Source of the DNA: Raillietiella orientalis
Taxonomy: Eukaryota
Direction of reading: 5' to 3'
Assembly (NCBI GenBank): GCA_036172245.1
Contig: JAYWIR010000032.1
Span: 186,001 to 250,000 of the forward strand
DNA: 64,000 bases
Part shown: piece after piece, positions 1-64,000 of the stretch
How positions within the stretch are numbered: the stretch's first letter is position 1
Layout of the letters: the number at the start of each line of letters is the position of its first letter
The notes under the pieces: model-generated
What the model saw: the letters and a program-made list of their open reading frames with translations, nothing else
The model's database searches: none
What the model was told of the DNA's origin: nothing
Made by a program: the position numbers and the translations under genes

Positions 1-3000
1 GCAGCGCCGACTCTTGCCACTTCAGGGGAAGAAGCCTGGATCCTATCAGTATTGGGGGCCACTTCAGGTCATCCGTCGGGATGCCGAGCAGCCCGCCCCA
101 TCTACGAAGTCCACGAGGGAAAGCACTCGGGGTCGTGGCATCCGCCAGTTCTCCCATGGTCCATCCGCTCATCTTCTTCTCCTTGCCTGCGATTCGGCAG
201 GAGACTTGCCACTTTGGCTTGCGGCCGCTTGTTAAAGCCCTCCAGAGGAAGGGCAGGGTCGAAGCTAGTGGGGTGGTCTATGCCCACGTGCTCCTGGCGG
301 TACACTCCAGAGTAGTCCGCAGTGTGCAGCGGGCGTTGGGGCCGAATCGCAGGCGGTTCAAGTCCGGGGAAGTCTGGAGGTTCAGCTTGGCCCACGTCGC
401 AACTGATTCTTCCAGCCAGGCGGAGGAGTCGGCGGGGCTGCATACCGTCCAGCCGTTGTCTCTGACCAGGGCTTCCATGCGTTCAACAAGAAGGCCGCAT
501 CTTCTCACCTTCCTGCCGGAGCACAGAAGGTACGACGCGAGTCCTTGCGTCCTGGACACACGGCTGGCGAGGATTCGGGCCGGAACGCACCAAGGGGTGC
601 TCCATGACTTTGCTGCGATGGCGAGGGTTCACCATCGCAGCTGTATTTCCAGGCGCTCCAGCGTCAGGAGGCCGAGACCGCCGTCCCGACGAGGAGCGCA
701 TAAATCATCCAGAGGCACACGTGGCCTCCCGCTGCCCCAGAGGGCTATGCGGAGTAGGTCTTTTGTCCTCTTTTCAATGTCACGGGGGACGAAGCACACA
801 AAAAGCAGGGAGCGGAGGATGGGAGCCGCGAAGGCGTTCCACACCGAGGCCCGTTCCGGCAGAAGGAACTTGCCTTCCAGGAACGGGCCGATTGCCAACT
901 CTACCTTCTGGAGACGACCTGACCAGGCTTCTGCGAGGCAGAAGTCCCCCAACGGGACACCCAGGTACTTCAGGTACCTGGCCGTGGGGATCCCCAAGCG
1001 GATCCAGTCAGGCCGTCCGACCCACGTCGCACCCACCGGTACGACCGACGACTTCGCCTTGTTTACCCGCAGTCCAGTCCCACGACTTAGCAGGTCGAAG
1101 AAATCCTCGACTGCGGCTGCCGGGGCGGACATGGGCAACATGAGCAGAAGGTCGTCGGCGTATGGTGCTACGGCGGGCGTGCCGAGGCACTAGCTGGGCA
1201 GGGCAGCCAAAGTCACCCTGTACGCTCTCAGCACCAACTCAAAGTAGGTGCTAAAGAGCAGGGGACTGAGGCTATCGCCCTGCCGTATGCCCCGCCGCAC
1301 CGACACGCCGTACACCTGTTGGCTGGAAAAGCAGATGTTAATTATGGCGTTGCGCCAGCAGGAGCGCAGGAAGGAGAGAAGGGAGGGTGGGAAGCCCATG
1401 CGACCCAGGAGCTCCAACAGTAGCTCCTGGTCAACGCAGTCGAACGCCTTATGGAGATCGACCGCGATCGCTAGGGCCCCCTTCCCAGCCCGGGTGTCCA
1501 TTCCCAGCCCAGCTGGCGGCCCCAAAGTGGGGTTGCCAATCTTTCCGCCAGTTTCATTCAGGCAGCGTTGCACATGGAACCATGTGCTCGCGAAGAACAA
1601 GTTGGCATCCATACTTCGCTTGGGAACAGCGTATGTCTGCTCCGGGCTAATTATGGAGTCTGCCACCTGTCCTAGACGCGAAGCTCACAGTATAGCGATG
1701 AGCTTGGCGTCCGTATTCACAATTGTGATCGGACGCCAGTTGCCTAGGGATCTCAGGTCTCCTCCCTTCGGGAGGAGCCACACACGGGCTGACCGAAACG
1801 AGGCGGGAACGTCGCCTTCGTCTCGGATCAGCCCGGTCAACTGAAGCACCAGGGGTGCCAGCTCTGCCGCGAAACATTGAAAGAATTCCGCAGGCAGGCC
1901 ATCCTCCCCTGGCGCCTTTCGCCTCTTGAGCCTTTTAATACCGGCGAGAATTTCACCGGTAGAAAAAGGCTCGTCGAGGCTGATCTTCTCCTCCTCCCCT
2001 ATTGCCGGGGCTCCATCCGGGAGCAGGAGCCGCGAGGCGTTCCGCTCTGGGGGTGCCCTAGCGTAGAGGGAGGAGTAATAACGTCGCACTGGGTGCCTGA
2101 TCGCAAGTGGGGCGGATCGCTCTTGGCCCTGGTCGTCCAGCAAGCTGGCCGACCCGGATTGCCAGGCTTGGCGTTCGGCCCCGGCTCGATATTCCGCGAG
2201 GCGACGGACATTCGGGGTCCTCTCGTACCGGCGGGCCTGTAGATAAGCCCGATGGTTCCGAGCCCCCTCCCCGAATCCGGGGGGCAGGCGGTGCAGGGGA
2301 AACTCCTCGCAGAACTCGCGGACCGAGGCCTTGAATAGTTCCCAGTCTTGGAGACTGCGGAGGGTGACGCCTCTCAGGAATTCGCGAAGGTGTTCTTTCG
2401 CACCTGAGAGCCGCGTCCAGTCCCCAGGCAGCCGCCACGCCCTAAACGGGGGTCCTTTGTCGCGCGGGCAAACCTCGGCGATGATCCTGGAATGGTCCGA
2501 CAGCGTCGACGCAACTTTTCCCCGTTTGCCGACCCGCGAGCACAGGTCGACATCCAGGAAGAAGTGGTCGATGCTGCGGTCCATTCCCTCCGCGTCCGTC
2601 AACAAGTTGCGCGTGCGCATGGCAGCGCACAACTCGTTGGCCGTGCGTTCTTGTGCTTCGGGCTCACCTGACAGCAGACGGAGATTAAAGTCCCCAGCTA
2701 TCAGGTGTGCCTTCCGCACGTTCGTATCGGCCAGCCAGTCGCGCTTCAGGGTTTCCAGCAATCTGCTACGGTCGCTGTATCCCCCTTACCCGCTTGGGGC
2801 GTACACGTTCGTGACGATCAATTCGATCGAGTCTGACCAGCTGAGAATCAGCTGACCGACCCGACCGTCGTCATCGAAGCGTACGCCCTTCACGGCAGCG
2901 TCAATGGCCGGCTTCACGAAAAACGCGACCCCACAGGTGTTGCGGGCGCCGCATCGCCAATACAACCGACCCCCCGCGATCGTCTCGATCTCCTGGGCGT

Positions 3001-3151
3001 CTGCCGCGGTGATCACGTGGATCTCCTGCAGCAGGGCCAGGTCGAACTCACGCAGGGTGTCGGCCGTATCTCGTCTGTTGCCGTCGTCGCGCAGCCCGTT
3101 GACGTTCCAACTGGCCACGCGGATTCGACGGCGACAGGCGAGCCCAGGTGT
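1..3151 (-). pseudogene. Element A ORF2 (APE endonuclease + reverse transcriptase) with in-frame stops
   Basis: WNVNG, LQE, NVYAP, GDFN, IDH, SDH; KAPGEDG, WRPIT, DLHKAFD, RQGDSLSPLLF, YADD, YLG. The ORF pieces starting at 3118, 2761, 1666, 1141 and 559 are all in one frame. Confidence 0.92.
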
Positions 3152-4901
3152 TATTCCTGGGAAATCGGCTCTGCGGCGTCCGCCACCTGTTGGGGCGGGA
3201 CGCTAGGTGGAGCAGGAGGGACAGGTGCCTCGAGCACCTGGTCCCCCTGCTCCATCGGTGACGGCGCGTCGAGCGGGTCACCCTCAGGTGGGGTCGCGCC
3301 TACCTGCTGGCCCTCCTCCATAGGGGTGGGCTCCTCAGGGTCCGCGACGGCAGGGGGGATTTCGCCCCCCTGCTCACCCTCCTCCATGGGGGTGTCCTGC
3401 TCGACGGCTTCCGCGCGTGGGAGCTCCCCCTCCGGGATTCCCACGCTGCCGGCGACTTCCTGCTTCTCCTCCTCGCTCGTGGAGGGGAGGCGCTTCCTCG
3501 GCTTTTGGGACTTGCGCCCCGTCTTCCGGGGGGGTGCCTCCGACGAGGAGGATGCACTTTCGGCCCCCAGGTCGCACTCACCTGCGGGGGCCTTCTTCGG
3601 CGGAGCCGGCCTTCGCACGGCCTTGCGTGAGGGGTTCTCACGCTCAGCCAGCGTGGCCGCGAGCTCCTCCGCCGCCTTCGCGAAGGCGGCGTCCTCGCCG
3701 GCGGCGAGCGCGTCGCGCGTCTCACCCTCTGTGCAAACAGAGGGTTCGCCGTCGCAAACCTCGGGCGCGGCGGAAACGGCGAGGGGAGGCTCGTCTCCCC
3801 GGGTGGCAGCCTCGGGAACGCTGATGCGCTCCAGTGCTACCGAGCACTCGCGGAGAGTTTTAGATCGCGGACCAGGTTTTTTCGCCTTCGCGACCAACTT
3901 TTCTCCGCCTTCTCTTTTGAACCCTTTTTGGGTTCTTTTCTGGCCTTTACCAGCGTCCATCCTTCTTCCTCGCCCGCGTCTTTCGCGGTTTTTTCCGCCG
4001 CCGCCTGGGTTGGAGGAGGAGGAGAAGGCTGCTGGGGCCGGCCATTCTCGCGATGAGGTCTTTCGACCTTATTCATCTTTTTCACCTGTGCCTTTTTGGC
4101 AGCAGGTGGCACCGGGGTGGGGCGTTTAGGGCACACACGACGGACGTGTCCCTTTTCCCCGCACAAGTGGCACTCGATATTCGGGCACCGCCTGCGCACA
4201 TGCCCTACTGCATCGCAGTAGCCACAATAGCGGGGTTTTCCCACGTACCAGAGGTCGACGGGCTGCTTCCCGACCTCCAGTTTGTGGGGTAACCCTGCAC
4301 CCTCGTTCACGGTGACACGCGCTGCTGCCTGGCCACCAAAGAGGCTGTTATAGCCGTCAAAAATGGTTGGCTTTGGCCACAGCGCGTGCACATCTCCGTA
4401 TTTCCTCAATTCCGCGTTCACCGCAGAGCGCGTCATGCGGTTCGTGATCCCCGTTGGATGGACCACTACGGAGCGGTCCACGCTAACGGGTAGGATCTTT
4501 CGGACAGTCACATTCAGCGGGATGTTGATGAGGCGCTGCGCTAGGGCTACGTCTTTGCAGACGACCTCCACGCGTTGCCCCCCGCTGAGTACGGCGAGGC
4601 CGTCAAGATCCTCCTCACGCACGGGGAATTCCTGTAGTGCCTTGCTAAAGGCACGCGCGGTGCGACCGTCGAACAGGTTTCTTACCTTATAAACCAGGGA
4701 TGGTTTATATCCGGAGGCCCTGTAGGCCGCTTGCTCAGCCAAGGTTTCAGCGCTCGGCGCGGCGACCATGGCGCTCCAGCTCCTCGTCTTGGGCGACGAG
4801 GGCGATTCCGGGGCGGATGCCCCTGATTCTGTAGGTCGTGGGGGGGGGCTAGTCTCCCTCACGCCTACCTCCATCGTGGTGTCCTCTGGCAGCGATGCCA
4901 T
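3151..4901 (-). pseudogene. Element A ORF1, gag-like nucleic-acid-binding protein, frameshifted near 3900
   Basis: Starts MASLPEDTT. Knuckles CGYCDAVGHVRRRC and CHLCGEKGHVRRVC. The acidic/Pro-rich C-terminus continues in ORF 3151..3960. Confidence 0.88.
3230..3395 (-). repeat. Three imperfect ~66-bp coding repeats (PMEEG.Q) in A ORF1
   Basis: Translation PMEEGEQGGEIPP...PMEEGQQVGATPP...PMEQGDQV. Confidence 0.7.
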
Positions 4902-4975
4902 CGGACACCAACGATGTGAAAAAGCACACACTGAACCAAAAAAACCGCTTTCCGCAGCTCGTTCGCGGAGCGCCG

Positions 4976-4997
4976 GAAAAACACGTCCGCTCTCGAG
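4976..4997 (-). promoter_or_regulatory. Conserved family-1 5'-terminal motif (putative internal promoter), example copy
   Basis: CT-N7-GGACGTG-TTTT-like sequence at the 5' ends of A, C, F, J, M, R, U, W and X. The function is inferred. Confidence 0.55.
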
Positions 4998-7918
4998 GAG
5001 AGGGATTTGGGGAGGGGCCGCGTAACGAAACAGGGTATCTTCAGGCCCGAAGTTACGCCAGAACCATCGACATGCGCAGGTTAGCAGAGTATCGAGCAGG
5101 AGCCGAGAGGCAAGCCTGGCAATCCGGGTCGGCCAGCTTGCTGGACGACCAGGGCCGGGAGCACTCGGTTCCCGCTCAGAAACGCGGGATAGTGAGGAAA
5201 TTTTACTCCTCCCTGTACGCCAGGGCGCCTCCGGAGCGAGACGTCTCACGACTTCTGCTCCCGGAAGGTGCTCCACCGATCGGGGAGGAGGAGAAAAGAA
5301 GCCTCGACGAGCCTTTCACGATTGACGAGATCCTCTCGGCCATCGGAAAGCTCAAGAGACGGAAGGCTTCAGGGGAGGACGGCCTGCCCGCGGAGTTTTA
5401 CCAAACTTTCGCGGCTGAGCTTACCCCCCTGGTACAGCAACTCACCTTGCTGATTCGCCAGACAGGTGACGTTCCCACCTCGTTTCGTTCAGCAAAGTTG
5501 CGGCTCCTCCCGCAGGGAGAAGACCTAAGGAGCATGAACAACTGGCGTCCCATCACAATAGTGAATGCGGACGCCAAGTTGATCGCCAAGATGTGGGCAG
5601 AGCGTCTGGGACGGGTTGCCAACATCTTCATCAGCCCGGAACAGACTTATGCTGTTCCCGGGCCGAGCATGGAGGCGAACCTGTTCCACGCTTCCACATG
5701 GTTAGGGCTCCAACGAGGAAGGGGCTTATTGAGCAGCCGGAATTCCGGTGCGTCCGTTGGCGGGAGACGGAACGGTCGGGTGGGGAAGGGAGCCCTTGCG
5801 GTCGCTGTCGACTTGCGTAAAGCATTCGACAGAGTCGACCAGAATCTCCTGCTGGAGCTTCTGGAAGGCTTGGGCTTCCCGGCCTCTTTGTTGGCCTACC
5901 TGCGCTCTAGCTGGCGCGACGCGCTCATTAATGTTCTTTTCAGCGGGCAAACCGTGCACGGAGTACCGGTGCGACGCGGCATACGGCAGGGAGACAGCCT
6001 GAGCCCCCTGCTCTTTAGCGCCTTTTTCGAATTGGTGCTGAGAGCGTACAGGGAAACTCTGGCGCACCTGCTGCGCGAATGTCCCGGTACGCCTGCGGTT
6101 TCGGCATACGCGGACGATCTTCTGCAACTGCTCCCTATGTCCACTTCGGCTTCGGAGGTCGAGGAGTTCTTCGACCTGCTGCATCGGGGAACCGGACTTA
6201 TGGTGAACAGGGCGAAGTCGTCCGTAATGCCAGTCGGAGCGGCGTGAGCAGGGCAGCAGGACTGGGTCCGTTTGGGGATCCCCACGGTGAGGTACTTCAA
6301 GTACCTTGGTGTGCCGTTAGGGGACTACTACCCTGCGGAAGCGTGGTCCAGCTGCCTCTAGAAAGAAGAGACGGCGATCGGCCCGTTCCAGGACGGCAGG
6401 TTCTACCTGCAGGAACGGGCCGCGGCGTGGAACGCTTTTGCGGCACCCCTCCTTCGCCCTTTGCTTTTTGTTTGCCCTCCTCAGCGGAGTCAAAGAAGAG
6501 GACGAAGGACCTCCTGAGGATCGCCCTTTGGGGCAGAGTGAGGCCCCGAGTCCGTCTTTCGGACTTGTGCGCTCCTGGTCGGGATGGTGGTCTGGGCCTC
6601 CTGACGTTGGAGCGGCTGGAGCTACAGCTCCAGTTCCGAGTTGTCGCCTTTATGGCAGAAAATTGGTGCACCCCATGGTGCCTCCCTGCACGTCTCCTCG
6701 TCGAGCGGGCCACCGGCAATGCGGGACTCTCGTCCTACTTTGCACTCCGAAGCCTTATCTGCCACTGCGGACTTTAACTTCGGAGGGCGGCCAAGCTCGT
6801 GAAGAACAACTCGGCGCGGATCCTCGTACGCCCCGCGAACTGTCCTGCCTGGCTGCAGGAAACCGTGCGCACGTGGGCGATGATTCAGGAGCAGAGCCCG
6901 CAACACGAGCGAAAAGCTCTGTTCGGGCCGCATGCCCACCGCACGCTCCGAGAAATCATCGAGGATCCCCGAAGGAGAGCGTGGGCACAAAGAACCTCCC
7001 TTGCTGCGGTACTGCCTACCCTACGGGAACATCTGGGCAGCGACGTCGCGGCACAATGGGAGGTTACTGTCAAGATCGCCAGCAGGGCAAAGAAGATCGG
7101 GGATTGGAGAACGGGTCAGCTCACCAACGCTGCGACCCCGAGGACCACCCCAAATGGACTGTTGCGCTGGGGAGAGCTACTGGATGTTCCAGAGGAACAT
7201 CTCGAGTGGCCCCCGGTGCTCATGGACTCGCGCACCCTCCCCATGAAGTGGCAACAGTCGGCACTGATGGTGTTGCATTGGGGGCTTCCTTGCAACGCCC
7301 GCCGACACCACTGGACGCGGGGGGGTGTCAACCCTAATTGTGTCAGGTGCGGGGAGAGGGAATACCTCCCCCACCTGTTAGTGGATTGTGTTGCCCTCCG
7401 TCCCTTGTGGGAACGCTTTGCCGCAGCCCTGGGGATCCCCGCAGGCAACCCCAGAGACGCTTTGCTCCCCCTCTTCGTCCGTGACGCCCTGCCTCCAGCG
7501 GCCTTGCTTGCAGCCCTGTGCTGCCTACGCGGGATCGTCGTGGCATGGAGCAAAGCGACGGGAGGATCCAGCGACAGGGATGCCAACGTGTATGCCGCCC
7601 GTTTCCTCAGGATGGCGACGCGATGGCCCCATCTGGAACCACACACGCAGAAGCAGCTTGCCGGCATCCTCCACAGGATGACGGACCCTCCCAGCAGACT
7701 GTGATCCCTTCGCGCTCCCTCCCTGATTTTTGTTTATTTTTTTGTTTTCTTTTTGTTTCGTTCCCCCTCCCCTCTGCTGCCGAAGTCGACCGCGCCGGTC
7801 TGCGCACCGGTATCCCGGCAAGCTATATCTTTCCAGGGTGTGGCTGGACTACTGGTCCATTCACAGATTATATAGGTTTATTCGTGAGAATAAACGTCCC
7901 GGCGCACCCGGGTTTCAA
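4998..7918 (+). mobile_element. Element B: 3' part of family-1 LINE (RT, C-terminal Zn finger, 3' UTR, intact 3' end)
   Basis: DLRKAFD, QGDSLSP, YADD (ORF 4895..6247); CVRCGEREYLPHLLVDC (ORF 6799..7704); AATAAA 7889-7894 followed by a hairpin. Confidence 0.92.
7889..7918 (+). terminator. Family-1 3'-terminal signal (example): AATAAA + CCCGG-CGCAC-CCGGG hairpin + short A run
   Basis: The same arrangement, variably degenerate, ends copies at about 11113, 11922(-), 17513(-), 22952, 27082, 32729, 42081(-), 43110(-), 47161(-) and 55758. Confidence 0.8.
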
Positions 7919-10531
7919 TCGAGGTTGCGGAGGATGACGCCTCTCGGGAACTGTCGGAGATGTTCCGCCGCACCGGAGACGCGCGTCGAGTCCCCTTGGC
8001 ATACGCCACGCCCTGGATGGTGGTCCTTTCTCGCGTGGCATAATTTCGATTATCAACCGGAAGTTGTCCGATAGCGTCGACGGAATTTTCCCTCGTCTGC
8101 CGACCCGTGGGCACAGGTCGGCGTCAAGCAAGACGTGGTCTACGGTTTGGGCCATTTCCGGTAGGTCCCCTAGCAAGTTGCGCGTACGCATAGCGGCGCA
8201 CAACTCGTTGGTTGCGTCTTTTTGCCTGCAAGGCACACCTGATAGCAGGCGGATGTTGAAATTACCACCGATCAGATGTGCCTTGCGTACGTTTGTATCT
8301 GCCAGCCAGTCGCGCTACAGGGTTTCGAGGAACCGGGAACGTTCACCGTACCCGCGTCCTCTGCTCGGAGCGTACACATTAGTCACGACAAGATCGATCG
8401 AGTCGGACAACCTAATTATAAGCTGGCCAACCCGACTGTCCTTGTCGAATCGTACGTCCTTGACGAAGGAAGCGACTGCTGGCTTCATAAAATACGCGAC
8501 GCCACAGGTGTTGCGAGCGCCGCATTGCCAAAACAGACGACCCCCTGCGATCATTTCGATATCCTGGGCGATCTCCGCGGTGATCACGTGGATCTCCTGC
8601 AGGAGTGACAGGTCGAAGTCACGCAGGGTGTCGGCCGTGTCCCGCCTGTTGCCGTCATCGCGCAGCCCGTTGACGTTCCAGCAGGCTACGCGTATCCTAC
8701 GGCGACAGGCGAACCCAGGTGCTAACCCTGGGAAACTGTCAATGGGCCTCCCACCACCTGGTCGAGCTGGACGCTAGGCGGAGGGGTTGCGTCGCGCACC
8801 GCTTCTTCCTCCTCCATGAAAGCCAAATTTTCAGCAGTGCCGTGCAGAGAAAGGGGGGGTTCATTCACCTGCACTTCTTCCTACATGGGAGTCGCCAGCG
8901 GCACGGTGTCGGGGAATGAGATATTCCACCGTCGCCTCCCACGCTGCCGGCTTCCCCCTCGGGGGCCGATTCATCCGCCTCCTTATTGATCCGGATGCGC
9001 CTCCTTTGATTCTGAGACTTCCGTCCCGTCTTCTTTGGTGGCTCCCCCGCTGAAGAGGACGCACTTCCGACGTCCGGATCGGCCTCACCTGCCTCCGGAG
9101 CCTTCCTCGCGGCCGGCCTTTGCAAGGCTTTTCGCGAGTTCTTTTCACGGCCTTGCAATTCAGCCGTGAGTTGTACCACCGGCTCCTGGAAGGCGGCCTC
9201 CTCGATCGCGTCGAGCGCGGCGCGCGGTTCCCCCTCTGTTTCGCCAGAGGGATCACCATCGACCATCGCAACTTCGGCGGACGCGAGGGGGGGGATTGCT
9301 CCCCCGGTGGCGGCATCAAGTGCCTTCACACGTTCTAATTTTACCGAACATGCGCGGAGCTTTTGGCGGCACGGGTTTTCGCGCTGCGTTTTTGTTTTCA
9401 CCGCGTTTCGTTCGGGACTCCCGGGTTTTCTTCGTGGCTGTACCGTCTGTCAGCCTTCGCCGTCACCAGCGTCGTCGGGAGTGTTCTCAACCGACGTTTG
9501 CTGTGAGGGCTTAGGGACTGGCATCTGGGTGTTTGCAGCCTGTATCTGTTTATGCGTCTCCCCCGTGCGTTTCCCCTTTTCCTTTTTTGCAGCGGATGGG
9601 GGCGGGATTTCTCTTCTTGGGCACACCTTACGGATGTGGCCCTTATTTCCACATAAGTGGCACTGGATGTTAGGGCACCGCTTTTTTAGATGCCCTGTAG
9701 CATCGCAATGGCCACAATACTTGGGCTTACCCACGTACCAAACATCGTCTTTTTCTTCGCCGATATTCAGTTTGTGGGGAAGCCCAGCATTCTCTGGTAG
9801 GGTGACGCGGGCTGCGGCCATCCCTCTGAATAGCCTTTCGTACGTTCGGAAGACATTGGGTTGGGCGCAATACGCGTGCACACTACTATGCTTCGACAAC
9901 TCCTCATGGACTCTGGTTTTGTCCATTCGGAGTGATACGCCTGTGAGGTGGACCACGATGGAGCGGTCCTCCGTCACAGGGAAGATCCTGCGGTCGTCCA
10001 CCGTAATAGGGATGTTCAGCAGTCGCTGCGCCAGACTTGCCTCTTTGCATGTCAGCTCAACTCGCTGGCCCCCACTAAGGACGGATAGGCTTAGAAGGTC
10101 TTCCTCCCTCACGTTCAAACTTTGCAGCTCCATTCCGAAGGAGCGTGCAATTTTTTCATCAAACACACTGCCCACCTCATAGATCAGAGACGGCTTGTAG
10201 CCGCTGTTCTTGTAGGCAGTCTGCTCCGCTACTGCATCCGGGGATGGTGCAGCAACGACGTCACTCCAACTCCTCGCCAATGGCGAAGAGGGTCGCGAAG
10301 GGGCGGTTGCCCTCGATTCCGATGGGGCAGGTGCCTCGGATTCCTAGGGGGCGGATGCCCCCACTTTTATTGGTGGAGAAGATCATGTCGCTTCTCCTAC
10401 TTCAAATTCCATGGCGGTGTCCTCAGGCATTTCTGCCATGGGACACCGGTGCTCCCACACACCAGACAACCAACGAAAAGCTTCCCACTAACCAGTCCCT
10501 GGAGCGATGCCAAACCACGGCCGCTCCCTAG
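7919..10531 (-). mobile_element. Element C: 5' part of family-1 LINE (5' UTR, disrupted ORF1 10439-8722, EN)
   Basis: 5' end CTAGGGAGCGGCCGTGG; knuckles CGHCDATGHLKKRC and CHLCGNKGHIRKVC; EN WNVNG...NVYAP; broken at 7919 by the 3' end of B. Confidence 0.9.
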
Positions 10532-11142
10532 AACGACACGGGGAAGTGTGAACCTAAACTGTGCCAGGTGCGGGGAGTAGGAAACCCTCCCGCACCTTTC
10601 AATTGAGTGTGCTGCTTTCCGGCCCCCGTGGGAACGTTTCGGTTCCACCTTAGGGATCCTGGAAGGTAGTCTTCCCAGAGAGGTTTTTCGGCTCCTCATA
10701 GTGCGGGACACCCTGCAGCCAGCAGCTGTAATAGCAGCTCTCTGCTGCGTACGCGGTATTGTGGCAGCTTGGAGTGTATCCGACTAAGCAGAGGATGTTA
10801 ACAGAAGGAATGCCATGGAGTATGCAGCTCGTTTTATTCGAATAGCATCCCGATGGCCCCACCTGGGAAATCTGCGGAAGGACCTCGTCGGCATCCTGCA
10901 AAGGAAGAAAGCTTTACAAAACGGACAGTCATCCCTTCCCGTCCCTCCCAATGACCGGTGTTTCTACTTTTTATTTCTTTTTATTTTTGTTTTTCCCCTA
11001 AACTTATCCTTTGATGTGGAGTGTTACGTTGGTCTGTGCACTGACAACCAGAAAGCTCCATAGAACTATTGGCCGCAGCGGGGCCTTGTACCGCAAATAC
11101 TGTTAGTTTTTAAATAAATGTTCCGGCTTGAGTGGGTGAAAA
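10532..11142 (+). mobile_element. Element D: 3' terminal fragment of family-1 LINE
   Basis: TTRGSVNLNCARCGE*ETLPHLSIEC, then RWPHLG, a T-rich UTR and AATAAA 11113-11118 ending GGGTGAAAA. Confidence 0.85.
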
Positions 11143-11921
11143 CTTCAAAGTGCACGTCGCGCAGCGCATCAACGACGGCTGGCTTGAGCATGAAAGCCAC
11201 ACCGCGGGTACGGTCTCTCCCGTTTTAATACATGAGCCGCCAGCCTGCGATCCGTTCGATTTCCTGGGCCTCCTCTGCGTGGAGCACGTGCGTCTCCTGC
11301 AAAAGCGCCAGGTCGAAGTTCCGCAGGCTGGCGGCCACTTCTCTCCTCTTGCTGTCGTCGCGCAACCCGTTGACGTTCCAACACATTACGCGCAGTCGCC
11401 GGCAGGAGGAGAGTTCACGCGTTGGTGTGTTTATGTTGTTTGCTTATCGTCCTCCACCTGCTGTTCAGCAGGCGGGAGTTGTGTGTCCATTGCGACGGGT
11501 TCTGCCGCGCGAGGAGGTGGTCCGTCGGTGGTTGTGGTGGTGTTGGAGGATCCTACTTGGCCTGGGCCGCCTCCGGCGAGGAGTCGCTTGACCTCGCGGA
11601 CATCGCCTCACTGTCGTCGTGATCTGACCTCATTTCCTCCTCCGCCGGTGGAGGTGCGGACCGCCGCGGTTTGCCTACCTCGCGGCCTACTTTGCGCTTT
11701 GCGAGAGCCACAGCCGGAGCGCTGCCGGCTTCGGCTTCGGACTCGGAAGTTTCCGATCTTTTTGCCTCAGCCGGACGCCTCAAGGCCTTCTTTTCGGCCT
11801 AGAGAGGTTCCTGGAGCATAACTGCCAACTGTTCCGCCGCCTTACTGAAATCCTAGTCGTCGTTGCTCACGCTGGGCTCGCGACTTTGTCGCGGCGTCGG
11901 CATTCGCGCGGAGGCGGGTTG
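11143..11921 (-). mobile_element. Element E, downstream piece (ORF1 C-terminus + EN N-terminus)
   Basis: KKALRRPAEAK...; CWNVNGLRDDSKRR...LQETH. Continuous with 19143-20275 once F and G are removed. Confidence 0.85.
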
Positions 11922-12175
11922 TTCACACCCGGATGTGCCGGGAAATTTATTTCATAGAAATAAAATTACAGAAAACTGTCGCGTGGCGAACCCGAAGGTT
12001 CACCACTCCAAAACAGCTTGCTGGTTACCGGCTCCGTGCCGGAGAGGTCCTTCCGATGCGCGGGGATGGGAAATAAAGAAAAACAAAAAGAAAAAAAAGT
12101 TCAAATGTGGGGGGCAACAAATGTTGTAGGGGTGGGAGGGCGGGGAAGGGATCACGGTGCGCGTGGAGAGGTCCT

Positions 12176-15100
12176 CTAGATCCTATTCAGGATCCGCACA
12201 AGCTGAGTCCTTTCAGCGCCCAAGTGGCGCCACTTGCAGACACTGCGCGCGAAAAGGCGAGTCCAGTGTGAGGCGTTGCCGGTTGGCTGACGCCTTCTTC
12301 TGGTGGCGTTCCAAGCCGCCACTATTCCTCTGATGCAGCAGAGGACTGCTACACTAGCGGGCGGGGACAAGGCGTCACTACAGAAGAGGCGCCTGAAAAC
12401 GTCCTTTGGGCCGCATCCGCGCAAGTCCAGGATCGCCGCGAGACGATCCCACAAAAAGCGGAGGGCGCTACACTCAAGGAGAAGGTGGGGGAATGTTTAT
12501 TTTTCCCCACACCGGTCACAATTGGAATCCACAGCCCCCCGGGTGGTGTTGTGCAGGCGTGCTTTAAATGGTAATCCCCAGAGTATTACAAGCAACGCCA
12601 CATCCGGCCATTTCAGGGGGAGGGATGCACTGTTCCAGGACGCTGGGGGCCACTTCATCTCCTCCGGAGATAGTCCGAGTAGCTCGCCCCAGCGTCGAAT
12701 TCCGTTGGGCGGGACACTCGGCGTCGCAGCGTCAGCTAGCTGCCGAGATATCCACGCCTTTATCGATTGTGTCCTGCCGCCTATAGTGCAGGACACAGTC
12801 CATTTCCCCTGCTCGCTACTGTCCCTGGCATTCACAAGGAAGGGCAGCACTGGGGCGAGGGGGGTTATCAACGCCCACAGAAGCTTGTCGTGGGACTGCA
12901 CGATCTCCTGCAGCGTCCAGCGGGCGTGCCTTTTCATACAAGTGTTTCTTGTGCCCGCCGGAAATTGGATCTTTACCCAGCTGGAGACTGACTCGTGCAA
13001 CCAGGCGGAGTAGTTCCCTGGGAGGCAGGAGATCCAGGCGTTCTCCCGAACCGCAACAAAGATGCGTCGCAGCATAGAGCCACAGTATGGTCTTCTGCAG
13101 ACGCGCGCAGACAGAAACAACAAAAGTCCGCCGAATCCGCAGACTCGTTGGGCCAGGAGGCGTGCTGGAACGCACCAAGGCGTGTCCCACAATTCTATCG
13201 CAAGGGCGAGAGTCCTGAATCGAAGTTGTATTTCGATGCGCTCCAGCGTAAGTAAGCCAAGTCCACCGTCCTTACGTGGAGCGCACAAGTCTTTGAGCCA
13301 CACACGGGACCTCCCTTTGCCCCAAAGAACTGTCCTCAGGAGGCCCGCTGCTCGTTTCCGAATAAAATAAGGAGCGGAGCAAACAAAAAGTAGGGGGCGA
13401 AGGAGGGGAGCCGCAAACGCGTTCCACACCGCGGCCCGTTCCTGCAAGTAGAACTTGCCTTATTGGAACGGACCGATCGCCAACGCTGACTTTTGGAGAC
13501 GGTCGGACCAGGCTTCTGCTGCGCAGAAGTCCCCCAACGGTACGCCGAGGTACTTGAAGCACCTGCCCGTGGGGATCCCCAAGCGGATCCAGTCCGACCG
13601 TCCAGCCCACGCCGAACCGACGAAGACCATGGACGACTTCGCCCTGTTCACCTCCAGGCCCGTCCCGCGGCGCAGCAACTCGAAGAAGACCTCGAGTGCA
13701 CTCGCCGGGGTGGACCCGGGAAGCAGCAGCAGAAGATCGTCTGCATAGGCCGACACGGCAGGCGTGCCGGCACACGAGCTCGGCAGGGTTGCCAGAGTTA
13801 CCCTGTATGCCCTCAGCACCAACTCGAAGTAGATGCTGAAGAGCAAGGGGCTCAGGCTGTCACCCTGCCGGATGCCGCGGCGTACGGGCACGCCGTACAC
13901 GTGCCGGCCGCTAAAACCGATATTGATTGACGCGTTGCGCTAGCAGGAGCGCAGGTAAGATTGAAGCAAGGCAGGGAAACCCATGCGTTCCAGGAGCTCC
14001 AGAAGGAGATCCTGGTCGACGCAGTCGAATGCTTTGTGCAAATCGACCGCGACGGCAAAGGCTCCCGCCGAGTCCATCCCACCCTCTGCCCGATCTTCTT
14101 GGTCAGAGGGGGGCGCGAGGCTCCCTTGACCGTCCTGTGCAACGCGTTGGCGCAACTGCCACCATGAGCTGGCGAGGAGCAGGTTGGCCTCCATGGTTCG
14201 TCCGGGAACAGCATAGGTCTGCTCGGGACTCACCACGGAAGCGGCCACCCGCCCCAAACTCTCAGCCCACAACTTGGCATACAACTTTGCGTCCGCATTC
14301 ACTACTGTGATGGGACGCCAGTTGCCAATGTTGCGTAAGTCTCCTGACTTCGGCAGGAGACGTACTTTAGCTGACCGGAACGAGGCGGGAACTTCGCCGT
14401 GTTCGCGGATCAGCGCACTTAACCTGAGCACCAGGGGGGCCAGCTCTGGCGCGAAGCGATGGTAAAACTCCGCGGGCAGGCCGCCCTCCCCTGGTGCCTT
14501 CCTTCTCTTGAGCCTGTTGATGGCGGAGATGATCTCCGCCATCGTGAACGGTTCCGCCAATCTGGAACGGTCCTCCTCCTTGAGCGCGGGAGCGCCATCC
14601 GGCAGCAGGCGCTGCGCGAAATGGCGCTCAGGTGTTAGTGGCGCGTACAAGGAGGAATAAAACTCCCGCACGATGCGGCTTACCTGGGCTGGGCTGGAGC
14701 GTTCTTGGCCCTGATGATCCAGCAGGCAGGCCGAGCCTGACTGCCAGGCCTGCCTCTCCGCCTCAGCCTTGAATTCAGCCAGACGACGGACGTCGGGACG
14801 CCGGGAATAACGGCGCGCCTGGAGGTACGCCCGCTCGTTCCTGACACCCTCACCGAAGCCCGGCGGAAGACGTTCCAGCGGAAACTGGTCGCAAAACTCA
14901 CGGACTGAGCACTTCATTTCGTCCCAGTCCGCGAGCGTCTGAAGCTGGAATCCTCGCAGGAAACAGCGTAGATGTTCCGCCGCTCCTGCGAGGCGCAACT
15001 AATCCCCTGGCAGGCGCCATGTTTTCAGGGGAGGGCCCTCATTGCGCGGATGTAACTCGAGCACGAGCCGTGGATGGTCGGACAGCTCTGCCGGGAGCGT

Positions 15101-15733
15101 TCCTCGAGTTCCCACCCGCGTGCAAAGGTGGTTGTCGAGGAACATGTGGTCGATGTTCCGATCTCTCCCGGCATCGCCGGCCAACAAGTTGCGCGCATGC
15201 ATGGCTGCGCACAACTCGTTGACCAGCTGTGCTCGTCCGCTGGGCGCACCTGCCAGCAGGCGGAGATTGAAATCGCCCGCAATGAGGTGCGCCCTTCGCA
15301 CGCCTGCTTAGGCCAACCAGTCTCGCCGCAAGGTTTCGAAGAACGCAGTGCGTTCCTCGGCCCTGTGGCTGCTCACCGGAGCGTACAGGTTCGTGACTAC
15401 GAGGTCGATCGAGTCGGACCACTTGAACACAAGCTGCCCAACTCGACCATCCCCGTCGAACCGTGCACTGCGCAGTGAGTTGTCGACGGTTGGCTTTAGC
15501 AGAAAGGCCACTCCGCAGGAGTTGTCCGTCCCGTTCCTCCACAGTAGCCGCCCTCCCGCGATTCTTTCGATTTCCTGGACATCTCCCGGTCGGAGAACGT
15601 GCGTCTCTTGCAGGAGCACCAGGTCGAAATCTCGCAGTATGGCGGCTACATCTCGCCTCTTTCCGTCGTCGCGCAACCCGTTGACATTCCAACAGCTGAT
15701 GCGCAAGCGGCGGCAGAAGGCGAGCCCACGCAC
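12176..15733 (-). pseudogene. Element F ORF2 (EN + RT + C-terminal Zn finger), 1186 codons with five internal point stops
   Basis: Six ORF pieces share one frame, with stops at about 15308, 14999, 13940, 13460 and 12497. EN and RT motifs and CDRC...HLLLEC are present. Confidence 0.93.
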
Positions 15734-15741
15734 TGATGCGT

Positions 15742-17409
15742 TTATTGTGGGGTGGAGGCGGCCTCCTCCCTTGCGGGAGGCGGCTTGTTGGCGGCCGTGA
15801 CGACGGTCGGCTGCTCACACGGGAGCACGTCGTCCACAGCGACTTCCATGGGGCTGGCTTCCGAGACACGGATCGGAGAGGGGTCGCGTGGCGCGACGCA
15901 CATTGCCTCCTCCTCCGTGCCCGAGGACATGGCCTCCTCCACCTGCGGAGGGGCGACCCGTCTCGGGCAACCGGTCTTCTTACCAGCCTTCCTCTTCGGC
16001 ACGGCTGAGGAAGTAGAACAACCGGCTTCGGTTTCGGACTCGGAATTTTCCGGGCCTTTCACCGTTGCCGGTCGTCTCAAGGCCTTCTTCTCGGCCTTGG
16101 CAGGCTGCCGTAACATGGCTGCCAGCTCTTCCGCGGCCTGCGCGAAGGTCGCGTCCGTTATGCGCGCCGCCTCCTCGCTTTCCGCACCGACGCTTTGCGC
16201 AGGCGCGACAGGGGCGGCTTCATCGATCGGCGCGCAGACGTCCTTCGGTGGCAATGCCGGAACGGCATTGTCGTCAGCTGATGGTGACGTCACTGCGGGC
16301 ACGACCGGCTCAGGATCGACGGTATCGATCGCCTTTACCGTTACTTTCTTTACGGCTCTGGCGATCGAGACGCGTTCGATCTTCACCGTACAAGCGCGGA
16401 CGACCGGTTTCTGCTTTTTCGGCGCCGCCTTGTTTATCTTTTTTGCCTCCTTCTTCTGGGGCTTCTTCCTTTCTACCTTTTGCCAACCTTCCTCGTTCTC
16501 GGCGCTTTCTCCAGCTGGTTGTTCGCTGGTGGATGCCTGAGTAGCGGGTTGGTCGGCAGGGCGGGGTTCTGCCAGTTGTTGGCTTCGGTCCTTTTCCTTC
16601 GGCGTCTCTTCCTTCCTCGCGCCTGACGGAACGGACCTTTTTCGGTTGGGGCACATCCGCCTGATGTGCCCCTTCTCCCCACAGCCCAAGCACACGATGT
16701 TGGGGCATTTCTTTTTTAAATGCCCCGACACCTGGCAAAAGCCGCAGTATACGGGTTTCCCCACATACCACAGGTCGATCTCCTCCTCCCCGACCTGCAG
16801 TCTGTGGGGTAGCCCACCCTCGGCACGTACCGTCACACGCGCAGCGGCGTAACCACTAAATGCCCTGGTGTAACCCAGGACATTGGGTTTTGCCCACAAC
16901 GCGTGAACGGTCCCGAACTTCTCTAACGATTCTCGCACGGCGCTCTTTGCCATGCGCATCGTTATGCCGGTCAAATGCACCACGATGGAGTTGTCCGCCG
17001 TGAACGGGAAGATCCTTCTCCCGTTCACGGTCACCGGCAGGCGGAGCAGCTGCTGAGCCATCCCTGCAGATTTGCAGTTCAGCTCAACCAGCTGCCCGCC
17101 ACTCCTAACCGAAAGCCCGAGGACTTCGTCCTCCGGGACTTTCAACTTTTTAAACTCCGCGGCGAACGACCGCAAAACCGCGGGGGAGTACAGGCCACCT
17201 ACCTTGTAAAGTAGGGCCGGGTTGTAGCCGTCGGCCATATAGGCCCGCTGTTCCTCTGCGGGGGGCGGCGCAGGCGCCGCCACCACCGCGCTCCAAGCCC
17301 TCGCCGGGGCGGGGGACGATTCCGTGGGGGAGATGGCCCCCACATCCATGGGCTGGGGGGACGAGGCTCGCGCGCCCCCCTCCGCCGTCTTTGCGGCGTC
17401 CTCGGGCAT
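15742..17409 (-). CDS. Element F ORF1, intact 555-aa gag-like zinc-knuckle protein
   Basis: ATG at 17409 (MPEDAAKT); CGFCQVSGHLKKKC and CLGCGEKGHIRRMC; basic then acidic disordered tail. Confidence 0.9.
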   Translation of the reverse strand: MPEDAAKTAEGGARASSPQPMDVGAISPTESSPAPARAWSAVVAAPAPPPAEEQRAYMADGYNPALLYKVGGLYSPAVLRSFAAEFKKLKVPEDEVLGLSVRSGGQLVELNCKSAGMAQQLLRLPVTVNGRRIFPFTADNSIVVHLTGITMRMAKSAVRESLEKFGTVHALWAKPNVLGYTRAFSGYAAARVTVRAEGGLPHRLQVGEEEIDLWYVGKPVYCGFCQVSGHLKKKCPNIVCLGCGEKGHIRRMCPNRKRSVPSGARKEETPKEKDRSQQLAEPRPADQPATQASTSEQPAGESAENEEGWQKVERKKPQKKEAKKINKAAPKKQKPVVRACTVKIERVSIARAVKKVTVKAIDTVDPEPVVPAVTSPSADDNAVPALPPKDVCAPIDEAAPVAPAQSVGAESEEAARITDATFAQAAEELAAMLRQPAKAEKKALRRPATVKGPENSESETEAGCSTSSAVPKRKAGKKTGCPRRVAPPQVEEAMSSGTEEEAMCVAPRDPSPIRVSEASPMEVAVDDVLPCEQPTVVTAANKPPPAREEAASTPQ

Positions 17410-17500
17410 CTCTGCCCAGGAACAACCGCTCACAGCTGAAAACACCGAAAACACTCGCGAGAAAAACGCGGAGCACCACAAAAGCACGTCCACCCTCTCA

Positions 17501-17512
17501 GGCGGCGGGTTG
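17501..17512. repeat. Middle copy of a triplicated 12-bp target-site duplication
   Basis: GGCGGCGGGTTG at 17501-17512 and 19143-19154; one-mismatch copy at 11910-11921. Confidence 0.9.
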
Positions 17513-19144
17513 TTCACACCCGGATGTGCCGGGGCATTTATTTCATAGAAATAAACTAACAGAAAAATTGTCGCGTGGCGAACCCGAAGGTTCACCACTC
17601 CATAACAGCTTGCTGGTTACCGGCTCCGTGCCGGAGAGGTCCTTCCGATGCGCGGGGATGGGAAATAAAGAAAAACAAAAAGAAACAAAAAGTTCAAATG
17701 TGGGGGGGGAACAAATGTTGTAGGGATGGGAGGGCGGGGAAGGGATCACGGTGCGCGTGGAGAGGTCCTCTAGATCCTATTCAGGATCCGCACAAGCTGA
17801 GTCCTTTCAGCGCCCAAGTGGCGCCACTTGCAGACACTTCGCGCGAAAACGCGAGTCCAGTGTAAGGCGTTGCCGGTTGGCTGACGCCTTCTTCTGGTGG
17901 CGTTCCAAGCCGCCACTATTCCTCTGATGCAGCAGAGGACTGCTACACTAGCGGGCGAGGACAAGGCGTCACTACAGAAGAGGCGCCTGAAAACGTCCTT
18001 TGGGCCGCATCCGCGCAAGTCCAGGATCGCCGCGAGACGATCCCATAAAGGGCGGATGGCACTGCACTCGATGAGAAGGTGGGGGAAGGTCTCTTTTTCC
18101 CCGCACCGGTCACAATAAGGATCCACAGCCCCCCGGGTTGTGTGATGAAGGCGTGCTTTGAATGGAAGTCCCCAGAAAACCACAAGCAACGCCACATCCT
18201 GCCATTTCATGGAAAGGGATGCACTGTTCCAGGACTCTGGGGGCCACTTCATCTCCTCCGGAGATAGTCCGAGTAGCTCGCACCAGCGTCGAATTCCGTT
18301 GGGCGGGAATCTCGGCGTCGCAGCGTCCGCTAGCTGCCGAGATGTCCACGCCTTTATCGATTGTGTCCTGCCGCCAATAGTGCAGGACACGGTCCATTTC
18401 CCCTGCTCGCTACTGTCCCTGACATTCACAAGGAAGGGCAGCACTGAGGCGAGGGGGGTTATCAAGGCCCACAGAAGCTTGTCGTGGGACTGCACGATCT
18501 CCTGCAGCGTCCAGCGGGCGTGCCTTTTCATACAAGTGTTCCTTGTGCCCGCCGGAACGTGGATCTTTACCCAGGTGGAGACTGACTCGTGCAACCAGGC
18601 GGAGTAGTTCCCTGGGTGGCAGGAGATCCAGGCGTTCTCCCGAACCGCAACAAAGATGCGTCGCAGCATAGAGCCACAGTATGGTCTTCTGCAGACGCGC
18701 GCAGACAGAAACGACAAATGTCCGCCGATTCCGCAGGCTCGTTGGGCCAGGAGGCGTGCTGGAACGCACCAAGGCGTGTCCCACAATTCTGCCGCAAGGG
18801 CGAGAGTCCTGAATCGAAGTTGTATTTCGATGCGCTCCAGCGTAAGTAAGCCAAGTCCACCGTCCTTACGTGGAGCGCACAAGTCTTTGAGCCTCACACG
18901 GGACCTCCCTTTGCCCCAAAGGACTGTCCTCAGGAGGCCCGCTGCTCGTTTTCGAAGAAAATAAGGGGCGGGGCAAACAAAAAGTAGGGGGCGAAGGAGG
19001 GGAGCCGCAAACGCGTTCCACACCGCGGCCCGTTCCTGCAAGTAGAACTTGCCTTCTTGGAACGGACCGATCGCCAACGCTGCCTTTTGGAGACGGTCGG
19101 ACCAGGCTTCTGCTGCGCAGAAGTCCCCCAACGGTACGCCGAGG
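17513..19144 (-). mobile_element. Element G: 5'-truncated close relative of F, head-to-tail upstream of F
   Basis: ORF 17770..19131 aligns with the F C-terminus; the 3' UTR is near-identical; truncated at the YLG motif with GG microhomology to the TSD. Confidence 0.95.
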
Positions 19145-20275
19145 CGGCGGGTTGAACAGCTGGCGTGACGTCACATCGCATCGATCCGTCAGCTGAGCGA
19201 GTATCGATCGCCGGCACGCGTTTGATGGCCACGCTTCACGCTTTTCTTGTTGGGCGTGGCGCTTGCGTTGCCTTGCCCTTCAGCACTTTCGCTGGTGCGT
19301 GCGCGGTTTTTTTAATAATCTTTACTTTACGGTTGACCAGCTGCCAGCCTTCCTCGTCGGCAGTCTCTTTCGGGAGCTCTTGTACCGAGTCCCTTTCCTG
19401 CTTCGCGACTTTTGTCGGAGCCGACAGCTCATTTCCTTTTGTGAGGTTCATTGTGATTTTTGGCTTTCTTTCCTTTTTTGCGAAATTTCCGGCGTTGGAG
19501 CGATGTTCATCAGGCACACTACTTTGATTTTGTCCTTCTTTCCGCAGGTGGGGCAAACCGCGTTCGGGCACCTCTTTTTCAGTTGACCGAACGTCTTACA
19601 GTTCCCACAAAATTTGGGCTTCCCCACAAACCCAACGTCGACGAACTCGTCGCCGATTTGTAGTTTATGGTGAAGCTGCACGCTTTCTCGCCGCGTCACG
19701 CGCGCAACCACTCGCTCACTAAATGCACCGTTCACTCCGAAGGTGTTGGGCTTTCTCCACATTGCAAAAACGCTTGCAAATTTTTCAAGCTCAGTACGGA
19801 TGGCGTTTTTATCCATCCGCACTGTTGTCCCGGTAAGGTGAACTACAATGGAGTGGTCCACCGTGTGAGGGAGTAAATTCCTGCCCTCAAATTGTACGGG
19901 CGTGCAGAGCATTTTGTGAGTAAGAGCTGCATCCTTGCAGAGGAGCTCCGTTAACTGCCCTCCGCTGCGTATTGAGAGGCAAAGTATTTCATGGTCGGCA
20001 ATGCCCATCTTTATGATGGCATTGCCTAACTTTCGCGCCCTTAACGGGGAATATCAATTTCTTGGCTTGTACATGAGGGCCGGATTCTTGCCCTTCTGGA
20101 TGTAGGATTGTATTTCGGTGGCGACATTGGTCGTTTCCGCCGCTGTCACCGCGCTCCAGGCTCTCGCCGTAGTGGCGGGGGAAGGTTCAGAAGTAGTAAA
20201 GGGGTGTGATCCCACCTCCTTTGGCTTGGGAGACGCGATCTTCTTACCTCCCTCACATTAAACTGCGTCCACTGT
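19143..20275 (-). mobile_element. Element E, upstream piece (5' end + ORF1 N-terminal half, disrupted)
   Basis: ORF 19448..20008 with CGNCKTFGQLKKRC; close match to element R. Confidence 0.87.
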
Positions 20276-22981
20276 TCATCGCCTCCTAAGGCGCTACTAC
20301 TCGTTTTACGCGGTAGCGACCACGGAACGCAGTCTCCCGGAGCAGCTTTTTCCGACTGCTATCCCTGCTATCGACGAGGAGGAACGCGCCAGATTGGATT
20401 TGCCCTTCACAGCGGAAGAAGTATCTTCCGCCATGTCGAGCCTGAAGTGGCATAAGGCGCCTGGGGAGGATGGCCTGCCCGCAGAGTTGTTTAAGTGCTT
20501 CGCGGCGGAGCTTTTCTCTCTGGTGGTGAGCCTTTCCTTTCTGATTCGGGAGATGGGAGTTGTTCCCGTTTCTTTCCGCTCAGCAAAGGTGCGGTTCCTG
20601 CCGAATGGCGGGGATTTGCTCCACCTCAGCAACTTACGTCCGATCACTTTGGTGAATTCGGACATCAAGTTGTTCGCGAAGGTATTTGTCGCGCGGATGG
20701 CGAAAATTGATGAGTGCTTGGTAAGTCCGGAGCAGACGTACGCTGTTCCGGGACGGACCTTGGATAGGAATCTCTTCTTAGCGCTAACATGGTTCGAGTT
20801 GCAGCAGCGCGTTGCGCAGCAGAGCCAGGCATCCGAAATCGCCGCTGCTAAAGGTAAGAGGCGGTGTTCAAGGCACCATGAAACGCCGGGGGCCTTCGCG
20901 GTCGCCATCGATCTCTGCAAAGCGTTCGACAGCGTAAGCCAGGACCTCCTTTAGGAGCTTCTGGAACGCCTATTTCTCCCGACGCAGCTCATCGCCTACT
21001 TGCGATCCTGCTGGCGCCACGAGTTATGCTGTATCTCTTTTAGCGGGCGCAACGTGTACGAGGTTTCCATACGGCGGGGTATCAGGCAGTGAGACAGCTT
21101 AAGCCCCCTGCTCTTCAGCATCTCCTTTCAGTTGGCCCTTAGGGCTTACAGGCTGACGCTAAGCAAACTGCCGAGCTCCTGTTCGGGAACTCCGGTTGCG
21201 GCCGCCTATACTGACCACCTTCTCCTGCTGCTGCCAATGTCCACCCCGGCGTCCAGGCTGGAAGACTTCTTTAGGCTCATTCGTCGTGGAGCGTGCCTGA
21301 GCGTCAACAGAACGAAATCAACCGTCGTACCGGTTGGCAATGCGAGGGAGGGGCAGTCCGACTGGATCCCCCCGGGGATCCCCACGAGCAGGTGCTTTAA
21401 GTACCTTGGCATTCCCTTGGACGCCTCCTGTCCATTAGAAGCGTGATGGGACTACTTTCACAAAACCGAGACTGCTCTGGGCCCGTTCCAAGGCGGCAGG
21501 TTTCTTTTGTCGGAACGGGCCTACGTGTGGAAAATTTTCGTTGCCCCTCTCCTCCGTCCCCTCTTTTTTGTTTGTTGCCCTTTCTACTCGGCTAAGCGTC
21601 GATCGCAAAGCATGTTGCGAAACGACTTGTGGGGACCGGAAAAGTCTAGGATACGCCTTAAGTACTTGGCGGCTCCTCGGCGGGAAGCAGGATTGGGCAT
21701 ACTGACGCTGGAGCGTATCGGACTGCTAGTGCAGTTCCGCATGCTGGCACTTTGCGCCCAGCTATGGACTACTCCCTGGTGTGTTCGAGCACGGCTGCTC
21801 CTGCGGCGCTGCACGGGTGGCGACGGACTGCGTTCGTTGCACCTTCCCACGGAGTGCGCCCAGAGAGGATTCGGTTTCTTACTGAAGCAGCTCTCCTCAC
21901 TTCTGGGAAAGCATGCTTGGATCTCCTGCCGGTCGAGGAACCTTAACGCATGAAGGCAGGAAGCCTTATCGTCCTGGGCAGCGGAACAGGATGTGTACTG
22001 TTTGGAACTCCGTTGCGTGAACCTTTCCCCATACTGTCCAGTGTGGGACGTGACTGAAGACCAGGACCAGTGGACACGCCTGGCCGCTACGCCCCTCACC
22101 GAAGCACTGTCTGCATTGATGGTGCGAGACGACAGCGACCTGCCCACGAGGTGGGAGGTCTCTTGCGAAATCGCAAACAAAACCCGACTTCTAGGCGGCT
22201 GGAGGACTTGTGAGCTGGCAGACGTTGCCACGCCTCGAATTCGTGCCAAGGGACTTTTCCGGTGGAGCGAACTCCTCCGGGTGCCCACCGAAGGACTTGT
22301 GGTTATTTCTGCGTGCTTGGACGCGACTGTGTTACCACTTCGGTGGAAACAGGACGCTTTTCTGCTGGTGCATTAGGGTCATTTACTGCAATCAGTGCGC
22401 GCACATGGTTTCCGGGGAGCTTCGTTCCCGAACTGTTCGAAATGCGGAGCGATGGAATCGTTTCCGCATTTTCTGTTTGAATATGGTGCCCACGAGGAGC
22501 TGTTGCGGCGCGTGTCTTCAGCGCTCTTTCACCCCACACACCCCAATGGATTGGATGCGCCGCTTCTTGACGCGTGGCGGCCTATCTCTTGGGGCGGTCG
22601 TCGAAATTATCTGCTGCGTCCGCGTCATTGTCAGGGCCCGCCACCTATTGCAGATGCGAGCAGTCCCAACATCGGTCCCTGAAACCGCAGCCTGCAACCT
22701 GCAAATGGCTGCCGGGCTCCCACATCTGGGAGCAGAAGTGAAGACGAAGATCTGCGGCATTCACCGCCTTTTCTGAAAATAGGAACGGATAAAGTGCATA
22801 CCCCTCTCCCCGCCCTCCCACTTAATTTATTTATTTATTGTCCTTCCCCCTCCAGTTCCGAACTCCCAGTGTGCCCGGCCTGCGTTCCGGCAAATCTACT
22901 CCCCATCTTCTGTTCCCCTTGCCTCGAAACACAGTTCCCTGATATATTATAAATAAACGTCTCGGCGCAACCGCGTAAAAA
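20276..22981 (+). mobile_element. Element H: decayed 3' part of family-1 LINE
   Basis: KAPGEDG, DLCKAFD, YTDH (decayed YADD), CSKCG...PHFL; AATAAA 22952-22957 with a degenerate hairpin. Confidence 0.9.
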
Positions 22982-24133
22982 ACGACGACGCTGCATTCTT
23001 CAATTATCGCGCTACCCTGTTCTTTCATTTTTTGTTGGTAGGCGATTTTTTTCTCCAACCTACTCTCGTTTCATTTTTTGACAGTTCCGACTTGCACCCA
23101 GGCAGCTAACCGGTTTCCTCAACTTTTTCGGCGTTGATCGACGGGGTCTCGGGTGCGGCCTATGCCTTGGACGCGAGTGGCACAGCCTTCGCGCCCGCTT
23201 TCGCCGCCAGCCTTTTCTGCAGCAGGTGGGCAGGTTTTTTAAGGTTTCTCTTGGAAACGACGCGCGCACCGGCTTTCGGGCACACCTCCCTCGTGTTACC
23301 CATTGTATTGCATACTTGGCACTGCACGTGTATACACCGCTTTTGGAGGTAGCCCGAGGTATTGCAGAAGCCGCAGTATTTCGGCTTCCCCACATAGCAT
23401 AGGTCGACGGTTTCGCCATCGACCACCAGTTTGTGGGGAAGAGTGCAGCCCTCCCGAATGGTCAAGCGTGCAGCCGTGAAACCGTGCTGCAGCTCCGTGT
23501 AGTCCTCAAAGGGACTAACCTTCGACCACTGCGCGTGGACCGTTCCATATTCTTCCAATGTGGCGCGAACCTGTTGTTTCCGCATCCGCGCGGTGACGCC
23601 CAATAGGTGGATCATTATGCTGCGGTCCCCCGTAAAGGGGAGGAGCCTGCGCGTCTTCATCACCACAGGGGTTTTAAGCAGTCGTTGGGCCTGCTCTGCT
23701 TGTTTGCAGATGACCTCAACGTACTGACCCCCGCTGCGGATGGTCATAGCGCTGAGCTCCTCCTCTTTCACATCGAGAGCGCGCATCCCCTTTGAGAAGG
23801 CGCGCGCGCTCTTTGAAGAATATAGATTGCCTACCTTGTAGAACAATGAGGGTTTATACCCCCTTTCCGCATAGGTCATCAATTCCGCCGCGGCTGCAGG
23901 CGATGGCGCCAACACAACGGCGCTCCACTCTCGCGCTGCAGCGGGGACCGATTCTGTCGGGGCGGATACCTCCACCTCCATCGCCTCTGGGGGCGACGTT
24001 TCCGCCCCCCCCTGGCCATCCCTGGTGGTCGCGTCAGGCATCGCTGCCTGATCGACCATCGAAACACACGACGCTTGCACTGGAATAGACTTCCTGGCAC
24101 GAGGATCACCGAGAAAACACGTCCTCCCTCGAG
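22982..24133 (-). mobile_element. Element J: 5' end + ORF1 (MPDATTRDG subfamily), broken by H
   Basis: 5' end CTCGAGGGAGGACGTGTTTT; ATG at 24041; CGFCNTSGYLQKRC. Confidence 0.9.
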
Positions 24134-27111
24134 CGATAAAGCATTCTTCTGCGTCAAACAGGAACTCCTCTTGGAGCACCTGGAGAGTCTTGGGTTTCCG
24201 AACAGACTTCTCCTGTACTTGCGCTCCTGCTGGCGTGACGGGCTTATCAACTTGCTTTTCAGTGGTTCCCGAGTTTACAGCGTGGCAAGGCGCAGAGGCA
24301 TAAGACAGAGAGACAGCTTAAGGCCGTTGCTATTCAGCTTCTAGTTTGAGTTGGTGCTGAAAGCTTACAGGCTGACGCTGGCCTTCCTTCCCAGCGCCTC
24401 TCCGTGTACTCCGTCCGTGACAGCATACGCCGACTACCTTCTGCCTATCTTGCTCATGTCCACTCCACTCGGTCGAAGACTTTTTCGAGCTGATCCGTCG
24501 TTGTGCGGGCATGAAAGTTAACAAAGCGAAGTGCTCCGTCGTGCCGGTGGGTACGTCGAGGGAGGTGCAGGCCGACTGGATCCTCCTGGGGATCTCCACG
24601 GTCAGGTACTTCAACTACTTTGACTTCTTGTTGGGCGACTTCTGCTCGTCTGAATAGTGGTCGGACTGTCTTCAAAAGGCATAGATTGCTTTAGGCCCGT
24701 TCCTTAAAGGCAAGTTCATCTTGCCGGAAAGGGCGTGCATATGGAACACTTTTCTTGCCTCCCTCCTCCGCCAATTATTTTTTGTTTGCTTGCCTCCCTA
24801 TGTGGTTAAACTCCGGGCGCAGCGTCTCCTACGTAAGGTCTTGTGGGGCGCTGCACGATCCAGGGTTCGCCTTAAAGATTTGGTGGCGCCATGCCAGGAC
24901 GCAGGCCTGGGCATTCTGACCATCCAGAAGATTGGACTGCAAGTGCAGTTCCGGCTTCTATCCCTATGTGGGAAATTGTGGTCTAGTCACTGGTGTGCTC
25001 CGGCTTGCCATATCCTCCAGCGCAGTGTGGGCAGTGCAGGACTGCTTTCGTTGCTGCTGCGCAACCTTCGCCGGAGAACTGGATTTGGCTACCCACTGAG
25101 GCATTTGTCCTCGTTGTTGTTAGCCCATTCCTAAATTTCCTGTTGCCTCTCCAACTGGAATGCTTGGCAGCAGGAAGCTCTGGAGCAGTGAATTTTCAAT
25201 TTGGATGTGCGTCCAGAGCAGCCGCGATTCCTAAAGGGTTTATTACGGAAACCGCTAGGAATGATCCTAGAGGTCTGGTCGCTTTGGTCCCGGGTTGCCA
25301 TCTCACCGATTGCCGCAGCGCTGTCTGCTCTCAGGGCAAACAACGACAGTAGCCAACCGGCAAGGTGGAAGTTCTTCTGTAGCATTGCAGGAGTCGCAAG
25401 ACTGCTGAGCGGCTGCAATACAAGCGTATTGGTAGAAGCTGCCACTCCTCGTTACCCGGCAAAGGGACTCCTTCGGTGGAGTGAGGTTGTTGGACTACTT
25501 CCCGAAGATCTCGTGGTCCCTTCCTTGTGTGTGTACACCTCCGTGTTCCCGCTTCGATAGAAACAGGATGTTCTGCTTTTTCTGCACTGGGGATTTTAGA
25601 GAAATAAGCGCAGATATTTGGTTTCCTGGGAAGTCGCCTCCCCGAACTGCATCAGGTGCGGGGCGATAGGATCGAGTTCAGTGACATGCGGGAGTTATGG
25701 GGGAGACTTGCTTCGGCACTTTGTCGTCCCCAGGACACTGTTATCGACCTGCTGCGACGCTTGTTCAGCGAAGACGGACTGAATAAATGCCCTGTGTTCG
25801 CAACAATCTGTTGCATCCACGTCATCGTAACGGCCCGCCGTTAGCTAATTTTCCCCGAGTCCCACAAGGGGTGGGGTAAATTTACTTTTCTATAAAAATA
25901 ACATTCACACTACACTTTTACATTCACACTCTCATTCACTCGTTATATCACCACTTTTCACTTTGAAGTCCTGGGGTTCACTCGAGTTCTGCTATCAGGG
26001 TGGGGGTCCAGATGTTTGTCCCCGGCGTCGTCCTCGATCCTCTTCAGGATGAATCTGTACGTCCAGGCTTGGATTCTTCCGCAGTTCCTGATGCCGATTT
26101 CCTTCTTCAGGAGTCCTTGGAGGTTCTCCATCGGAGGTGCGGCTCTCCTGGCTTTCCTCATCTTCCACCACCGCACAAGTATGGCAGTGATGAAGAGGGC
26201 GATGGTCGTCCTCACCATGGGATTGTAACAGGGAACATTACCATCTCCCTGAAACATCCCGGCGAGGATCTCCATTACGGAGCTGGTGGTCCGTCCGATG
26301 ATCCTTTTCAGGATCAGCCAGTCGTGAAGCAGTGTGGGACACGTCAAGATGTGGAGTGTTGTGTCGGTGTCACCACACGCCGTGCAGTCTCTGTCTTCCC
26401 TTCTTCTCGTGAAGTGCTGTAGTCTGGACCCCGTCAGGATTCCTCCATGGTAGAACATCAGGAGGTTGTCCTGGGTGTCCGGCGGAAGGTCACTCCTCCA
26501 GAGCGTCGTGCCGATCGCCAACAGGTTGATCCGGTCACTCCCGTAGCGATCGGCGGCTTCTTGGAGGGCACTGGTGTCGCGGTCCTCTTCTTTAATCAAT
26601 CTTCGGAGGTTCATTCTGGTTACCCTAGACCAGGCGAAGTCGTTGTGGTTGATCCACACCTCGCGGGTCTGGTGGGTAAACCTCCCTAGCATCATCTCTA
26701 TGTACCGGAGTACATGCGAGTGATGTTAGCTACAAGGAAGTTTTCAGCGAATGGACGCTGCCAGGATAGCCGCGAACCTTATGAAGGTAGCTGTCACGTG
26801 GCCTCATCTGCCGAGAAAATTCTCGAGGGATGTCGCCATCGTCAGATAGCGCTTCTAAGAAGGTGAGGAACGTTTAATGCCAGAGATCCCTGACCTCACC
26901 TTCCACTGTTTTTTTGTTTGTTCTCTTATGTTTTTTTTATTTTGTGCCCCGCTCCTTCCGTTATTTTCTTTTCAAAGGCGACCTGCGTGCCGGTGATCCT
27001 TTCGGGCTGAACTTTCTGTGTGGGCCATTCTTGTGTCGTGAAAGGATGAATTTCCTTTCAAGATTGTTGTTTGTTTTTACAAATAAACGTTGCAGCGCAG
27101 CCAGGATTAAA
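24134..27111 (+). mobile_element. Element K: decayed 3' part of family-1 LINE, interrupted by L
   Basis: Begins at DKAFFCV (RT motif), YADY, KGLLRWSE; resumes after L with WPHL; AATAAA 27082-27087. Confidence 0.87.
25848..26724 (-). mobile_element. Element L: 5'-truncated family-2 LINE with 8-bp TSD GTTAGCTA
   Basis: Open 245-aa ORF2 C-terminus with CTACGDTDTTLHILTC, homologous to Y1; TSD at 25840-25847 and 26725-26732. Confidence 0.9.
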
Positions 27112-27123
27112 CCGCATCGGCGC

Positions 27124-28680
27124 CTACCACGGACGGATGTGCTTTTCTGTCGCTCCGCGGTAGACTGACTTCTGTGTGTTTTTGTTCTGCTCTGCTTCTG
27201 TGCTGCAATGGGAGCAAAGAAGATCATCAGCTGTAAGAAGGGAACGGTACCTGCTCCTGAGATGGCGGTATCGGCAGCTAGCAAGGAGCCACAATCTTCG
27301 CCGACGGCGAGGACATTCAACCAGGTCGCTGCACTCGCGGCTGCGATGGGACCTTCGCTTGACAGCCCTGAGATTCAAGCGTATGTAGCAAATGGCTACC
27401 AGCAACAAGCATTGCGGCTTCGTAAGGAGATGTCCAGTCTTCAGGACCTGCCTTGCTCTGTCGTGACCACTCGCAGGACAAGGCGAGAAACCTGTGCTCA
27501 CCTTTCCAGCCTCAATGCAGGAAGTCGCCTCTTTTTGTCGATTCAGAGTAACCTGTTGGAACGTTAACGCGCTGCGCAGGTACGAAAAGAGGCGCGCCGT
27601 GCCAGACACTATGCATTATTTGGCCATGGGGATCCTGCAGGAGATGCATTACATCTTCGATGCGGAGGTTGCCGAAATCGAACAGCGCGCGGGTGGCACC
27701 CTGTGCTGACAAGAAGATTCTGCTTAATCGTGCGGAGTCAGGTTTCTCGTAAATAGAAGGACGGCAGGAGCTTTGCGCAGCGTTCGATTCGATTAGGAAA
27801 GGCGAATGGTCCAACTTGCACTGAAGTGGTCAGATTCAATCGAACTAGTCGTGACGAACGTCCACGTGCCGAGCGGCTTTCATCGGCGAGACTAAAGAAT
27901 CGAGTTCTTCGACGTGCTGGAAAGCCAATGGTTCAGGAACCTTGGAGCCAGAGTGGCGAATCTCGTCGCAGGGGACTTAAACGTCCACCTGCTTTCCAAC
28001 GAGACGAGGTCCCTGGCGAAATGGTTGCGGGTGGAAAAGGCATACGCGTCGGTGCACGCGCGTAACCCGGAAGCCGGCGAACCTAGAAGGGGAAAAAAGC
28101 GTGGATCACGTCTACCTCGATGAACACCTACTCTCACGAGTGGGAAGGAGAGGCAGGGTGCCGTCCACGTTATCGGACAATGATAGGCTGGAGTTCGAGC
28201 TACTCCCGCCGGGCAAGGAACCTCCGAACTATGTTTGGAGGATGCCGGCGGATTGGCTCAGTCATACGGAGGCGGCGGAGCGATTTCGCCAGTTTGTCCG
28301 GGGCTTTGCTATCCGGCAACTCGCAGACTGGTACCATCTTGAAAGATTGGTTCGCGAGTTTCGCTACCGTTTCCCCCAACACCTGTTACCGCGCGGATTC
28401 TGGAAAGGCGTGGTCAATAGCAAAGAACTCCTGCGGGCGCGCACCTTCTTTGGACGTGCGAAAGTCCGGCACCTCGCAGAGTACCAGGCGAGGTCCGAGC
28501 GCCAGTTCCGGCAGTCTAGAGCGGCTATTCTGCTCAACGACCAAGGCCAGGAATGCATGGCTTCTATCGACGTACGGCGAGCACTAAGACGTCACTTCTC
28601 CTTCCTCTAAGCAAAGTCCCCAACGGAGAGAGTCCTTTCGAAACTTCTACTGCCTATCCGTGATGCCCTTCTTCGACCTC
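27124..28680 (+). mobile_element. Element M: decayed family-1 5' part (most of ORF1 deleted, EN + linker)
   Basis: 5' motif GACGGATGTGCTTTT; CWNVNALR, LQEMH, AGDLN, DHVYLD, RRALRRHFS. Confidence 0.8.
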
Positions 28681-30579
28681 AGAGGATTTTCTAGGCCTAT
28701 AGAGCCTCGCAACTGAGGAATGCGAAAGAGGTCCGATGTGATGCGAATGTCTGGCTGTGAGGGTTTCTTTTCCAGGACGTTGACCTCGCCTACGGGCTGT
28801 ACGTCCAGCTGGTCCTGAACTCTTCCAAAACCCAGTTGTAGCCATCTTGCTTTGCTCTCACCGCAGGCAAATCCCTAGCGCAACCTGCGGAAAGGAGACA
28901 GTCCAAGGGAAGGGTGGGAGAGATGCGCTAGCCCCCTCCCGTGTGGGCTACCAAATCCTCGACCGCATCACTAACTAAAAATAAGGACCACGGACGATTC
29001 CCTCATGCATTTGTTTGGTTCCCTAAGAAACGGCAAAGAGTCCATGGTCTCTTATTCCCGTTCTAGCAAGTTGGCCGCGAAGAAAAGATTGCGTGGACTC
29101 CTATGAGTTACCGTCGCTTGGTAAGCAAGAGGAAACGAAACTGTGGAAATTGATTCCTTTTCGGTTTTCGAGATTCTTATCCTTGAGGAACAACTTGTTG
29201 TGCCACACTAAAAGGGTATGTCTTGGCAATTGAAGGTCCTTCGTACGATACTGCAAAGAATGCACTGGTAAATGCGGAAAGAGAAAGAGGAATAGTCTCG
29301 CAGTGTCTGTGGGGTGTCGCAGACAATAAAAGGAGTTCATAGGGCTGAAAACTGAAATGAAAATCCGAAGGTATCCGATTCACAGAGGAGCATGACCGCT
29401 TCCGATGGATCTTTAAGCCTCAAATGCAACCAACTCTTGACGTTTTTGCAAGGCGTGGACAATCCACCATTCCATGAGGAGTTGCTCCTCTGCCTTCATC
29501 CGAGTTTATCGTTGACCTGGGTTGCATTTTTGATTACTGTTGCTTCGAACCGTTCGTTCGTTCTCCCTTGCTTAGCCGGTCAAATAAAGCCAAGCAGCCA
29601 GATAGACGAGTGGATCTTCAGTTTCCCTCTTTTTCATTTCTTCCACGATACTTTCTTTTCCTTTTTGGAACCTTACGGCCTGGTTGCATATCACTTTGCA
29701 ATAGGCTCATTTAGCTGCACGCTACGAGTCCCATCGGCCGTTTTTTCTACCTTTTCAGTAGATCACCGGAAACAGTCAGTGCTGTCCATCCTTGCAATCA
29801 CCAGTTGCAGAGGCCGAACTGCATTGGGGATCCCCTCGCGTTTTAGAGTGCGCTCTTCGAGCCACATTGCTTGCGACTAATCTCTCCGTGGCCTTTTCTG
29901 GAAGTAACTTGTCTGGAAAAGAGACAATCTGCTTCCGGAGAATAGAGCAGCACCTGCAACGGAAGCTCGATCTAACTTTGGCAAAGGCATCACAAAAGCA
30001 TCAGCAGTCATTTTATTAATACCGAGAAATTCACAATCACTTCTCTTCCGAACTCGGAGGACTCCTTACGAGAAGAAAACTCTGAGGTGCTTGTTGTTCT
30101 CTGATCTCTCCCAGCATCCTTCACACTGCACTTATATCTTGCCCTTAACAATAGTCGTAAGCCTTACTGGTATTTCGGAAAACGGAACCACTTTGCTCCT
30201 TGAGGTTGTTAAAGAGACGACCACAACGTCCTTTCCGAAAACACGAAAAGAAGGTGAATGGAACACTCATATCTCAGCAACACTCGGATGTGCACGTTGA
30301 AAAAACTCTCAAGGAAGAATACACAGGATCTTGGGGAGAATCGTTTTGAATCTTGACATTTCTGCTCTTCCATCCACAGCTTTTCAAAATCTTGGTCCGT
30401 TACTTAAATGCAATGACCCTTCCGATCGTTCCATTATGTCTCTCGAGAGCGTTGCATGCTGATGCTGGATCTCTTCTTTCTCCAAGTAATCGGCAAGACT
30501 CCTTTTTATGTGAAGTTCCTATGATGCCTTGTCGTTATCTGAGTCCCAAGCGCCAATGGCTTCTACAAAAATTGCTTGT

Positions 30580-32759
30580 GCTGATGCACGAGATTCTTGG
30601 GTGCAGAATTGCTCAGTCAGTCCCAGTATTTCTTCTTTTCTCTTCCTGTAGTTCCTTAAGGTGAAGGAATAGCCGTTTGAGCGGCAGGCGAGGTTCAGCA
30701 CAATTACACTTCCGCCTCCTTCCCAGATTGGGTCTATCCAAAGTCTGGAACCTGCCTCAAGCATGCCTCAATCGGGAGCACTCAGTGCTTTGCGATTGCT
30801 GCTTTCGGTTCATTTACTGGCTCCATCACGGTGGGCTGCGGCCACAGGAGATCACATCATGCTGAAGGAACTTCTGCCAGACCGCACATGTCCTCGTGCA
30901 GTGGATGTGTATCGCACTGGCATCAGATTTACTCAGGCTGCACGTATAAAGCAACAATATGCTCTCACCTGGTCATGCCGGGGCGTTCTTGCCTCGAAGA
31001 AGCAAAACACACTGAGAATGAAGAGATCAATTTGCCAAGGAAAACAGGAAAGTTCACGGAGGAAAACTCCCAGCACACAGATCCAACAAGCAGCGGGTCC
31101 GAAACAGGAGAATAGGAAGGGACAGGGATCTTTCGCTCGGCACTCTCCTTCTTTTTTTTATCCTTCGCGATACGCAGTAGATTTCTGATGACATCTTAAG
31201 AATCCTGATGGGGGCAGCTGACTGCCCGTCGTCGATATGAGGGTAGCCCCCGCGTGACATGGTTGCGATTTACTTGCTCCCATAGGTGTAGTAAAACGGA
31301 CGAAGGACCTTCTTCGAAAAGTTCTCTAGGGTTATTAAAGGTCCCGAGTCCGATTAGAAGAATTGTGTGCTCCTTGTTGCGACGGAGGACTTGGAGTCCT
31401 GACGTTGGAGCGCATGGAAGTACAGTTGAACTTCCATGCGATCAGATGTGTGGCCTTCGTGGCATAGAACTAAGCCACCCATTGATGCGCTCCTGCACGT
31501 CTCCTCACCCAGCTGGTAATCCATAGCGAAGGACTCGCAACCCTGTTTGTATGTTACCACCGTCGGCTTCCATCTTGCAGTTTCCCTCTCCGGTGTGACT
31601 GCTCTAATGAAAGCAAACACGTGCATTCGCTGCCGCCCTGCAAATACTCCGGCCTGGAGGTAGGACAAAGTGAGGACGTGAGCCCAGCTCATTTGGGCAC
31701 CGTCGGAATTTGCCCTCTGCCGAGAGTTTCAGAAGAACTGTGGAAGAGCATTGGAAGCAATGGCCTGTGAGCTGACGATGTTGACCTATTCTGTAGTCAC
31801 CCCCTTCGCCGCAGCTGTGTCCTTTACTATCGAAGTACATAGGCACCTGCCTACCGGCGAACTGGGAGGTTTTCTGCGAGATATCGGCTCGCAGGAAGCC
31901 TATCGGCCGCTGGAAATTGCGATAGCGGGCTGACGCATTGCCAGAAAGAACAGCAAGAACCCTCTCCAAAGGACTGGATCGTCAAGGCAAACTCTTCTCC
32001 TATCAGCCCCAAGAGTTGGAAGTGCACCCCGTGTTTATGGACAGTAGATGCTTGCCCTTAGGTGGCAGCAATCGCCGCTTCTGGTACTGCACTGATGTCT
32101 TCCGTGCAATGCTTGCCGGCACCACTGGACGAGAGAAAGTGCATCTCCGAACTGTGCCAGATGGGGAGAGAAGGAGACATTTCCTTACCTATTAGTCCAG
32201 TACATCATTCTCTGAGACGTGCGAGAACGTTTCTCCGCGTACCTGTCGCACCACGTGGACGATTCCAGAGACTCTTTGAGGCCCTTCTTCGTGAGTGCCC
32301 GGCGTGACGCCCACAACCGCGATCTGAGCGCTGTGCTGCGTGAGCGGTGTCGTCGTGGCAAACTGCGACGTCAAGGGAAGCCATAGCAATGGAAGGCTGC
32401 CCTGCACGTCACGCCAGCAGCTTCCCGCAGATAGCTTTGTGATGGTTAAACCTGGAAAGAGAGAAGGAGGAGCTTGCCGGCATCCTTCAACGGATGCAAG
32501 TGCCTCACTTACCACGCAATGTGATTCCTTTTCTTCCCTCCTACTAATTTTTATTTTTTTTCATGGTTTTTTTCGGTTGTTTGTTATAGTTTGCTTTCAT
32601 TTTCTATTTTTTTTTCATACCCGTTCTTCTTCGTGGACGTGATGAACCTTTCCGGCTCCCTATCCCTTCTCTCTAGATTAAAACAATGGGAATTGGTGGG
32701 CCATCGGTTCCATCGATTCCTGTAAGAGAATAAACGCCCCGGCGCACATGGGTGTAAAA
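30580..32759 (+). mobile_element. Element N: highly decayed family-1 ORF2 relic with recognisable 3' end
   Basis: DGGLGVLTLERM codons at about 31381, HHWTR at about 32120, AATAAA-CGCCCCGGCGCACATGGGTGTAAAA at 32729-32759. The left limit is uncertain. Confidence 0.7.
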
Positions 32760-33250
32760 TCACTGTGCCGCAAAAAGGCCCGCTGTGTACGGAGGAGCAT
32801 CTCAGTCAAGTTTTGCGTGGCGCCCTCAGCCGCAGTTCTTACAGGATGCAGGGGTTTCGCAAGGAGTACCTTCGCAAACAATTGGACCGCGTCGCACCTG
32901 TAGCATTTTGGGCTATCGCACCCACAGTAAACGGAAAGTGGTAAGCGGTTTGCCTACAAGTGGCCCCAGAGCAGGAAGATGAGCGCGGCAGAAAGTGCAA
33001 GGATTACGAGTTCTGCGGGGGAAACGCTCGAAATTTTCCTCCAACGAAGCCGTCCGCTGGTCTGTGACCGTGATGTGGAACGCTCGTCCTACAGCCAACT
33101 TGGAGTTTGGTGACTCCTTCAAGGGTGGCAGAAAACATTCACCCTGCAGGCTGGCAGCCGTCGTCGCTTGTTCCGAGGGCAAACATGCTGTGGCAAACGA
33201 CGTGGCTGCTTCTCCACACCACTTTCTGGAGTTCTGAAGCATCATTTTCA
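32760..33250 (-). mobile_element. Element O: probable ORF1 relic
   Basis: Minus-strand ATQNLTEMLLRTQRAFLRH resembles AAEELAAML...KKALRRP of other ORF1s; the match is weak. Confidence 0.4.
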
Positions 33251-35559
33251 AGAGAATGCGGCACAGATTTTCAAGGAGGTGGAGCTCTTTGGACGTCTAT
33301 TCAAAGTGAAAGCCCTAGTTTCCACAGCATCCTGCTGCCAAACGTTGAAGTTTCAAAGACAGCAGGGCATTTGGCAAGGCGGCAGTCGCAATGAGGCCAT
33401 TCGCTTCGAGGGCTGTCGACGTATCCTTTCCATTTTCCGCAGTCGAGCGGCAGCATCCAAACGAGTCCTCCACGGTCGAGTCAACGCCACACGATGAGAC
33501 GTGCAGGCTCTTACCACGGAGCAGCGCACATTTTGGAACGAAAGTGTGTTCCTACGGTCGATTGGAAACCCTTCCGTGACCTGACCTTTTGGCGAACAGA
33601 ACTTTCTGCACGGATGCCTGTTACGCGTGTCTAAAAAGGAACTGCCGGTGTCGAAAACGCTATCTGATTACTCCACATCCCACCTGCGCCTCAGCGTTGC
33701 CTTGCCCCTTGCTGTGAACGAGGTTTTTGAAGCAGAGGTAGCCCCTCCTGCCGGCTTCATTAATGCAGTAGGTCAGAATTGCCACCCAGTCTGTGACTGC
33801 TCGAACTTGCGGCCAACTGTGCCTCCGTTGCAGAGTTGCGGATAGCTCGCGAAGCGCACAACTTTCTGCGAAGCGATGTCGGTGTCTCAGTTACAGCCTC
33901 TAGGGAAACCCAAAAGTCCGACAGAAGCGCTATGCATCTCCGGTTGGAAATCGGGTCCGAATCTCTACTCTCGTGCTGCAGAACCTCCGATGCAATCGGA
34001 GATTTACACGTTTGACGCTGTTCCCTGGACTACACTCCCAGGCGCACTATCGGCTGAGGCGCTCTGCAGTTAAACACTTCCTCTGTCAGAAGTTTTGCTT
34101 CGGCTGTCGACAGAGATGTTTATTCGAGATATGGCTGGAAGCAGACATTTATGAATGAGAAACTAGAGACCAGTCATTTTTCGCGACAGCAGCAACCACA
34201 GTTTTGCGTGAAATTTTGAATGCCTGTTTCCAGGGGGACTGGAGACGAGAGAGAGAAAGAGGGAGAGAAAAAGGAGCGCTTTGGTGCAGCTTTCATTCCT
34301 GCCGAATTGAGCGCTTCTCAACGCTAGCAACCGTCGCTTCCGGGATGCAGGAGCCAGGAGTGGTACACCGGAGCCGGTACCCCCCACAGCAGACAAGTAC
34401 AACGATTCCCATTACTTAAAAGAAGAAAACATTGAAGCCTTCGAATCCGGAAAAATGGTTGGTGCTTTTGGTTGTCCTATTAAGAAGGAGATGAGACTCG
34501 GAACTGATGAACTGTCGAAAAAACGCGAATCCATTCTCTTCTCCAGAGTTTAGCAAAAGGCTTCTGAGCGACTGATTCAAGAAAAGAAAGATGGTCATCC
34601 ACGCTTGCTCGACCTTCATGGATGGGGCGAGACGCTCTGAAGCAGCCGCATTGGCACGTCAAGGCTGCTTGCGAGATCAAGACGGCGATCGCTGATGGGA
34701 ACGGCCGCAGAGACCAAAAATAAAATGTCCGTCGCCAATTCCCAGGTACGAAAGCAATGAGATCACTCTCCTCAAGTTCTTGGCTGTATTTCGTCTTTAT
34801 AGATTTGCTTTCAGAGTGCAGCAGCATGGCCACGACTCAGGAGCGACAGCGAACAGCTTCAAAATGAAACCGTCTCCTGGCCCGCCGTTTTCTCCGTTAA
34901 ACAGACGTAAGACGACTCTACAGTGATGGAAACCGGGGAAAAGTTCTTACTTTTCGTGCCACTGAGCTTTGCGGACCCCCCTCTAGAACAATTTGCAGCT
35001 TTCTGGAGGAGTGCCGCTCAAGCGCGCAAGGTGAGGTGCTCTCGCAACCAAAACAACTGTCGGGACCCTCATGCGCGGTTCTCTTTCCAAGAGTGATTGC
35101 TGGCTATAGAGGTGCGGCACATGAGAACAAGGAAGAAGAGAAGTCCCCACATGGAGATGCATCATACAATCTCTTTCATGACTGCATCCCAGTTCGGGAA
35201 GAGAGGTGACATTCAGCACCGAAAACTGTTTAAACACTAGAAAAGATCTTGGAAGTATATCCCGGAGATACGGCGTTTTCTCTATAAATTTACGCTACAT
35301 GCCCCAAGGAAGCACACAGCTGAGAATGGACCGTTGCTAAATTTGTCTGCGCCTCAGTGCGTCGATTTGGAATCCGATCGTCTCCGTCGTCATCCACATG
35401 TGGACGTTCACCGCATTCTTTTCCACGTTGATAGCCGTTTCCTGGTAAGGAGGCGGGAAGGTTTCCTTCTTGAAGACTCGCACCTCCAATCGTATTTCCC
35501 TAGGGCGGCTACACCGTCGAAGAATGGAGAAATCTTTTCTCTTTATTCCAATCAGGTGA

Positions 35560-35944
35560 GTGCAGTTTATCTGAGTCTCTCACACTAAGAGAACACAGGA
35601 CTTCTACTTCCTGGAAGTTGAGTTGGCAACTTCGCATGGTCGCATTTTCCTTTCCCTCGATGCTGGAATGTACTCGAGTGTGGTCGCGCTGAGCTCCTGC
35701 TGCCCAACTCCGTATTGTAGTGGGTGACCCTGGCGCGCACGACTGCACTTTCCATGTTCTTTCCATTGCAGAGAATCCTACCAAATTCAGCAACGTGGAT
35801 TCCAAAACCTTTAACTTCCAGAAAATGGATAAAACGAAGGGTTTCGGGACGGAACACCAGACTTTCGTGGAGAATGACACACTCCAGGTAATCGCTTTTT
35901 CCATGTTGAGAGTCATCATTGGAGAAGTCGATCGACGTCGTCAA
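35560..35944 (-). mobile_element. Possible ancient ORF1 relic
   Basis: FLEVKGFGIHVAEFGRILCNG...VRARVT loosely resembles the pre-knuckle region of LINE ORF1; no knuckle is visible. Confidence 0.25.
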
Positions 35945-38900
35945 TGACGGCTACTCTGCAGCTGGACCCATTCCAGTGAAAGTGCACTCGGTAGCCATGG
36001 GATGGCGAGCGTTGCATCCTCTACGAGCACAGGAATCGGAATGCTCACGTGAATTTGCAAACACCGAAAGGGATCTGTGCGCACTCTGACGGTTGCACGG
36101 ATTTGACTGCGCCCTCTACAAGAGATGGTTTGGCTTCCAAGGGGAAGCATTTTTCTGAACGGTTATTTAACTCCTCGAGAAAGTGGTCACATGCAGATGC
36201 CCGCTTTTCTTACAATCATTTCAGGTCGAGACTGGAATTCATAGTATACCTTCCTTTTTTCCCCCGACTGCTCCGATGCGAGTTCTTTCAAGTTATGGGC
36301 CACAAAGAAACAACATGATACCAAATCTGCGACCTATCTTTCGTTTTTTCCCCATTAACAAGCTCTACTTCAAGAAAATAATTCAGCAACAACAGCTCTC
36401 TTCTTTAAAGATGACCGTGAAGCTGCGTAGGTGAGCACAACCTCTGACCGGTTGATCGAGGTGTCCTGACGGCAATTGCAGAAAGCAAGGTGGATGGTTT
36501 TCTCTGACCTCAGACCAGTCAGTCTCGCCAAAGTGGGATGCAACCGTCAAGCTCATTGGTACTAAGGACCAGAAGACCTATTCGTTCAAAGCTCACAGGT
36601 GAAATTTTTTCCTTCACGACTTTTTTGATAGAATGGCCCTACTTGTGGGCAAATGCGCATGACAGCAGTTTCTGCATTTACCACCGAATGAACTCATTCC
36701 CTTTTTTCTCTACACGTTACCAACCCTTAGTCTGATCACACATCACACACATCAGCATTCTCTGTCGAATGAGATTTCCCATTTGTGCACGAGCATACCC
36801 TTTTCGGCAGCCGAGAAGGATTCCTCACGTGCGCGTATCCTCTCCTAGAAAGCAGCCGCCGAACCTCGGTGACCCCTTTTTTTGCTGATAGGGCAGCGCT
36901 CACCACAGGGATGGCTTAATGACTTAAACCCAGCAGATTCTCATTTGCTCCTCTGCTTCCAGCCTCCGCATAGAAGCAGACAGGAAGGTGAAACATACAT
37001 CAAAAGGCATCACGGCTCACCTTAAATTGGACACTTTCTTGGCTGATGCCCCGGAAAAATTTGTGAAGGATTTGTCCACCGCGTTGAACCCCAGATCAAA
37101 AAAAAGCCAATCTGGGCTGCAAGAAGTTCCTCTGCAATGACCTTTGACTATTCACTGTAGAAAATTTTATTCCAGATCAACTGCAAACCGAAAATGAGTC
37201 CCCTCATGCACGTCGCGATCACACCAAAATACAAAATCTTGTTGGATTTCGGGAGCTACCACTTCAGGGTAACCCTCATTCTTTTTGTTCTTTTGTGTGG
37301 CGGTCTTCTTGCGAAAGCGGGCTCTGGATCGCCGCGATCGCTCCCGGGTGCAGGGAAAATGCGCGAAAGGGGGAATCCCCGTGTGCCTGATTCGAGTCTT
37401 CAAACTCGCAGCCCGATCTCATGAATGACCGGTCAACTGGTTAGGTGAATTTGTCTGAAGAAGCGCTGGCGGTTTCATGGACCATTGGAAGAAACTGCTA
37501 GCAGAATCACAGCTGAATTTCTTCCGCTTGAGCTCTTGTGCACTGTTTCGCATGTCCCGAGCCTCAGTAGCGCCAATTTTGCGATGCATCTTTTCCACGT
37601 AGTGTTTTCTCGATTTCACCGAGTGTGACACTCTACAGCTCGAGCTGTGCAGTAGCCCTCAGATACGTTGGGTAAAGCCACACCTACTTTCCGCAGAGAG
37701 CAGCGGAGGGCCTGCAGGAACATCTGGTGCTTTCCCGGAAGGCGCTCCCATTTATTACCTCTTGCAAAAGGGGACGTGCGTTTTTCCGATAAGTATCGTG
37801 GAACTGCGAAGTTGGGATGAGTCTCCTTGGCATTCGCATTCGCCATTTGTTTCTCCCTGCTTGCGCTCGCGCATGCGCGGTCAAACACTTCGCCGAGCTC
37901 GCGCGCAACTGATGCTGTGCGCAAGGGCAGAGCTTCCGTTGAGAAAATTCGAAGTGCTAAGTATCCTCTCATCCGCGCAGCGTTCGCACTCTCTTTTCAA
38001 ATTCCGGTGCTCTTCCATTTTTAAAAGATTTGCTTGAGGTCGCATTCGATCCAGTTAGTTGCGAGGAAATCTCATTTTCTTGTGCGATGTTCTCTTCCGA
38101 AAAGTTCCATGAGATTTTGATTCTTTTAGATAAGCGACAAGTGTTATCTAAAATTCCTCCCTTCCAAAAGTCTTCAATTGCATCTTTCAACAAGGATTAT
38201 AGAAGGCAAAGTCGTTGAAGTAGACTTCCAGAAGAATGAACTTCATTTTGGTACTGACATGCTGCCTGAGCCTCCTCCGCCCCCCTGTCCTGCAGAACCA
38301 ACAACCAAGGAATTTTTTTACTATGGATAATGTCTTCGATTTGAGGATCACCGTGTTTTGGGAAGTTCGTTCGGTGTTTGAAAGCACCGATGACAGCTCT
38401 GCTGACGCACTTCTAAAATCACGTGGCGGATCGGAATGTGTTTGAAATGCTTCTATTAAAAGAGCACGCCGGTGAGGAAGATTTTGTTTCGGACCGCTTC
38501 AAGGCAGCACATAAAATGCTAATTTTCGGCGAATTTCAACGGCTACACGTGTGGGCAGCGGCGGCGGTTGGGAAGACGGGATGCAAAAGCAAGCAGTGTC
38601 AAAACAGGTTCCAGTAATTCGAACACACTCTCATGAGAGGTTGGAGAAAGTCTTGCAAAACACAACGTTTGTTGGAGGGAAATAATGCTAGAGTCTCGGT
38701 GGCGACCTATTTCGGCATACAAATCCCAACTTTCTTGAAATCTCTCACCCATTAACTCCGTAACGTTCATTTCAAGAAAGGAAGGCAGTTCGGATAGCGT
38801 TGGTTCCCAACCGAAGACAGAAGTTGAACGAAAGGTGCATCGACCCGTAAGTCTTCACATCCAAAATTTCAAAACGGGAGGAAAAAAGGGGATGACAGCC

Positions 38901-40249
38901 AAAAAAACAATAGAAGTCCTCTGTTTTGGGGCAGCAATCTTTCGCATCTTTCCGTCTGCACCATTGTCAAAGCAAAGACTTGAAAAAGTCACGGAGCCAA
39001 ATGAAGTAAGAAATGAGGAAATGTGAATAAAGGCAAGCAAAGGACAATGGTCACTGATGTACGCCGTTCCTCACCTTTCGATCCGGTGCTGCAATCTCCG
39101 TCTCATATTATGGTTACAGTTCAGGCAATCTGGCAACCGTCTCTATGTCGTGACTGCCATCCCGGTGTCATCCCTTTGGTGTATTTCTCTTTCGACACAT
39201 GGCGGGACGTGATGATAGCGCGGATGGAAACCAAGCACATGTTGGGCGGTATCCGCTGGTGCAGAAGCGATGGTTTCGCAGTTCTTGGAGGGCACCAAAG
39301 TGCAAAAACAAATGTGGCGGTCTCGACTCTGCCGCCCGTCACCTGGCTCAATTCAGGGATGCCACTCCTGCTAAAACTCCTTGCTGCCGCTCGTTTCACA
39401 TGAATTCCTAGTTGATGAAGGGTTGCACAGCTCGTTTTCAGCTAAGCGGGAACAAAGAAGTATCCAGGCAATGAAAAGGAATGAATCGAGTTGGCTGTCT
39501 TTTGCTCCTCATAAGCGTGGTATTTAAAAGGCATAGATGGCTCTAAACCCGTTCTTTCATGACAGTATCGCAAGCGTGAGCAGACCCCGATCTGAAACAT
39601 TCTTGTTGTCATCCTTTTCTGCTCCTTATTTTATATTTGTCTTCCACCTTATCCCGGGCGCAGAGCCTCTTAAGGAAAGTCTTGTAGGGCGCTGCAAATT
39701 CCCGGATTCCCAGAAAGACTTGGAAGCGCCGCTCCAGAATGTTGGTTTTGGCATATAAACCTCAGAAAAGATCGCATTAAGACTCCAAAGTGGATGGAAA
39801 GCGATCGAATTTGTTGGTTTCACAGCTGCTCGTCATTGAGCGACGTGGGTCACCGAAGGAATCTGACGTCGCACCAACCGCCACCATGGTCGAATTTGCC
39901 CTTTTCCCCCGGTGTCCTCTCCAGCGGCTTCACAGCTAAGGAAAATTTCCGTCCGATGATGTCGAAGCGGCCATAAGTTTCAAGAGCAGATCATAGGCAT
40001 ATTGTCAGCCAAGCTTTCCCTAAACGCTCTCAGCCCCAACTGCAAGTAGGTACAAAAGAGAAGGGAACTCAGGCAGTTCTCCCTGCCTTATGATGCGCTG
40101 CACCAAAACATCAAACAATTTTTAACTGCTGAAAAAGACATCTATTAAAAGATTGCGACAGCAGGAGAATAGGTAGATCTTCAAGGCGGCCTCGAAGCCT
40201 ATGCGACCAACGAGCTTCTTCTTTAGCTCCGATCTCCTATCTCGAAGAA

Positions 40250-40800
40250 TTGTCAACCGTCGAGTGGAGTTAAACCGTGTCGAAGAGCAGCGAAGACAGA
40301 AAAGAAAGCATTTCCATGATCCTTGGCAAATGGTAACGACCGTAAAGGAAGGTAGAGCCTTTGGAACAAATCTACTGGCCAGTTGCCAATAGCTTTCTTT
40401 ACCGTAGAAAAAACCTCGGTAGCGCGTTCGTGGAACAATTTTTTAAGAAGGCCATTCTCGCCGAATAGGTGGCAATGGATCCTAATACACCTCTTTTTGA
40501 GGTGCCCATTGGCATCCAAGTGCCCGCAGTAGTTGGGCTTACTTTCGTACCAGAAGTCGACCTTCTTGCTGGAGATGTCAAGTTATTGGGGAAGCGCGCT
40601 GTTTTCGTGTAATGTAACACGTGCTCCAGCCATGCCGCTGAGGAGCTTGTCTTAGCTCTCGAACTTTCCTGCGTTGAACCGTATACTGGGCACCCTTTCG
40701 TATTTTCAAAGCGTCGCATGTACGGCAGCTCGACCCATACAAAGATTGACTCTTGTGAGGCGGACAAATAAGGACAAATAAGGACATTTTGTTCACTGTC
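40250..40800 (-). mobile_element. Decayed family-1 ORF1 relic
   Basis: VDFWYESKPNYCGHLDANGHLKKRCIRIHCHLFGENG. Confidence 0.75.
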
Positions 40801-40949
40801 ATTGAATAAATCTTCCTACCTTTAGTTTTAAGGTAGATTCTGATAAGGTGTTTTGCATGAGTTGCATCCTTGCAAGTCAGTTCCCCGATCTGATACCCGC
40901 TTAGGATGGAGTGATCATGAAGACCTTACCGACCTCTCATGTTTAGTTC

Positions 40950-41775
40950 GTGCATCGCCTTCTAGACCAAGCGGGGAACTTCTGGTTTAACTTCTTTCAC
41001 GTGCCAACTGTTTCTTCTAGCCATGCGCTGGAGTTGGCGGGCTGCAGGCCATCTTACTGTTCTCCTTTGCCAGTGTGGCCATGCGTCGTAGGAGGAGGCC
41101 GCATCTTCTTATTTTCAGGCCAAGGCACCGAAGAGAAGATGCGAATCCATCAGTCACGGACATACTTCTGTCAAGGAGGCGGGCCGGAACGCACCAAGAA
41201 GTGCTCCACATCTTCGCCGCGATGGCTTGGGTACGCCACTACAGCTGTGTTTGCACGCGCTTTAGCGTAAGCTCCGTCCCGACGTGGAGCGCACAAATCC
41301 TTCAGAGGCACAAGAGGCCCCTCGCTGTCCAACAGGGCGATGTGCAGGAGCTCCTATGTCCTCTTCTTAACTTTGATGGAGACGGAGCAAGCAAAAAGCA
41401 AGAAACCGAGGATATTGGCCACGAACCTGCTCCACACCGCGACCCATGCCCGCCAGTGAAACTTGTCCTCCAGGAACGGGCCGATCGCCGACTCCACTTT
41501 CTGGAGACGACCTGACCAAGCTTCCGACTGGCAGAAGTTTCACCAAAGAAACACCGAGGTACTTCAAGTACTTCTTTATGGGGATCTCTAAGCGGATCCA
41601 TTCCGACCGTCCTGCCCGCGACGAGTCCGTGAACAGGAACGACGACTTTGTCCTGTTCACCTGGAGGTCTGTCCCGCGGTGCAGCAACCCGAAGAAATCC
41701 TAGAGCGCCGATGCCGGGGTGGACCAGGGGAGCAGAAGCAGGAGGTCGTCGGCATAGGCAGACACGGCAACACAG
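40950..41775 (-). mobile_element. Element S: decayed ORF2 fragment (YADD to post-RT)
   Basis: VSAYADDLLLLLPWST, YLKYLGV, WCVPARLL. Confidence 0.85.
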
Positions 41776-42080
41776 TGGCCACCACCATCATTAGTGTCAT
41801 GCGTGGAATCGCCTCTTGCCGGAAGTTACGCATAGCCTGTTGAAATGTTAACGGGCTGAGTAGCGAAGGCAAGAGGCTTAGCGCGTCCAGCACCATGCGA
41901 CCATTCGAAATTGCACTTCTCCAAGAGGTACACGCTCTCCGAGGAGAGGATGTCCAGGAGATCGAGGGGCTCACAGGGGGGAGGCTACTTTGGCGATCAG
42001 GTGGAGACCACTCCCGCGGAGTGCCCTTACTTCTTAAGCCAGCCGTCGCTAATGCGCTGCGCACTGTACAGTTCGACGAT
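41776..42080 (+). mobile_element. Element P: EN N-terminal fragment
   Basis: MRGIASCRKLRIAC*NVNGL...LLQEVH...VQFDD. Confidence 0.85.
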
Positions 42081-42468
42081 GCCATCTGGATACGCCGGGC
42101 AGTTTGTTAAAACTTTCGTAAGGTCAACAACATACGTGGTACCAGGCCCCACTAACGGCCACGCAACAACGGAGCTGACGGGACTCCTAGACGTAGCCAG
42201 GTGTGACTCCCCTCGGCAGTGGAGGATAATGAGGATGAAAACAATAATAAACAAAAAAAGTAAGAAAACAAAACAAAAATAGTTTGGAGAAACGGGAAGG
42301 GATCGCATTCCACTTCGCGAAAAGCCCATCCTCTGCAGCATGCCCTCAAGGACCTCCTCCACTCGACCCAACCAGGGCCATCCGGTAGCTCTCCGCATAA
42401 AGCGTACTGCATCCTGGATGACGTCCCTCTCATAATGACGATTTTCTCGGTAGCGCCTTAGGAGGCGG
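42081..42468 (-). mobile_element. Element Q: 3' terminal fragment, apparently with a large internal deletion
   Basis: VRRLLRRY (pre-RT) joined directly to C-terminal DAVRFMRRATGWPWLG; T-rich UTR; degenerate AACAAA + CCCGG-CGTAT-CCAGA end. Confidence 0.78.
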
Positions 42469-43109
42469 CGAACGGCGGACGCAATTGTTGTGCGCTCCAT
42501 GGATCAGAAGTTTTTTGTTCGGAGTTTTGTGTGTGTTTCGCGGACTTTCACAGGCAGAAATGCCTGTGAACGCCGCAGTTTCAGGTGAGGGAGGCGGGAA
42601 GACCGCGTCTCCCAAGCCAAAGGAGGTGGGATCACGCCCCACCACTACTTCTCAACCTTCCCTCGCCACAACGGCGAGGGCTTGGAGCGCGGTGGAAGCG
42701 GCGGAAACGCCCAATGTCGCCACCGAAATACAATCCTACATCCAGGAGGGCAAGAATCCGGCCCTCATGTACAAGGTAGGAAACCTATGTTCTTCGTTAA
42801 CGGCGCGAAAGTTCGACAATGCCATCAAAAACATGGGCATTGCCGACCATGAAATTCTTTGAATCTCAATACGAAGAGGAGGGCAGTTGACGGAGCTCAT
42901 CTGCAAGGATGCAGCTCTTACTCACAAAATGCTTTGTACGCCCGTACAATTTGAGGGCAGGAATTTACTCCCCCACACGGTGGACCACTCCATTGTGGTT
43001 TACCTTACCGGGACAACAGTGCGAATGGATGAGAACGCCATCCGCGCTGAGCTTGAAAAATTCGCTAGCGTTTTCGCGATGTGGCGAAAGCCCAACAGCT
43101 TCGGAATGA
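42469..43109 (+). mobile_element. Element R: 5' end + ORF1 N-terminus (E subfamily), broken by T
   Basis: GGCGGACGCA 5' motif, ATG at 42560, MGIADHEIL shared with E. Confidence 0.88.
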
Positions 43110-45221
43110 TTTCCAGCCGGGTAATCCCGGGGCGTTTATTGGAAAAACATTCTACAAATGCGGTACCAGGCTTTACCAACGGCCACACAACAACGGACCT
43201 GCCGGGACGCCGGGACGCCTCCCGACGTGGCTCTCCTCGGCAGTGGAAGGGATGGGGGAGAAAACAAAAGGAAAAATAAAAAGTAAGGAAAACAAAAAGA
43301 AGTTGGAGAACTGGGAAGGGATCAATCTGCACTGGGAGGGGGGCCCATCCTTCGAAGGGAGCCCTTTAAGTCCATTCGAGTGGTACCCAGCTGGGGCCAT
43401 CCATAAGCTCTCGTCAGGAAGCGAACAGCATACGGGATGACGTCACTCTCGTTCTGGTCCACATCTTTGTCGCGTATATCACTCCACGCAGCCACGTTGC
43501 CACGGATGCAGCATAATGCTGCCACGGCTGCAGCTGGCTGCAGGGCGTCCCGCACGAAGAGGAGCCGGAGAACATCTCTGGGCGCGCTGCCCGTAGGGAG
43601 CCCTAGGTTCGTCCTAAACCGTTCCCACAGTGGTCGGAGGGCAGCACAGTCAACCAGAAGGTGGGGGAGCGATTCCCTCTCCACACACCGGGAACACTCA
43701 AAATTCACTCTTCCCCGGGTCCAGTGGAAGCAGCGCGCGTTGCAGGGCAGGCCCCAATGCAACGTCAGGAGCGCCGACTCTTGCCACTTAAGGAAGAGAA
43801 TCCTGGCTCCAATTAATACCGGAAGCCACTTCATGTCATCCATCGGGATGCCGAGCAGCTCACACCATCTTGCAAGTCCTCGCGGGAGGGCACTTGGGGT
43901 CGTAACATCCGCCAGTTCTCCCTTGGTCCAACCGTTTAACAATTTCTCTCGTTCTGAGATCCGGCAGGAGATTTGCCACTTCGGCGTCCCACCGCTGGTA
44001 AGAGTTCAAAACAAAAAGGGCAGCGCCGTAGCTAAAGGGGTGGTCTCCGCCCACGTGCTTCTGGCGGGACACAGCAAAGTGGACCGCAGAGTGCAGCAGG
44101 GGTTACTGCCGAATCGCAGGCGGTTCCAGTTTTCCTCTGTAGTGTTGTTCAACTTTGCCCACGTTCCAACGGTTTCCTCCAACCAGGTGGAGTAGATGGC
44201 GGGGCTGCAAACTATCCAACCGTTATCTCTCACCAAAGCTTCCATGCGTCCGAGGAGGAGGCCGCATCTTCTAACCTTCCGACCGCGGCACCGAAGATAG
44301 GACGCGAGCCCTTGGGAACCAAAAACACGGCTGGCAAGAAGGCAAGCCGAAACCCACTAGGGGGTAATCCACAACTTCGCTGCGAGGGCCAAAGTGCGCC
44401 ATCGCAGCTGGATCTCCAAGCGCTTTAGCGTCAGGAGGCCGAGACCGCCGTCCCGACGGGGAGCGCTTAAGTCTTTCAAGTTCACTCGTGGTCATCCGCT
44501 GCCCCAAAGGGCAATAAAGAGGAGGTCCTTGGTCTGTCTTTTCGACAAAGTAGGGACTAGGCAAACAAAAGATAGGGGGCGCAGGATGGGGGCCACGAAT
44601 GCGTTCCAAACCACGGCATGTTCAGGCAGAAGGAACTTGCCTTCCAGAAACGGGCTGAACGCCAGCTCTACCTTTTGGAGACGATCTGACCAGGCTTCTC
44701 CTAAGCAGAAGTCCCTCAACGGGCACCAAAATACTTCAGGCACGTGGCCTTGGGGATCCCCAAGCGGCTCTAGTCAGGCCGTCTTACCCACGTCGCACCA
44801 ATCGCTACCATCGACGACTTCGCCTTGTTAACACGCAGTCCAGTCCCGCGGCTTAGCAGATCGAAGAAATCCTCGACTGCGGCTGCCAGGCAGGACATGG
44901 GCAACATCAGCAGAAGATCGTCGGCGTATTCTGCAGCAGTGGACGTGCAGCGGCATGAGCAAGGCAAGGCAGCCAAAGTCACCCTGTACAATCTCAGCAT
45001 TAACTCAAAGTAGGTGCTAAAGAGCAGGGGAATAAGGCTATCGCCCTGCCGTATGCCTAGTCGCACCGGCACGCCATACGCTGTGCTTCCACTGTAATGA
45101 ACATTCATCAACGCGCAGCACCAGCATGAGCGCAGGTAGGAGGAAAAGGAGGGTAAGAAGCCCATGCGACCCAGCAGCTCCAGCAGGAGATCCTGGTCTA
45201 CGCACTCGAACGCCTTGCGTA
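43110..45221 (-). mobile_element. Element T: 3' part of family-1 LINE (A-like)
   Basis: Begins at RKAFECVDQ, YADD, CSRC...HLLVDC; 3' end AATAAA + CCGGG-ATTA-CCCGG at 43110-43140. Confidence 0.9.
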
Positions 45222-47160
45222 CTCCAAGGTGGACGTGTTTTCTCGGTGCTCCTCGTGCCACGAAGTCCTCCCCAGTGCAAGCGTCGTGTGGTTCGGTGGT
45301 CGATCAGGCAGCGATGCCTGACGCGACGACCAGGGATGCCCAGGGGGTAACGGCAACGCCGCCCCCAGAGGCGATATAGAGCCAGGGGGTGGCGGCAACG
45401 TCGCCCCCAGAGGCGATAGAGGTGGGGGCATCCGCCCCCATAAAATCGGTCTTCGCATCAGCGCGGGCGTGGAGCGCCGTTGTGTCGGCGCCATCGCCTA
45501 CAGCCGCGGCGGAATTGTCGGCCTATGTAGAGAAGGGGTACCACCCCTCATTGTTCTGCAAGGTAGGCAATTTATATTCTTTAGAGAGCGCGCGCGCCTT
45601 TTCGAAGGGCATGCGCGCTCTCGATGTGAAAGAAGAGGAGCTCAGCGCTATGACCATCCGCAGCGAGGGTCAGTACGTTGAGGTCATCTGCAAAGAAGAA
45701 TAGCTTGCCCAAGGACTGCTTAAAACCCCCGTGGTGATGAAGACGCGCAGGCTCCTCCCTGTTACGGAGGACCGCAGCACGGTGGTCCACCTTTTAGGCG
45801 TTACCGCGCTAATGCGCAAAGAACAGGTTCGCGCCGCTCTAGAACAGTTTGGAAGGGTCCACGCGCACAGGACGAAAGTTAGTCCCTTTGAGGACTACAC
45901 GAGGCTGCAACACGGCCTCACGGCTACGCGCGATGCACGCGTGACCGTTTGGGAGCACTCCACTCTTCCCCACAAACTGGTGGTCGAAGGCGAAACCGTC
46001 GACCTGTGGTATGTGGAGAAGCCGAAATAATGCGGCTTCTGCAATACGTCAAACCACCTCAAAAAGAGGTGTCCCAATGTGCAGTGTCAAGTATGCGGAA
46101 CCATGAGACACACGAGGGAGGTGTGCCCTAAAGGAGCAGTGCGGGTGGTTTCCAACAGAAAGCGTAAAAAGCGCGCCCGGCTTCTGCAGAAAAGGCTGGC
46201 GGCGAAAGCTGCCGCGAAGGCTGTGATACCCGCGCCCAAGACCCAGGCCGAACCTGAGACCCCGGCGACCAACGCCGAAAAAGTTGAGGGGGCCGGATAG
46301 GAGACTGGGTGGCAAGTGGCAACGGCCAAAAAATCAAAGAAGCAGAAGAGGATGGAAAAACAAATCGCCTACCAACAGAAGAAGATAGAGCAGGGTAGCG
46401 CGATAATTAAAGAGTGCAGCGTTGTCGTCGAACGCGTTCCCGATGTTGCCGAACGCTGCCAGAAAGAACTAGCCACTACCTACGACCTCCCCTCTGTTGA
46501 CTCTGTAAACAGCGTGGGGAGCGAGCCAGCGGCGGCGTCCGTCATTGACAATACCATCGATGACGTAGCCTTCGCGTGAGCCGCGGAGGAACTGGCTGAC
46601 TCGTTGCAGCCAGAACCCTCCAAGGCTGGCAAGAAAGCGTTACGGCGTCGGGCCTCCCCTACGGAGTCCCCCACTACCAATCCCGAGATGGAGGCCGGAA
46701 GCTCAGCCTCCGTTTCCAGGGCACCCCGCAAGAAGGCTGGACGTAAGTCCACAAAGCCGATGAAGTCCATCTCCCCTGTCGAGGGGAAAGAGATGGCTTC
46801 CGCAAGCGAGGGTGCCATGAGCGTGGGAAACTCGCGGGACCCGTCGCCCGAGAGAATCCCACGCGCGGACACTGAGAGGATGGAGGGGGTGGACGCCGAA
46901 CAGGTGCCTCAGGTGCCTGAGAAGGCCGGAACCCCCATGGGCATACAACCCGCCTCGCAAGAGGCGGGTTTTCCCACACCTTAATCTTCCCAGCAGTAAT
47001 GCCGGGAATCTCCTTCCGCCGTGGTCTGCACATCGCCGTTTGGAACGTGAACGGCATGGCAGACGCCGGCAGGAGACGAGACATGGCCGCCTTCTCGAGT
47101 CCTACGACCTTGCGCTGCTGCAAGAGATCCACGTGATATCTGCAGAACAAGCGCAAGAGA
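45222..47160 (+). mobile_element. Element U: 5' part (J subfamily ORF1 45314-46984 with stops, start of EN), broken by V
   Basis: 5' end CTCCAAGGTGGACGTGTTTT; two knuckles; TAATG at 46997-47001; WNVNG. Confidence 0.9.
45339..45420 (+). repeat. Tandem duplication of ~42 bp in U ORF1
   Basis: CCAGGGGGT..CGGCAACG.CGCCCCCAGAGGCGATA occurs twice; a diverged version is in X, and J has a single copy. Confidence 0.8.
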
Positions 47161-50100
47161 TTTCTCACCCGGTCACGCCGGGGCGTTTATTGCATATAAC
47201 ATAACCAAAAAAACCAATTATACAAAATAAACCAGTTGGGAACCAAACTCCCAGCCGACGACTGAACAAGAATGAAGAGAATATTGCTGGCACGCAGGCC
47301 AGAGTAACAGTTTTGCGAACGGTGTGGGGGGGAGAGGAACACAAAGAAACCAAAATAAAATAAAAACAATGAATAAGGAGGACGGGATAAGGGTCTTCAG
47401 TATCGCTCTGGAAGACACGGGGATAAAAGCATGGGCACCGGAACTTCTACCGAGCGAACGGGGATGGGGTATGGTTGGGCGAGGGGTCGCAGGGGTCGCA
47501 GGATTACGCCGTTCTCAAAGGTGTGTAAACCGGCGATGTATGCCGGTGATGTCCTCATTCACCTTGTCACGAAGATGAGACCACCTTGAAGCCTTCTCCA
47601 TGAATTGAGCTGCAAGCAGGTGAGCCTCCCTTCGCTGCGCTGACAACTCCAGGGCGTAGCGGGCCTTCACGATGGCGCGAACGCAACACATGATTGCGAC
47701 AATCGCGCCAACCGAAAGTCCATTTCTGCTGAAGAAGCGCCGCAGCACATCAATGGCAGTGCCTCCTTGTGGCATGATGTCCGAGGTGAGCCTTCGCCAC
47801 AGTTCCCGGAGGTCACCGCAGTCCAGCAAAAGGTGCTGAAAAGACTCGATCTCTCCGCACCTTAAACAGTTTGGCAAAGCAGCTCCCCCGGAGACGATGC
47901 TTCGCTGCCTATTACAGTGTAATGCACAATGTAAAAAAAGCAGCACATCTTGTTTCCACTTTAGAAGGAACACGGAGCTGTCCAAACCAACGGGGGGAAC
48001 CACTATCTTTCCGGGGGGCACACTTAAATGTTCGCTCCACCGAAGCAGGCCCTTCGCCCGATTCCGAGGAGTGGCGGCTTGCACCAGCTCCTTTGTCGTC
48101 CAGCAGCCGAGGAGCTTACTGACTCCCGCTATTTTGCAGGAGAACTCCCATTCCGCGGGTAGGCAGCCGTCGTTGCTTGCCCTGAGGGCAGACAGCCTTC
48201 GGCGAGTGGTATGGCGGCCAGACGATCCGACAACTTCTTGTCCTGCATGACTTCGTCCATTTGATGACTGAGGAGAAGTCGCAGGCGACGAAGGTCTTCC
48301 GGGCGCGTTCCTTCGGAAGCTGCCCACGATGAAAAAGATTCCTGCCGCTATGCATTAATGTTCATGGGACGGCAGGAGATCCAGCTTTGGGCTTCCAGCA
48401 GTGTGGACAGCTGCCTCAGCGGGAAGCGAAACCCTATTCTGGTGTGCCGAAAGTGGGGTAGCAACGAAAGCAGTCCCTCGCTTCCCGTGCAGCGCCTCAG
48501 TATAAGTCGTGTGGGTAAGCACCACGGCGTACACCACAGCTAGGCACAGAGCCGCAGCATGCGAAACTGCACCTGCAGTTCGATGCTGTTTAAGTCGAGG
48601 ATGCCCAAGCCTGCATCCTGACGAGGCGTCACCAAGTCTTTAAGTCTAACACGGGATCTTGCAGCGCCCCACAACGCTTTGCGTAGAAGGCGCTGCGTCC
48701 AGACTTTGACTTCCTGGGGGGGTTAACAAACAAAAAATAGGGGGCGGAGGAGGGGGCCAACAAAGGTGTTCCAGATGCAGGCGCGTTCCGGCAAGACGAA
48801 CTCGCCTCCTGAAAACGGGCCAAGTGCACGCTCTGCCTTCCGAAGGCAGTCCGACCACGCTTCTGAGATGCAGAAGTCGCCCAACGGCACGCCAATTCAC
48901 CTGAGGTACCTGCCCGTGGGGATCCCCAGGCTAATCCAGTCGGACTGCCCCTCCCACGTCTCACCCACCGGAACAACCATACACTTACTCCTGTTAACGC
49001 TCACGCCCGCACCGCGACGAATCAACTCAAAGATGTCTTCAAGCGATGTCGCCGAAGTGGACATGGGCAACAGGAGGAACAGGTCGTCGGTATGGGCTGC
49101 CAAGGCCGGCGTACCTGGACAGGAGCACGGCTGGTTGGCTAGCGTCAGCCTGTAAGCCTCCAGCACCAATTCAAAATAGATGCTAAAAAGCAGCGGGCTT
49201 AAGCTTTCAGACTGCCTAATTCCTCGTCGTACCGGCACACCGTATACGCGACAGCCACTGAAAACAATGAATGTAATCGCGTGGCGCCAGCAGGAGCGCA
49301 AGTACGCCAACAGGGACGCCGGGAGGCCAAGACGTTCCAAAAGCTCAGGAAGAAGCTTTTGGTTCACGCAATCGAAAGCTCTATCCAAATCGACTGCAAC
49401 CGCCAAGGCTCCCGGTGTCTCTCTTTGCGTTGCGCGCCTGCTTCGGTGAGAGACCGAAGGCGTCGCTTTCGCGCGACGATCCAGCGCCACACGATGCTGC
49501 AATTGCAGCCATGTGCGGATGAACAAGAGATTCGCGTCCATGGACCGCCCAGGAACAGTGTACGTGTGCTCCGGGCTTACCAGGGATTCCGCGATTCATC
49601 CATCCGCGGCATTCAACGTTTCGAGATCAACTTGACGTCCAAATTCACTAATGTGATCGGACGCCACTTGTTCAGTTGGCGCAAATCTCCGCCTTTCGGC
49701 GGTAGACGCACCTTCGCTGAGCGGAACGAGGCAAGGACATCGCCCGAGTCTCGCATCAGCGGCGATAGTTGGAGCACCAGGGGGATGAGGTCCGCCGCAA
49801 AACACTGGAAGAATTCCGCAGGGAGCTTGTCTTTGCCTGGCGCTTTTCGTCTCTTTAGCCCCGAGATGGCCGAGGAAATTTCCTCTGCCGTGAAGGGCTT
49901 ATCAAGACGTGCGCGTTCCTCCTCGTCTACAACAGGTGCATCAATCGGCAGAAGCAGCCGGGAGAGGCTGAGTTCCGTCGGTGCCTCTCCATACAGAGAA
50001 GAGTAATAGCGACTGACTTACCGTCGCACGTCGCCTGGAGCCGAGCATTCGTGGTCCTGGTAGTCTCGCAGAACTGTCGCCCGTGACTGCCAGACCTGGC

Positions 50101-50281
50101 GCTCGGCCTTGGCCTTTTGCTCGGATACTCGACCAATGTCCGCGCGATTGGAAAAGTAGTGGGCCTGCAGCAAATCTCTGCTGTTGGCTACGCTTTCTCC
50201 GAAGCCGCGCGGAAGCTGGTGCAAAAGAACCCGGCAGCAGAACTTGCGGACCGATCTTTTCAGATCGTCCCAGTCCTCGAG
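47161..50281 (-). mobile_element. Element V: 3' part of family-1 LINE (H/K-like)
   Basis: Begins at LEDWDDLK, DLDRAFD, HTDD, CLRC...HLLLDC; 3' end AATAAA + CCCGG-CGTGA-CCGGG at 47161-47191. Confidence 0.9.
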
Positions 50282-53200
50282 CTCGAGCATACGGGTTTTT
50301 CTTTCGCTCTTGAGCGTTTATTTTTTTATTTTTTTTCTTGGCCTGCCAGTGGATTCGTTGGTGGCTAGGCAGCAATGCCTGGGACCACCACCAATGTTAA
50401 GGAGGGGGCGACTTCTATGTTCCCTCCTGAATCAATGGATGTTCGGTCAACCGACTTAACAGAAGCGTCTCCCTCGCTAGGGAGAAGCTGGAGTTCCGTG
50501 GCTGCGGCGCCAATGCAAGCGGCTGCGGTAGAGTTGAAAGCCTAGTTGGAGGAGGGGCACAATCCCCCTCTACACTACAAGGTAGGCAACCTTTACTCCT
50601 TTGAGAGTGCACGCGCTTTCTCGAAAGTACTCCCTCAAAGTACCACAGGAGGAGCTCTTGGAGATGACCATCAGGAGTGGTGGACAGTACGTTGAGGTGA
50701 TTTGCAAAGAAGCAAGTCTTGCCCAGCGTCTGCTCCGTACACCTGTTCCTTTAGGCAATTGCCGGCTCCTCTTCATCACGGAGGATAGATCTATCGTGAT
50801 CCACCTCCAAGGAATTACCTTCCGGATAGATGAAGAGGCTGTCCGAAAGGAACTAGTTAAATTTGGAACTGTCCACGCTTTGTGGAAAAGGCCGACTCCG
50901 TTTTGGGAGTACGATCTCCTGAATTGCGGTATGGCTTCCGCGCGCATGACCGTCCGCGAGGGTTGCTCCCTACCTAACAAGCTGGAGGTCAACGGCGAAC
51001 CCGTTGACATCTCGAATGTCGGTAAGCCGCCTTTCTGCGGGCATTGCAGCACTTCAGGTCACCTGAAAAAAAGGTGCCGTCACTTGCAGTGCAAGCAATG
51101 CAAGCAACCCGGGCACACTCTTTCAGTGTGCCCGCAAAATGAACTCCGCGTCGCATCCGCACGGAATGCGAAGAAGCGCGCGGCGAGAAAAAGACGAGTT
51201 CAGGCAGCCCGAGAGAGAGCCGCCGCTTGAAACACAACTATCGTGCTCCAGGTGAAGGTCAGCTCCGAGATCATGGAAAACTCGGACAAGGTCGAGGAGA
51301 ACGGCCCGGAACCTGGATGGCAGGTAGTAAAATCCAAGAGGCAGCAAAGCCTCAAGGAAGAAAAAAAAAATGTCGCCAAACGCAGCGAGAATTTGCCGCG
51401 TCGCGAAAAGATCAAACGCTGATCTGTCGTCATCAAGCGCATTCCTGCGTTCGAACAGAGCGGCAAAATTGCACTCGCCGCTGCCTACTTTCACCCTCCA
51501 GCAAATTAATCCCGGAGGCTATCGACCCGGCGGTAACGTCCGTCGTCGAACGCATGCTCGACGACGTCGCCTTTGAGCGAGCGCCGGAGGAGCTCGCTGC
51601 GTCCTTGCAGCGTCCCCTGAAATCCGCGAAAAAGCCTTAAAGCGTCCGACGTCGATCAAGAAGTCGGAGATTACGAACTCTGACGCGGAGGCGGAAAACA
51701 CAGCCTCCGGCATCGCGGCCTCCCGCCCGAAGGCCAATCGCACGAAGAAGGCTACCCGCAAAATTATCCCGTCCGTGGAAAAGGGAGAGATAATTGAGGG
51801 AAACGAGCGTGCCAATAAAGTGGGGAACTCCGGGGACTCTCCTCGAGAGGTAACCTCACGCTGCGACCCCGGAGGGAGGGAAAGGGTAGAGTCTGTGCCT
51901 TAGGTGCTCCAAGTGCCTGAGATTGCCGCAGTCCCCTTACTCGTCCCTCCTACCTGTCCGTTGACAGGTGCTGCAACGGCACGTTCCCAGCCTTAATGCC
52001 GAAAATCGCCTCTTGCCGCCGTCTGCGAATTGCCTGTTGGAACGTCAACGGGCTAAGCGACGACGGCAAGAGACGAGACGTGGCCTCCACCCTGTCATCG
52101 TTCGACCTGGTGCTGCTCCAAGAGATCCACGTGATCTCCGCAGACCAAGCAACGGAGATCGAGCGTATCTCGGGTGGACGGCTGATGTTGCGTAGCGGCA
52201 CCGTTGAATCTTGCGGTGTCGCGTTTTTGCTTCGGCCAGCTGTCGAGGTCGTGGCAAACGGCGTACGGTTCGATAGTGCCGGTCGCGTCGGGCAGTTGAC
52301 CATCAGGTGGTCCGACTCCATCGTTCTGGTCATTACGAACGTGTACGCCCCAAGCGGCAGCGACGCGCTAAGGGCAAAGGCAAGGAGAGATTACTTCCTT
52401 ACCCTGAGGCGCGAATATCTGGACGAAGCGGGAGTGCGCAAAGCGAACCTAATCGCAGGTGACTTTAACCTGCGACTGCTGTCAGGTGCATCTGACACAC
52501 TTCGGGACCGCGTGAACGAGCTGTGCGCAGAGATGCAGACGCGCAACTTGCTCGCGGGAGATCCGGAAATGGCCGACAGCATTGATCACGTGTTTCTTCA
52601 CCAGCACCTATGCTCACGCGTGGGCAGGCGCGGCAAGTTACCGTCGGAACTTTCGGAGCATGACACGATCGTACTCGAGGTGCGCCCACGCGACAGGGTT
52701 CCGCCGTCATCTGCGTGGCGCTTACCGGGGGACTGGCTGAAACTGCCGGAAGTCGCGGAGCATCTTCGCGGATTCATACGAGGTTTCAGCTTGCAGACGC
52801 TTCAGAACTGGTACCGCTTCAAGCGCTCGGTCCGGAATTTTTCGGACGAGTCCCCTATGAATCTCCTGCCTGCCGGATTTGGTGAAAGCGTGCGTAATGA
52901 GAGATGGGAATTACAATCTCGATGTTACGCGCGAACACTAGACGTACGCAGGCTAGCCAAATACCATGCGGGAACCGAGAGGCAGGCGTGGCAATCCGGG
53001 TCGGCCAGCTTACTGGACGACCAGGGTTCGGAGTACTCGGCCCCCGCCCAGTCAAAAGGCTTATTAAAAAAATTCTACTCCTCTCTGTACGCGTGCTCCA
53101 CCGGAACGAGATGTCTTGCGATTTCTTCTTCCAAAAGGCGCTCCGGCGATCGGGGAGGAAGATAGAAAGACCCTCGACGAGCCTTTCACGATGGGCGAGA

Positions 53201-55788
53201 TCATCTCGGCCATCGGAAAGCTCAAGAGGCGGAAGGCTCCAGGGCAGGACGGCCTGCCAGCGGAATTTTTTTAATGTTTCGCGGCAGAGCTAACTCCTCT
53301 GGTGAAGAAACTCACCTTGCTGATCCGCGAAACGGGCGACGTCCACGCCTCGTTTCGTTCGGCAAAGGTGCGTCTCCTGCCTAAGGGTGGAGACCTTCGG
53401 AGCATGAGCAACTGCGGCCGATTACCGTGTTGAACGCGGACGCCAAGTTGCTGGCAAAATTGTGGGCTGAACGCCTGGGGCGGTTAGCGGAAAGCTTCAT
53501 TAGCCCGGAGCAGACATATGCTGTTCCCGGGCGGAGCATGGATGCCAACCTGTTCCTCGCCAGCACATTTTTCGCGCTCCAACAGGAAAGGGTCAGGATG
53601 GGCAACCGGCCTTCCGGAATGTCCGCCGCTAGGAAACAGGTTGGTTGGGGGGAGGGCGCCCTCGCAGTCGCAGTCGATTTGCATAAAGCATTCGACTGTT
53701 TCGACCAGAGGTTCCTCCTGGAGCTCCTGGAACGCTTGGGCTTCCCGGTCTCTTTGCTGACCTACTTGCGATCCTGCTGGCGCGACGCGCTCATCCAGAT
53801 CTTTTTCAGCGGACACACCGTGCACGACGTACCAATGCGACGCGGCATACGGCAGGGAGACATCCTCAGTCCCTTGCTCTTCAGTACCTACTTCGAGTTG
53901 GTACTGAGAGCGTACAGGGACACTCTAGCGCACCTGCCGCGCGACTATCCCGGTACGCCCGCGGTGTCAGCATATGCGGACGACCTACTGCTGCTGCTTC
54001 CTATGTCCACGTCGGCATCGGCGGTCGAGGAGTTCTTCGATCTGCTAAGTCGGAGAACCCGGTTTGAGGTGAACAGGGCGAAGTCGTCCGTCATGCCAAT
54101 CGGTGCGGCGTGGGCAGGGCAGCCGGACTGGGTGCGTTTGTAGGTCCCCACGGTACGGTACTTCAAGTACCTCGGTGTACCGGTAGGTGATTATCTCCCT
54201 TCGGATGCATGGTCCAGCTGCCATCAGAAGGTAGAGACGGCGATCGGTCCGTTCCAAGGCCGCAGGTTTTTCCTGCCGGAACGGGCCGCGGTGTGGAACG
54301 CATTCGCGGCCCTTCTCCTCTGTTCCCTGCTTTTTGTTTGTCCCCCCACCACAGAAAATAAAAAGCGGACGAAGGACCTCCTAAGGATTGCCCTTTGGGG
54401 TAATGGGAGGGCCCGAGTCCGGCTTGAAGACTTGAGCGCTCCCCGTCAAGACGGCGGTCTCGGCCTCCTGACGCTAGAGCGGCTTGAGCTTTAGCTCTAG
54501 TTTCGGTTACTCGCCCTAGTGGCGAAACATTGGAGTAGCAGTTGCTGCGAGCCCGCACGTCTCCTCGTCGAACAGGCTACAGGCAAGGTGGGACTGTCAT
54601 CCTTCCTTGCGCTCCGTCAACGCCGCCAAGTCGGTCACTGCGGGTTGCACCTACGAAGAGTCGCTGACCTGATGTGGAAGAACGCAGGATGGTTCTGCTG
54701 TCGCCCCGTTAACGGACCTGCACGACTGCAGGAAACGGTTCAGACGTGGGCGAGGAGAACCAGCAACGCAACCAAGAAGGGCAGAGACAATTCTTCGCCC
54801 GTAATGACCACCTGACGCTCCGGGAGGTCCTGAAGAACCCCCCAAAACGAGCGTGGGCAAGAAAAACTTCCCTCGCTGCAATGCTGTTTCCGCTCGCGAA
54901 ACATTTAAACGGCAACACTGCTGCGAAATGGGATGTTTTCGTCAAAATCTTTGGTACGGAGAAAAAGATCGGGGAATGGAAAATGGCAATTCTCTGCGAT
55001 ACCGCGACCCGGACTATCACCTTTATTGGAGTATTGCGCTGGAGCGAGCTGCTAAATGTTCCGCATGAACAATTAAAGTGGTCCCCGGTGCTGATGAACG
55101 CCTCCACCCTTCCCTTCAAATGGCAGGAGACGGCGCTATTGTTGCTGCATTGGAGACTCCCCTGCAACGCCGCCCGACACCATTGGACCTTGGAAACAGT
55201 GAGCTCTAATTGTGCGAGGTGTGGAGCACGGCAGTCCCTCACTCACGTCTTTTTGGATTGTGTGGCTCTTCGGCCCCTTGGGTTCCGCTTCGCCGCGGCC
55301 ATCGGAATCCCTTTCGGCATTTCCAGGGACGTTCTGAAAGCCCTATTCGTTGCCGACGCCCTTCGGCCGGCGGCCTCGTTAGCAGCCCTGTGCTGCTTTC
55401 GCGGGATCGTCGCCGCCTGGAGAAAGGCTACGGGAGGATCACACGACCAGGATGCCATCCAGCCAGGCTCACAGTTCCTGAGGAGGGCGTCCCGATGGCC
55501 ATACCTGGATCCAGGAATACAGAAGAAGCTTGCCGGCATCAAGCAAAGGATGCAACGGCCCCACCAGCAACTGTGATTCCTTCCCTTACCCTCCCAACTT
55601 TCCTTTTCTTTTTTGTTTTGTTTTTTGTTTTTTCCTTCTACCCCCTGCTGCCGTGGTAACCGTACCGGTATGCGAAGCGGTGACCCGGCAAGCTCCGAAT
55701 TTCTTGGTGGCTGGTGCAATTGTCCAGCTACGGCACGTCTTTGTAAATGTCCATTGCAATAAACGCCCTGGAGAAATCCGGGTGAAAA
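50282..55788 (+). mobile_element. Element W: full-length, disrupted family-1 LINE (ORF1 ~50375-51996, ORF2 51996-55576)
   Basis: Degenerate 5' motif, knuckles CGHC...C and CKQC...C, complete EN, RT with YADD, Zn finger, AATAAA 55758-55763 with hairpin. Confidence 0.93.
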
Positions 55789-55804
55789 TCGAACGCCTCA
55801 TGCG

Positions 55805-57712
55805 CTCGAAGTCGGATATGTTTTCTCGGTGCTTCTCGTGCCAAGAAGTCTCCCCTGTGCAAGCGTCGTGCAGTTCGGTTGTCGATCAGGCAGCGATGCC
55901 TGACGCGACGACCAGGGATGGCCAGCAGGCAGCGGCAACGCCAACCGCAGTGGCGATGGAGATCCAGGGGGCGGCGGCGACGTTGCTCTCAGAAGCGGAG
56001 GTGGGGGCATCCTCCCCCACAGAATCGGTCCCCGCTTCAGCGCGGGCGTGGAGCACCGTTGTGTCGGCGCCAACGCCTGCAGCCGCGGCGGAATTGTCGG
56101 CCTATGTGGAGAAGGGGGATAACCCGTCATTGTTCTACAAGGTAGGCAATCTATATTCTTTAGAGAGCGCGCGCGCCTTTTCGAAGGGAATGCGCGCTCT
56201 CGATGTGAAAAAGGAGGAGCTCAGCGCTATGACCATCCGCATCGGGGGTCAGGACGTTGAGGTCATCTGCAAAGAAGAATAGCTGGCCCAACGACTGCTT
56301 AAAACCCCCGTTGTGTTGGAAACGCGCAGGCTCCTCCCTATTACGGCGGACCGCAGCATGGTGTTGCACCTTTTAGGCGTTACCGCGCTAATGCGCAAAG
56401 AACAGGTTCGCGCCGCTCTAGAACAGTTTGAAAGGGTCCACGCGCACAGGACGAAAGTTAGTCCCTTTGAGGACTACACGAGGCTGCAACACGGCCTCAC
56501 GGCTACGCGCGATGCGCGCGTGACCGTTTCGGAGCACTCCACTCTTCCCCACAAACTAATGGTCGAAGGCGAAACCGTCGACCTGTGGTATGTGGGGAAG
56601 CCGAAATACTGCGGCTTCTGCAATACGTCAAACCACCTCAAAAAGAGGTGTCCCAATGTGCAGTGTCAAGTATGCGGAACCATGAGACACACAAGGGAGG
56701 TGTGCCCTAAAGGAGTAGTGCGGGTGGTTTCCAACAGAAAGCGTAAAAAGCGCGCCCGGCTTCTGCAGAAAAGGCTGGCGGCGAAAGCTGCCGCGAAGGC
56801 TGTGATACCCGCCCCCAAGACCCGGGCTGCACCCGAGACCCCGGCGACCAACGCCGAAAAAGTTGAGGGGGCCGGATAGGAGACTGGGTGGCAAGTGGCA
56901 ACGGCCAAAAAATCAAAGAAGCAGAAGAGGATGGAAAAACAAATCGCCTACCAACAGAAGAAGATAGAGCAGGGTAGCGCGATAATTAAAGAGTGCAGCG
57001 TTGTCGTCGAACGCGTTCCCGATGTTGCCGAATGCTGCCAGAAAGAACTCGCCGCTACCGACGACCTTCCCTCTGTTGACTCTGTCTACAGCGAGGGGAG
57101 CGATCCAGCGGCGGCGTCCGTCATCGACACCACCATCGATGACGTAGCCTTCGCGCGAGCCGCGGAGTAGCCGGCTGCCTCGTTGCAGCCAGAACCCTGA
57201 GAGGATGGCAAGAAGGCCGTAATTCGTCCGGCCTCCCCTCAGGAGTACTCCACTTCCGACCCAGAACTGGAGGTTGGAAGCGCAGCCTTTGTTTCCACGG
57301 CACCTTGCAAGAAGGCTGGACGTAAGCCCACAAAGCCGAGGAAGCTCGTCTCCTCCGTCAAAGGGAAAGAGATGCCTACCGCAAGCGAGTGTGCTTTGAG
57401 CGTGGGAAACTTGCGGGACCCGTTGCCCTAGAGACTCCCACGCGCGGACACGGAGGGGATGGAGTGAGTAGAAGCCGAACAGGTGCCGCAGGTGCCTGAG
57501 AAGGCTAAAACACCCATGGACATCATGTTCGCCTCGCAAGAGGCGGGCTTCCCCACACCTTAATCTTCCCAGCAGTAATGCCGGGAATCTCTTCCCACCA
57601 TCGTTTGCACATCGCCGTTTAGAACGTGAACGGCATGACAGACACCGGCAGGAGAAGAGACATAGCCGCCCTTCTGAAGTCCTACGACCTTGTGCTGCTG
57701 CAGGAGATTCAC
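55805..57712 (+). mobile_element. Element X: close copy of U (5' end, ORF1, EN start)
   Basis: 5' end CTCGAAGTCGGATATGTTTT; ORF1 near-identical to U, including stops; TAATG at 57576-57580. Confidence 0.9.
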
Positions 57713-60435
57713 GGATCTGTTCGTAATTCCGATGATACTTTTCAGGATCAGCCATTCATGAATCGGTTCGAAACACGTCAAGACGTGAAGACTCGTGTCG
57801 ATGTCTCCACATGCCGTGCAGTCTCGATCTTCCCTTCTTCCGGTGTAGTGCTGCAATCGGGACCCACTCTGGATTCCTCCATGAGAATATATCAGGAGGT
57901 CATCCTCGGTGCCCGGCGGAAGGTCACTTTTCCAGAGCGTCGGGCCAATCGCTAACAGGTTGATCCGGTCACTCTAGTAGCGATCGGCGGCTTCCTGGAG
58001 GGCACTCATATAACGGACTTCTTGAATTCGTCTGCGGAGGTTTGTTTTGTGTACCCTGGACCACAAAAAGTCGTTGTGGTTGAACCACACTTTGCGAGTC
58101 ATGTGGGTAAACCTTCCTAACATGATCTCTATATACCGAAGTATACGACTGTTATGTAGATTGCCTCCTCGCCTCCACTTCTGGATTTATAGTAGGGTAA
58201 ATCTGGACCGCTGTTAGATCCAGCTTCTCGTGTCCGGCGGGACAGGAAGCATCCAAGGGATCACCAGGATGGACTCCTCCTGCCAGAGTTCTCTGCTTCG
58301 CGGCACGATCTTGATTTTGTGCTTTCGCACCAGCCGTTGCTTCTTTCTACAGGTTGGGTCGATTTTTAACCATTGCCCTTCTCGCCTTAGCAGCGCAGTC
58401 ATCAGGCCTTTTGAGTTGTTCAACAACAACGCGTAGGCCCTGTGCGCCGCATACGGCCAGTCATCCCAGTGAGTGGACATGTCCAGGAATTGTCGCGTAT
58501 TCATGATTTTCATGGAGTGTTCAAGCGACTTCATCCCGGAACCGCCTTATTCCTTGGGACGACACAGGGGTTTGAGACGTACTCTTGAGCGGTAGTGGCC
58601 CCAAAGTGTTTTTGTCTGCAGCTCGTCGAACTCCCTCGTGGTGTCCTTTTTCATCCTCGCGAAGGCATTCCCGGAGAGCACTTTTGGAAAGAGTACTCCG
58701 TTCCATATATGGGCCTTTCGCTTCATCCCAAGGTCCGTTCGAGTGAACTTGGCTTCTTCAATGGCCGTTTTCCCTAGGATCTCGGTCCACAAGAGTTTCG
58801 ACGCATAGTCGTCGCCAATGTAGACTCCTAGGCACTTGGCCTTGTCCACCGCTCGGAATCCTCTCCTTTCTAGAGCGGAGAGATCCAGGATCCCAACCGG
58901 TAAGAGCTGGCTCTTTTGGGCGTTTATCCTCAGGCTCATTCCTTCTTCCATTGTCTCCACCACATACAGGAACGCTCGCTTATTTCTTTTACCCTTTATA
59001 AAAAAGAGATCATCTGCCTACGCCAGAAGGGTAAGTCGCTGACTGTCTATTGTTATTCCTTTCAGATGACCACTCTTCTCGATAACCGACGATAGTAACT
59101 CCATATAGATGATGAACAGCATCGGACTTAGCGAGTCGCCCTGCCGGACTCCCCGTTAAATCCTAATTGCTGTCGCCTCCTGGCCGTTGATTTTAATACG
59201 GCAATATTGCTTCTGAAGTACCATCTTCACGAAGTTGCTGAAGTATTCTGGAAGACCCAGCTTGTCCAGAATTTTCAGCAGCATCCTATGGTCTATAGAG
59301 TCGAAATTCTTCTCCATGTCAGTGAACACCAGGACCAGGTTCTCACCGACATATCGGCTGAGCCCCACAATGGCCTGAGCGCACTTGACATTGTCCGACA
59401 TGTGGCGACATGGGACCGCACATGTTTGGACCGGGGAGATCAGCTTCGCCATGACTCTGCCTAAACGGTTGGACCAGATCTTCGCCAACCATTTGGCAAC
59501 GGAGTTTAGGACGGAAATTGGCTTCTATTGAGAAACCTGTGGTAGGTCAACTCCTTTCGGCAACAATCTCATCCGGCTCCCGTAGAAGGACTCAGGTAAT
59601 TTGATTTCTTCATGGATGCAGAGGGTGTGCTGTTGGAACAAGCGTAGATAGGCGTGCAGGTACCGCTGGTAGTGTGTAACGGGTACACTGTCAGGGCCTG
59701 CCGCCACATCCTTGCGTAGTTCGTGGAATGCAGCTTTCACCTCGTCTTCGGAAAACTCCTCCTGCAGTCTGTTTCTTTGGAGATCGTCTATCCTCTTCTC
59801 GAGTCCTAGAAGATTTTGCTGTAACGATGTACACAGTTGTTGCTGCCTAAAATGGCTCTTGTAATGTCGATGGAAAGCATCGAGAATATCCACCGAAAGA
59901 TGTCTTTTTTGTCCGCCGTATTGGATGCAGAAGATGTCTATCGCTGGAATCTACTTCTCCAGCACGCCGGCTTCCCCGTTTACATTTTGGAAGACGTACT
60001 GACTCTCGTACTGGTCGTAGTACTTTGAGAGAAACCGGTCCTGAATGTTAAGCTCCCGGTACGCTTGTTGCCTTAATCGCTTACTCAGATACTGCTTATT
60101 GCAGAATAAATGGATCTTATGCTTGAGCCTGTCTCAGTCAGACACTGTTCGAATGGTGGTGTCACTAAGAATCGCCTCGATGACTTCCTGTTGACAGAGA
60201 AGCGTTACAAACCAGGCGGGCATGCAGATGAGAGCAGCCCTGGTGACCTTATTATGCCAAGGATTTGCTGTTCGGAGAGAGAACCGTACTAGCGGGTGAT
60301 CAAACAGCAGAGTTTGCACATCACGAAACCCCTGTATGCGGTTGTCGATCTCCGCGCTGTGGAGGTCGTGGTCGATCGTTTTGTGGCTAGCTGTTGGCCA
60401 TAAAAGTCCGAAATCATCGGACAACCTACTTCTGC
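57713..60435 (-). mobile_element. Element Y1: family-2 LINE ORF2 (EN C-terminus to Zn finger), both ends missing
   Basis: TIDH, AAGPD, DMEKNFD, RQGDSLSPMLF, *ADD, KCLG, CTACGDIDTSLHVLTC. Confidence 0.88.
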
Positions 60436-63400
60436 CAGGGTCCTACGTCCAGGGACTGCACACGTTTGAAACGCAGAGATGAGCTTCGACATGACCCTGC
60501 CTAAGCGTTTGGACCAGATCTTCCCCAACCACTTGGCATCGGAGTTCAGGATTGAGATTGGCCTCCATTGAGCGATCAGAGTTGGGTCCCCTCCTTTGGG
60601 CAACAATCTCATCCTACTCTCGCAGAAGGAATCAGGTAGTCTGCCTTCTTCATGGATGCAGAGGATCAAATGGTGGAACAGGCGCACGTAGGCATGCAGG
60701 TACCGCTGATAGTGCATGATAGGTACACTGTCAAGGCCCGCCGCCACATCCTTGCGCAGTTCTCCAAAAGAAGTCTTCACCTCGTCTTCGGAGCATTCCT
60801 TCTCCAGTCTGTTACGCTGGAGGTCGTCGGTCCTCTTCTCGAGATAGCTCAGAAAGGCTTGTTGACTAGGGCGACAGAGATGTTGTCGCCTGAAGTGTTT
60901 CGTGTAATGCCTGTGAAAGGCTTCCACGATATCCTCGGACGACTGTCGCACTTGACCGTCGTACTGGATACAGAAGATATCTGTTGCCAGATTTCTCTTC
61001 TCCAGCACGCCGACTTCCCCTTTTATGTTGTTGAAGACGTACTGACTCTCGTACCGATCAAAGTACTTTAAGAGTGAGCGGTATTGGATGTTCAGCTCTC
61101 GGTACGCCTCCTGCCTCAAGCGCCTATCCCCGAATTGCATATTTGAAAACAGGTGTATCCTGTGTTTCAAGCTGTTTCAGTAGGCGACTCTTTTGATTTT
61201 TGTGGTTCTCAGAATCGTCTCGAGGACCTCCTGATGTCCACGATGTGTCTCGAACCAGGAGGGCATGCTGATGAGGGCCGCTTTGGTGCCTTGCCTCCGC
61301 CGAGGATTCTCCGTTCTTAGGTGAAACCGCACCAAAGGTTGATCGGACAGAGTGCTCAATGTGTCTCGAAAACCCTGAATGCGATTCCCTAGTTCGGTGC
61401 TGTGGAGGACGTGATCGATCGGACTGTGACTTGCTGTTCGCCACACCATTCCGATCTCTTCGGATACCCGCCGATACGATGTCCTTCCTCTGGCGTCTTG
61501 GGAATGAATGACCTCATCCAATATGTTGAGATAGCCAGCAACAACCACGACGTCATTGGGGGCAACGTTTTTACAGAGTGCTGCATGCAGCGCCTTCGCA
61601 CAACGATGTTTCAGCCTGTGCGGCCCGTACACGTTCACCAGGATGAGGTGAACAGTAGCGGTCCAGGCCAGTCGCACGCCGATGATTCGTCCGGCTTGGG
61701 GACAGAACACTTTCAGAATAGTGGAAGCCAAGTGGTTCTTGATAAGAACCGCCACACCCTGCGTGTTCCGTTCTCTTTCGCTGACGAACATCTGCCCGTT
61801 GAATCGCCGTTCCATTTGCTGACAAATCTCAAAACCCACCTTGTGGTTCTCCTGCAGGCACACTAAGTCTTGTTGTACGATGGTCCGCAAAATCCTTTTT
61901 CTTTTTCCCTAATCGACCACACCGTTTACAATCCAGGAGGCAATGTTCAGCCTCCTGACGGTCGATAGGGAAGAGGCCTTAAAAGAAGAAGACCTATTTC
62001 TTGGCCTTCCTGAGAGGGCCTATCTGAGAGGGCGTGCTCTTCCAAACAATGAAGAAGCAGCGGGCTTCTCGTTTCAGGCTTTACTCTCTGTTCCGGTGAG
62101 GTCGGTTACTTCCGCCTCCTCCGTCGAGTGTTCGGCCTGCGCGATTAGTTTTCGAGATAGCGTCTCTATGTCGACCTTGGCGCAGAAGTTCGCCTTTACG
62201 TCGAGAAGCTGTTTGTCTAGCTTCTCGCATTCGGTGACCTCCACAACCTGGTTGACCTTCTACTGTGCATTGCAGAACTCCTGCAAGATTTCCTCTTGCT
62301 AGGGAATGCTCTGCACCTCTATGACTTCATTAGCCAGTGATGTCAGCTCCTCCGTAGATTGCAGGGCCTTTTGCATCACCGGAGTGGCTTCGGCTATTTC
62401 TTCTTCCGCGCCTTCCTGCGCTACCTCCATCTTCTAGCCTTGTTGCTCTTCACCTTCAAGGAGAAGAGGGGTTTCTTGCTTCTTGACGAGCATCCTTTTC
62501 TTTCCTTTCTTCCCTACCTGTATAAAGCCGTCTTCCGATACAGGGACGGCTTCTTTCTCCTTCTTTGGGCTTCCTGCCTCCTGAGGCTGTTTCGCCTCCT
62601 TGGTGTTTCTCTCTCTCAAGGGAGAAAGACCTCGAATCCTTCTGCAGTTTGCAAACTCCGGACAGCTCCATTTGGCATGTCCGTGTTTCTTGCAGAAGGA
62701 GTACACCTCCGGCTTCGGGCAGTTCCGGACTAGATGTCCTACTTTGCCGCAGGAGAAACAACGGCATGTTGGGCAAGTGCCGGCCCTGTGGCCGAACTGC
62801 TTGCACCTTTGCAGAATACCGGTTGATGTTGGTAGCGCACGTTCACTCCCTGGGATTGTTCGTCAATGAACGTCAACCTAGGTATAACAGCTCCCTCCTC
62901 CATCTTCATCATGGCGATCATGTCGCCAGAAAATATATTTCCAGAGAATTTCTGGAATTGAAGGTCCAGAACTTCCCCATACTGCTCCAAAAAGTTCCAC
63001 ACCGTTAGTTGCGGTGTGAGGATGGAGATGCCGTTCAGAAAGACGGTTGTGTATGGCATTTAGCCAATACCAAAAACCATCCTCCCTTGTATATTGATCC
63101 CTTTCTGGATCAATCGCTCTCTAAGATTTTTACAGTCTGTGAAGACTGTGAACCCGTTGTTTGCCGGTATGATCGCCTGTATGCGATCAAAATTGATATC
63201 CGTTTTATCGAGGGACAGATACACCTCCCTGATATTATTAAATTTGATCAGCCCAGTCTTGAAACTGATTTGCTTCACATTCGGTCCTAAATCTACGATT
63301 GGCCGATCCACCTTTTGGACTTTGCCGCATAGCGGCTTACCGAATTTTCTTGGTGGGTGGACACTCTCTTGTCCAGCCGCCACCGACGCATAGGAAAAGG

Positions 63401-63900
63401 GCTGCGCCGCCGCAGCCGAACAAGATGGCGTCTCGCCCTGCACCGCGTGGACGCCCGCGGGTCCTGCCTGGGACGCCGCCGCCGCGAGCGCAACCCTCGA
63501 TGTCGCCAACGTTGCCACCGCGGGCGGCACCCTCGGCATCGCCGCGGTAGGCGCGACCTTCTTTGCTGCGGGCACGATCCTCGGCGTCGCCGCCGCGGGC
63601 ACGACCTGCGCCGTCGTCTCCGCGGGTACGACCCTTGGCATCGCCGCCGCCGGCGCAGCAAAGCCCGCCACGGGCGCCATCCTCGGCATGCCTGCCACCG
63701 CCTCGCGGTTGCCGCACGTTATCTCCATGGCTTCCATGGGGGACGACGGTCTCTCCACTTCTCCTTCAGGTGCCAGCATCCTGGCAGCTGGTCTTGCTGC
63801 ACGGGACGACTGCAGGTCTTCCGCCGTGATAACCTCAGCGCTTCTTTTGTTGTTTTGTCTGGAAAGTTTTCTTCTCCGGACACACACGAGCACAATGAAC
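60436..63900 (-). mobile_element. Element Y2: family-2 LINE 5' part (ORF1 with three knuckles, EN, RT N-terminus)
   Basis: CK.CKQFGHRAGTC, CFSCGKVGHLVRNC, YSFCKKHGHAKWSC; LNIASWIVNG, LQE, NVYGP, IDH; WRPIS...AVPGR. The 5' end was not located. Confidence 0.88.
63480..63710 (-). repeat. Imperfect GC-rich coding repeats in Y2 ORF1 N-terminus
   Basis: AGMPRMAP, AAMPRVVP, AATPRIVP, AAMPRVPP. Confidence 0.7.
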
Positions 63901-64000
63901 TGATTAATCGTCGCCGACTCGGCAGGAGAGGAGCAATCTGCCTACTGCCGCGGAGGTTGCGCTTTCGCCGCCATTTAAGATTGCAACGAAAGCTGCGCTC

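Follow-up and report, generated by a model that had tools for sequence, protein, structure and literature searches.

R1, R2 and Tx1-type LINEs insert in fixed orientation at one nucleotide position, with rDNA or another repeat as the target, and copies end up head-to-tail where one site is hit repeatedly. Twin priming of L1 is a mechanism of 5' inversion. The Zepp elements of green algae have poly(A) tails. As described in passages of the reports on them, the Zepp and ZeppL L1 clusters of green algae are LINE-only, were built by insertion into existing copies and are GC-richer than their surroundings (PMC3446292, PMC8226300), and the Zepp arrays consist of tandem, mostly 5'-truncated 3' ends (PMC8226300).

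The 64,000-nt stretch of Raillietiella orientalis DNA analyzed here (the window) was found to be a GC-rich cluster of LINEs with APE and RT domains and a CCHC ORF1, in which two stacks of copies may be rated as a variant of Zepp-type self-targeting; the likening is by description. Similarly to the Zepp clusters as these passages present them, the cluster is LINE-only, is composed of nested copies of one LINE group and has a GC content above that of its surroundings (0.55-0.65 inside the stacks vs 0.47-0.53 between them, with an outward drop from 0.63 to 0.53 within stacks). By contrast to the tandem 5'-truncated arrays described there, 10 of the 14 visible 5' ends were full length and orientation alternated; the 3' ends also differed from those of Zepp in being without poly(A). 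The locus resembles target-specific LINEs (R1, R2 and Tx1-type) in that independent copies share position and orientation, one copy (R8) has a short target stretch at its 5' end and head-to-tail copies are present. However, at least 10 distinct target positions were used instead of a single exclusive one, and these lie in the coding sequence of LINE relatives rather than in rDNA or another repeat. Adjacent pieces in opposite orientation are shared with L1 twin priming, but here the pieces are of different subfamilies.

Identity of the elements and mapping of junctions

Junctions were located by mapping the window onto a near-full-length copy, Y (11922-17500, minus strand), supplemented by all-against-all blastn, local alignments at junctions and base-level reading; element coordinates ("reference") are positions in Y. 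Matches to Exo_endo_phos, RVT_1 and zf-CCHC were detected when 76 ORFs were scanned against Pfam. An apurinic-type endonuclease (EN), N-terminal in ORF2, matched PF03372 (E=3.3e-11 at 51921-53162 and 2.9e-8 at 61180-61908), and reverse transcriptase (RT, PF00078) was found in 11 of the 76 ORFs (best E=1.7e-19). For a C-terminal zinc-binding region, the match to zf-RVT was below the cut-off (PF13966, 23.6 vs 27.5 bits), and the CCHC knuckle of ORF1 matched PF00098 at 20.9, 21.2 and 24.4 bits vs a cut-off of 20.8. A search for homologues of ORF1 detected none. Relatives of ORF2 were L1/Tx1-like (approximately 30% identity), and the 56 longer homologues found were EN+RT proteins of approximately 20-33% identity. 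The elements are classed as APE-type non-LTR retrotransposons of the L1/Tx1 group.

All nine 3' ends examined carried AATAAA or AACAAA, and in seven of the nine a hairpin of 5-7 bp was followed by a short A-rich tail (2-6 A); a poly(A) or simple-repeat tail, as in other members of the L1/Tx1 group, was found at none of the nine. An inverted 3' piece was located directly upstream of an intact 5' end in 7 of 10 cases.

Two chains of alternating orientation

In both chains (1-27111 and 41800-57713), sense pieces whose 5' end is intact were observed to alternate strictly with antisense pieces whose 3' end is intact. The left chain, when read on the minus strand from 27111 to 1, is K, J, H, E, D, C, B and A. 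The innermost visible copy of this stack, A (1-4997, minus), has an intact 5' end at approximately 4994-4997 and exits the window at reference ~4909; it also carries an RT match (Pfam). The broken end of B (4998-7918, plus; reference 2640 to end) adjoins the 5' end of A, and its 3' end, intact at 7918 (AATAAA, hairpin, TTTCAA), adjoins C (7919-10529, minus; reference 1 to 2549), which is broken at recurrent site S1 and has an intact 5' end at ~10529. D (10530-11142, plus) is a 3' piece (~4936 to end) whose 3' end, intact at 11142, adjoins E at S3. E is in two minus-strand pieces, one downstream (11143-11912; reference ~1362 to 2038) and one upstream with an intact 5' end (19155-20297; reference 1 to 1361), between which X and Y are located. 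Y is sense relative to E and is flanked by target copies, CAACCCGCC(GCC), at 11913-11921 and 17501-17512. X (17513-19142, minus) is 5'-truncated (3951 to end), 95% identical to Y and head-to-tail with it, and a third copy of the target is at 19143-19154; around X and Y, the 12-nt target thus occurs three times in all. Positions 17056-17540 are bridged by a 485-nt contig of run X1.

Further outward, H (20298-22982, plus; reference 2842 to end) has a 3' end intact at 22982 that adjoins J (22983-24135, minus; reference 1 to ~1150), and the intact 5' end of J adjoins K at S2. K (24136-27111, plus; reference 3452 to end, with its 3' end intact at 27111) is interrupted by gamma3 (25849-26724, minus), an 876-nt 5'-truncated copy with both flanks visible, and resumes at 26733. 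This copy is a complete antisense insertion, flanked by an 8-nt duplication of the target, GTTAGCTA (25840-25847 and 26725-26732), and the host continues past the guest; K is collinear with R6 across the insertion. Target duplications were seen at two loci, around X/Y (12 nt) and around gamma3 (8 nt). Directly behind the 3' end of K, L' (27112-28673, plus) has a 5' UTR-like start, with an EN region from ~27499.

The right chain has the same build as the left and, when read on the plus strand, is R2, R2b, R3, R4, R5, R6 and R7. R2 (41800-42080, plus; reference 1769 to 2047) is broken at S3 and adjoins the intact 3' end of R2b (42081-42449, minus), a 3' piece from ~5240 to end. R3 (42450-43109, plus; reference 1 to ~640), 89% identical to E and with its 5' end intact, adjoins the intact 3' end of R4 (43110-45219, minus; reference 3465 to end), which is broken at S2, where it meets the intact 5' end of R5 (45220-47161, plus; reference 1 to ~1950). 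The intact 3' end of R6 (47162-50282, minus; reference 2565 to end) adjoins R5, and R6 is broken at S1. R7 (50283-55788, plus) is full-length, with EN at 51921-53162, RT at 53385-54140 and its 3' end at 55788. Between this end and the 5' end of R8 is a 14-nt copy of the antisense S2 sequence, TCGAACGCCTCATG (55789-55802, plus). The flanks of R7 mismatch and do not form one target, the left being S1 of R6 and the right being the S2 14-mer with R8. R8 (55803-57713, plus; reference 1 to ~1904) is 93.5% identical to R5 and abuts a broken gamma-family copy. The copies gamma1 (~57714-60426, minus), cut at both ends, and gamma2 (60436-~63950, minus), with a CCHC ORF1 and EN, are of a divergent LINE family and share one orientation (57714-63950); the outer end of each is approximate. 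Where R8 meets gamma1, both ends are broken and no intact end is present.

Orientation of LINE-into-LINE insertions

An intact end was found to meet a broken relative in opposite orientation at 14 junctions in the window, seven via intact 3' ends (B, D, H, gamma3, R2b, R4 and R6) and seven via intact 5' ends (A, C, E, J, R3, R5 and R7); each stack shows one flank in the window, and host continuation with a target duplication is visible at one of the 14. Sense insertions numbered three, X and Y in E (one site) and gamma1 behind gamma2. Antisense insertions made up 14 of 17 (two-sided binomial p=0.013) and, within the two chains alone, 13 of 13. Three head-to-tail abutments of an intact 3' end onto an intact 5' end on the same strand were also detected (X onto Y, K onto L' and R7 onto R8), none of which the initial annotation had listed; when these are scored as sense, antisense insertions are 14 of 20 (p=0.12).

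The initial annotation of this DNA had reported that LINE-into-LINE junctions are mostly antisense, and the bias was confirmed here. Of the 15 junctions it listed, 14 were matched (taken as A/B to J/K, L/K and Q/P to W/V); the remaining one, N/O, was not confirmed as an intact-end junction, since R2 begins at the ORF2 start (reference 1769) and has no 5' terminus. Its sense exceptions, a pair at one site (F and G) and a possible further case (Y1/Y2), were borne out as X and Y in E and as gamma1 behind gamma2. LINE sequence adjoined 11 of 11 visible intact 3' ends, in agreement with the claim that the elements insert into their own relatives. In target-primed reverse transcription (TPRT), an antisense insertion means that the host's sense strand was nicked, and the equation of antisense insertions with such nicks follows from this logic.

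TTCGA was found 47 times on the sense vs 40 times on the antisense strand, and GTTCGA 14 vs 8 times; thus, a short motif is unable to set the orientation.

Age order and subfamilies

Host and guest were 51-72% identical where measurable (A/B 72%, R6/R7 62%, X and Y in E approximately 51%). Because guest and host subfamilies differ, as in A/B and R6/R7, the junctions are real LINE-into-LINE insertions and not one element inverted. Divergence among copies was greatest at third codon positions (e.g., 0.235/0.149/0.446 for A-B), in support of several co-existing subfamilies. Private-branch divergence at second codon positions was 0.028 for A, 0.047 for B, 0.057 for R7 and 0.066 for R6 among the inner copies and 0.111 for R4, 0.116 for K and 0.130 for H among the outer ones. 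For R5 and its host R4, the intervals were separate (0.027, 0.019-0.035 vs 0.111, 0.076-0.143). Inner copies are young and outer copies old.

Recurrent insertion sites

Recurrence of sites was observed in both stacks. Five pairs of insertion sites were within 20 nt of each other vs 1.0 expected (p=0.005), S2 being used three times and S1, S3 and the X/Y site twice each. J and R5 both abut S2, an antisense KAFD-coding site, within approximately 1-13 nt; these guests are 84.8% alike, whereas their hosts, K and R4, are just 60.5% alike. R8 also carries 14 nt of S2. S1 was used by B and R7 (80% alike), from opposite sides in C and R6, and S3 was struck by both D and R2b. Several sites contain TCGA within conserved EN/RT motifs, and TCGA is absent from four or five nick sites. 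Because positions recur, several of them at TCGA sites in such motifs, target choice looks sequence-directed at the nick site.

Break points of hosts with a visible 5' part were all at x<0.46 and those of hosts with a visible 3' part all at x>0.46. Such a split (6 vs 7) arises in 1 of 1716 permutations; with the S1 pair left out, the figure is 1 of 462. It is not predicted by simple nesting with position-independent choice and may reflect subfamily-specific target regions.

Discussion

We consider serial nesting, antisense and at nick sites chosen largely by sequence, to be the best reading of the two stacks and, on balance, probably the correct one. It is preferred because gamma3 is visible whole, divergence rises outward and hosts that are approximately 60% identical were struck at the same position. 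By this mechanism, each copy would enter the previously arrived copy by TPRT; the host sense strand would be nicked, and guest and host would therefore be antisense. The nick site would be picked largely by sequence, such that related guests could reach the same position in very different hosts. Old copies may lose target sites by mutation, leaving the newest copy as the best target, and chains rather than bushes would be formed for this reason. We infer that every chain junction was a guest-in-host event and that site recognition resides in the endonuclease or RNP of the element.

The initial annotation had proposed that targeting is guided by a transcriptional R-loop or by RNA homology. Nesting would again be serial and antisense, with the strand set by an R-loop that displaces the host sense strand, formed by host transcription or by incoming homologous LINE RNA. 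We regard this as unlikely, although an antisense rule at more than 10 different positions, for which a single recognition motif is insufficient, would be accounted for, stacking into the newest copy fits the need for a transcribed target, and conservation around recurrent sites S2, S3 and S4 exceeds the 75th percentile. Taken together, the 15 insertion positions showed no enrichment in regions where the copies are conserved (mean percentile 0.59, p=0.13), which leaves the proposed guide unsupported, and five of the 15 (650, 1220, 1361, 4936 and 5240) were below the 30th percentile, in regions of approximately 40-50% likeness between guest and host. Furthermore, the same nucleotide was reused in different hosts, which a strand displaced along the whole loop would not predict, and an outer-host promoter reading through an antisense guest would be expected to place the next guest antisense to the transcript, unlike the alternation seen.

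Less probable again is an origin of the stacks in coupled head-to-head pairs, in which a full-length copy inserts in sense into the previous full-length one and the other end of the break primes an abortive, inverted and 5'-truncated partner; the nesting itself would then be sense and not antisense. Penelope-like elements often have such an inverted 5'-truncated copy at their 5' end, as a passage of one report describes, and the stacks resemble them in having an inverted 3' piece immediately before a full-length copy; the same passage describes these structures as unseen in TPRT of non-LTR elements (PMC8557442). The endonuclease here is APE-type, by contrast to the GIY-YIG type that goes with a PLE-type RT in those elements. 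The strict alternation of full-length sense with antisense 3' pieces and the inverted 3' piece upstream of 7 of the 10 intact 5' ends are consistent with coupling, as is the size of the visible pieces, all of which are at most 0.54 of an element (p=0.0003 under uniform choice). Yet the arms differed in subfamily in both of the two testable pairs (A/B and R7/R6) and also in age, R4 being much more diverged than its putative partner R5. The unrelated K and R4 end at the same S2 position, which random truncation would not predict, and gamma3 is inverted and truncated without a full-length partner, its host continuing beyond it.

We find it improbable that orientation was random at insertion and that sense copies were later lost or hidden by recombination or cDNA-mediated conversion between like-oriented homologues. 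The initial annotation had suggested that recombination between direct repeats purges sense insertions; the youngest pair, X/Y (95% alike), constitutes the clearest sense insertions and is the pattern that this would leave, and none of the two comparable host-guest pairs was of the same subfamily. For the pairs seen, however, such a purge is unlikely, as an identity of 51-72% is too low for efficient homologous recombination. X and Y share approximately 51% identity with E, so nothing would remove them later, and the reuse of sites would be left unexplained. Assembly errors or inversion breakpoints are very improbable: repeat clusters are hard to assemble and broken ends meet at R8/gamma1, but copies that are 50-80% alike are not easily confused, the 14 junctions are exactly at element termini (3' hairpin and tail, or 5' UTR start) and X/Y and gamma3 have target duplications. 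A twin-priming-type inversion of one element was rejected, as the coordinates of adjoining pieces fail to meet, except at B/C.

Serial antisense nesting at sequence-chosen sites may be part of a broader scheme, which we hold as tentative and rather doubtful. Co-existing LINE subfamilies would use conserved coding motifs of their relatives as integration sites, always on the sense strand, with each copy disabling, and stacking antisense into, the newest active one; the antisense rule would arise from integration into homologous DNA (e.g., nascent cDNA or element RNA pairing with the host strand) and not from one recognition motif. That some LINEs target their own relatives is already known, and the present stacks extend this behavior; if the broader scheme is true, it would mean competition between LINE lineages, which would also build LINE-only, possibly centromeric, arrays.

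Composition of the two LINE stacks

GC content was 0.55-0.65 at 1-28 kb and 42-58 kb, the regions of the left (1-28673; pieces A to E, H, J, K, L', X and Y) and right (41800-57713; pieces R2 to R8 and R2b) LINE stacks, compared to 0.47-0.53 in between. Within the lower-GC stretch between the stacks (28674-40000), ORFs of at least 100 aa had no Pfam match above the curated cut-off, and only a few old LINE fragments were found (31263-32582, 33080-33534 and 39490-39754). Exo_endo_phos, RVT_1 and CCHC knuckle domains were detected by Pfam in the long ORFs of the window. The closest database proteins were L1/Tx1-type ORF2 proteins with EN and RT (and zf-RVT) domains at ~20-33% identity (56 matches). 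A search for ORF1 homologues detected no relative, and a metagenome scan for relatives returned a single weak locus (L001; 44% over 35 residues).

The almost whole copy Y (11922-17500, minus strand) was used as a coordinate system of 5591 nt, in which ORF1 spans ~90-1756 and ORF2 starts at ~1773. Single in-frame stops with no frameshift over ~2 kb were found in ORF2 of A (632-2785, minus) and Y (12500-14998, minus), suggesting that these ORFs decay mainly by point substitution.

All nine 3' ends examined carried AATAAA (AACAAA in R2b) and none of the nine had a poly(A) run. When folded sequence by sequence, seven of the nine formed a short hairpin of the CCCGG...CCGGG type, with 2-6 A's after it. 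Full-length 5' ends shared the start (C)TCGAG..GGACGTGTTTT, located ~70-100 nt upstream of the ORF1 ATG. A 45-nt stretch between R6 and R7, once taken for an antisense 3' fragment, was withdrawn as such, since alignment places it with the beginning of the 5' UTR in R8 and J.

Public sequencing runs (Logan contigs) were also searched, and DNA run X1 contained 0.15 of the sampled words; no RNA run was listed. Many short X1 contigs were 90-99% alike to the LINEs of 1-20000, including one across X|Y that differs by 5%; copies related to these, or a related strain, are therefore present elsewhere. The joints listed in X1 contigs are cross-matches among copies and were non-decisive.

Architecture of the stacks

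The stacks were mapped by blastn against Y, all-against-all blastn, local alignments and base-level reading. Positions on Y are given in brackets. Read on the minus strand from 27111 to 1, the left chain consists of antisense K(3452->end), J(1->~1150), antisense H(2842->end), E(1->2038), antisense D(~4936->end), C(1->2549), antisense B(2640->end) and A(1->4909), the last cut by the window edge. Starting at 41800 on the plus strand, the right chain consists of R2(1769->2047), antisense R2b(~5240->end), R3(1->~640), antisense R4(3465->end), R5(1->~1950), antisense R6(2565->end), the whole of R7, 14 nt, and R8(1->~1904). Each sense piece in these chains starts with an intact 5' end and each antisense piece has an intact 3' end, with the opposite end broken and adjoining the intact end of a neighbor. 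The flanks of R7 are two different sites, and the end of R8 adjoins the broken copy gamma1.

Off the chains, X and Y lie within E in sense orientation and gamma3 lies antisense within K. Copies gamma1 and gamma2 (57714-63950, minus; 57.7-64 kb) are members of a divergent family and share one orientation, and the truncated 5' end of gamma1 adjoins a break in gamma2. Their overlap in EN/RT forms a direct repeat at 59412-61469 (59412-60426 vs 60452-61469; 72.6% identity), which arose by sense insertion or by partial tandem duplication. The presumed ORF1/5' region of gamma2 includes a 27-nt tandem repeat of 3.2 copies (63568-63654). At 27112-27520, piece L' has a normal-looking 5' UTR and an ATG only ~270 nt before the EN region; from this spacing, its ORF1 seems to be mostly missing.

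Probable guest-in-host relationships and relative ages

Four results favor the chain junctions as real guest-in-host events. The antisense copy gamma3 (25849-26724) is visible whole as an 876-nt 5'-truncated insertion with GTTAGCTA on either side, beyond which K resumes collinear with R6. Three copies of a 12-nt target flank X and Y; thus, this site was hit twice. In target-primed reverse transcription, sense pieces that lack a 3' part cannot be primary products and so must have hosted the element that abuts them with its 3' end. Finally, element ages fit the nesting order. Private-branch lengths at second codon positions were 0.028 (A), 0.047 (B), 0.057 (R7) and 0.066 (R6) for inner elements and 0.111 (R4), 0.116 (K) and 0.130 (H) for outer ones, the two branch sets being taken from different element parts and private branches including some active-lineage change. 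R5 (0.027 [0.019-0.035], all sites) sits in R4 (0.111 [0.076-0.143]) and is much the younger of the two, and GC declines outward along the stacks. Differences among copies were richest at third codon positions, indicating that several subfamilies evolved side by side.

Two other readings of the pieces were rejected. B is not the inverted 3' half of C, as might be supposed from positions 2549 and 2640 nearly meeting, since B is closest to R7, and in its 5' half R7 resembles C at only 51%. Nor are the antisense pieces simple truncated insertions between two sense copies: judged by eye, the expected target duplication was missing in four of five cases, and the fifth was the CTCGAG motif common to 5' termini.

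Orientation of insertions

Of eleven visible intact 3' ends, seven (B, D, H, gamma3, R2b, R4 and R6) lie against broken relatives in antisense orientation, one (Y) against a broken relative in sense orientation, and three against the 5' end of another copy on their own strand (X|Y, K|L' and R7|R8). Of ten visible intact 5' ends, seven (A, C, E, J, R3, R5 and R7) likewise lie against broken relatives in antisense orientation and the remaining three are these head-to-tail cases. Truncated 5' ends were visible in X, gamma3, gamma1 and R2 (n=4). The proposal of the initial annotation that these LINEs insert nearly always antisense into their relatives held, with the junctions read as insertions, at 14 antisense to 3 sense (X, Y and gamma1) insertions (two-sided binomial p=0.013), or 14 of 16 when X and Y were counted once (p=0.004), and weakened to 14 of 20 (p=0.12) when head-to-tail abutments were counted as sense. 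The junction it labeled N/O involves no intact end.

Recurrent insertion sites

Insertions recurred at a few sites within host LINEs. At S2, which encodes the RT motif KAFD, J and R5 (84.8% alike) adjoin the antisense strand of the coding sequence within ~1 nt after alignment. A common origin of the junctions K|J and R4|R5 was rejected, because their hosts, K and R4, are only 60.5% identical and fall into different subfamilies (R6 and H grouping with K, and A with R4). R8, the sister of R5, is separated from the 3' end of R7 by 14 nt of antisense S2. With the different host subfamilies, this indicates that the S2 hits were independent and not copies of one junction. S1 (reference ~2549-2565) was used by B and R7 (80% alike); C gives the view of it from the 3' side and R6 that from the 5' side, the two overlapping by ~6 nt. 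S3 was used by D (2038) and R2b (2047), and at S4 the breaks of R5 and R8 are 46 nt apart. Five site pairs lay within 20 nt compared to 1.0 expected (p=0.005). The nick adjoins TCGA at S1, S2, S3 and S4; TCGA is missing at four or five other sites.

In the three head-to-tail abutments (17501-17512, 27100-27125 and 55789-55802), only 0-19 nt separate an intact 3' end from the intact 5' end of the next copy on that strand. At X|Y (17501-17512) a copy of the 12-nt target lies in between, and at R7|R8 (55789-55802) the 14 nt of antisense S2. These arrangements suggest either that a single nick site was used repeatedly, as it was for X and Y, or that template jumping took place.

Break positions and candidate explanations of orientation

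Break positions were regular: below 0.46 of element length in all hosts with a visible 5' part and above 0.46 in all with a visible 3' part (6 vs 7; 1/1716 permutations, or 1/462 without the S1 pair). The largest visible host piece was at most 0.54 of the element, and each was the shorter side of its element. This regularity led us to consider whether each full-length copy might enter in sense orientation accompanied by an inverted, truncated partner, as described for Penelope-like elements (PMC8557442). However, the arms belong to different subfamilies in both testable pairs, R4 is much older than R5, the unrelated K and R4 share a break position, and gamma3 has no partner. The regularity may instead reflect subfamily-specific target regions, as the J/R5/R8 and E/R3 groups were targeted in ORF1/EN and the K/H/R6 group in RT.

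Guidance by RNA-DNA homology, put forward together with the antisense rule, is disfavored, since insertion sites showed no enrichment for sequence conserved between copies (mean percentile 0.59, p=0.13). A strand-biased nick motif was rejected, with TTCGA occurring 47 times in sense and 40 in antisense in 41.6 kb of LINE sequence and the best 6-mer 14 and 8 times.

Relation to known self-targeting LINEs

Nested self-targeting is described for Zepp and Zepp-like L1 clusters, which by contrast are described as tandem arrays of truncated 3' ends (PMC3446292, PMC8226300). The covered literature on LINE-in-LINE insertions yielded no antisense rule or other statement on orientation and none on repeated hits at sites within conserved EN/RT motifs; the orientation point may still be in print, and the primary Zepp papers (Higashiyama 1997, Yamamoto 2003) fall outside this coverage. 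On the basis of 17 events in one window, the antisense nested stacks would extend known self-targeting.

In several green algae, self-targeting LINE clusters are the candidate centromeres. If true genome-wide, an antisense rule with reuse of few sites in conserved EN/RT motifs would provide a concrete, testable integration mechanism, and it would imply that LINE subfamilies inactivate one another. Antisense stacking would also generate long imperfect inverted repeats and antisense transcripts, with bearing on silencing and array stability.

Follow-up and report, generated by a model that had tools for sequence, protein, structure and literature searches.

Strand alternation and recurrent break sites in a LINE cluster of Raillietiella orientalis

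The first 27 kb of a 64,000-nt stretch of the Raillietiella orientalis assembly GCA_036172245.1 (contig JAYWIR010000032.1, positions 186,001 to 250,000; the whole stretch is called the window below) is made up of LINE pieces that change strand from one to the next. This arrangement raises the question of whether the copies were inserted into one another, in which order, and at which sites. An earlier note on this DNA had read the pieces as a seven-level nest in which each new copy entered the most recently inserted one.

Layout of the window and identity of the elements

The whole window was mapped against three reference copies, namely copy A and the two full-length copies at 11922-17499 and 50290-55792. 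Positions within an element are given as r, the coordinate along A in the sense direction, a complete element being ~5640 nt. The left 27 kb consists of eight LINE pieces (A, B, C, D, E, H, J and K) on strands - + - + - + - +; these pieces, the insertions in E and the adjoining copy L are as follows:

1-4998, minus: copy A, r1 to r4998; complete 5' end at 4993-4998 (CTCGAG...); ORF1 zinc knuckle, endonuclease and RT
4999-5002: filler between A and B
5003-7919, plus: copy B, r2721 to the 3' end; begins between endonuclease and RT
7920/7921-10531, minus: copy C, r2648 to r2; 5' end complete, left break at TCGAGG
10533/10535-11143, plus: copy D, r5032 to the 3' end (the last ~600 nt); 3' end complete
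11144/11145 to 11907/11910, minus: left part of host E, r2125 to ~r1290
11908-11921: target-site duplication, copy 1 (GGAGGC-GGGTTG; 3 nt shorter)
11922 to 17498/17499, minus: full-length copy in E, 5.6 kb, same strand as E
17499-17512: target-site duplication, copy 2 (1 mismatch), separating the two inserted copies
17513-19140, minus: 5'-truncated copy in E, r4022 to the 3' end
19141-19154: target-site duplication, copy 3 (GAGGCGGCGGGTTG, exact)
19155-20267, minus: right part of host E, reaching the 5' end of E
20268-20288: filler between E and H
20289/20295-22982, plus: copy H, r2922 to the 3' end
22983-24133, minus: copy J, ~r1180 to r2; complete 5' end, left break at TCGACGAC in intact relatives
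24134-27111, plus: copy K, r3547 (RT 'KAFD' codons) to the 3' end
27125-28655, plus: copy L, older, ORF1 mostly missing

The strand alternation described in the earlier note is borne out both by this mapping and by the order and strand of the Pfam domains, and the seven junctions that it placed at 4998, 7919, 10532, 11143, 20276, 22982 and 24134 are correct to a few bases. Alignments to other copies begin or end no more than 30 nt from these junctions while the other copies continue, and alignments cross a junction only at 11143 and 24134. The right ends, which had been called intact, are all true termini, and the left ends of B to K are internal to the element, as expected of broken ends; the left end of A, however, is only cut by the window, ~640 nt of its 3' part lying outside as judged from B and the copy at 43200-45219. 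The 5' end of L lies 13 nt past the 3' end of K, head to tail. Among public contigs, only one (485 nt, 25 differences) spans any junction, that at 17500, and the assembly is therefore essentially without independent support.

A Pfam search of stop-to-stop ORFs identified RVT_1, Exo_endo_phos and zf-CCHC on the claimed strands and in the order expected for a LINE. RVT_1 and Exo_endo_phos are colinear in A, in the 11922-17499 copy and in the complete copy at 50290-55792 (P56), and C holds the endonuclease only. The elements are APE-type non-LTR retrotransposons, with an AP-type endonuclease followed by RT on one sense strand. Variable 5' truncation, a constant 3' end and a target-site duplication (TSD) come together in the 17513-19140 copy, which shares the common 3' end and has a 14-bp TSD, and the repeat list of the window showed no LTR-like terminal repeats. 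The 3' end shared by the plus-strand copies consists of AATAAA, ~20 nt and a brief run of A; the AATAAA does not vary among the 10 of 10 aligned 3' ends, two of the ten stretches having slightly wrong cut coordinates. The copies stop 20-25 nt after AATAAA in 2-6 A and show no poly(A) tail, as would be seen if the tail had been lost or were very short. A, C and J terminate in a common 5' start, CTCGAG(A/G)G.GGACGTG. E has a different 5' start, common to a second copy of its type at 42574, and its right part shares 89% identity with the 5' part at 42574-43109. Among database proteins, the nearest is a metagenome ORF (72%), whose best solved relative is human L1 ORF2p (E 7e-40; R2, 7e-17), and the matches listed include no retrotransposon RTs other than L1 and R2. 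A weak match to zf-RVT (E 8.5e-5; 23.6 bits, under the cut-off of 27.5) came from the C-terminal frame of P56.

Nested insertion in copy E and recurrent break sites

Nested insertion within the window is proven for E, which additionally contains two copies on its own strand (11922-17499 and 17513-19140) and is split by them, the copies being flanked by three 14-bp target duplications. E is colinear over 11908-19154: the part on one side corresponds to F ORF1 residues 79-416, and the part on the other to residues 456-604. The 14-mer occurs in the 64 kb with at most one mismatch only at 17499 and 19141, and its indel variant lies exactly at 11908. The two inserted copies are 95% alike across ~1640 nt and little decayed, the full-length one having a stop-free open frame of 624 codons across ORF1; their target (CAACCCGCC) is without TCGA. 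Because these very young copies are lodged in old E and not in A-D, the claim that each copy entered the newest one is contradicted.

A mirror-image cluster at 41804-57713 served as the comparison for the left 27 kb:

41804-42079, plus: piece of the mirror-image cluster
about 42100-42573, minus: piece of the mirror-image cluster
42574-43109, plus: P1
43127-45219, minus: P2
45220-47161, plus: P3
47162-50282, minus: P4, which breaks at r2646
50290-55792, plus: P56, complete copy
55793-57713, plus: P7
from 57714, minus: a different LINE, following the cluster

Taking both clusters of the window together, adjacent pieces lie on opposite strands in 14 of 15 pairs (P about 5e-4). In line with the earlier note, the choice of insertion site is not random. 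Among 15 host break points, three pairs lie no more than 3 nt apart (C 2648 and P4 2646; E 2125 and the 41804-42079 copy 2128; K 3547 and P2 3549), where 0.13 would be expected (P about 8e-4). The left-break site of E recurs at 42079-42100, and that of C (TCGAGG) in the 47162-50282 copy. The J|K junction has an independent second case, at the same codon in a host of a different subfamily: J and P3 are ~80% alike, but K and P2, the hosts, are 60% alike and belong to different RT clades, which indicates independent events and not duplication.

A TCGA starting within 5 nt of the 3'-junction flank is seen directly in 3 of 11 cases (B, the ~42100 copy and P56), and in two further cases, the 3' junctions of D and H, the intact homologous site contains it (P 1.4e-3 for three, 2e-6 for five). 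Because TCGA is palindromic and about equally frequent on both strands (TCGAR counts per element of 9-12 in sense and 10-14 in antisense), it explains neither the antisense rule nor the use of only a few of ~20 sites.

The nested chain proposed in the earlier note is clean at some junctions and ambiguous at others. B into C, D into E and H into J are 3'-end-into-host junctions with zero spare bases, and J in K has the second case described above. A|B, C|D and E|H, however, contain filler (4-5, about 8 and 21-27 bases, respectively) with no TCGA where a 14-nt TSD would begin, and could equally be 5'-truncated copies adjoining a 5' end. P56 is instructive here: its 5' end meets antisense P4 broken at r2646, and past its 3' end lies a different copy, not the rest of P4. 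Since P56 is complete yet not followed by the P4 remainder, a junction of the A|B type is by itself no proof that A lies in B. An extra insertion at the boundary is needed at P56, and the same could hold to the left of A, outside the window. P3 and P7 are direct repeats, 90% identical and 10.6 kb apart.

Order of insertion and competing explanations

The rightward decay gradient is real but coarse. GC declines rightwards from 0.625 to 0.53, and in-frame stops per 100 aligned codons (hand-summed) are ~0.3 in A, 0.48 in B, 0.5 in C, 1.07 in E, 0.86 in H and 1.36 in K, with 0.85 in J, or 0 with another query. Decay correlates with position (Spearman rho 0.86, n=7; A was entered as 0.35 and C as 0.55, leaving the ranks unchanged), so the rise described in the earlier note holds in general. 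It fails for H and K: H is not less decayed than K, and their order departs from the serial model. Terminal branches in the RT tree measure 0.07 for A, 0.12 for B, 0.23 for K and 0.27 for H, and amino acid identity to an outside relative is 67.5 for A, 73.4 for B, 51.2 for H, and 64.5 and 45.0 for two aligned pieces of K.

We regard it as fairly probable that the window is the right-hand flank of a cluster of self-targeting L1-like non-LTR retrotransposons, inserted mostly antisense at a few preferred sites. Target-primed reverse transcription would insert copies into older members of the same superfamily, nearly always antisense to the host. The preferred sites, with TCGA at the nick, may be r2125, r2647, r3547 (the RT 'KAFD' codons) and about r1180; the edges of copies already in place may be hit as well, as the target duplication would leave such a site usable. 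Every insertion would shift the right remnant of the host rightwards, so that minus copies, present as 5' heads, would alternate along the flank with plus copies, present as 3' tails, their age increasing towards the middle of the window. B, D, H and K would be hosts, not 5'-truncated neighbours, their missing halves would be located to the left of the window, and the nest would be seven deep. The antisense preference might arise if element RNA paired with a similar genomic copy and exposed its sense strand to the nick. In an extended form that we hold to be improbable, an L1-like element homes antisense into the youngest of its own relatives at a small number of coding positions that contain TCGA, the 'KAFD' codons near the RT active site among them, disabling its hosts while the island grows outward with alternating strands, possibly under the guidance of RNA pairing. 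Such pairing would explain both the antisense rule and a bias to young, similar copies, and would offer LINEs a general route to building centromere-like islands.

A strictly serial order, in which K, J, H, E, D, C, B and A each enclose the next, each copy entered the then-newest one and the seven left halves are mirrored leftward, appears rather unlikely. Simple insertion of this kind predicts every junction type with no coincidence required, fits the rightward rise in decay, and agrees with the breaks of K, and by analogy of P2 and P4, at sites used by insertions and not at random truncation points. However, the youngest-looking copies lie in old E, P56 departs from the pattern, and decay does not order H and K. 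K also adjoins L and does not lie inside it; because the 3' end of K abuts the 5' end of the plus-strand copy at 27125, K is not seen inside anything. Moreover, one flank shows only the chain that crosses the window, so that insertion always into the newest copy cannot be concluded. The alternative that B, D, H and K are 5'-truncated copies beside the 5' ends of A, C, E and J, formed by target-site re-use or by a twin-priming-like event with two cDNAs, would leave true nesting only three or four deep (J, then E and H, then C and D, then A and B). Re-use of copy edges is evident in the TSD between the two copies in E, in P56 with a 16-nt leader and P7, and in K followed by L; P56 and P4 are a pair of this kind, P56 being visible at both ends; filler is present at A|B, C|D and E|H; and the inverted 5' piece always ends short of the start of the 3' piece (C and D, E and H, J and K, P3 and P2). 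LINE dimers formed by double insertion at one site are described in passages of PMC5932611. Head-to-head pairing is nevertheless doubtful. The overlap of A and B, ~2.3 kb long, shows only 69-72% identity, so that the two do not come from one RNA, and the unequal likeness of J to P3 and of K to P2 shows that the pairs were not co-derived. K and P2 start at the same codon and the break of P4 lies where C was entered, which would be unlikely under random 5' truncation, and the candidate TSDs of B (TCGAGG on both sides) and D (7/12) are explained or weakened by the CTCGAG 5' terminus of the element.

Inversion at the DNA level, duplication of composite blocks (segmental or palindromic) or mis-assembly is very improbable as the origin of the arrangement, which would then record no insertion order. 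Such processes would suit the inverted alignments with the right-hand cluster that run across D|E and J|K, the 90%-identical repeats P3 and P7, and the almost nil read support. The shared junctions are, however, misordered for a palindrome, K|J lying nearer the middle at left and its counterpart further out at right, and K and P2, the hosts, are not sisters. Breaks exactly at element termini and one clean 14-bp TSD are likewise unexpected from rearrangement or chimeric assembly.

Comparison with known nested LINEs

In several green algae, the centromeres are proposed to consist of self-inserting LINE islands. Zepp (Coccomyxa/Chlorella C-169) and ZeppL (Chlamydomonas) are L1-type LINEs that target existing copies and form nested clusters, with a single cluster per chromosome, at the centromere; Zepp carries a poly(A) tail. 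Judged by description, the Zepp/ZeppL nested cluster is the closest known kind to the preferred reading of self-targeted insertion, the strand alternation and recurrent sites being what would be new. The copies described here also land in existing copies (E is split with a TSD, and host sites recur), and share 5' truncation, TSDs and possibly L1-like protein signals with Zepp, but end in 2-6 A. The G+C content of the cluster is about 0.56-0.63 against 0.48-0.52 in its surroundings, and the C-169 Zepp clusters are given as 61% G+C against 53% for the genome in a passage of PMC3446292. Zepp nesting yields tandem arrays, mostly of 3' ends, in the account excerpted from PMC8226300, whereas strands alternate here and half of the pieces are complete 5' heads.

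The truncated copy, TSD and full-length copy in E resemble double insertions (tandem TE dimers; R1 in rDNA), for which PMC5932611 describes, in the part concerned, target duplications between the copies and on both outer sides. Double insertion gives head-to-tail dimers on one strand and does not alone yield the strand alternation of the main chain. The same few positions are re-used with a short motif (TCGA) at the nick, a likeness to sequence-specific LINEs within other repeats such as R1/R2 in rDNA and Tx1L in Tx1D. Here, however, the target is the element's own coding sequence in antisense, at several sites, and the specificity is partial, with TCGA at 3 to 5 of 11 3' junctions. Twin priming of L1 (5' inversion), reportedly described by Ostertag and Kazazian in 2001, likewise joins an inverted 5' segment to a direct 3' segment with a normal 3' end. 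In twin priming a single RNA gives rise to both segments, which meet near one point, and the A/B overlap of 2.3 kb at 69-72% and the different clades of the hosts K and P2 speak against such an inversion.

On the question of how the LINEs of such islands find one another, the base-level junctions point to a short nick motif, a few re-used element positions, re-use of copy edges and an almost absolute antisense rule. Should the pattern be confirmed in a genome-wide census, the targeting rule could be tested in vitro, and the strand pattern of an island could reveal how it had grown; a pattern confined to this locus would be an ordinary, though tidy, pile of nested repeats. Copy K also holds a ~1 kb insertion (25839 to ~26880), which includes an opposite-strand piece of another LINE family.

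Identity of the elements and map of the left cluster

The G+C content ranges from 49 to 65% across the window and is highest at both ends. A Pfam search of stop-to-stop ORFs of at least 100 codons detected RVT_1, Exo_endo_phos and zf-CCHC, arranged in each copy in the order ORF1 zinc knuckle, AP endonuclease and reverse transcriptase (RT); therefore, the repeats are LINE-type retrotransposons. The RT frame of piece B is 72% identical to P0001, a protein from a metagenome contig that matches human L1 ORF2p with an E value of 7e-40 and R2 with 7e-17, and the C-terminal frame of one copy gave a sub-threshold zf-RVT match. On these sequence comparisons, we call the element L1-like. Identity among the copies is only 60-80%, and the RT tree contains at least four lineages: A with P2, B with P56, the copy at 11922-17499 alone, and K with H and P4 (P numbers denote LINE pieces of the right-hand, mirror-image cluster at 41.8-57.7 kb). 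The ESM Atlas returned generic RT clusters only. In metagenome contigs, an exact 40-mer of the window start had 0 matches, and a degenerate 3′-end motif occurred at 12 loci (roughly the chance expectation, by a rough estimate), none of which showed a relation to the element in blastn or tblastn.

The window was mapped onto A and the full-length copies at 11922-17499 (minus) and 50290-55792 (plus, P56). Positions on the sense strand of A are denoted by r, and a full element is about 5640 nt long.

LINE pieces of the left cluster, lettered from left to right
A, 1-4998, minus, r1-4998
B, 5003-7919, plus, r2721 to end
C, 7921-10531, minus, r2-2648
D, 10535-11143, plus, r5032 to end
E, 11145-11910 and 19155-20267, minus, r2125-1
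H, 20289-22982, plus, r2922 to end
J, 22983-24133, minus, about r1180-2
K, 24134-27111, plus, r3547 to end

The junctions proposed in the earlier note were recovered: alignments to other copies begin or end within 30 nt of them, and the other copies run on. Mapping and termini also bear out that the strands alternate, that the right ends are intact and that, from B to K, the left ends are internal. The left end of A had been taken as broken as well; A is merely cut by the window edge, with about 640 nt of its 3′ part missing. An upstream extension of B to 4862 was rejected as a tblastn over-extension with nearly no identities. The plus copies share a 3′ end made of an invariant AATAAA, about 20 nt and then 2-6 A. 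A, C and J have the common 5′ start CTCGAG(A/G)G.GGACGTG, and E has a different one that is found again in a second copy of E type at 42574. With both clusters counted, adjacent pieces lie on opposite strands in 14 of 15 cases (P about 5e-4). One public DNA run shares 0.14 of sampled words, in short contigs only (90-99% alike); just one of these contigs bridges a junction, at position 17500, and none of the main junctions is bridged. No RNA run was listed among public runs as sharing window sequence.

By eye, an inverted repeat (CCCGG, 5 nt, CCGGG) can be made out after the AATAAA and ahead of the final A run in about half of the copies, for example at 11922-11950, 17513-17541, 47162-47190 and 7890-7915. 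RNAalifold found no consensus structure in ten 3′ ends, two of which were cut at slightly wrong coordinates.

Recurrent break sites and target sequence

Pieces of the right-hand cluster
41804-42079, plus, plus piece
about 42100-42573, minus, 3′ piece
P1, 42574-43109, plus
P2, 43127-45219, minus
P3, 45220-47161, plus
P4, 47162-50282, minus
P56, 50290-55792, plus, complete
P7, 55793-57713, plus, followed by a different LINE on the minus strand

In three cases, a host break point of the left cluster is found again in the mirror cluster within 3 nt: C r2648 and P4 r2646, E r2125 and the 41804-42079 piece r2128, and K r3547 and P2 r3549. In K and P2, the alignments show a J-type 5′ end joined to the RT ‘KAFD’ codons in register both times. 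Only 0.13 such pairs are expected by chance in 15 break points, versus the three observed (P about 8e-4); the landing of copies is not random. The recurrent junctions do not descend from one ancestral composite: J and P3 are about 80% alike, whereas the likeness of their hosts, K and P2, is 60%, and these hosts belong to different RT clades. A giant palindrome of the left and right clusters was likewise rejected, since the shared junctions come in the wrong order and K and P2 are not sisters.

P7, a third J-type copy, has the same 16 nt of antisense KAFD sequence ahead of its 5′ end; its other neighbour there is the 3′ end of P56, unlike in the K and P2 cases. The leader represents a retained target duplication or else a short 5′ transduction, the source being a master copy located at the KAFD site. 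The J-type 5′ parts at 45206-47133 and 55789-57713 are 90% identical, in direct orientation 10.6 kb apart, and break within 27 nt of each other. This repeat begins 14 nt before the element 5′ end, within the antisense RT ‘KAFD’ sequence, and has the look of either a retained target duplication or 5′ transduction. At 39866-41768, the minus strand holds several short remnants of RT and ORF1, which are strongly decayed, contain many stops and have 37-50% amino-acid identity to P0001; they are the oldest layer of the right-hand cluster.

Of 11 flanks at 3′ junctions, three have the motif TCGA beginning within 5 nt: B has TCGAGG, the copy at about 42100 has TCGTCGAAC and P56 has TCGAAC. Two more show it in the undisturbed homologous site: A carries ATCGAAG at the position corresponding to D, and P3 and P7 carry TTCGACGAC at that corresponding to H. 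At 0.0043 TCGA per nt, the P value is 1.4e-3 for three cases and 2e-6 for five. The r2647 and KAFD sites have 12 of 18 bases in common (hand count), which hints at a recognition sequence longer than TCGA. TCGA is palindromic and TCGAR was equally common on both strands of the element, with no strand bias found; the antisense rule is therefore not accounted for by this motif.

E is split by two more minus copies, one full-length (11922-17498) and one 5′-truncated (17513-19140), which are 95% identical over about 1640 nt. These two young copies lie on the same strand as their host, at a target without TCGA. The sequence GAGGCGGCGGGTTG is found exactly at 19141-19154, right of the truncated copy, again with one mismatch at 17499-17512, between the two copies, and as a variant 3 nt shorter at 11908-11921, left of the full-length copy; no further site in the 64 kb matches it with fewer than two mismatches. 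E is colinear over the gap (ORF1 query residues 79-416 on one side, 456-604 on the other). The two copies at 11922-19140 entered one target in a double insertion that left the duplication standing between them, a route described for LINE dimers (PMC5932611). It shows that nesting occurs, that target-site duplications of about 14 bp are made and that target sites are re-used.

Decay and order of insertion

The rightward increase of decay proposed earlier is real but coarse, and it does not place H before K. G+C falls from 0.625 in A to 0.53 in K. Terminal branches of the RT tree, which also count change predating insertion, measure 0.07 for A, 0.12 for B, 0.23 for K and 0.27 for H. Amino-acid identity to P0001 is 67.5% for A, 73.4% for B, 51.2% for H, and 64.5 and 45.0% for two pieces of K. 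Hand-summed in-frame stops per 100 aligned codons are 0.3 (A), 0.48 (B), 0.5 (C), 1.07 (E), 0.86 (H), 0.85 (J; 0 with a different query) and 1.36 (K), and correlate with position (Spearman rho 0.86, n=7; computed with 0.35 for A and 0.55 for C, ranks unchanged). CpG depletion as an age marker was absent, observed/expected being near 1 (0.9-1.2) in most larger pieces and 0.7-0.8 in a few.

The earlier note had read the cluster as a seven-level doll in which each copy entered the then-newest one, with the left halves outside the window. This reading is partly supported, clean junctions and recurrence being in its favour, but its strict version is opposed: the least decayed pair (11922-19140) lies in the old copy E, not in the newest copy. 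Moreover, a single flank reveals no chain other than the one running through it, and insertion always into the newest copy is not readable from it. Alternatively, B, D, H and K may be 5′-truncated neighbours, and the nest would then be three or four deep. The complete copy P56 abuts P4 (at r2646) with its 5′ end, but what comes after its 3′ end is the 16-nt leader and then P7 instead of the remainder of P4; a 5′ end against an antisense copy is thus no proof of insertion, and insertions at edges must be allowed. Another plus copy begins with its 5′ end 13 nt after the 3′ end of K, in the head-to-tail arrangement that the pair in E also shows. Between pieces, 4-5 bases at A|B, about 8 at C|D and 21-27 at E|H fall outside the mapping, and for B, D and H as simple insertions target-site duplications are not readable, because the flanks have decayed too far or the CTCGAG 5′ terminus confounds them. 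On the other side, the 3′ end runs cleanly into the host at three junctions (B in C, D in E, H in J), and J in K is supported by a second occurrence of its junction. On this reasoning, the break of P4 is an insertion site and not a random truncation, and those of B, D and H probably are too. Twin priming of one RNA is excluded by the overlap of A and B at 69-72% identity and because K and P2 are not sisters. The best reading of the region is a pile of LINEs that nest in one another by targeted, antisense insertion.

Known LINE clusters and neighbouring sequences

Nested, self-targeting LINE clusters of high G+C are described for Zepp of Coccomyxa C-169 and ZeppL of Chlamydomonas (PMC3446292, PMC8226300 and PMC9940879). 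As portrayed there, LINE copies likewise land in existing copies and become nested; in contrast to the window, with its alternating strands and common complete 5′ heads, they form tandem arrays mostly of 3′ ends. Neither an antisense rule nor repeated use of internal sites is described in the literature matches listed (12 of 28) or in the 2024 and 2025 papers searched, and nothing specific on nested LINEs in opposite orientation appeared among the matches listed.

A second, distantly related LINE family occupies 57714-63941 on the minus strand (RT 29% identical to P0001), with an endonuclease, an ORF1 zinc knuckle and an internal tandem duplication (59412-60426 and 60452-61469, 73% alike). Its 3′ end breaks P7 at r1988, antisense again. 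K holds an insertion of about 1 kb (25839 to about 26880), of which, after the first 440 nt, 26277-26726 is 80% identical to 57711-58157 in the 3′ region of the second family.

Between the clusters, 28656-31278 and 32746-39865 (about 10 kb, 48-49% G+C) gave no Pfam match on ORFs of at least 100 codons and no detectable similarity to the LINE copies; they may be very old repeats or host DNA. A single old full-length copy over 27125-32745 was rejected, as 2.6 kb of unrelated sequence stands in place of about 1.2 kb of RT and most of ORF1 is absent. The older plus copy to the right of K (L, 27125-28655) has a canonical 5′ start just about 400 nt ahead of the endonuclease and lacks most of ORF1; either this copy has been deleted internally or it belongs to a subfamily without ORF1.

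Follow-up and report, generated by a model that had tools for sequence, protein, structure and literature searches.

How did two closely related LINE copies come to stand head to tail at a single position, with the same 12-bp sequence on either side of each? This question is raised by a 64-kb stretch of the Raillietiella orientalis genome (GCA_036172245.1, contig JAYWIR010000032.1, positions 186,001-250,000), referred to here as the window. The initial annotation of this DNA had proposed two insertions at one site, and we examine that proposal below, beginning with the layout of the locus and the anatomy of the elements and continuing with the ways in which such a pair could have arisen. Coordinates are those of the window, and features are on the minus strand unless stated otherwise.

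Layout of the Locus

The pair consists of a full-length element (F) and a 5'-truncated copy (G), which lie head to tail inside ORF1 of an older LINE (E). Read along the minus strand, the order is the upstream part of E, a first copy of the 12-mer (T1), G, a second copy (T2), F, a third copy (T3) and the downstream part of E, and these coordinates agree with the order originally given (E ORF1, repeat, G, repeat, F, repeat, E ORF1). T1 (CAACCCGCCGCC, 19143-19154) was placed by pattern match and sequence and starts 2 nt past the E motif TGACGTCACGCCAGCTG (TGACGTCAC..CAGCTG). T2 (17501-17512) has the same sequence as T1 and sits between the 3' terminus of G and the first base of F, while T3 (CAACCCGCCTCC, 11910-11921) carries one G>T substitution, the T being at the tenth base. 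A 12-bp direct repeat consequently borders both F and G at both of their ends. For the upstream pair, T1 and T2, the identity extends over 13 nt, with a T following each.

The pattern CAACCCGCCKCC has exactly three matches in the 64-kb window, all of them on the minus strand, where about 0.03 matches are expected; three matches were reached in none of 100 shuffles. When two mismatches to the 12-mer were allowed, 10 matches were found in the window against 9.5 expected, i.e., there was no excess. The triplicated 12-bp TSD of the initial annotation is thereby recovered as three copies at the three junctions, with the single G>T in T3. That annotation had also singled out the pair as an exception in being in sense orientation, which holds relative to the neighboring chain of nested elements: F and G are on the same strand as their host E, whereas the chain to the left and right alternates strands.

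The upstream part of E (19155-20257) comprises its 5' end and the initial two thirds or so of ORF1, with the CCHC knuckles, and is heavily decayed, with stops and changes of frame. In a tblastn search with the ORF1 of F, E was matched by residues 40-307 (minus strand, 19451-20254). The 5' end of E, at approximately 20255-20261, abuts ORF2 of a plus-strand LINE. The downstream part (11143-11909) contains the remainder of ORF1 and ORF2 codons ~16-136 and ends at 11142/11143, where it is interrupted by a plus-strand LINE that was inserted backwards and meets E with its 3' end. E keeps one reading frame on either side of the insert, although this continuity is silent as to the original number of repeats, since any number of 12-bp copies preserves the frame. 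Only one more E-type copy is present in the window (42574-43109, 89% identical), and a further insertion interrupts it ~590 bp upstream of where the site would lie; a protein search with an 81-aa open piece of E ORF1, aimed at uninterrupted copies of E, produced no match.

Structure of F and G

F is a full-length L1-like LINE of 5,579 bp (11922-17500), comprising a leader of 67 nt, ORF1, ORF2 and a 3' UTR. Its ORF1 (15742-17433) is open over 563 codons from the ATG and encodes a CCHC zinc knuckle, whose zf-CCHC match in the profile search was marginal (21.5 bits versus a cut-off of 20.8). The ORF2 frame (12176-15814) spans 1,212 codons with five in-frame stops and no frameshift, and encodes an AP-type endonuclease (Exo_endo_phos, residues 42-247, 57.1 bits with a cut-off of 24.5), a reverse transcriptase (RVT_1, residues 488-759, 78.8 bits with a cut-off of 29.6) and a putative C-terminal zinc-binding region. 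For the latter, zf-RVT scored 21.9 bits in F and 20 bits in G, the cut-off of 27.5 being higher than both, and the C..C..H..C spacing is visible in the translated C-terminal regions of ORF2 in F and G. The closest solved structure to F is that of human LINE-1 ORF2p (E = 8e-44), with R2 proteins at ~1e-12 to 1e-14. By its endonuclease and reverse transcriptase domains and its ORF1, F is an L1-like non-LTR retrotransposon of the APE type.

G (17513-19142, 1,630 bp) is an F-type copy that lacks the first 3,952 nt of F and corresponds to F positions 3953-5579. It retains the C-terminal 456 codons of ORF2, which are open. With F being full length and G starting at F position 3953, G does have a truncation point of its own, as had been stated. 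There is no gap between this point and T1, whose two final letters (CC) are also found in F immediately before position 3953; a flush truncation with a 2-nt microhomology is what is expected of a 5'-truncated LINE insertion.

The 3' UTR of F (11922-12175) contains AATAAA, followed by a terminal 5-bp hairpin (CCCGG, loop CACAT, CCGGG) and then TGTGAA, and the ~257-nt 3' UTR of G (17513-17769, minus strand) has the same layout. Neither copy has a poly(A) or A-rich tail: both end ...CCGGGTGTGAA right before the 12-mer, and related families in the window also finish in two to four A residues. In an alignment of five 3' ends, those of F, G and three other elements, similarity runs through the AATAAA, the CCGG hairpin and the final AA, after which all five diverge at once into unrelated flanks. 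At the opposite terminus, the first bases of F align with the 5' termini of element A1 and of two inserts at RT motif A, while in the same alignment the 5' termini of elements C1 and E align poorly with F. Judged by the ends of related families, F starts and stops at the normal termini of its family, so that the 12-mer is target DNA and belongs to neither F nor G.

Divergence between F and G

F and G had been described as differing by many substitutions, and the alignment returned 72 of these, together with three one-base indels, at 95.4% identity; no other sequence in the window exceeds 78% identity to F. The difference between the copies is mosaic. Thirty of the 75 differences fall within 183 columns of the alignment, a clustering reached in none of 20,000 random placements, and this divergent patch (18042-18224 in G, 12448-12630 in F) is situated near the C-terminus of ORF2, in the putative zinc-binding region. 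Changes within the patch are mostly silent (pS = 0.37, pN = 0.10, ratio 0.27), as opposed to those outside it (pS = 0.031, pN = 0.028, ratio 0.91). Based on these ratios, the patch bears the signature of purifying selection and the remaining F/G differences look neutral, which suggests that the patch diverged in functional lineages prior to insertion. The patch could also stem from later gene conversion by a third copy; when a donor was sought in the window, no other copy was closer than 71%. A contig from sequencing run X1 that lies over ~18001-18263 differs from G at eight listed places, having the letter of F at four of them, and keeps the G letter at the remaining places at which F and G differ. 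Since the copy represented by this contig is G-like in the patch, the G type of patch is present in another copy.

A Probable Double Insertion into a Single Target

The best explanation for this locus, and one that we regard as fairly probable, is that two separate target-primed insertions took place at the same site and with the same 12-13 nt stagger. F and G would then each be the product of target-primed reverse transcription, inserted separately by one L1-like LINE lineage without poly(A), and both would have entered the same 12-bp sequence in ORF1 of E in the sense orientation of the host. In both events the two strands would have been nicked at the same position with a spacing of 12 (possibly 13) nt, so that one copy of the 12-mer was added each time. 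During the event that gave rise to F the RNA would have been copied through to its 5' end, while during the one that gave rise to G reverse transcription would have stopped after 1.6 kb and the product would have been joined at the 2-nt microhomology.

As two events at one locus, this explanation implies that the element is sequence-specific and that its target outlasts the first hit. The first insertion would swap out one original flank of each copy of the 12-mer, and as the second hit would have been made on a 12-mer with one flank lost, the 12-mer and only one original flank should be enough for recognition by the endonuclease and for setting the stagger. The double hit may therefore be regarded as a natural experiment on target recognition, one that narrows where endonuclease recognition must lie: each 12-mer would keep one original flank after the first insertion, yet the nick positions and the 12-13 nt stagger would recur. 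Such a target would be self-renewing, so that arrays could grow. A target-specific LINE could in this way seed a tandem array, a first step from a dispersed element to a satellite-like or centromere-like cluster.

It is tempting to go further, although we hold the following more doubtful than not. The F lineage may be truly sequence-specific, with all recognition residing in the 12-mer and one flank, each insertion regenerating the landing site and arrays growing by repeated homing; together with the other mutually targeting families of this genome, this might be how its LINE-only islands are built. The divergent patch might, in addition, mark a nucleic-acid-binding module that is swapped between lineages.

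The initial annotation had suggested that the same nick and stagger were reused, as in site-specific non-LTR elements. The locus supports this to the extent that an identical sequence appears to have been hit twice with a 12-13 nt stagger, as reuse of a specific target predicts; the suggestion is qualified by a competing explanation that involves a single insertion. A tandem F-T-F located elsewhere could have been read through, past the weak 3' end of its first element, into a dimer RNA, which was primed at the 3' end of its second unit and 5'-truncated in its first, in which case T1 and T3 would be the only new duplication and T2 would have been carried in the RNA. We consider this unlikely, although junctions of the type required may exist elsewhere. 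In sequencing run X1 (share of the stretch 0.45; contigs of 300-500 bp, none spanning the stretch), a 485-bp contig (95% identity, 25 other letters) passes across F-5'/T2/F-type-3' and includes, besides the 12-mer, an F-type 5' end and 28 nt of F-type 3' sequence. A second contig, of 293 bp (88% identity, 35 other letters), lies whole across E-downstream/T3/F-3'. Both contigs, which have 40 letters on the informative side but reach just 28 letters into the F-type 3' end (fewer than the 31 of the boundary rule) and whose mismatch places are not visible, are a hint of other loci with the same junctions, and this hint also speaks for the double insertion. If a dimer RNA had been inserted, the two source units would already have differed in the patch, and the numbers of changes derived in F and in G, given below, are not significantly unequal. 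However, the transcript would have to exceed 7 kb and to run on through a 3' UTR that bears AATAAA, and the first tandem would still have to be made by double insertion, so that the question is only moved. The identity of T1 with T2 and not T3 confers no advantage either, as it needs the same single mutation as in the other models.

An explanation that we find quite improbable concerns the 12-mers beside the 3' ends, which could have been copied from read-through element RNA annealed to the nicked target and not generated by staggered nicks; the site would still have been hit twice. In R1 of Bombyx, read-through RNA that reaches the downstream target anneals to the nicked target. An element without poly(A) to anneal would need some other pairing, and every F-type 3' end in the window precedes the same 12-mer. 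On the other hand, T1 is upstream of the truncated G and cannot derive from the 3' end of an RNA, a 12-nt stagger is the simplest account of three equal repeats, and the data here are compatible with either origin of the downstream copy.

We disfavor, as very improbable, a single insertion of F followed by local tandem duplication (through unequal exchange between two 12-mers, or slippage) and a 3.95-kb deletion in the upstream unit: F and G are indeed each other's closest relatives in the window (95.4% versus 78% or less), their differences outside the patch look neutral (ratio 0.91) and there is a 3-nt identity (CCT) at both would-be deletion ends, but the start of the deletion would have to match the T/F boundary exactly (few positions among thousands would do so), the exchange would have only 12 bp of homology, and the 183-bp patch (pS = 0.37, ratio 0.27) would need an extra conversion from a diverged donor. 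The earlier judgment that a simple tandem duplication is unlikely is thus strengthened by the flush truncation of G, by the position of F at a conserved 5' terminus and by five 3' ends that stop before the 12-mer, as well as by the G-like third copy and by the patch, whose purifying pattern is not produced by decay after duplication.

Order and Age of the Proposed Insertions

For the double insertion, we lean weakly toward F having been inserted first, with G subsequently entering the upstream copy of the 12-mer. When polarized with outgroups, sites outside the patch are derived in F at 20 positions and in G at 14 (p = 0.39); with an outgroup margin of at least 3, the respective counts are 12 and 4 (p = 0.077). 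The amino-acid polarity is 12 for F and 6 for G, with 6 ties. The open ORF of G is no sign of youth at this level of decay, and the single G>T in T3 is compatible equally with every order of events. Polarization by CpG decay was also tried and was dropped, as CpG is undepleted (observed/expected 0.92) and only five sites were informative.

Comparison with Known Systems

Double insertions in which the tandem junction contains the target duplication and the members are truncated at different 5' points are described for R1, jockey and P in an excerpt of McGurk and Barbash 2018 (PMC5932611), which cites Roiha et al. 1981. According to the same excerpt, the R1 tandem junction in Drosophila melanogaster holds 33 nt of rDNA, and dimers whose 5' truncations differ are taken as proof of two events (PMC5932611). 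Relative to what is described there, F/G resemble the R1 tandems in that an APE-type LINE would have hit one target twice and the junction carries the duplicated target, and, taken alone, the pair adds one more instance of a mechanism known from R1 and other elements. The F/G target, however, is 12 bp inside ORF1 of another LINE, whereas that of R1 is rDNA, and unlike in R1 no array has grown out of the pair. In a further departure from the R1 dimers of that excerpt, the truncated member, G, is upstream, and at the tandem junction an intact 3' end meets a full-length 5' end.

Insertion of LINEs into existing copies is described for Zepp of Chlorella and Coccomyxa and for the Zepp-like L1 LINEs of Chlamydomonas, which form LINE-only clusters whose arrays are mostly 3' ends owing to 5' truncation (Craig et al. 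2021, PMC8226300, in the part that deals with these elements). F/G share with Zepp the entry of an L1-type LINE into existing LINE copies, a likeness by description and not by tree. In that part of the source the targeting of Zepp is described in general terms, and a fixed 12-bp site in ORF1 of a rival family, or a triplicated duplication, is a feature of F/G. The primary paper on Zepp is reportedly that of Higashiyama et al. 1997.

The Tx1 group consists of target-specific L1-like LINEs, such as Tx1L, which inserts in the Tx1D transposon. As in that group, an APE-type LINE has its target inside another mobile element, the likeness in clade again being by description; unlike in the Tx1 group, the host of F/G is the coding sequence of a related LINE. 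The additional value of F/G is as a clean, fully bounded case among the LINEs of this genome that insert into each other's genes.

Related Sequences Outside the Window

A scan with a DNA pattern from the 3' end of F identified two loci in metagenome contigs and 25 in prokaryote genome contigs, and we attribute all 27 to chance, as they have no kinship to F beyond the 22-letter seed. In viral contigs the same scan found 0 loci, and a protein-based search for F-type relatives gave no match. Among the sequencing runs, X1 alone contains the stretch, with X2 and X3 yielding no contigs on it. No joint of an empty or single-insert form was reported from these runs, an absence to which we attach no weight, and a joint of 13294 to 18965 in the X1 run was set aside as too weak, being present in one contig with 24 letters on its short side. 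A protein search with the 453-aa ORF of G identified one unnamed relative, P0001, with 60% identity over 43% of the ORF.

Layout of the G-F Locus

A pattern scan of the whole 64-kb window for CAACCCGCC[G/T]CC returned three occurrences, all on the minus strand, where ~0.03 are expected and where three matches were reached in 0 of 100 shuffles. These copies of the presumed target-site duplication, T1 (19143-19154), T2 (17501-17512) and T3 (11910-11921, with T as its tenth base), delimit a locus that on the minus strand reads as the upstream part of the host LINE E (decayed ORF1), T1, the 5'-truncated copy G (19142-17513; 1,630 bp), T2, the full-length element F (17500-11922; 5,579 bp), T3, and the remainder of E (remaining ORF1 and the start of ORF2). 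The triplicated 12-bp repeat and the G-F tandem inside E ORF1 described in the initial annotation are thereby borne out. T1 and T2 are identical over 13 nt, a T coming next after both. E is in one reading frame on either side of the insert, which is uninformative on the original number of 12-mers, 12 being divisible by 3. An empty E site was looked for and not found; the sole other E-type copy in the window (42574-43109, 89% identical) is interrupted ~590 bp upstream by another insertion.

F Is a Complete L1-Like Element

On the minus strand, F has an open ORF1 of 563 codons with a marginal CCHC knuckle, an ORF2 (12176-15814) in a 1,212-codon frame that is broken by five stops but by no frameshift, and a 254-nt 3' UTR with AATAAA, a 5-bp hairpin and TGTGAA at its end, where there is no poly(A) tail. 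Profile scores for ORF2 were 57.1 bits for an AP-type endonuclease, 78.8 bits for a reverse transcriptase (RT), and below threshold for the C-terminal zinc-binding region. The closest relative of solved structure is human LINE-1 ORF2p (E = 8e-44), with R2 proteins far behind. Based on its domains, this relative and the tail-less hairpin 3' UTR, F is an APE-type, L1-like LINE whose 3' end is structured and has no tail.

The 3' ends of F (11922-11990), G (17513-17581) and three window elements from other families (7850-7918, 11074-11142, and 43110-43178, ending at 7918, 11142, and 43110) align through AATAAA, a CCGG hairpin and a final AA, and then at once part into unrelated flanks. Likewise, the 5' start of F aligns with the 5' termini of A1 (a LINE of the surrounding nest) and of both inserts at RT motif A discussed below (common motif GAG.G..GGACGTG); the 5' ends of C1, also of the nest, and E match poorly in this alignment. 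By these alignments F is complete at either terminus, and the 12-mer is outside the element. The 3' layout shared across families (AATAAA, 2-4 nt, a short CCGG..CCGG-type hairpin, 4-6 nt ending AA, no poly(A)) may be an RNA handle recognized by the reverse transcriptases.

At 15177-15223, several contigs of the sequencing run X1 that match the endonuclease region of F ORF2 turn into unrelated sequence within ~45 nt, with loose ends before 15177 and 15183 and behind 15220 and 15223, which suggests that other F-lineage copies carry insertions at this spot. A LINE ORF2 at the window's right end (58193-61956, minus strand) is 27% identical to F ORF2 and is of a different lineage, much more distant than the rest of the nest.

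Divergence Between F and G

G aligns with F positions 3953-5579 at 95.4% identity (72 substitutions and three single-base indels), and nothing in the rest of the window is >78% identical to F. Both the many substitutions and the separate truncation point noted for G were recovered by this alignment. The truncation point, F position 3953, is flush with T1, linked by only a 2-nt identity (CC) between the end of T1 and the bases preceding that position, as is typical of junctions of 5'-truncated LINEs.

The differences are uneven, as 30 of the 75 fall within a 183-column stretch of the zinc-binding region, a clustering equalled in 0 of 20,000 random placements. In this patch pS = 0.37 and pN = 0.10, and the ratio of 0.27 indicates divergence under selection in working lineages; outside it (pS = 0.031, pN = 0.028, ratio 0.91) the differences look like neutral decay, ~3% in total. 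An X1 contig over about 18001-18263 differs from G at eight places (taken as the full set, lower-support rows included), having the F letter at four and a third letter at four. Since it retains the G letter at all remaining F/G-differing places, the G patch type is not private to G. Outside the patch, many of the letters private to F read T in the sense direction, with C>T, G>T, and A>T all contributing to this unusual spectrum, and transitions to transversions across all F/G differences are 36:36.

Two Probable Insertions at One Site

Taken together, the flush truncation, the patch and this X1 contig favor two source RNAs, and we consider it probable that the pair arose when one lineage inserted twice, in separate events, at the same site. 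Insertion of one read-through dimer RNA, copied from a pre-existing F-T-F tandem, in a single event is unlikely and would still demand an earlier double insertion somewhere. Local tandem duplication of F followed by deletion in one unit, already doubted in the initial annotation, is highly improbable, as the deletion would need to start exactly at the T/F boundary, the differences are clustered in a patch with a selected ratio, and a G-like patch recurs in an X1 contig distinct from G.

Double insertion has precedents: PMC5932611 describes tandem dimers so formed for R1 of Drosophila, jockey and P elements, with the target duplication in the junction (33 nt of rDNA for R1) and unequal 5' truncations. 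G-T2-F is alike in its target repeat within the tandem junction and the unequal 5' ends of its members. In PMC8226300, Zepp-type L1 elements of green algae are reported to target existing copies and to form arrays of 3' ends. The mechanism proposed for the G-F pair is already known, the pair probably being a further case of a tandem dimer by double insertion, and the locus offers a cleanly bounded natural experiment.

Target Recognition

On the scale of a genome, chance cannot explain why two insertions of the same lineage share one nucleotide position and one 12-nt repeat, and the F-lineage endonuclease should therefore have a strong preference for the 12-mer sequence. The first insertion would leave each repeat copy with one native flank only; since the second event would have reproduced the nick positions nonetheless, the 12-mer and one flank should suffice for recognition and measurement of the stagger. 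Of the earlier proposal that the same nick and stagger were reused, the shared 12-nt repeat stands, and the nick positions would be those that target-primed reverse transcription predicts in general.

The site lies 2 nt past a TGACGTCAC..CAGCTG motif present at homologous ORF1 positions of E (19157-19173) and F (16275-16292), both minus strand. This palindromic pair has no further occurrence in the window (0 expected) and is retained though the surrounding E/F ORF1 protein identity is only about 46%. F thus lacks a target of its own, because its letters differ from those of E at the place corresponding to the 12-mer.

Two X1 contigs, judged by placement and mismatch counts alone, span junctions: one of 293 bp (35 differing letters) covers downstream E/T3/F 3' end, and one of 485 bp (25 differing letters) covers F 5' end/T2/F-type 3' end. 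Both reach 40 letters past the first boundary and have 28 within the F-type 3' end, which hints at site specificity across loci. Searches of other sequence collections yielded neither an additional F-type junction nor an uninterrupted E copy.

Relative Age of F and G

Sites outside the patch were polarized with other families in the window as outgroups. By outgroup majority at the nucleotide level, F was derived at 20 sites and G at 14 (no ties, p = 0.39); with a margin of at least three outgroups the counts were 12 and 4 (ties not counted, p = 0.077), and at the amino-acid level 12 and 6 (six ties, no p computed). We lean toward F being older and G having inserted into the upstream repeat, in which case recognition would lie in the 12-mer and the upstream flank of E. 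The open frame of G is expected fairly often by chance at such decay, and the lone G>T of T3 is compatible with any order of events.

The Surrounding Nest

From ~24.1 kb to the window start the elements alternate in strand, and the same-sense F and G inside E are, as had been noted, the exception. The nest (2-24137) is a staircase, each element interrupted by the next: a host (24138.., plus), W (23274-24137, minus), H1 (20262-about 23270, plus), E (between H1 and D1, minus, bearing G-F), D1 (10524-11142, plus), C1 (7970-10523, minus), B1 (5003-7918, plus), and A1 (2-about 5000, minus). The halves missing from these elements must be located past the start of the window.

In two different hosts, the 5' end of an insert falls on the same RT motif-A codons (24137/24138 and 45216/45217), which resembles another, independent instance of insertion at a shared site within the window. 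The interrupted host codons, in 24080-24200 (plus) and 45180-45300 (minus), are ..AAAGCATTC / ..AAGGCGTTC; in either host the break is made by the 5' end of an element inserted backwards, and both 5' ends are alike (reverse complement ..GG.GGACGTGTTTTCTCGGTG..).

Follow-up and report, generated by a model that had tools for sequence, protein, structure and literature searches.

Why do three copies of one LINE subfamily begin at the same point of the reverse transcriptase (RT) gene of other LINEs, in the opposite orientation? The window analysed here, a stretch of 64 kb from the genome of Raillietiella orientalis, contains two deep stacks of LINEs nested in one another. Among these elements are the three copies of the MPDATTRDG LINE, J (5' end at 24133, minus strand), U (5' end at 45222) and X (5' end at 55805), and each of them starts directly against antisense codons of RT motif A. 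The region is almost pure diverged repeat, with a GC content of 55-65%. The three copies and the sequences that flank their 5' ends are as follows.

22983..24133, minus strand: J, the 5' 1151 nt of an MPDATTRDG LINE (5'UTR and ORF1), interrupted at 22982/22983, where LINE-A has its 3' end
24134..25878, plus strand: K, a host LINE of clade II, kept from the codon before K-A-F of motif A onward (right end approximate)
43110..45221, minus strand: T, a host LINE of clade I, kept from its 3' end (43110) to motif A and 80% identical to copy A
45222..47160, plus strand: U, the 5'UTR, ORF1 and start of the endonuclease of an MPDATTRDG LINE, cut by the 3' end of LB
55789..55804, minus strand: a 16-nt motif A remnant (H-E-A-F-D codons) that separates the 3' end of W from the start of X
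55805..57713, plus strand: X, the third MPDATTRDG copy, which breaks off at 57713, where an unrelated LINE on the minus strand adjoins it

All three junctions divide D-L-(H/R/D)-K-A-F-D at one point, after the Leu codon and before that for H/R/D. On the strand of J, the flank 24134-24146, in reverse complement, precedes CTCGAG, U is preceded by GAACGCCTTGCGTA (45208-45221) and continues with CTCCAA from 45222, and X is preceded by GAACGCCTCATGCG (55791-55804) and continues with CTCGAA from 55805; the junction strings given in the earlier note are thus borne out, with boundaries correct to 1-2 nt. Read in the sense of the RT, the flanks give ..C GAT AAA GCA TTC (D K A F) in K, ..CGC AAG GCG TTC GAG (R K A F E) in T and ..CAT GAG GCG TTC GAT (H E A F D) beside X, and all align with the V-D-L-(H/R/C/D)-K-A-F-D of six uninterrupted copies. 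If the element is taken to start with (C)GCTCGAG, as in copy W, all three hosts stop exactly at the H/R/D codon. In the flanks K and T the RT proper continues beyond the junction (PF00078; tblastn map). A string of 21 nt from the 5'UTR and start codon of the insert occurs in exactly three exact copies in the window (0 expected), and a search of the whole 64 kb at up to 3 mismatches gave no further site; among metagenome contigs it matched 3 loci, all of them unrelated GC-rich bacterial sequences otherwise without similarity to the window. Two further candidates were dropped: an extension of RT homology into the J/U/X 5'UTRs, of which the antisense translations show none, and a motif-A junction in a degenerate copy at 39800-40480, which runs unbroken through the motif.

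The hosts of J and U belong to different lineages. Over about 800 nt, K shares 61% identity with T, while T is 80% identical to copy A and K 72% to LB, and both A and LB are unbroken at the motif-A site. The inserts J and U are 80% identical, against the 61% of their hosts. Host lineage is visible from the first host codon, T being A-like and K LB-like, and the codon at the junction itself is GAT in K (as in its clade-mate LB), CGC in T and CAT in the flank of X; because this codon matches the host lineage, it is derived from the host and not from a shared leader. The view that J and U landed separately in hosts of different subfamilies is therefore upheld, the hosts falling in different LINE clades, and the descent of all the motif-A junctions from one duplicated ancestor, which would have undone it, is contradicted for J and U by the identities of hosts and inserts. 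J and U are independent insertions, with full-length 5' ends, of one subfamily into motif A of resident LINEs. The chance that two independent junctions in a 5.4-kb element would fall within 2 nt of each other in the same orientation is ~5e-4, and on this comparison landing at motif A is best read as sequence-directed, the shared position lying far beyond chance. The 3' ends of J, U and X lie outside the window, and the sharing of a site is thus read from their 5' junctions (3/3 at motif A); all our results are drawn from this one 64-kb window, with two certain events and one probable.

The probable event is that of X. LB and W, together with a piece elsewhere in the window that matches part of LINE-A, bear on its reading.

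20261..22982, plus strand: LINE-A, a LINE of clade II, its 3' end antisense in J, cut at site S3 by element H
42450..42486, minus strand: a piece of ORF2 (37 nt, antisense) that precedes copy C42
47161..50281, minus strand: LB, a LINE of clade II, its 3' end antisense in U, cut at site S1 by W
50282..55788, plus strand: W, a full-length reference LINE (ORF1 50586-51227, ORF2 51921-55573)

The RT-like part of the flank of X comprises 16 nt only, with the 3' end of W directly upstream: W is followed immediately by TCGAACGCC, with 16 nt between the two elements W and X. The identity of U to X is 90-93%, TCGAACGCCT is common to both, and their 16-nt flanks differ at 5/16 positions, a difference that is statistically not decisive. 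The suggestion of the earlier note that X may be a duplicate of U can accordingly be kept only in a broader form, in which X, to judge from these similarities, is probably either a third event or the descendant of one. W has its 5' end at S1 of LB and its 3' end against the 16 nt of S2 type, an arrangement that is impossible by simple insertion, and the right-hand halves of LB, U and T, expected to the right of W, are missing there. A short antisense-ORF2 piece also travels with the F8/C42 subfamily, so the 16 nt need not mark an insertion of X: the 37-nt piece of C42 matches LINE-A next to F8 (20261-20297) at 32/37 positions. The region concerned differs from one subfamily to another, and beyond the C42 piece, on its upstream side, the DNA is unrelated. 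Judged by these alignments, F8 and C42 do share a junction by descent. Other origins of the 16 nt were considered and dropped, namely site S1 (10/16 positions matching, as against up to 13/16 at motif A, by hand alignment) and LB (10/16, by hand alignment), as was the possibility that W is a chimera with a W-type 5' part and a J/U/X-type 3' part, since its sliding identity is without a change point.

Motif A (site S2) is not the only position at which junctions recur. Site S1 in ORF2 accounts for three junctions and site S5, in the R-F-D codons of the endonuclease, for two, each with independent hosts and inserts.

4961..7918, plus strand: F2, a LINE kept from S1 to its 3' end, which lies at S1 of F3 (7919 onward)
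10536..11142, plus strand: F4, a 3' fragment of a LINE, its 3' end (11142) at S5 of F5, which is part of H
42080..42440, minus strand: T2, a 3' fragment of a LINE, its 3' end (42080) at S5 of E41 (41784-42079)

At S1, the host parts of F2 and of LB both start with GCTCG, and F3 stops at CTCGA beside the 3' end of F2; the 5' end of copy A adjoins F2 at about 4960. At S5, the 3' ends of F4 and T2 fall at most 1 nt apart in the R-F-D codons of F5 and E41, and the independence of the two events is indicated by identities of 65% between F5 and E41, 73% between F5 and the uninterrupted F6, and 59% between the inserts F4 and T2. Five pairs of junctions lie within 3 nt of each other among the 15 catalogued junctions on the antisense side; in simulations with 15 random junctions, at least five pairs arose in 0/200,000 runs and at least three with P = 7e-4. 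TCGA(A/G) is present at S1, S2 and S5 on the insert-sense strand, and TCGA has a frequency of 0.0045 per nt. It follows the 3' end of the LINE directly at 2 of the 8 junctions read (W and F2), lies 3 nt downstream of the 3' junction of T2 and, decayed to TCAA, 2 nt downstream of that of F4, and is missing nearby at 4/8 3' junctions (T, LB, LINE-A, and F6/F7 counted as one). Taken together, the pattern looks like a short-motif preference for TCGA(A/G) that meets conserved codons and is used by several lineages. The break in K and the join of T2 and C42 do not establish a fourth hot spot towards the C-terminal end of ORF2, since their positions differ by roughly 20-250 nt.

We mapped 14 nested insertions of LINE into LINE in the window, of which 13, by our own count from the map, are antisense. 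The elements are about 5.5 kb long, many have complete 5' ends, and their tails consist of 3-7 A-rich nt after a stem-loop. One insertion, in sense orientation, is visible with both of its flanks.

11910..19153, minus strand: a tandem of two LINEs in element H, F7 (17512-19142, 5'-truncated) and F6 (11921-17500, full length)

The 11-bp string AACCCGCCKCC occurs three times, at both flanks of the pair (19143-19153 and 11910-11920) and between F7 and F6 (17501-17511), and F7/F6 in H is a complete tandem insertion with an 11-bp target duplication seen three times. When both halves of H were aligned with intact copies, F6 matched the downstream one and the other gave no match, so that the continuity of H is supported by the 11-bp repeats together with approximate distances.

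To which LINEs do these elements belong? The ORF2 of copy W matches an endonuclease (PF03372, E 3.3e-11) N-terminal to an RT (PF00078, E 1.7e-19), an order with which the tblastn map agrees. A zf-CCHC match occurs in copy F6 (21.2 bits, cut-off 20.8), the translated ORF1 of each of J, U, X and W displays Cys/His spacing, and zf-RVT scores 23.6 bits, under its cut-off of 27.5. The window elements are L1-like LINEs with an APE endonuclease, an RT, a putative zinc-binding tail and putative CCHC knuckles in ORF1. The ORF1 of J had no Pfam match and no homologue at E <= 1e-3 among proteins of 162-517 aa. In an RT tree of 25 rows, made up of 5 window copies and 20 of the 120 matches listed, the window copies form a clade of their own with the metagenome protein P0001 (100/100), and this clade groups weakly (71/76) with plant and fungal L1-like rows. 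Membership of the Tx1 clade, whose site specificity the earlier note had cited as a precedent, is not supported, as the tree separates the window LINEs from a TX1-named Danio protein, a non-curated sequence that is the sole stand-in for Tx1. With the window LINEs outside the group of that protein, the Tx1 precedent serves as an analogy only.

The reading that we prefer, and to which we would give a probability of about 0.62, is sequence-preferring, target-primed insertion into conserved coding motifs of resident LINEs. Under this model, target-primed reverse transcription would be carried out by an endonuclease with a short sequence preference, its first nick being predicted just 5' of TCGAAC, on the strand antisense to the Phe-Asp codons of the host, and its second at a distance of 16 bp downstream, where the Leu codon adjoins that for His/Arg/Asp. 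The latter cut would set the 5' junction to the nucleotide and leave a putative 16-bp target duplication, and specificity would probably come from the endonuclease and not from pairing between RNA and target. Purifying selection would preserve the codons of the motif in every LINE lineage, so that the landing pad would be present in all siblings and the pile would grow by self-nesting.

Two alternatives would have the motif-A codons arrive together with the insert. If the J/U/X RNA carried an antisense motif-A leader of ~16 nt, gained by 5' transduction from a parent inside an RT, insertion upstream in a host LINE could be followed by annealing of the cDNA end to motif A of the host and by deletion of the intervening DNA; X, which has the 16 nt without an RT host beyond, would be accommodated by such a history, the 37-nt piece of C42 (32/37 to the F8 flank) shows that leaders travel with elements here, and motif A is conserved enough across clades for annealing. 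We consider this unlikely given that the junction codons differ in J, U and X and fit the host, which makes the whole 16 nt host-derived in K and T, that W, a sister element, shares the 5' terminus but carries no leader, and that the recurrent 3' junctions at S1 and S5 would be left unexplained. It is very improbable that a single composite of antisense RT and element was spread by segmental duplication or gene conversion, even though one alignment crosses both junctions (22982-24789 against 46428-44561, 75.7%), U and X are alike at 90-93% and hold TCGAACGCCT in common, and F8 and C42 do have a junction common by descent. Under such a history the 61% of K and T would not be expected beside the 80% of J and U, nor would T be nearer to copy A (80%, unbroken at the site) than to K and A-like from its first host codon, and the flanks of X and U differ at 5/16 positions.

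The roles of host and insert might also be reversed, with K and T as the newcomers, their reverse transcription halted at motif A. Their cDNA would then have been attached head-to-head to the 5' end of a resident J or U, whether through twin priming with two RNAs or because the palindromic TCGA sequences paired. Twin priming yields a head-to-head geometry with both 3' ends outward, as observed here, the terminus of the element, (G)CTCGAG, has TCGA in common with GTCGAT, the V-D codons of the host, and the window lacks the other halves of K and T. The V-D-L codons of the host, absent in all three copies, would however be retained if the join were made at TCGA; K and T, from different clades, stop at the identical nucleotide; at every other level of the stack a later element would have to hit an earlier 5' junction exactly; and F7/F6 in H, the one insertion seen from both sides, has split its host in the ordinary way, with a duplication. 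We accordingly find this course of events improbable. Least credible of all is an assembly artefact, in which the joins would be chimeric contigs: the repeat density of the region, the odd neighbourhood of W and X and the missing right halves of the stack centred on W might raise such a suspicion, but the joined parts (5'UTR and antisense RT) are without mutual similarity, unlike places where repeats collapse, and three versions of the join are present, diverged from one another (80-93% identity) and with ordinary mutations to either side.

LINEs with specific targets insert into rRNA, snRNA and tRNA genes, microsatellites, telomeres and one DNA transposon, and Zepp-type LINEs pile into their own copies. 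In the limited literature that we searched, there is no description of LINEs that target the RT motif of other LINEs, and the texts consulted describe no sequence basis for self-targeting of the Zepp type. The rDNA-specific LINEs R1 and R2 occur as tandem copies with target units between them, and the window elements resemble them in that one site is reused and the target regenerated by duplication, the arrangements of F7, 11 bp and F6 and of W, 16 nt and X looking alike; R1 and R2, by contrast, target host RNA genes and the window elements other LINEs. The R1Bm endonuclease is reported to cut both strands specifically (PMC1919474). The Tx group belongs to the L1 clade, with Tx1L in the Tx1D transposon, Keno in U2 snRNA genes and Kibi and Koshi in microsatellites. 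The Tx group shares with the window LINEs an APE-type endonuclease and, to judge by the 5' junctions in the window, the use of one defined position in another multicopy sequence, and Tx1 itself targets another transposon (PMC4494074, PMC3747384); in both groups, 5' extensions reveal parent copies inside other elements. Unlike the Tx group, the window elements target the coding sequence of sibling LINEs, on the antisense strand and at several sites, the 5' side being seen for J, U and X. With Zepp and ZeppL, of the L1 clade in green algae, the window has clusters of LINE within LINE in common, a likeness of organisation. Zepp clusters are reported to be tandem arrays of mostly 3' ends with an (A)n tail (PMC3747384), whereas the window has alternating orientation (13/14 antisense), many complete 5' ends and tails of 3-7 A-rich nt after a stem-loop, and ZeppL exceeds 8 kb as against about 5.5 kb for the window elements.

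The earlier note had proposed that the subfamily targets a constrained RT motif and thereby inactivates competing LINEs. Recurrence at the motif has held up, but a dedicated weapon against RT has not, as there are at least three recurrent sites used by several lineages. Nor does inactivation as competition follow, since a copy is inactivated by an insertion anywhere in ORF2, and there is nothing to indicate activity of the hosts. A wider reading, which we put forward tentatively and do not favour, is that of a guild of LINEs that may recognise short ORF2 motifs locked by selection, above all the Phe-Asp codons (TTCGAC) in antisense, in RT motif A and in the endonuclease. If so, the catalytic codons of an active LINE would themselves be the landing pad for the next insertion, resident copies would be disabled as a by-product, and the result would be a self-renewing safe harbour leading to LINE islands of alternating orientation, possibly centromere-like as with Zepp. 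Should the pattern prove to be genome-wide, nicking at TCGA(A/G), opposite conserved ORF2 codons on the antisense strand, would provide a nucleotide-level rule for the growth of LINE-only islands, and these elements would exemplify how a mobile element can find a safe harbour in constrained coding sequence of its relatives.

We find that three LINE copies in the window, J, U and X, each begin directly downstream of antisense sequence for RT motif A, D-L-(H/R/D)-K-A-F-D (hereafter site S2). They have in common a 5'UTR, an ORF1 that opens with MPDATTRD, and a 21-nt start-codon string that occurs in the window only in these copies; U and X are 90-93% identical, and J is about 80% identical to either.

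5' junctions at motif A
24133, minus strand: 5' end of J
45222: 5' end of U
55805: 5' end of X

Read in RT sense, the flank is ..GAT AAA GCA TTC in K (the host of J), ..CGC AAG GCG TTC GAG in T (the host of U) and ..CAT GAG GCG TTC GAT beside X, while six uninterrupted copies read GTC GAT YTN (CAT/CGT/CAC/TGC/GAT) AAR GCN TTC GAC at this position. In each host the sequence breaks off at the H/R/D codon, no more than 1-2 nt from the position marked in the earlier note. Moreover, homologous 5' termini are present in the sister element W ((G)CTCGAG..) and in the further subfamily F6 (CCTGAGAGGG..), and the boundary of the J/U/X element is consequently well defined. The three junctions at motif A claimed previously are real and non-random, with strings, coordinates and host codons in agreement, and the reading with the best support, at a probability of about 0.6, is that insertion into a conserved motif of sibling LINEs is directed by sequence.

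A duplicated ancestral composite was considered for J and U, under which K and T should be no more diverged than J and U (20%) or than T and A. From motif A onward, identity over approximately 800 nt is only 61% between K and T, against 80% for T and A and 72% for K and LB (A and LB being uninterrupted at the site), so that this candidate was rejected on both comparisons, and the proposed INDEPENDENCE of the J and U events is borne out. The resemblance of T to A and of K to LB starts at the first host codon, and the GAT codon of K is found among the other copies in LB only. The codon at the junction is thus host-like in both K and T, evidence against a shared leader as the source of the 16 nt in J and U. 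For X the flank is RT-like for 16 nt only (55789-55804), with the complete 3' end of W directly upstream. The 16-nt flanks of X and U differ at 5 of 16 positions, which is suggestive of a third host for X but not proof, given that the elements themselves are only about 80% alike over their first 60 nt.

The bulk of the window, which is eukaryotic-looking with a GC content of 47-65%, consists of diverged LINE copies, and it is on this one window that all junction, host and site results rest. About 25 LINE fragments were mapped by tblastn using the reading frames of W as a ruler, and the copies form two groups (T, A, F2, F6 and W versus K, LB and LINE-A). ORF2 of W matches Exo_endo_phos endonuclease (E 3.3e-11) and RVT_1 (E 1.7e-19), with a weak match to zf-RVT. 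Recognisable LINE 3' ends consist of AATAAA, a GC-rich stem-loop (type CCCGG..CCGGG) and 3-7 A-rich nt; the absence of long poly(A) at these ends suggests that recognition may be by structure rather than by tail.

Reference copy and LINE 3' ends
50282-55788, plus strand: W, full-length LINE copy
50586-51227, plus strand: ORF1 of W
7889-7918, 11113-11142, 22952-22982, 55758-55788, plus strand: LINE 3' ends
47161-47191, 43110-43140, 42080-42108, 17512-17542, 11921-11951, minus strand: LINE 3' ends

A distant LINE family is also present on the minus strand (25880-26725 and 57714-62000), with protein 28-33% identical to W, copies 80% alike (26277-26712 versus 57711-58143) and an internal direct repeat (59412-60421 / 60452-61464, 73%); the 3' end of one copy seems to lie antisense in K at about 25878. 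Between the two LINE stacks is a lower-GC stretch (26000-40000, 47-53%) with few long reading frames.

When all junctions in the window are read, motif A is not unique as a junction site.

Other recurrent junction sites
W at about 52799-52806: S1, in ORF2, host sense GCTCGAGG followed across the junction by ACTGG
4960/4961, 7918/7919, 50281/50282: S1 junctions
W at about 52274: S5, endonuclease R-F-D codons
11142/11143, 42079/42080: S5 junctions

At S1, host sequence in both F2 and LB starts GCTCG, where it adjoins the 5' end of A and of W, respectively, and F3 stops at CTCGA beside the 3' end of F2; the stagger appears to be about 6 bp (TCGAGC). At S5, F4 and T2 have their 3' ends (11142 and 42080, respectively) at positions no more than 1 nt apart in the hosts F5 and E41. 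These hosts are 65% identical (73% for F5 and the uninterrupted F6) and the inserts 59%, identities which indicate that the two insertions are separate events. On the insert-sense strand S1 reads TCGAG(C/G), and S2 and S5 read TCGAAC, the antisense of Phe-Asp codons. Among eight 3' junctions read, TCGA follows immediately in two (W, F2) and 3 nt on in T2, a decayed TCAA lies 2 nt on in F4 where other copies have TCGA, and TCGA is absent at four (T, LB, LINE-A, F6/F7). Given 0.0045 TCGA per nt in the window, we calculate P ~3e-4 for three of eight junctions within 0-3 nt of it. When 15 junctions were placed at random over 5400 positions, at least three pairs within 3 nt arose with P = 7e-4 and at least five in 0 of 200,000 runs; five such pairs were observed, or three if X is not independent. 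The suggestion that landing on motif A serves to inactivate the RT of competing LINEs is not supported, since this motif is one of several recurrent sites.

Of the 14 nested insertions, we count 13 that lie antisense to the host; the exception is the pair F7 (5'-truncated) and F6 (full length), which are 95% identical and stand in tandem inside element H.

Element H, its insertion and the 37-nt pieces
19154-20260: F8, part of H
11143-11909: F5, part of H
19143-19153, minus strand: AACCCGCCKCC before F7
17501-17511, minus strand: AACCCGCCKCC between F7 and F6
11910-11920, minus strand: AACCCGCCKCC after F6
42450-42486: 37-nt antisense ORF2 piece of C42
20261-20297: 37-nt antisense ORF2 piece beside F8

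This 11-mer occurs exactly three times in the window (0.14 expected) and is a triplicated target duplication, produced either by reuse of one regenerated site or by a template jump of an RNA carrying its parent's target unit. On either origin, its three copies show that ordinary target-primed insertion, with duplication, splits host elements in this window. The 16-nt interval separating W from X starts TCGAAC, at the expected place for a 3' junction, and ends at the J/U/X 5'-junction position; it looks like one motif-A target unit, and by analogy with the 11-mer the motif-A site would receive two nicks 16 bp apart.

Alternatively, the 16 nt could be a travelling 5' leader of the kind carried by C42. 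F8 and C42 (89% identical) both bear the 37-nt piece ahead of the 5'UTR, identical at 32 of 37 positions, and the matching stretch differs strongly among all other subfamilies. At F8 it runs seamlessly into LINE-A, whereas at C42 it breaks off, followed by T2, an unrelated T-like 3' fragment; the best reading is therefore that C42 descends from an F8-like parent whose transcript began 37 nt upstream, and the piece is a likely 5' transduction from a parent inside a LINE-A-like host. Elements with parents residing in other transposons have been described with 5' extensions of this type (PMC4494074). However, a leader on X still needs a parent at motif A of an H-E-A-F-D-type host. Approximately 100 nt including the ORF1 start are lost in F8 and kept in C42.

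The left stack (A in F2 in F3 in F4 in H in LINE-A in J in K) can be read as a set of nested insertions, centred at the window's left edge, of which the right halves are present; the mirror halves would lie off-window. The right stack (W in LB in U in T in C42 in T2 in E41) has left halves only: W is followed on its right by the 16 nt, then X and an unrelated LINE, in place of the missing halves of LB, U and T. In this region (50282-57713), the 5' end of W lies at S1 of LB and its 3' end abuts the S2-type 16-nt unit and X. Deletion accompanying insertion, tandem or read-through RNA, later rearrangement or misassembly could each account for this arrangement.

Within the L1 clade, target-specific insertion is an established trait of the Tx group, and Tx1 itself lands in another transposon (PMC4494074, PMC3747384). 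Tx1 membership is unsupported by a 25-row RT tree, in which the window copies and P0001 form their own clade, apart from a TX1-named Danio protein and grouping weakly with plant and fungal L1-like rows. P0001, a 619-aa RT protein encoded on a JGI metagenome contig of 2870 bp, is 72% identical to the RT of W, and its position inside the window clade indicates that the same LINE group exists in an environmental sample. Zepp/ZeppL elements of green algae are described as targeting existing copies and building GC-rich LINE clusters at putative centromeres, and the accounts of their tandem arrays of 3' ends give no target sequence (PMC8226300, PMC3446292). While those clusters are described as tandem 3'-end arrays, the window holds nested LINE insertions, 13/14 of them antisense. 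None of the texts searched describes a LINE that targets the RT motif of other LINEs. In this single-window sample, landing at motif A represents one case of a wider habit of these LINEs.
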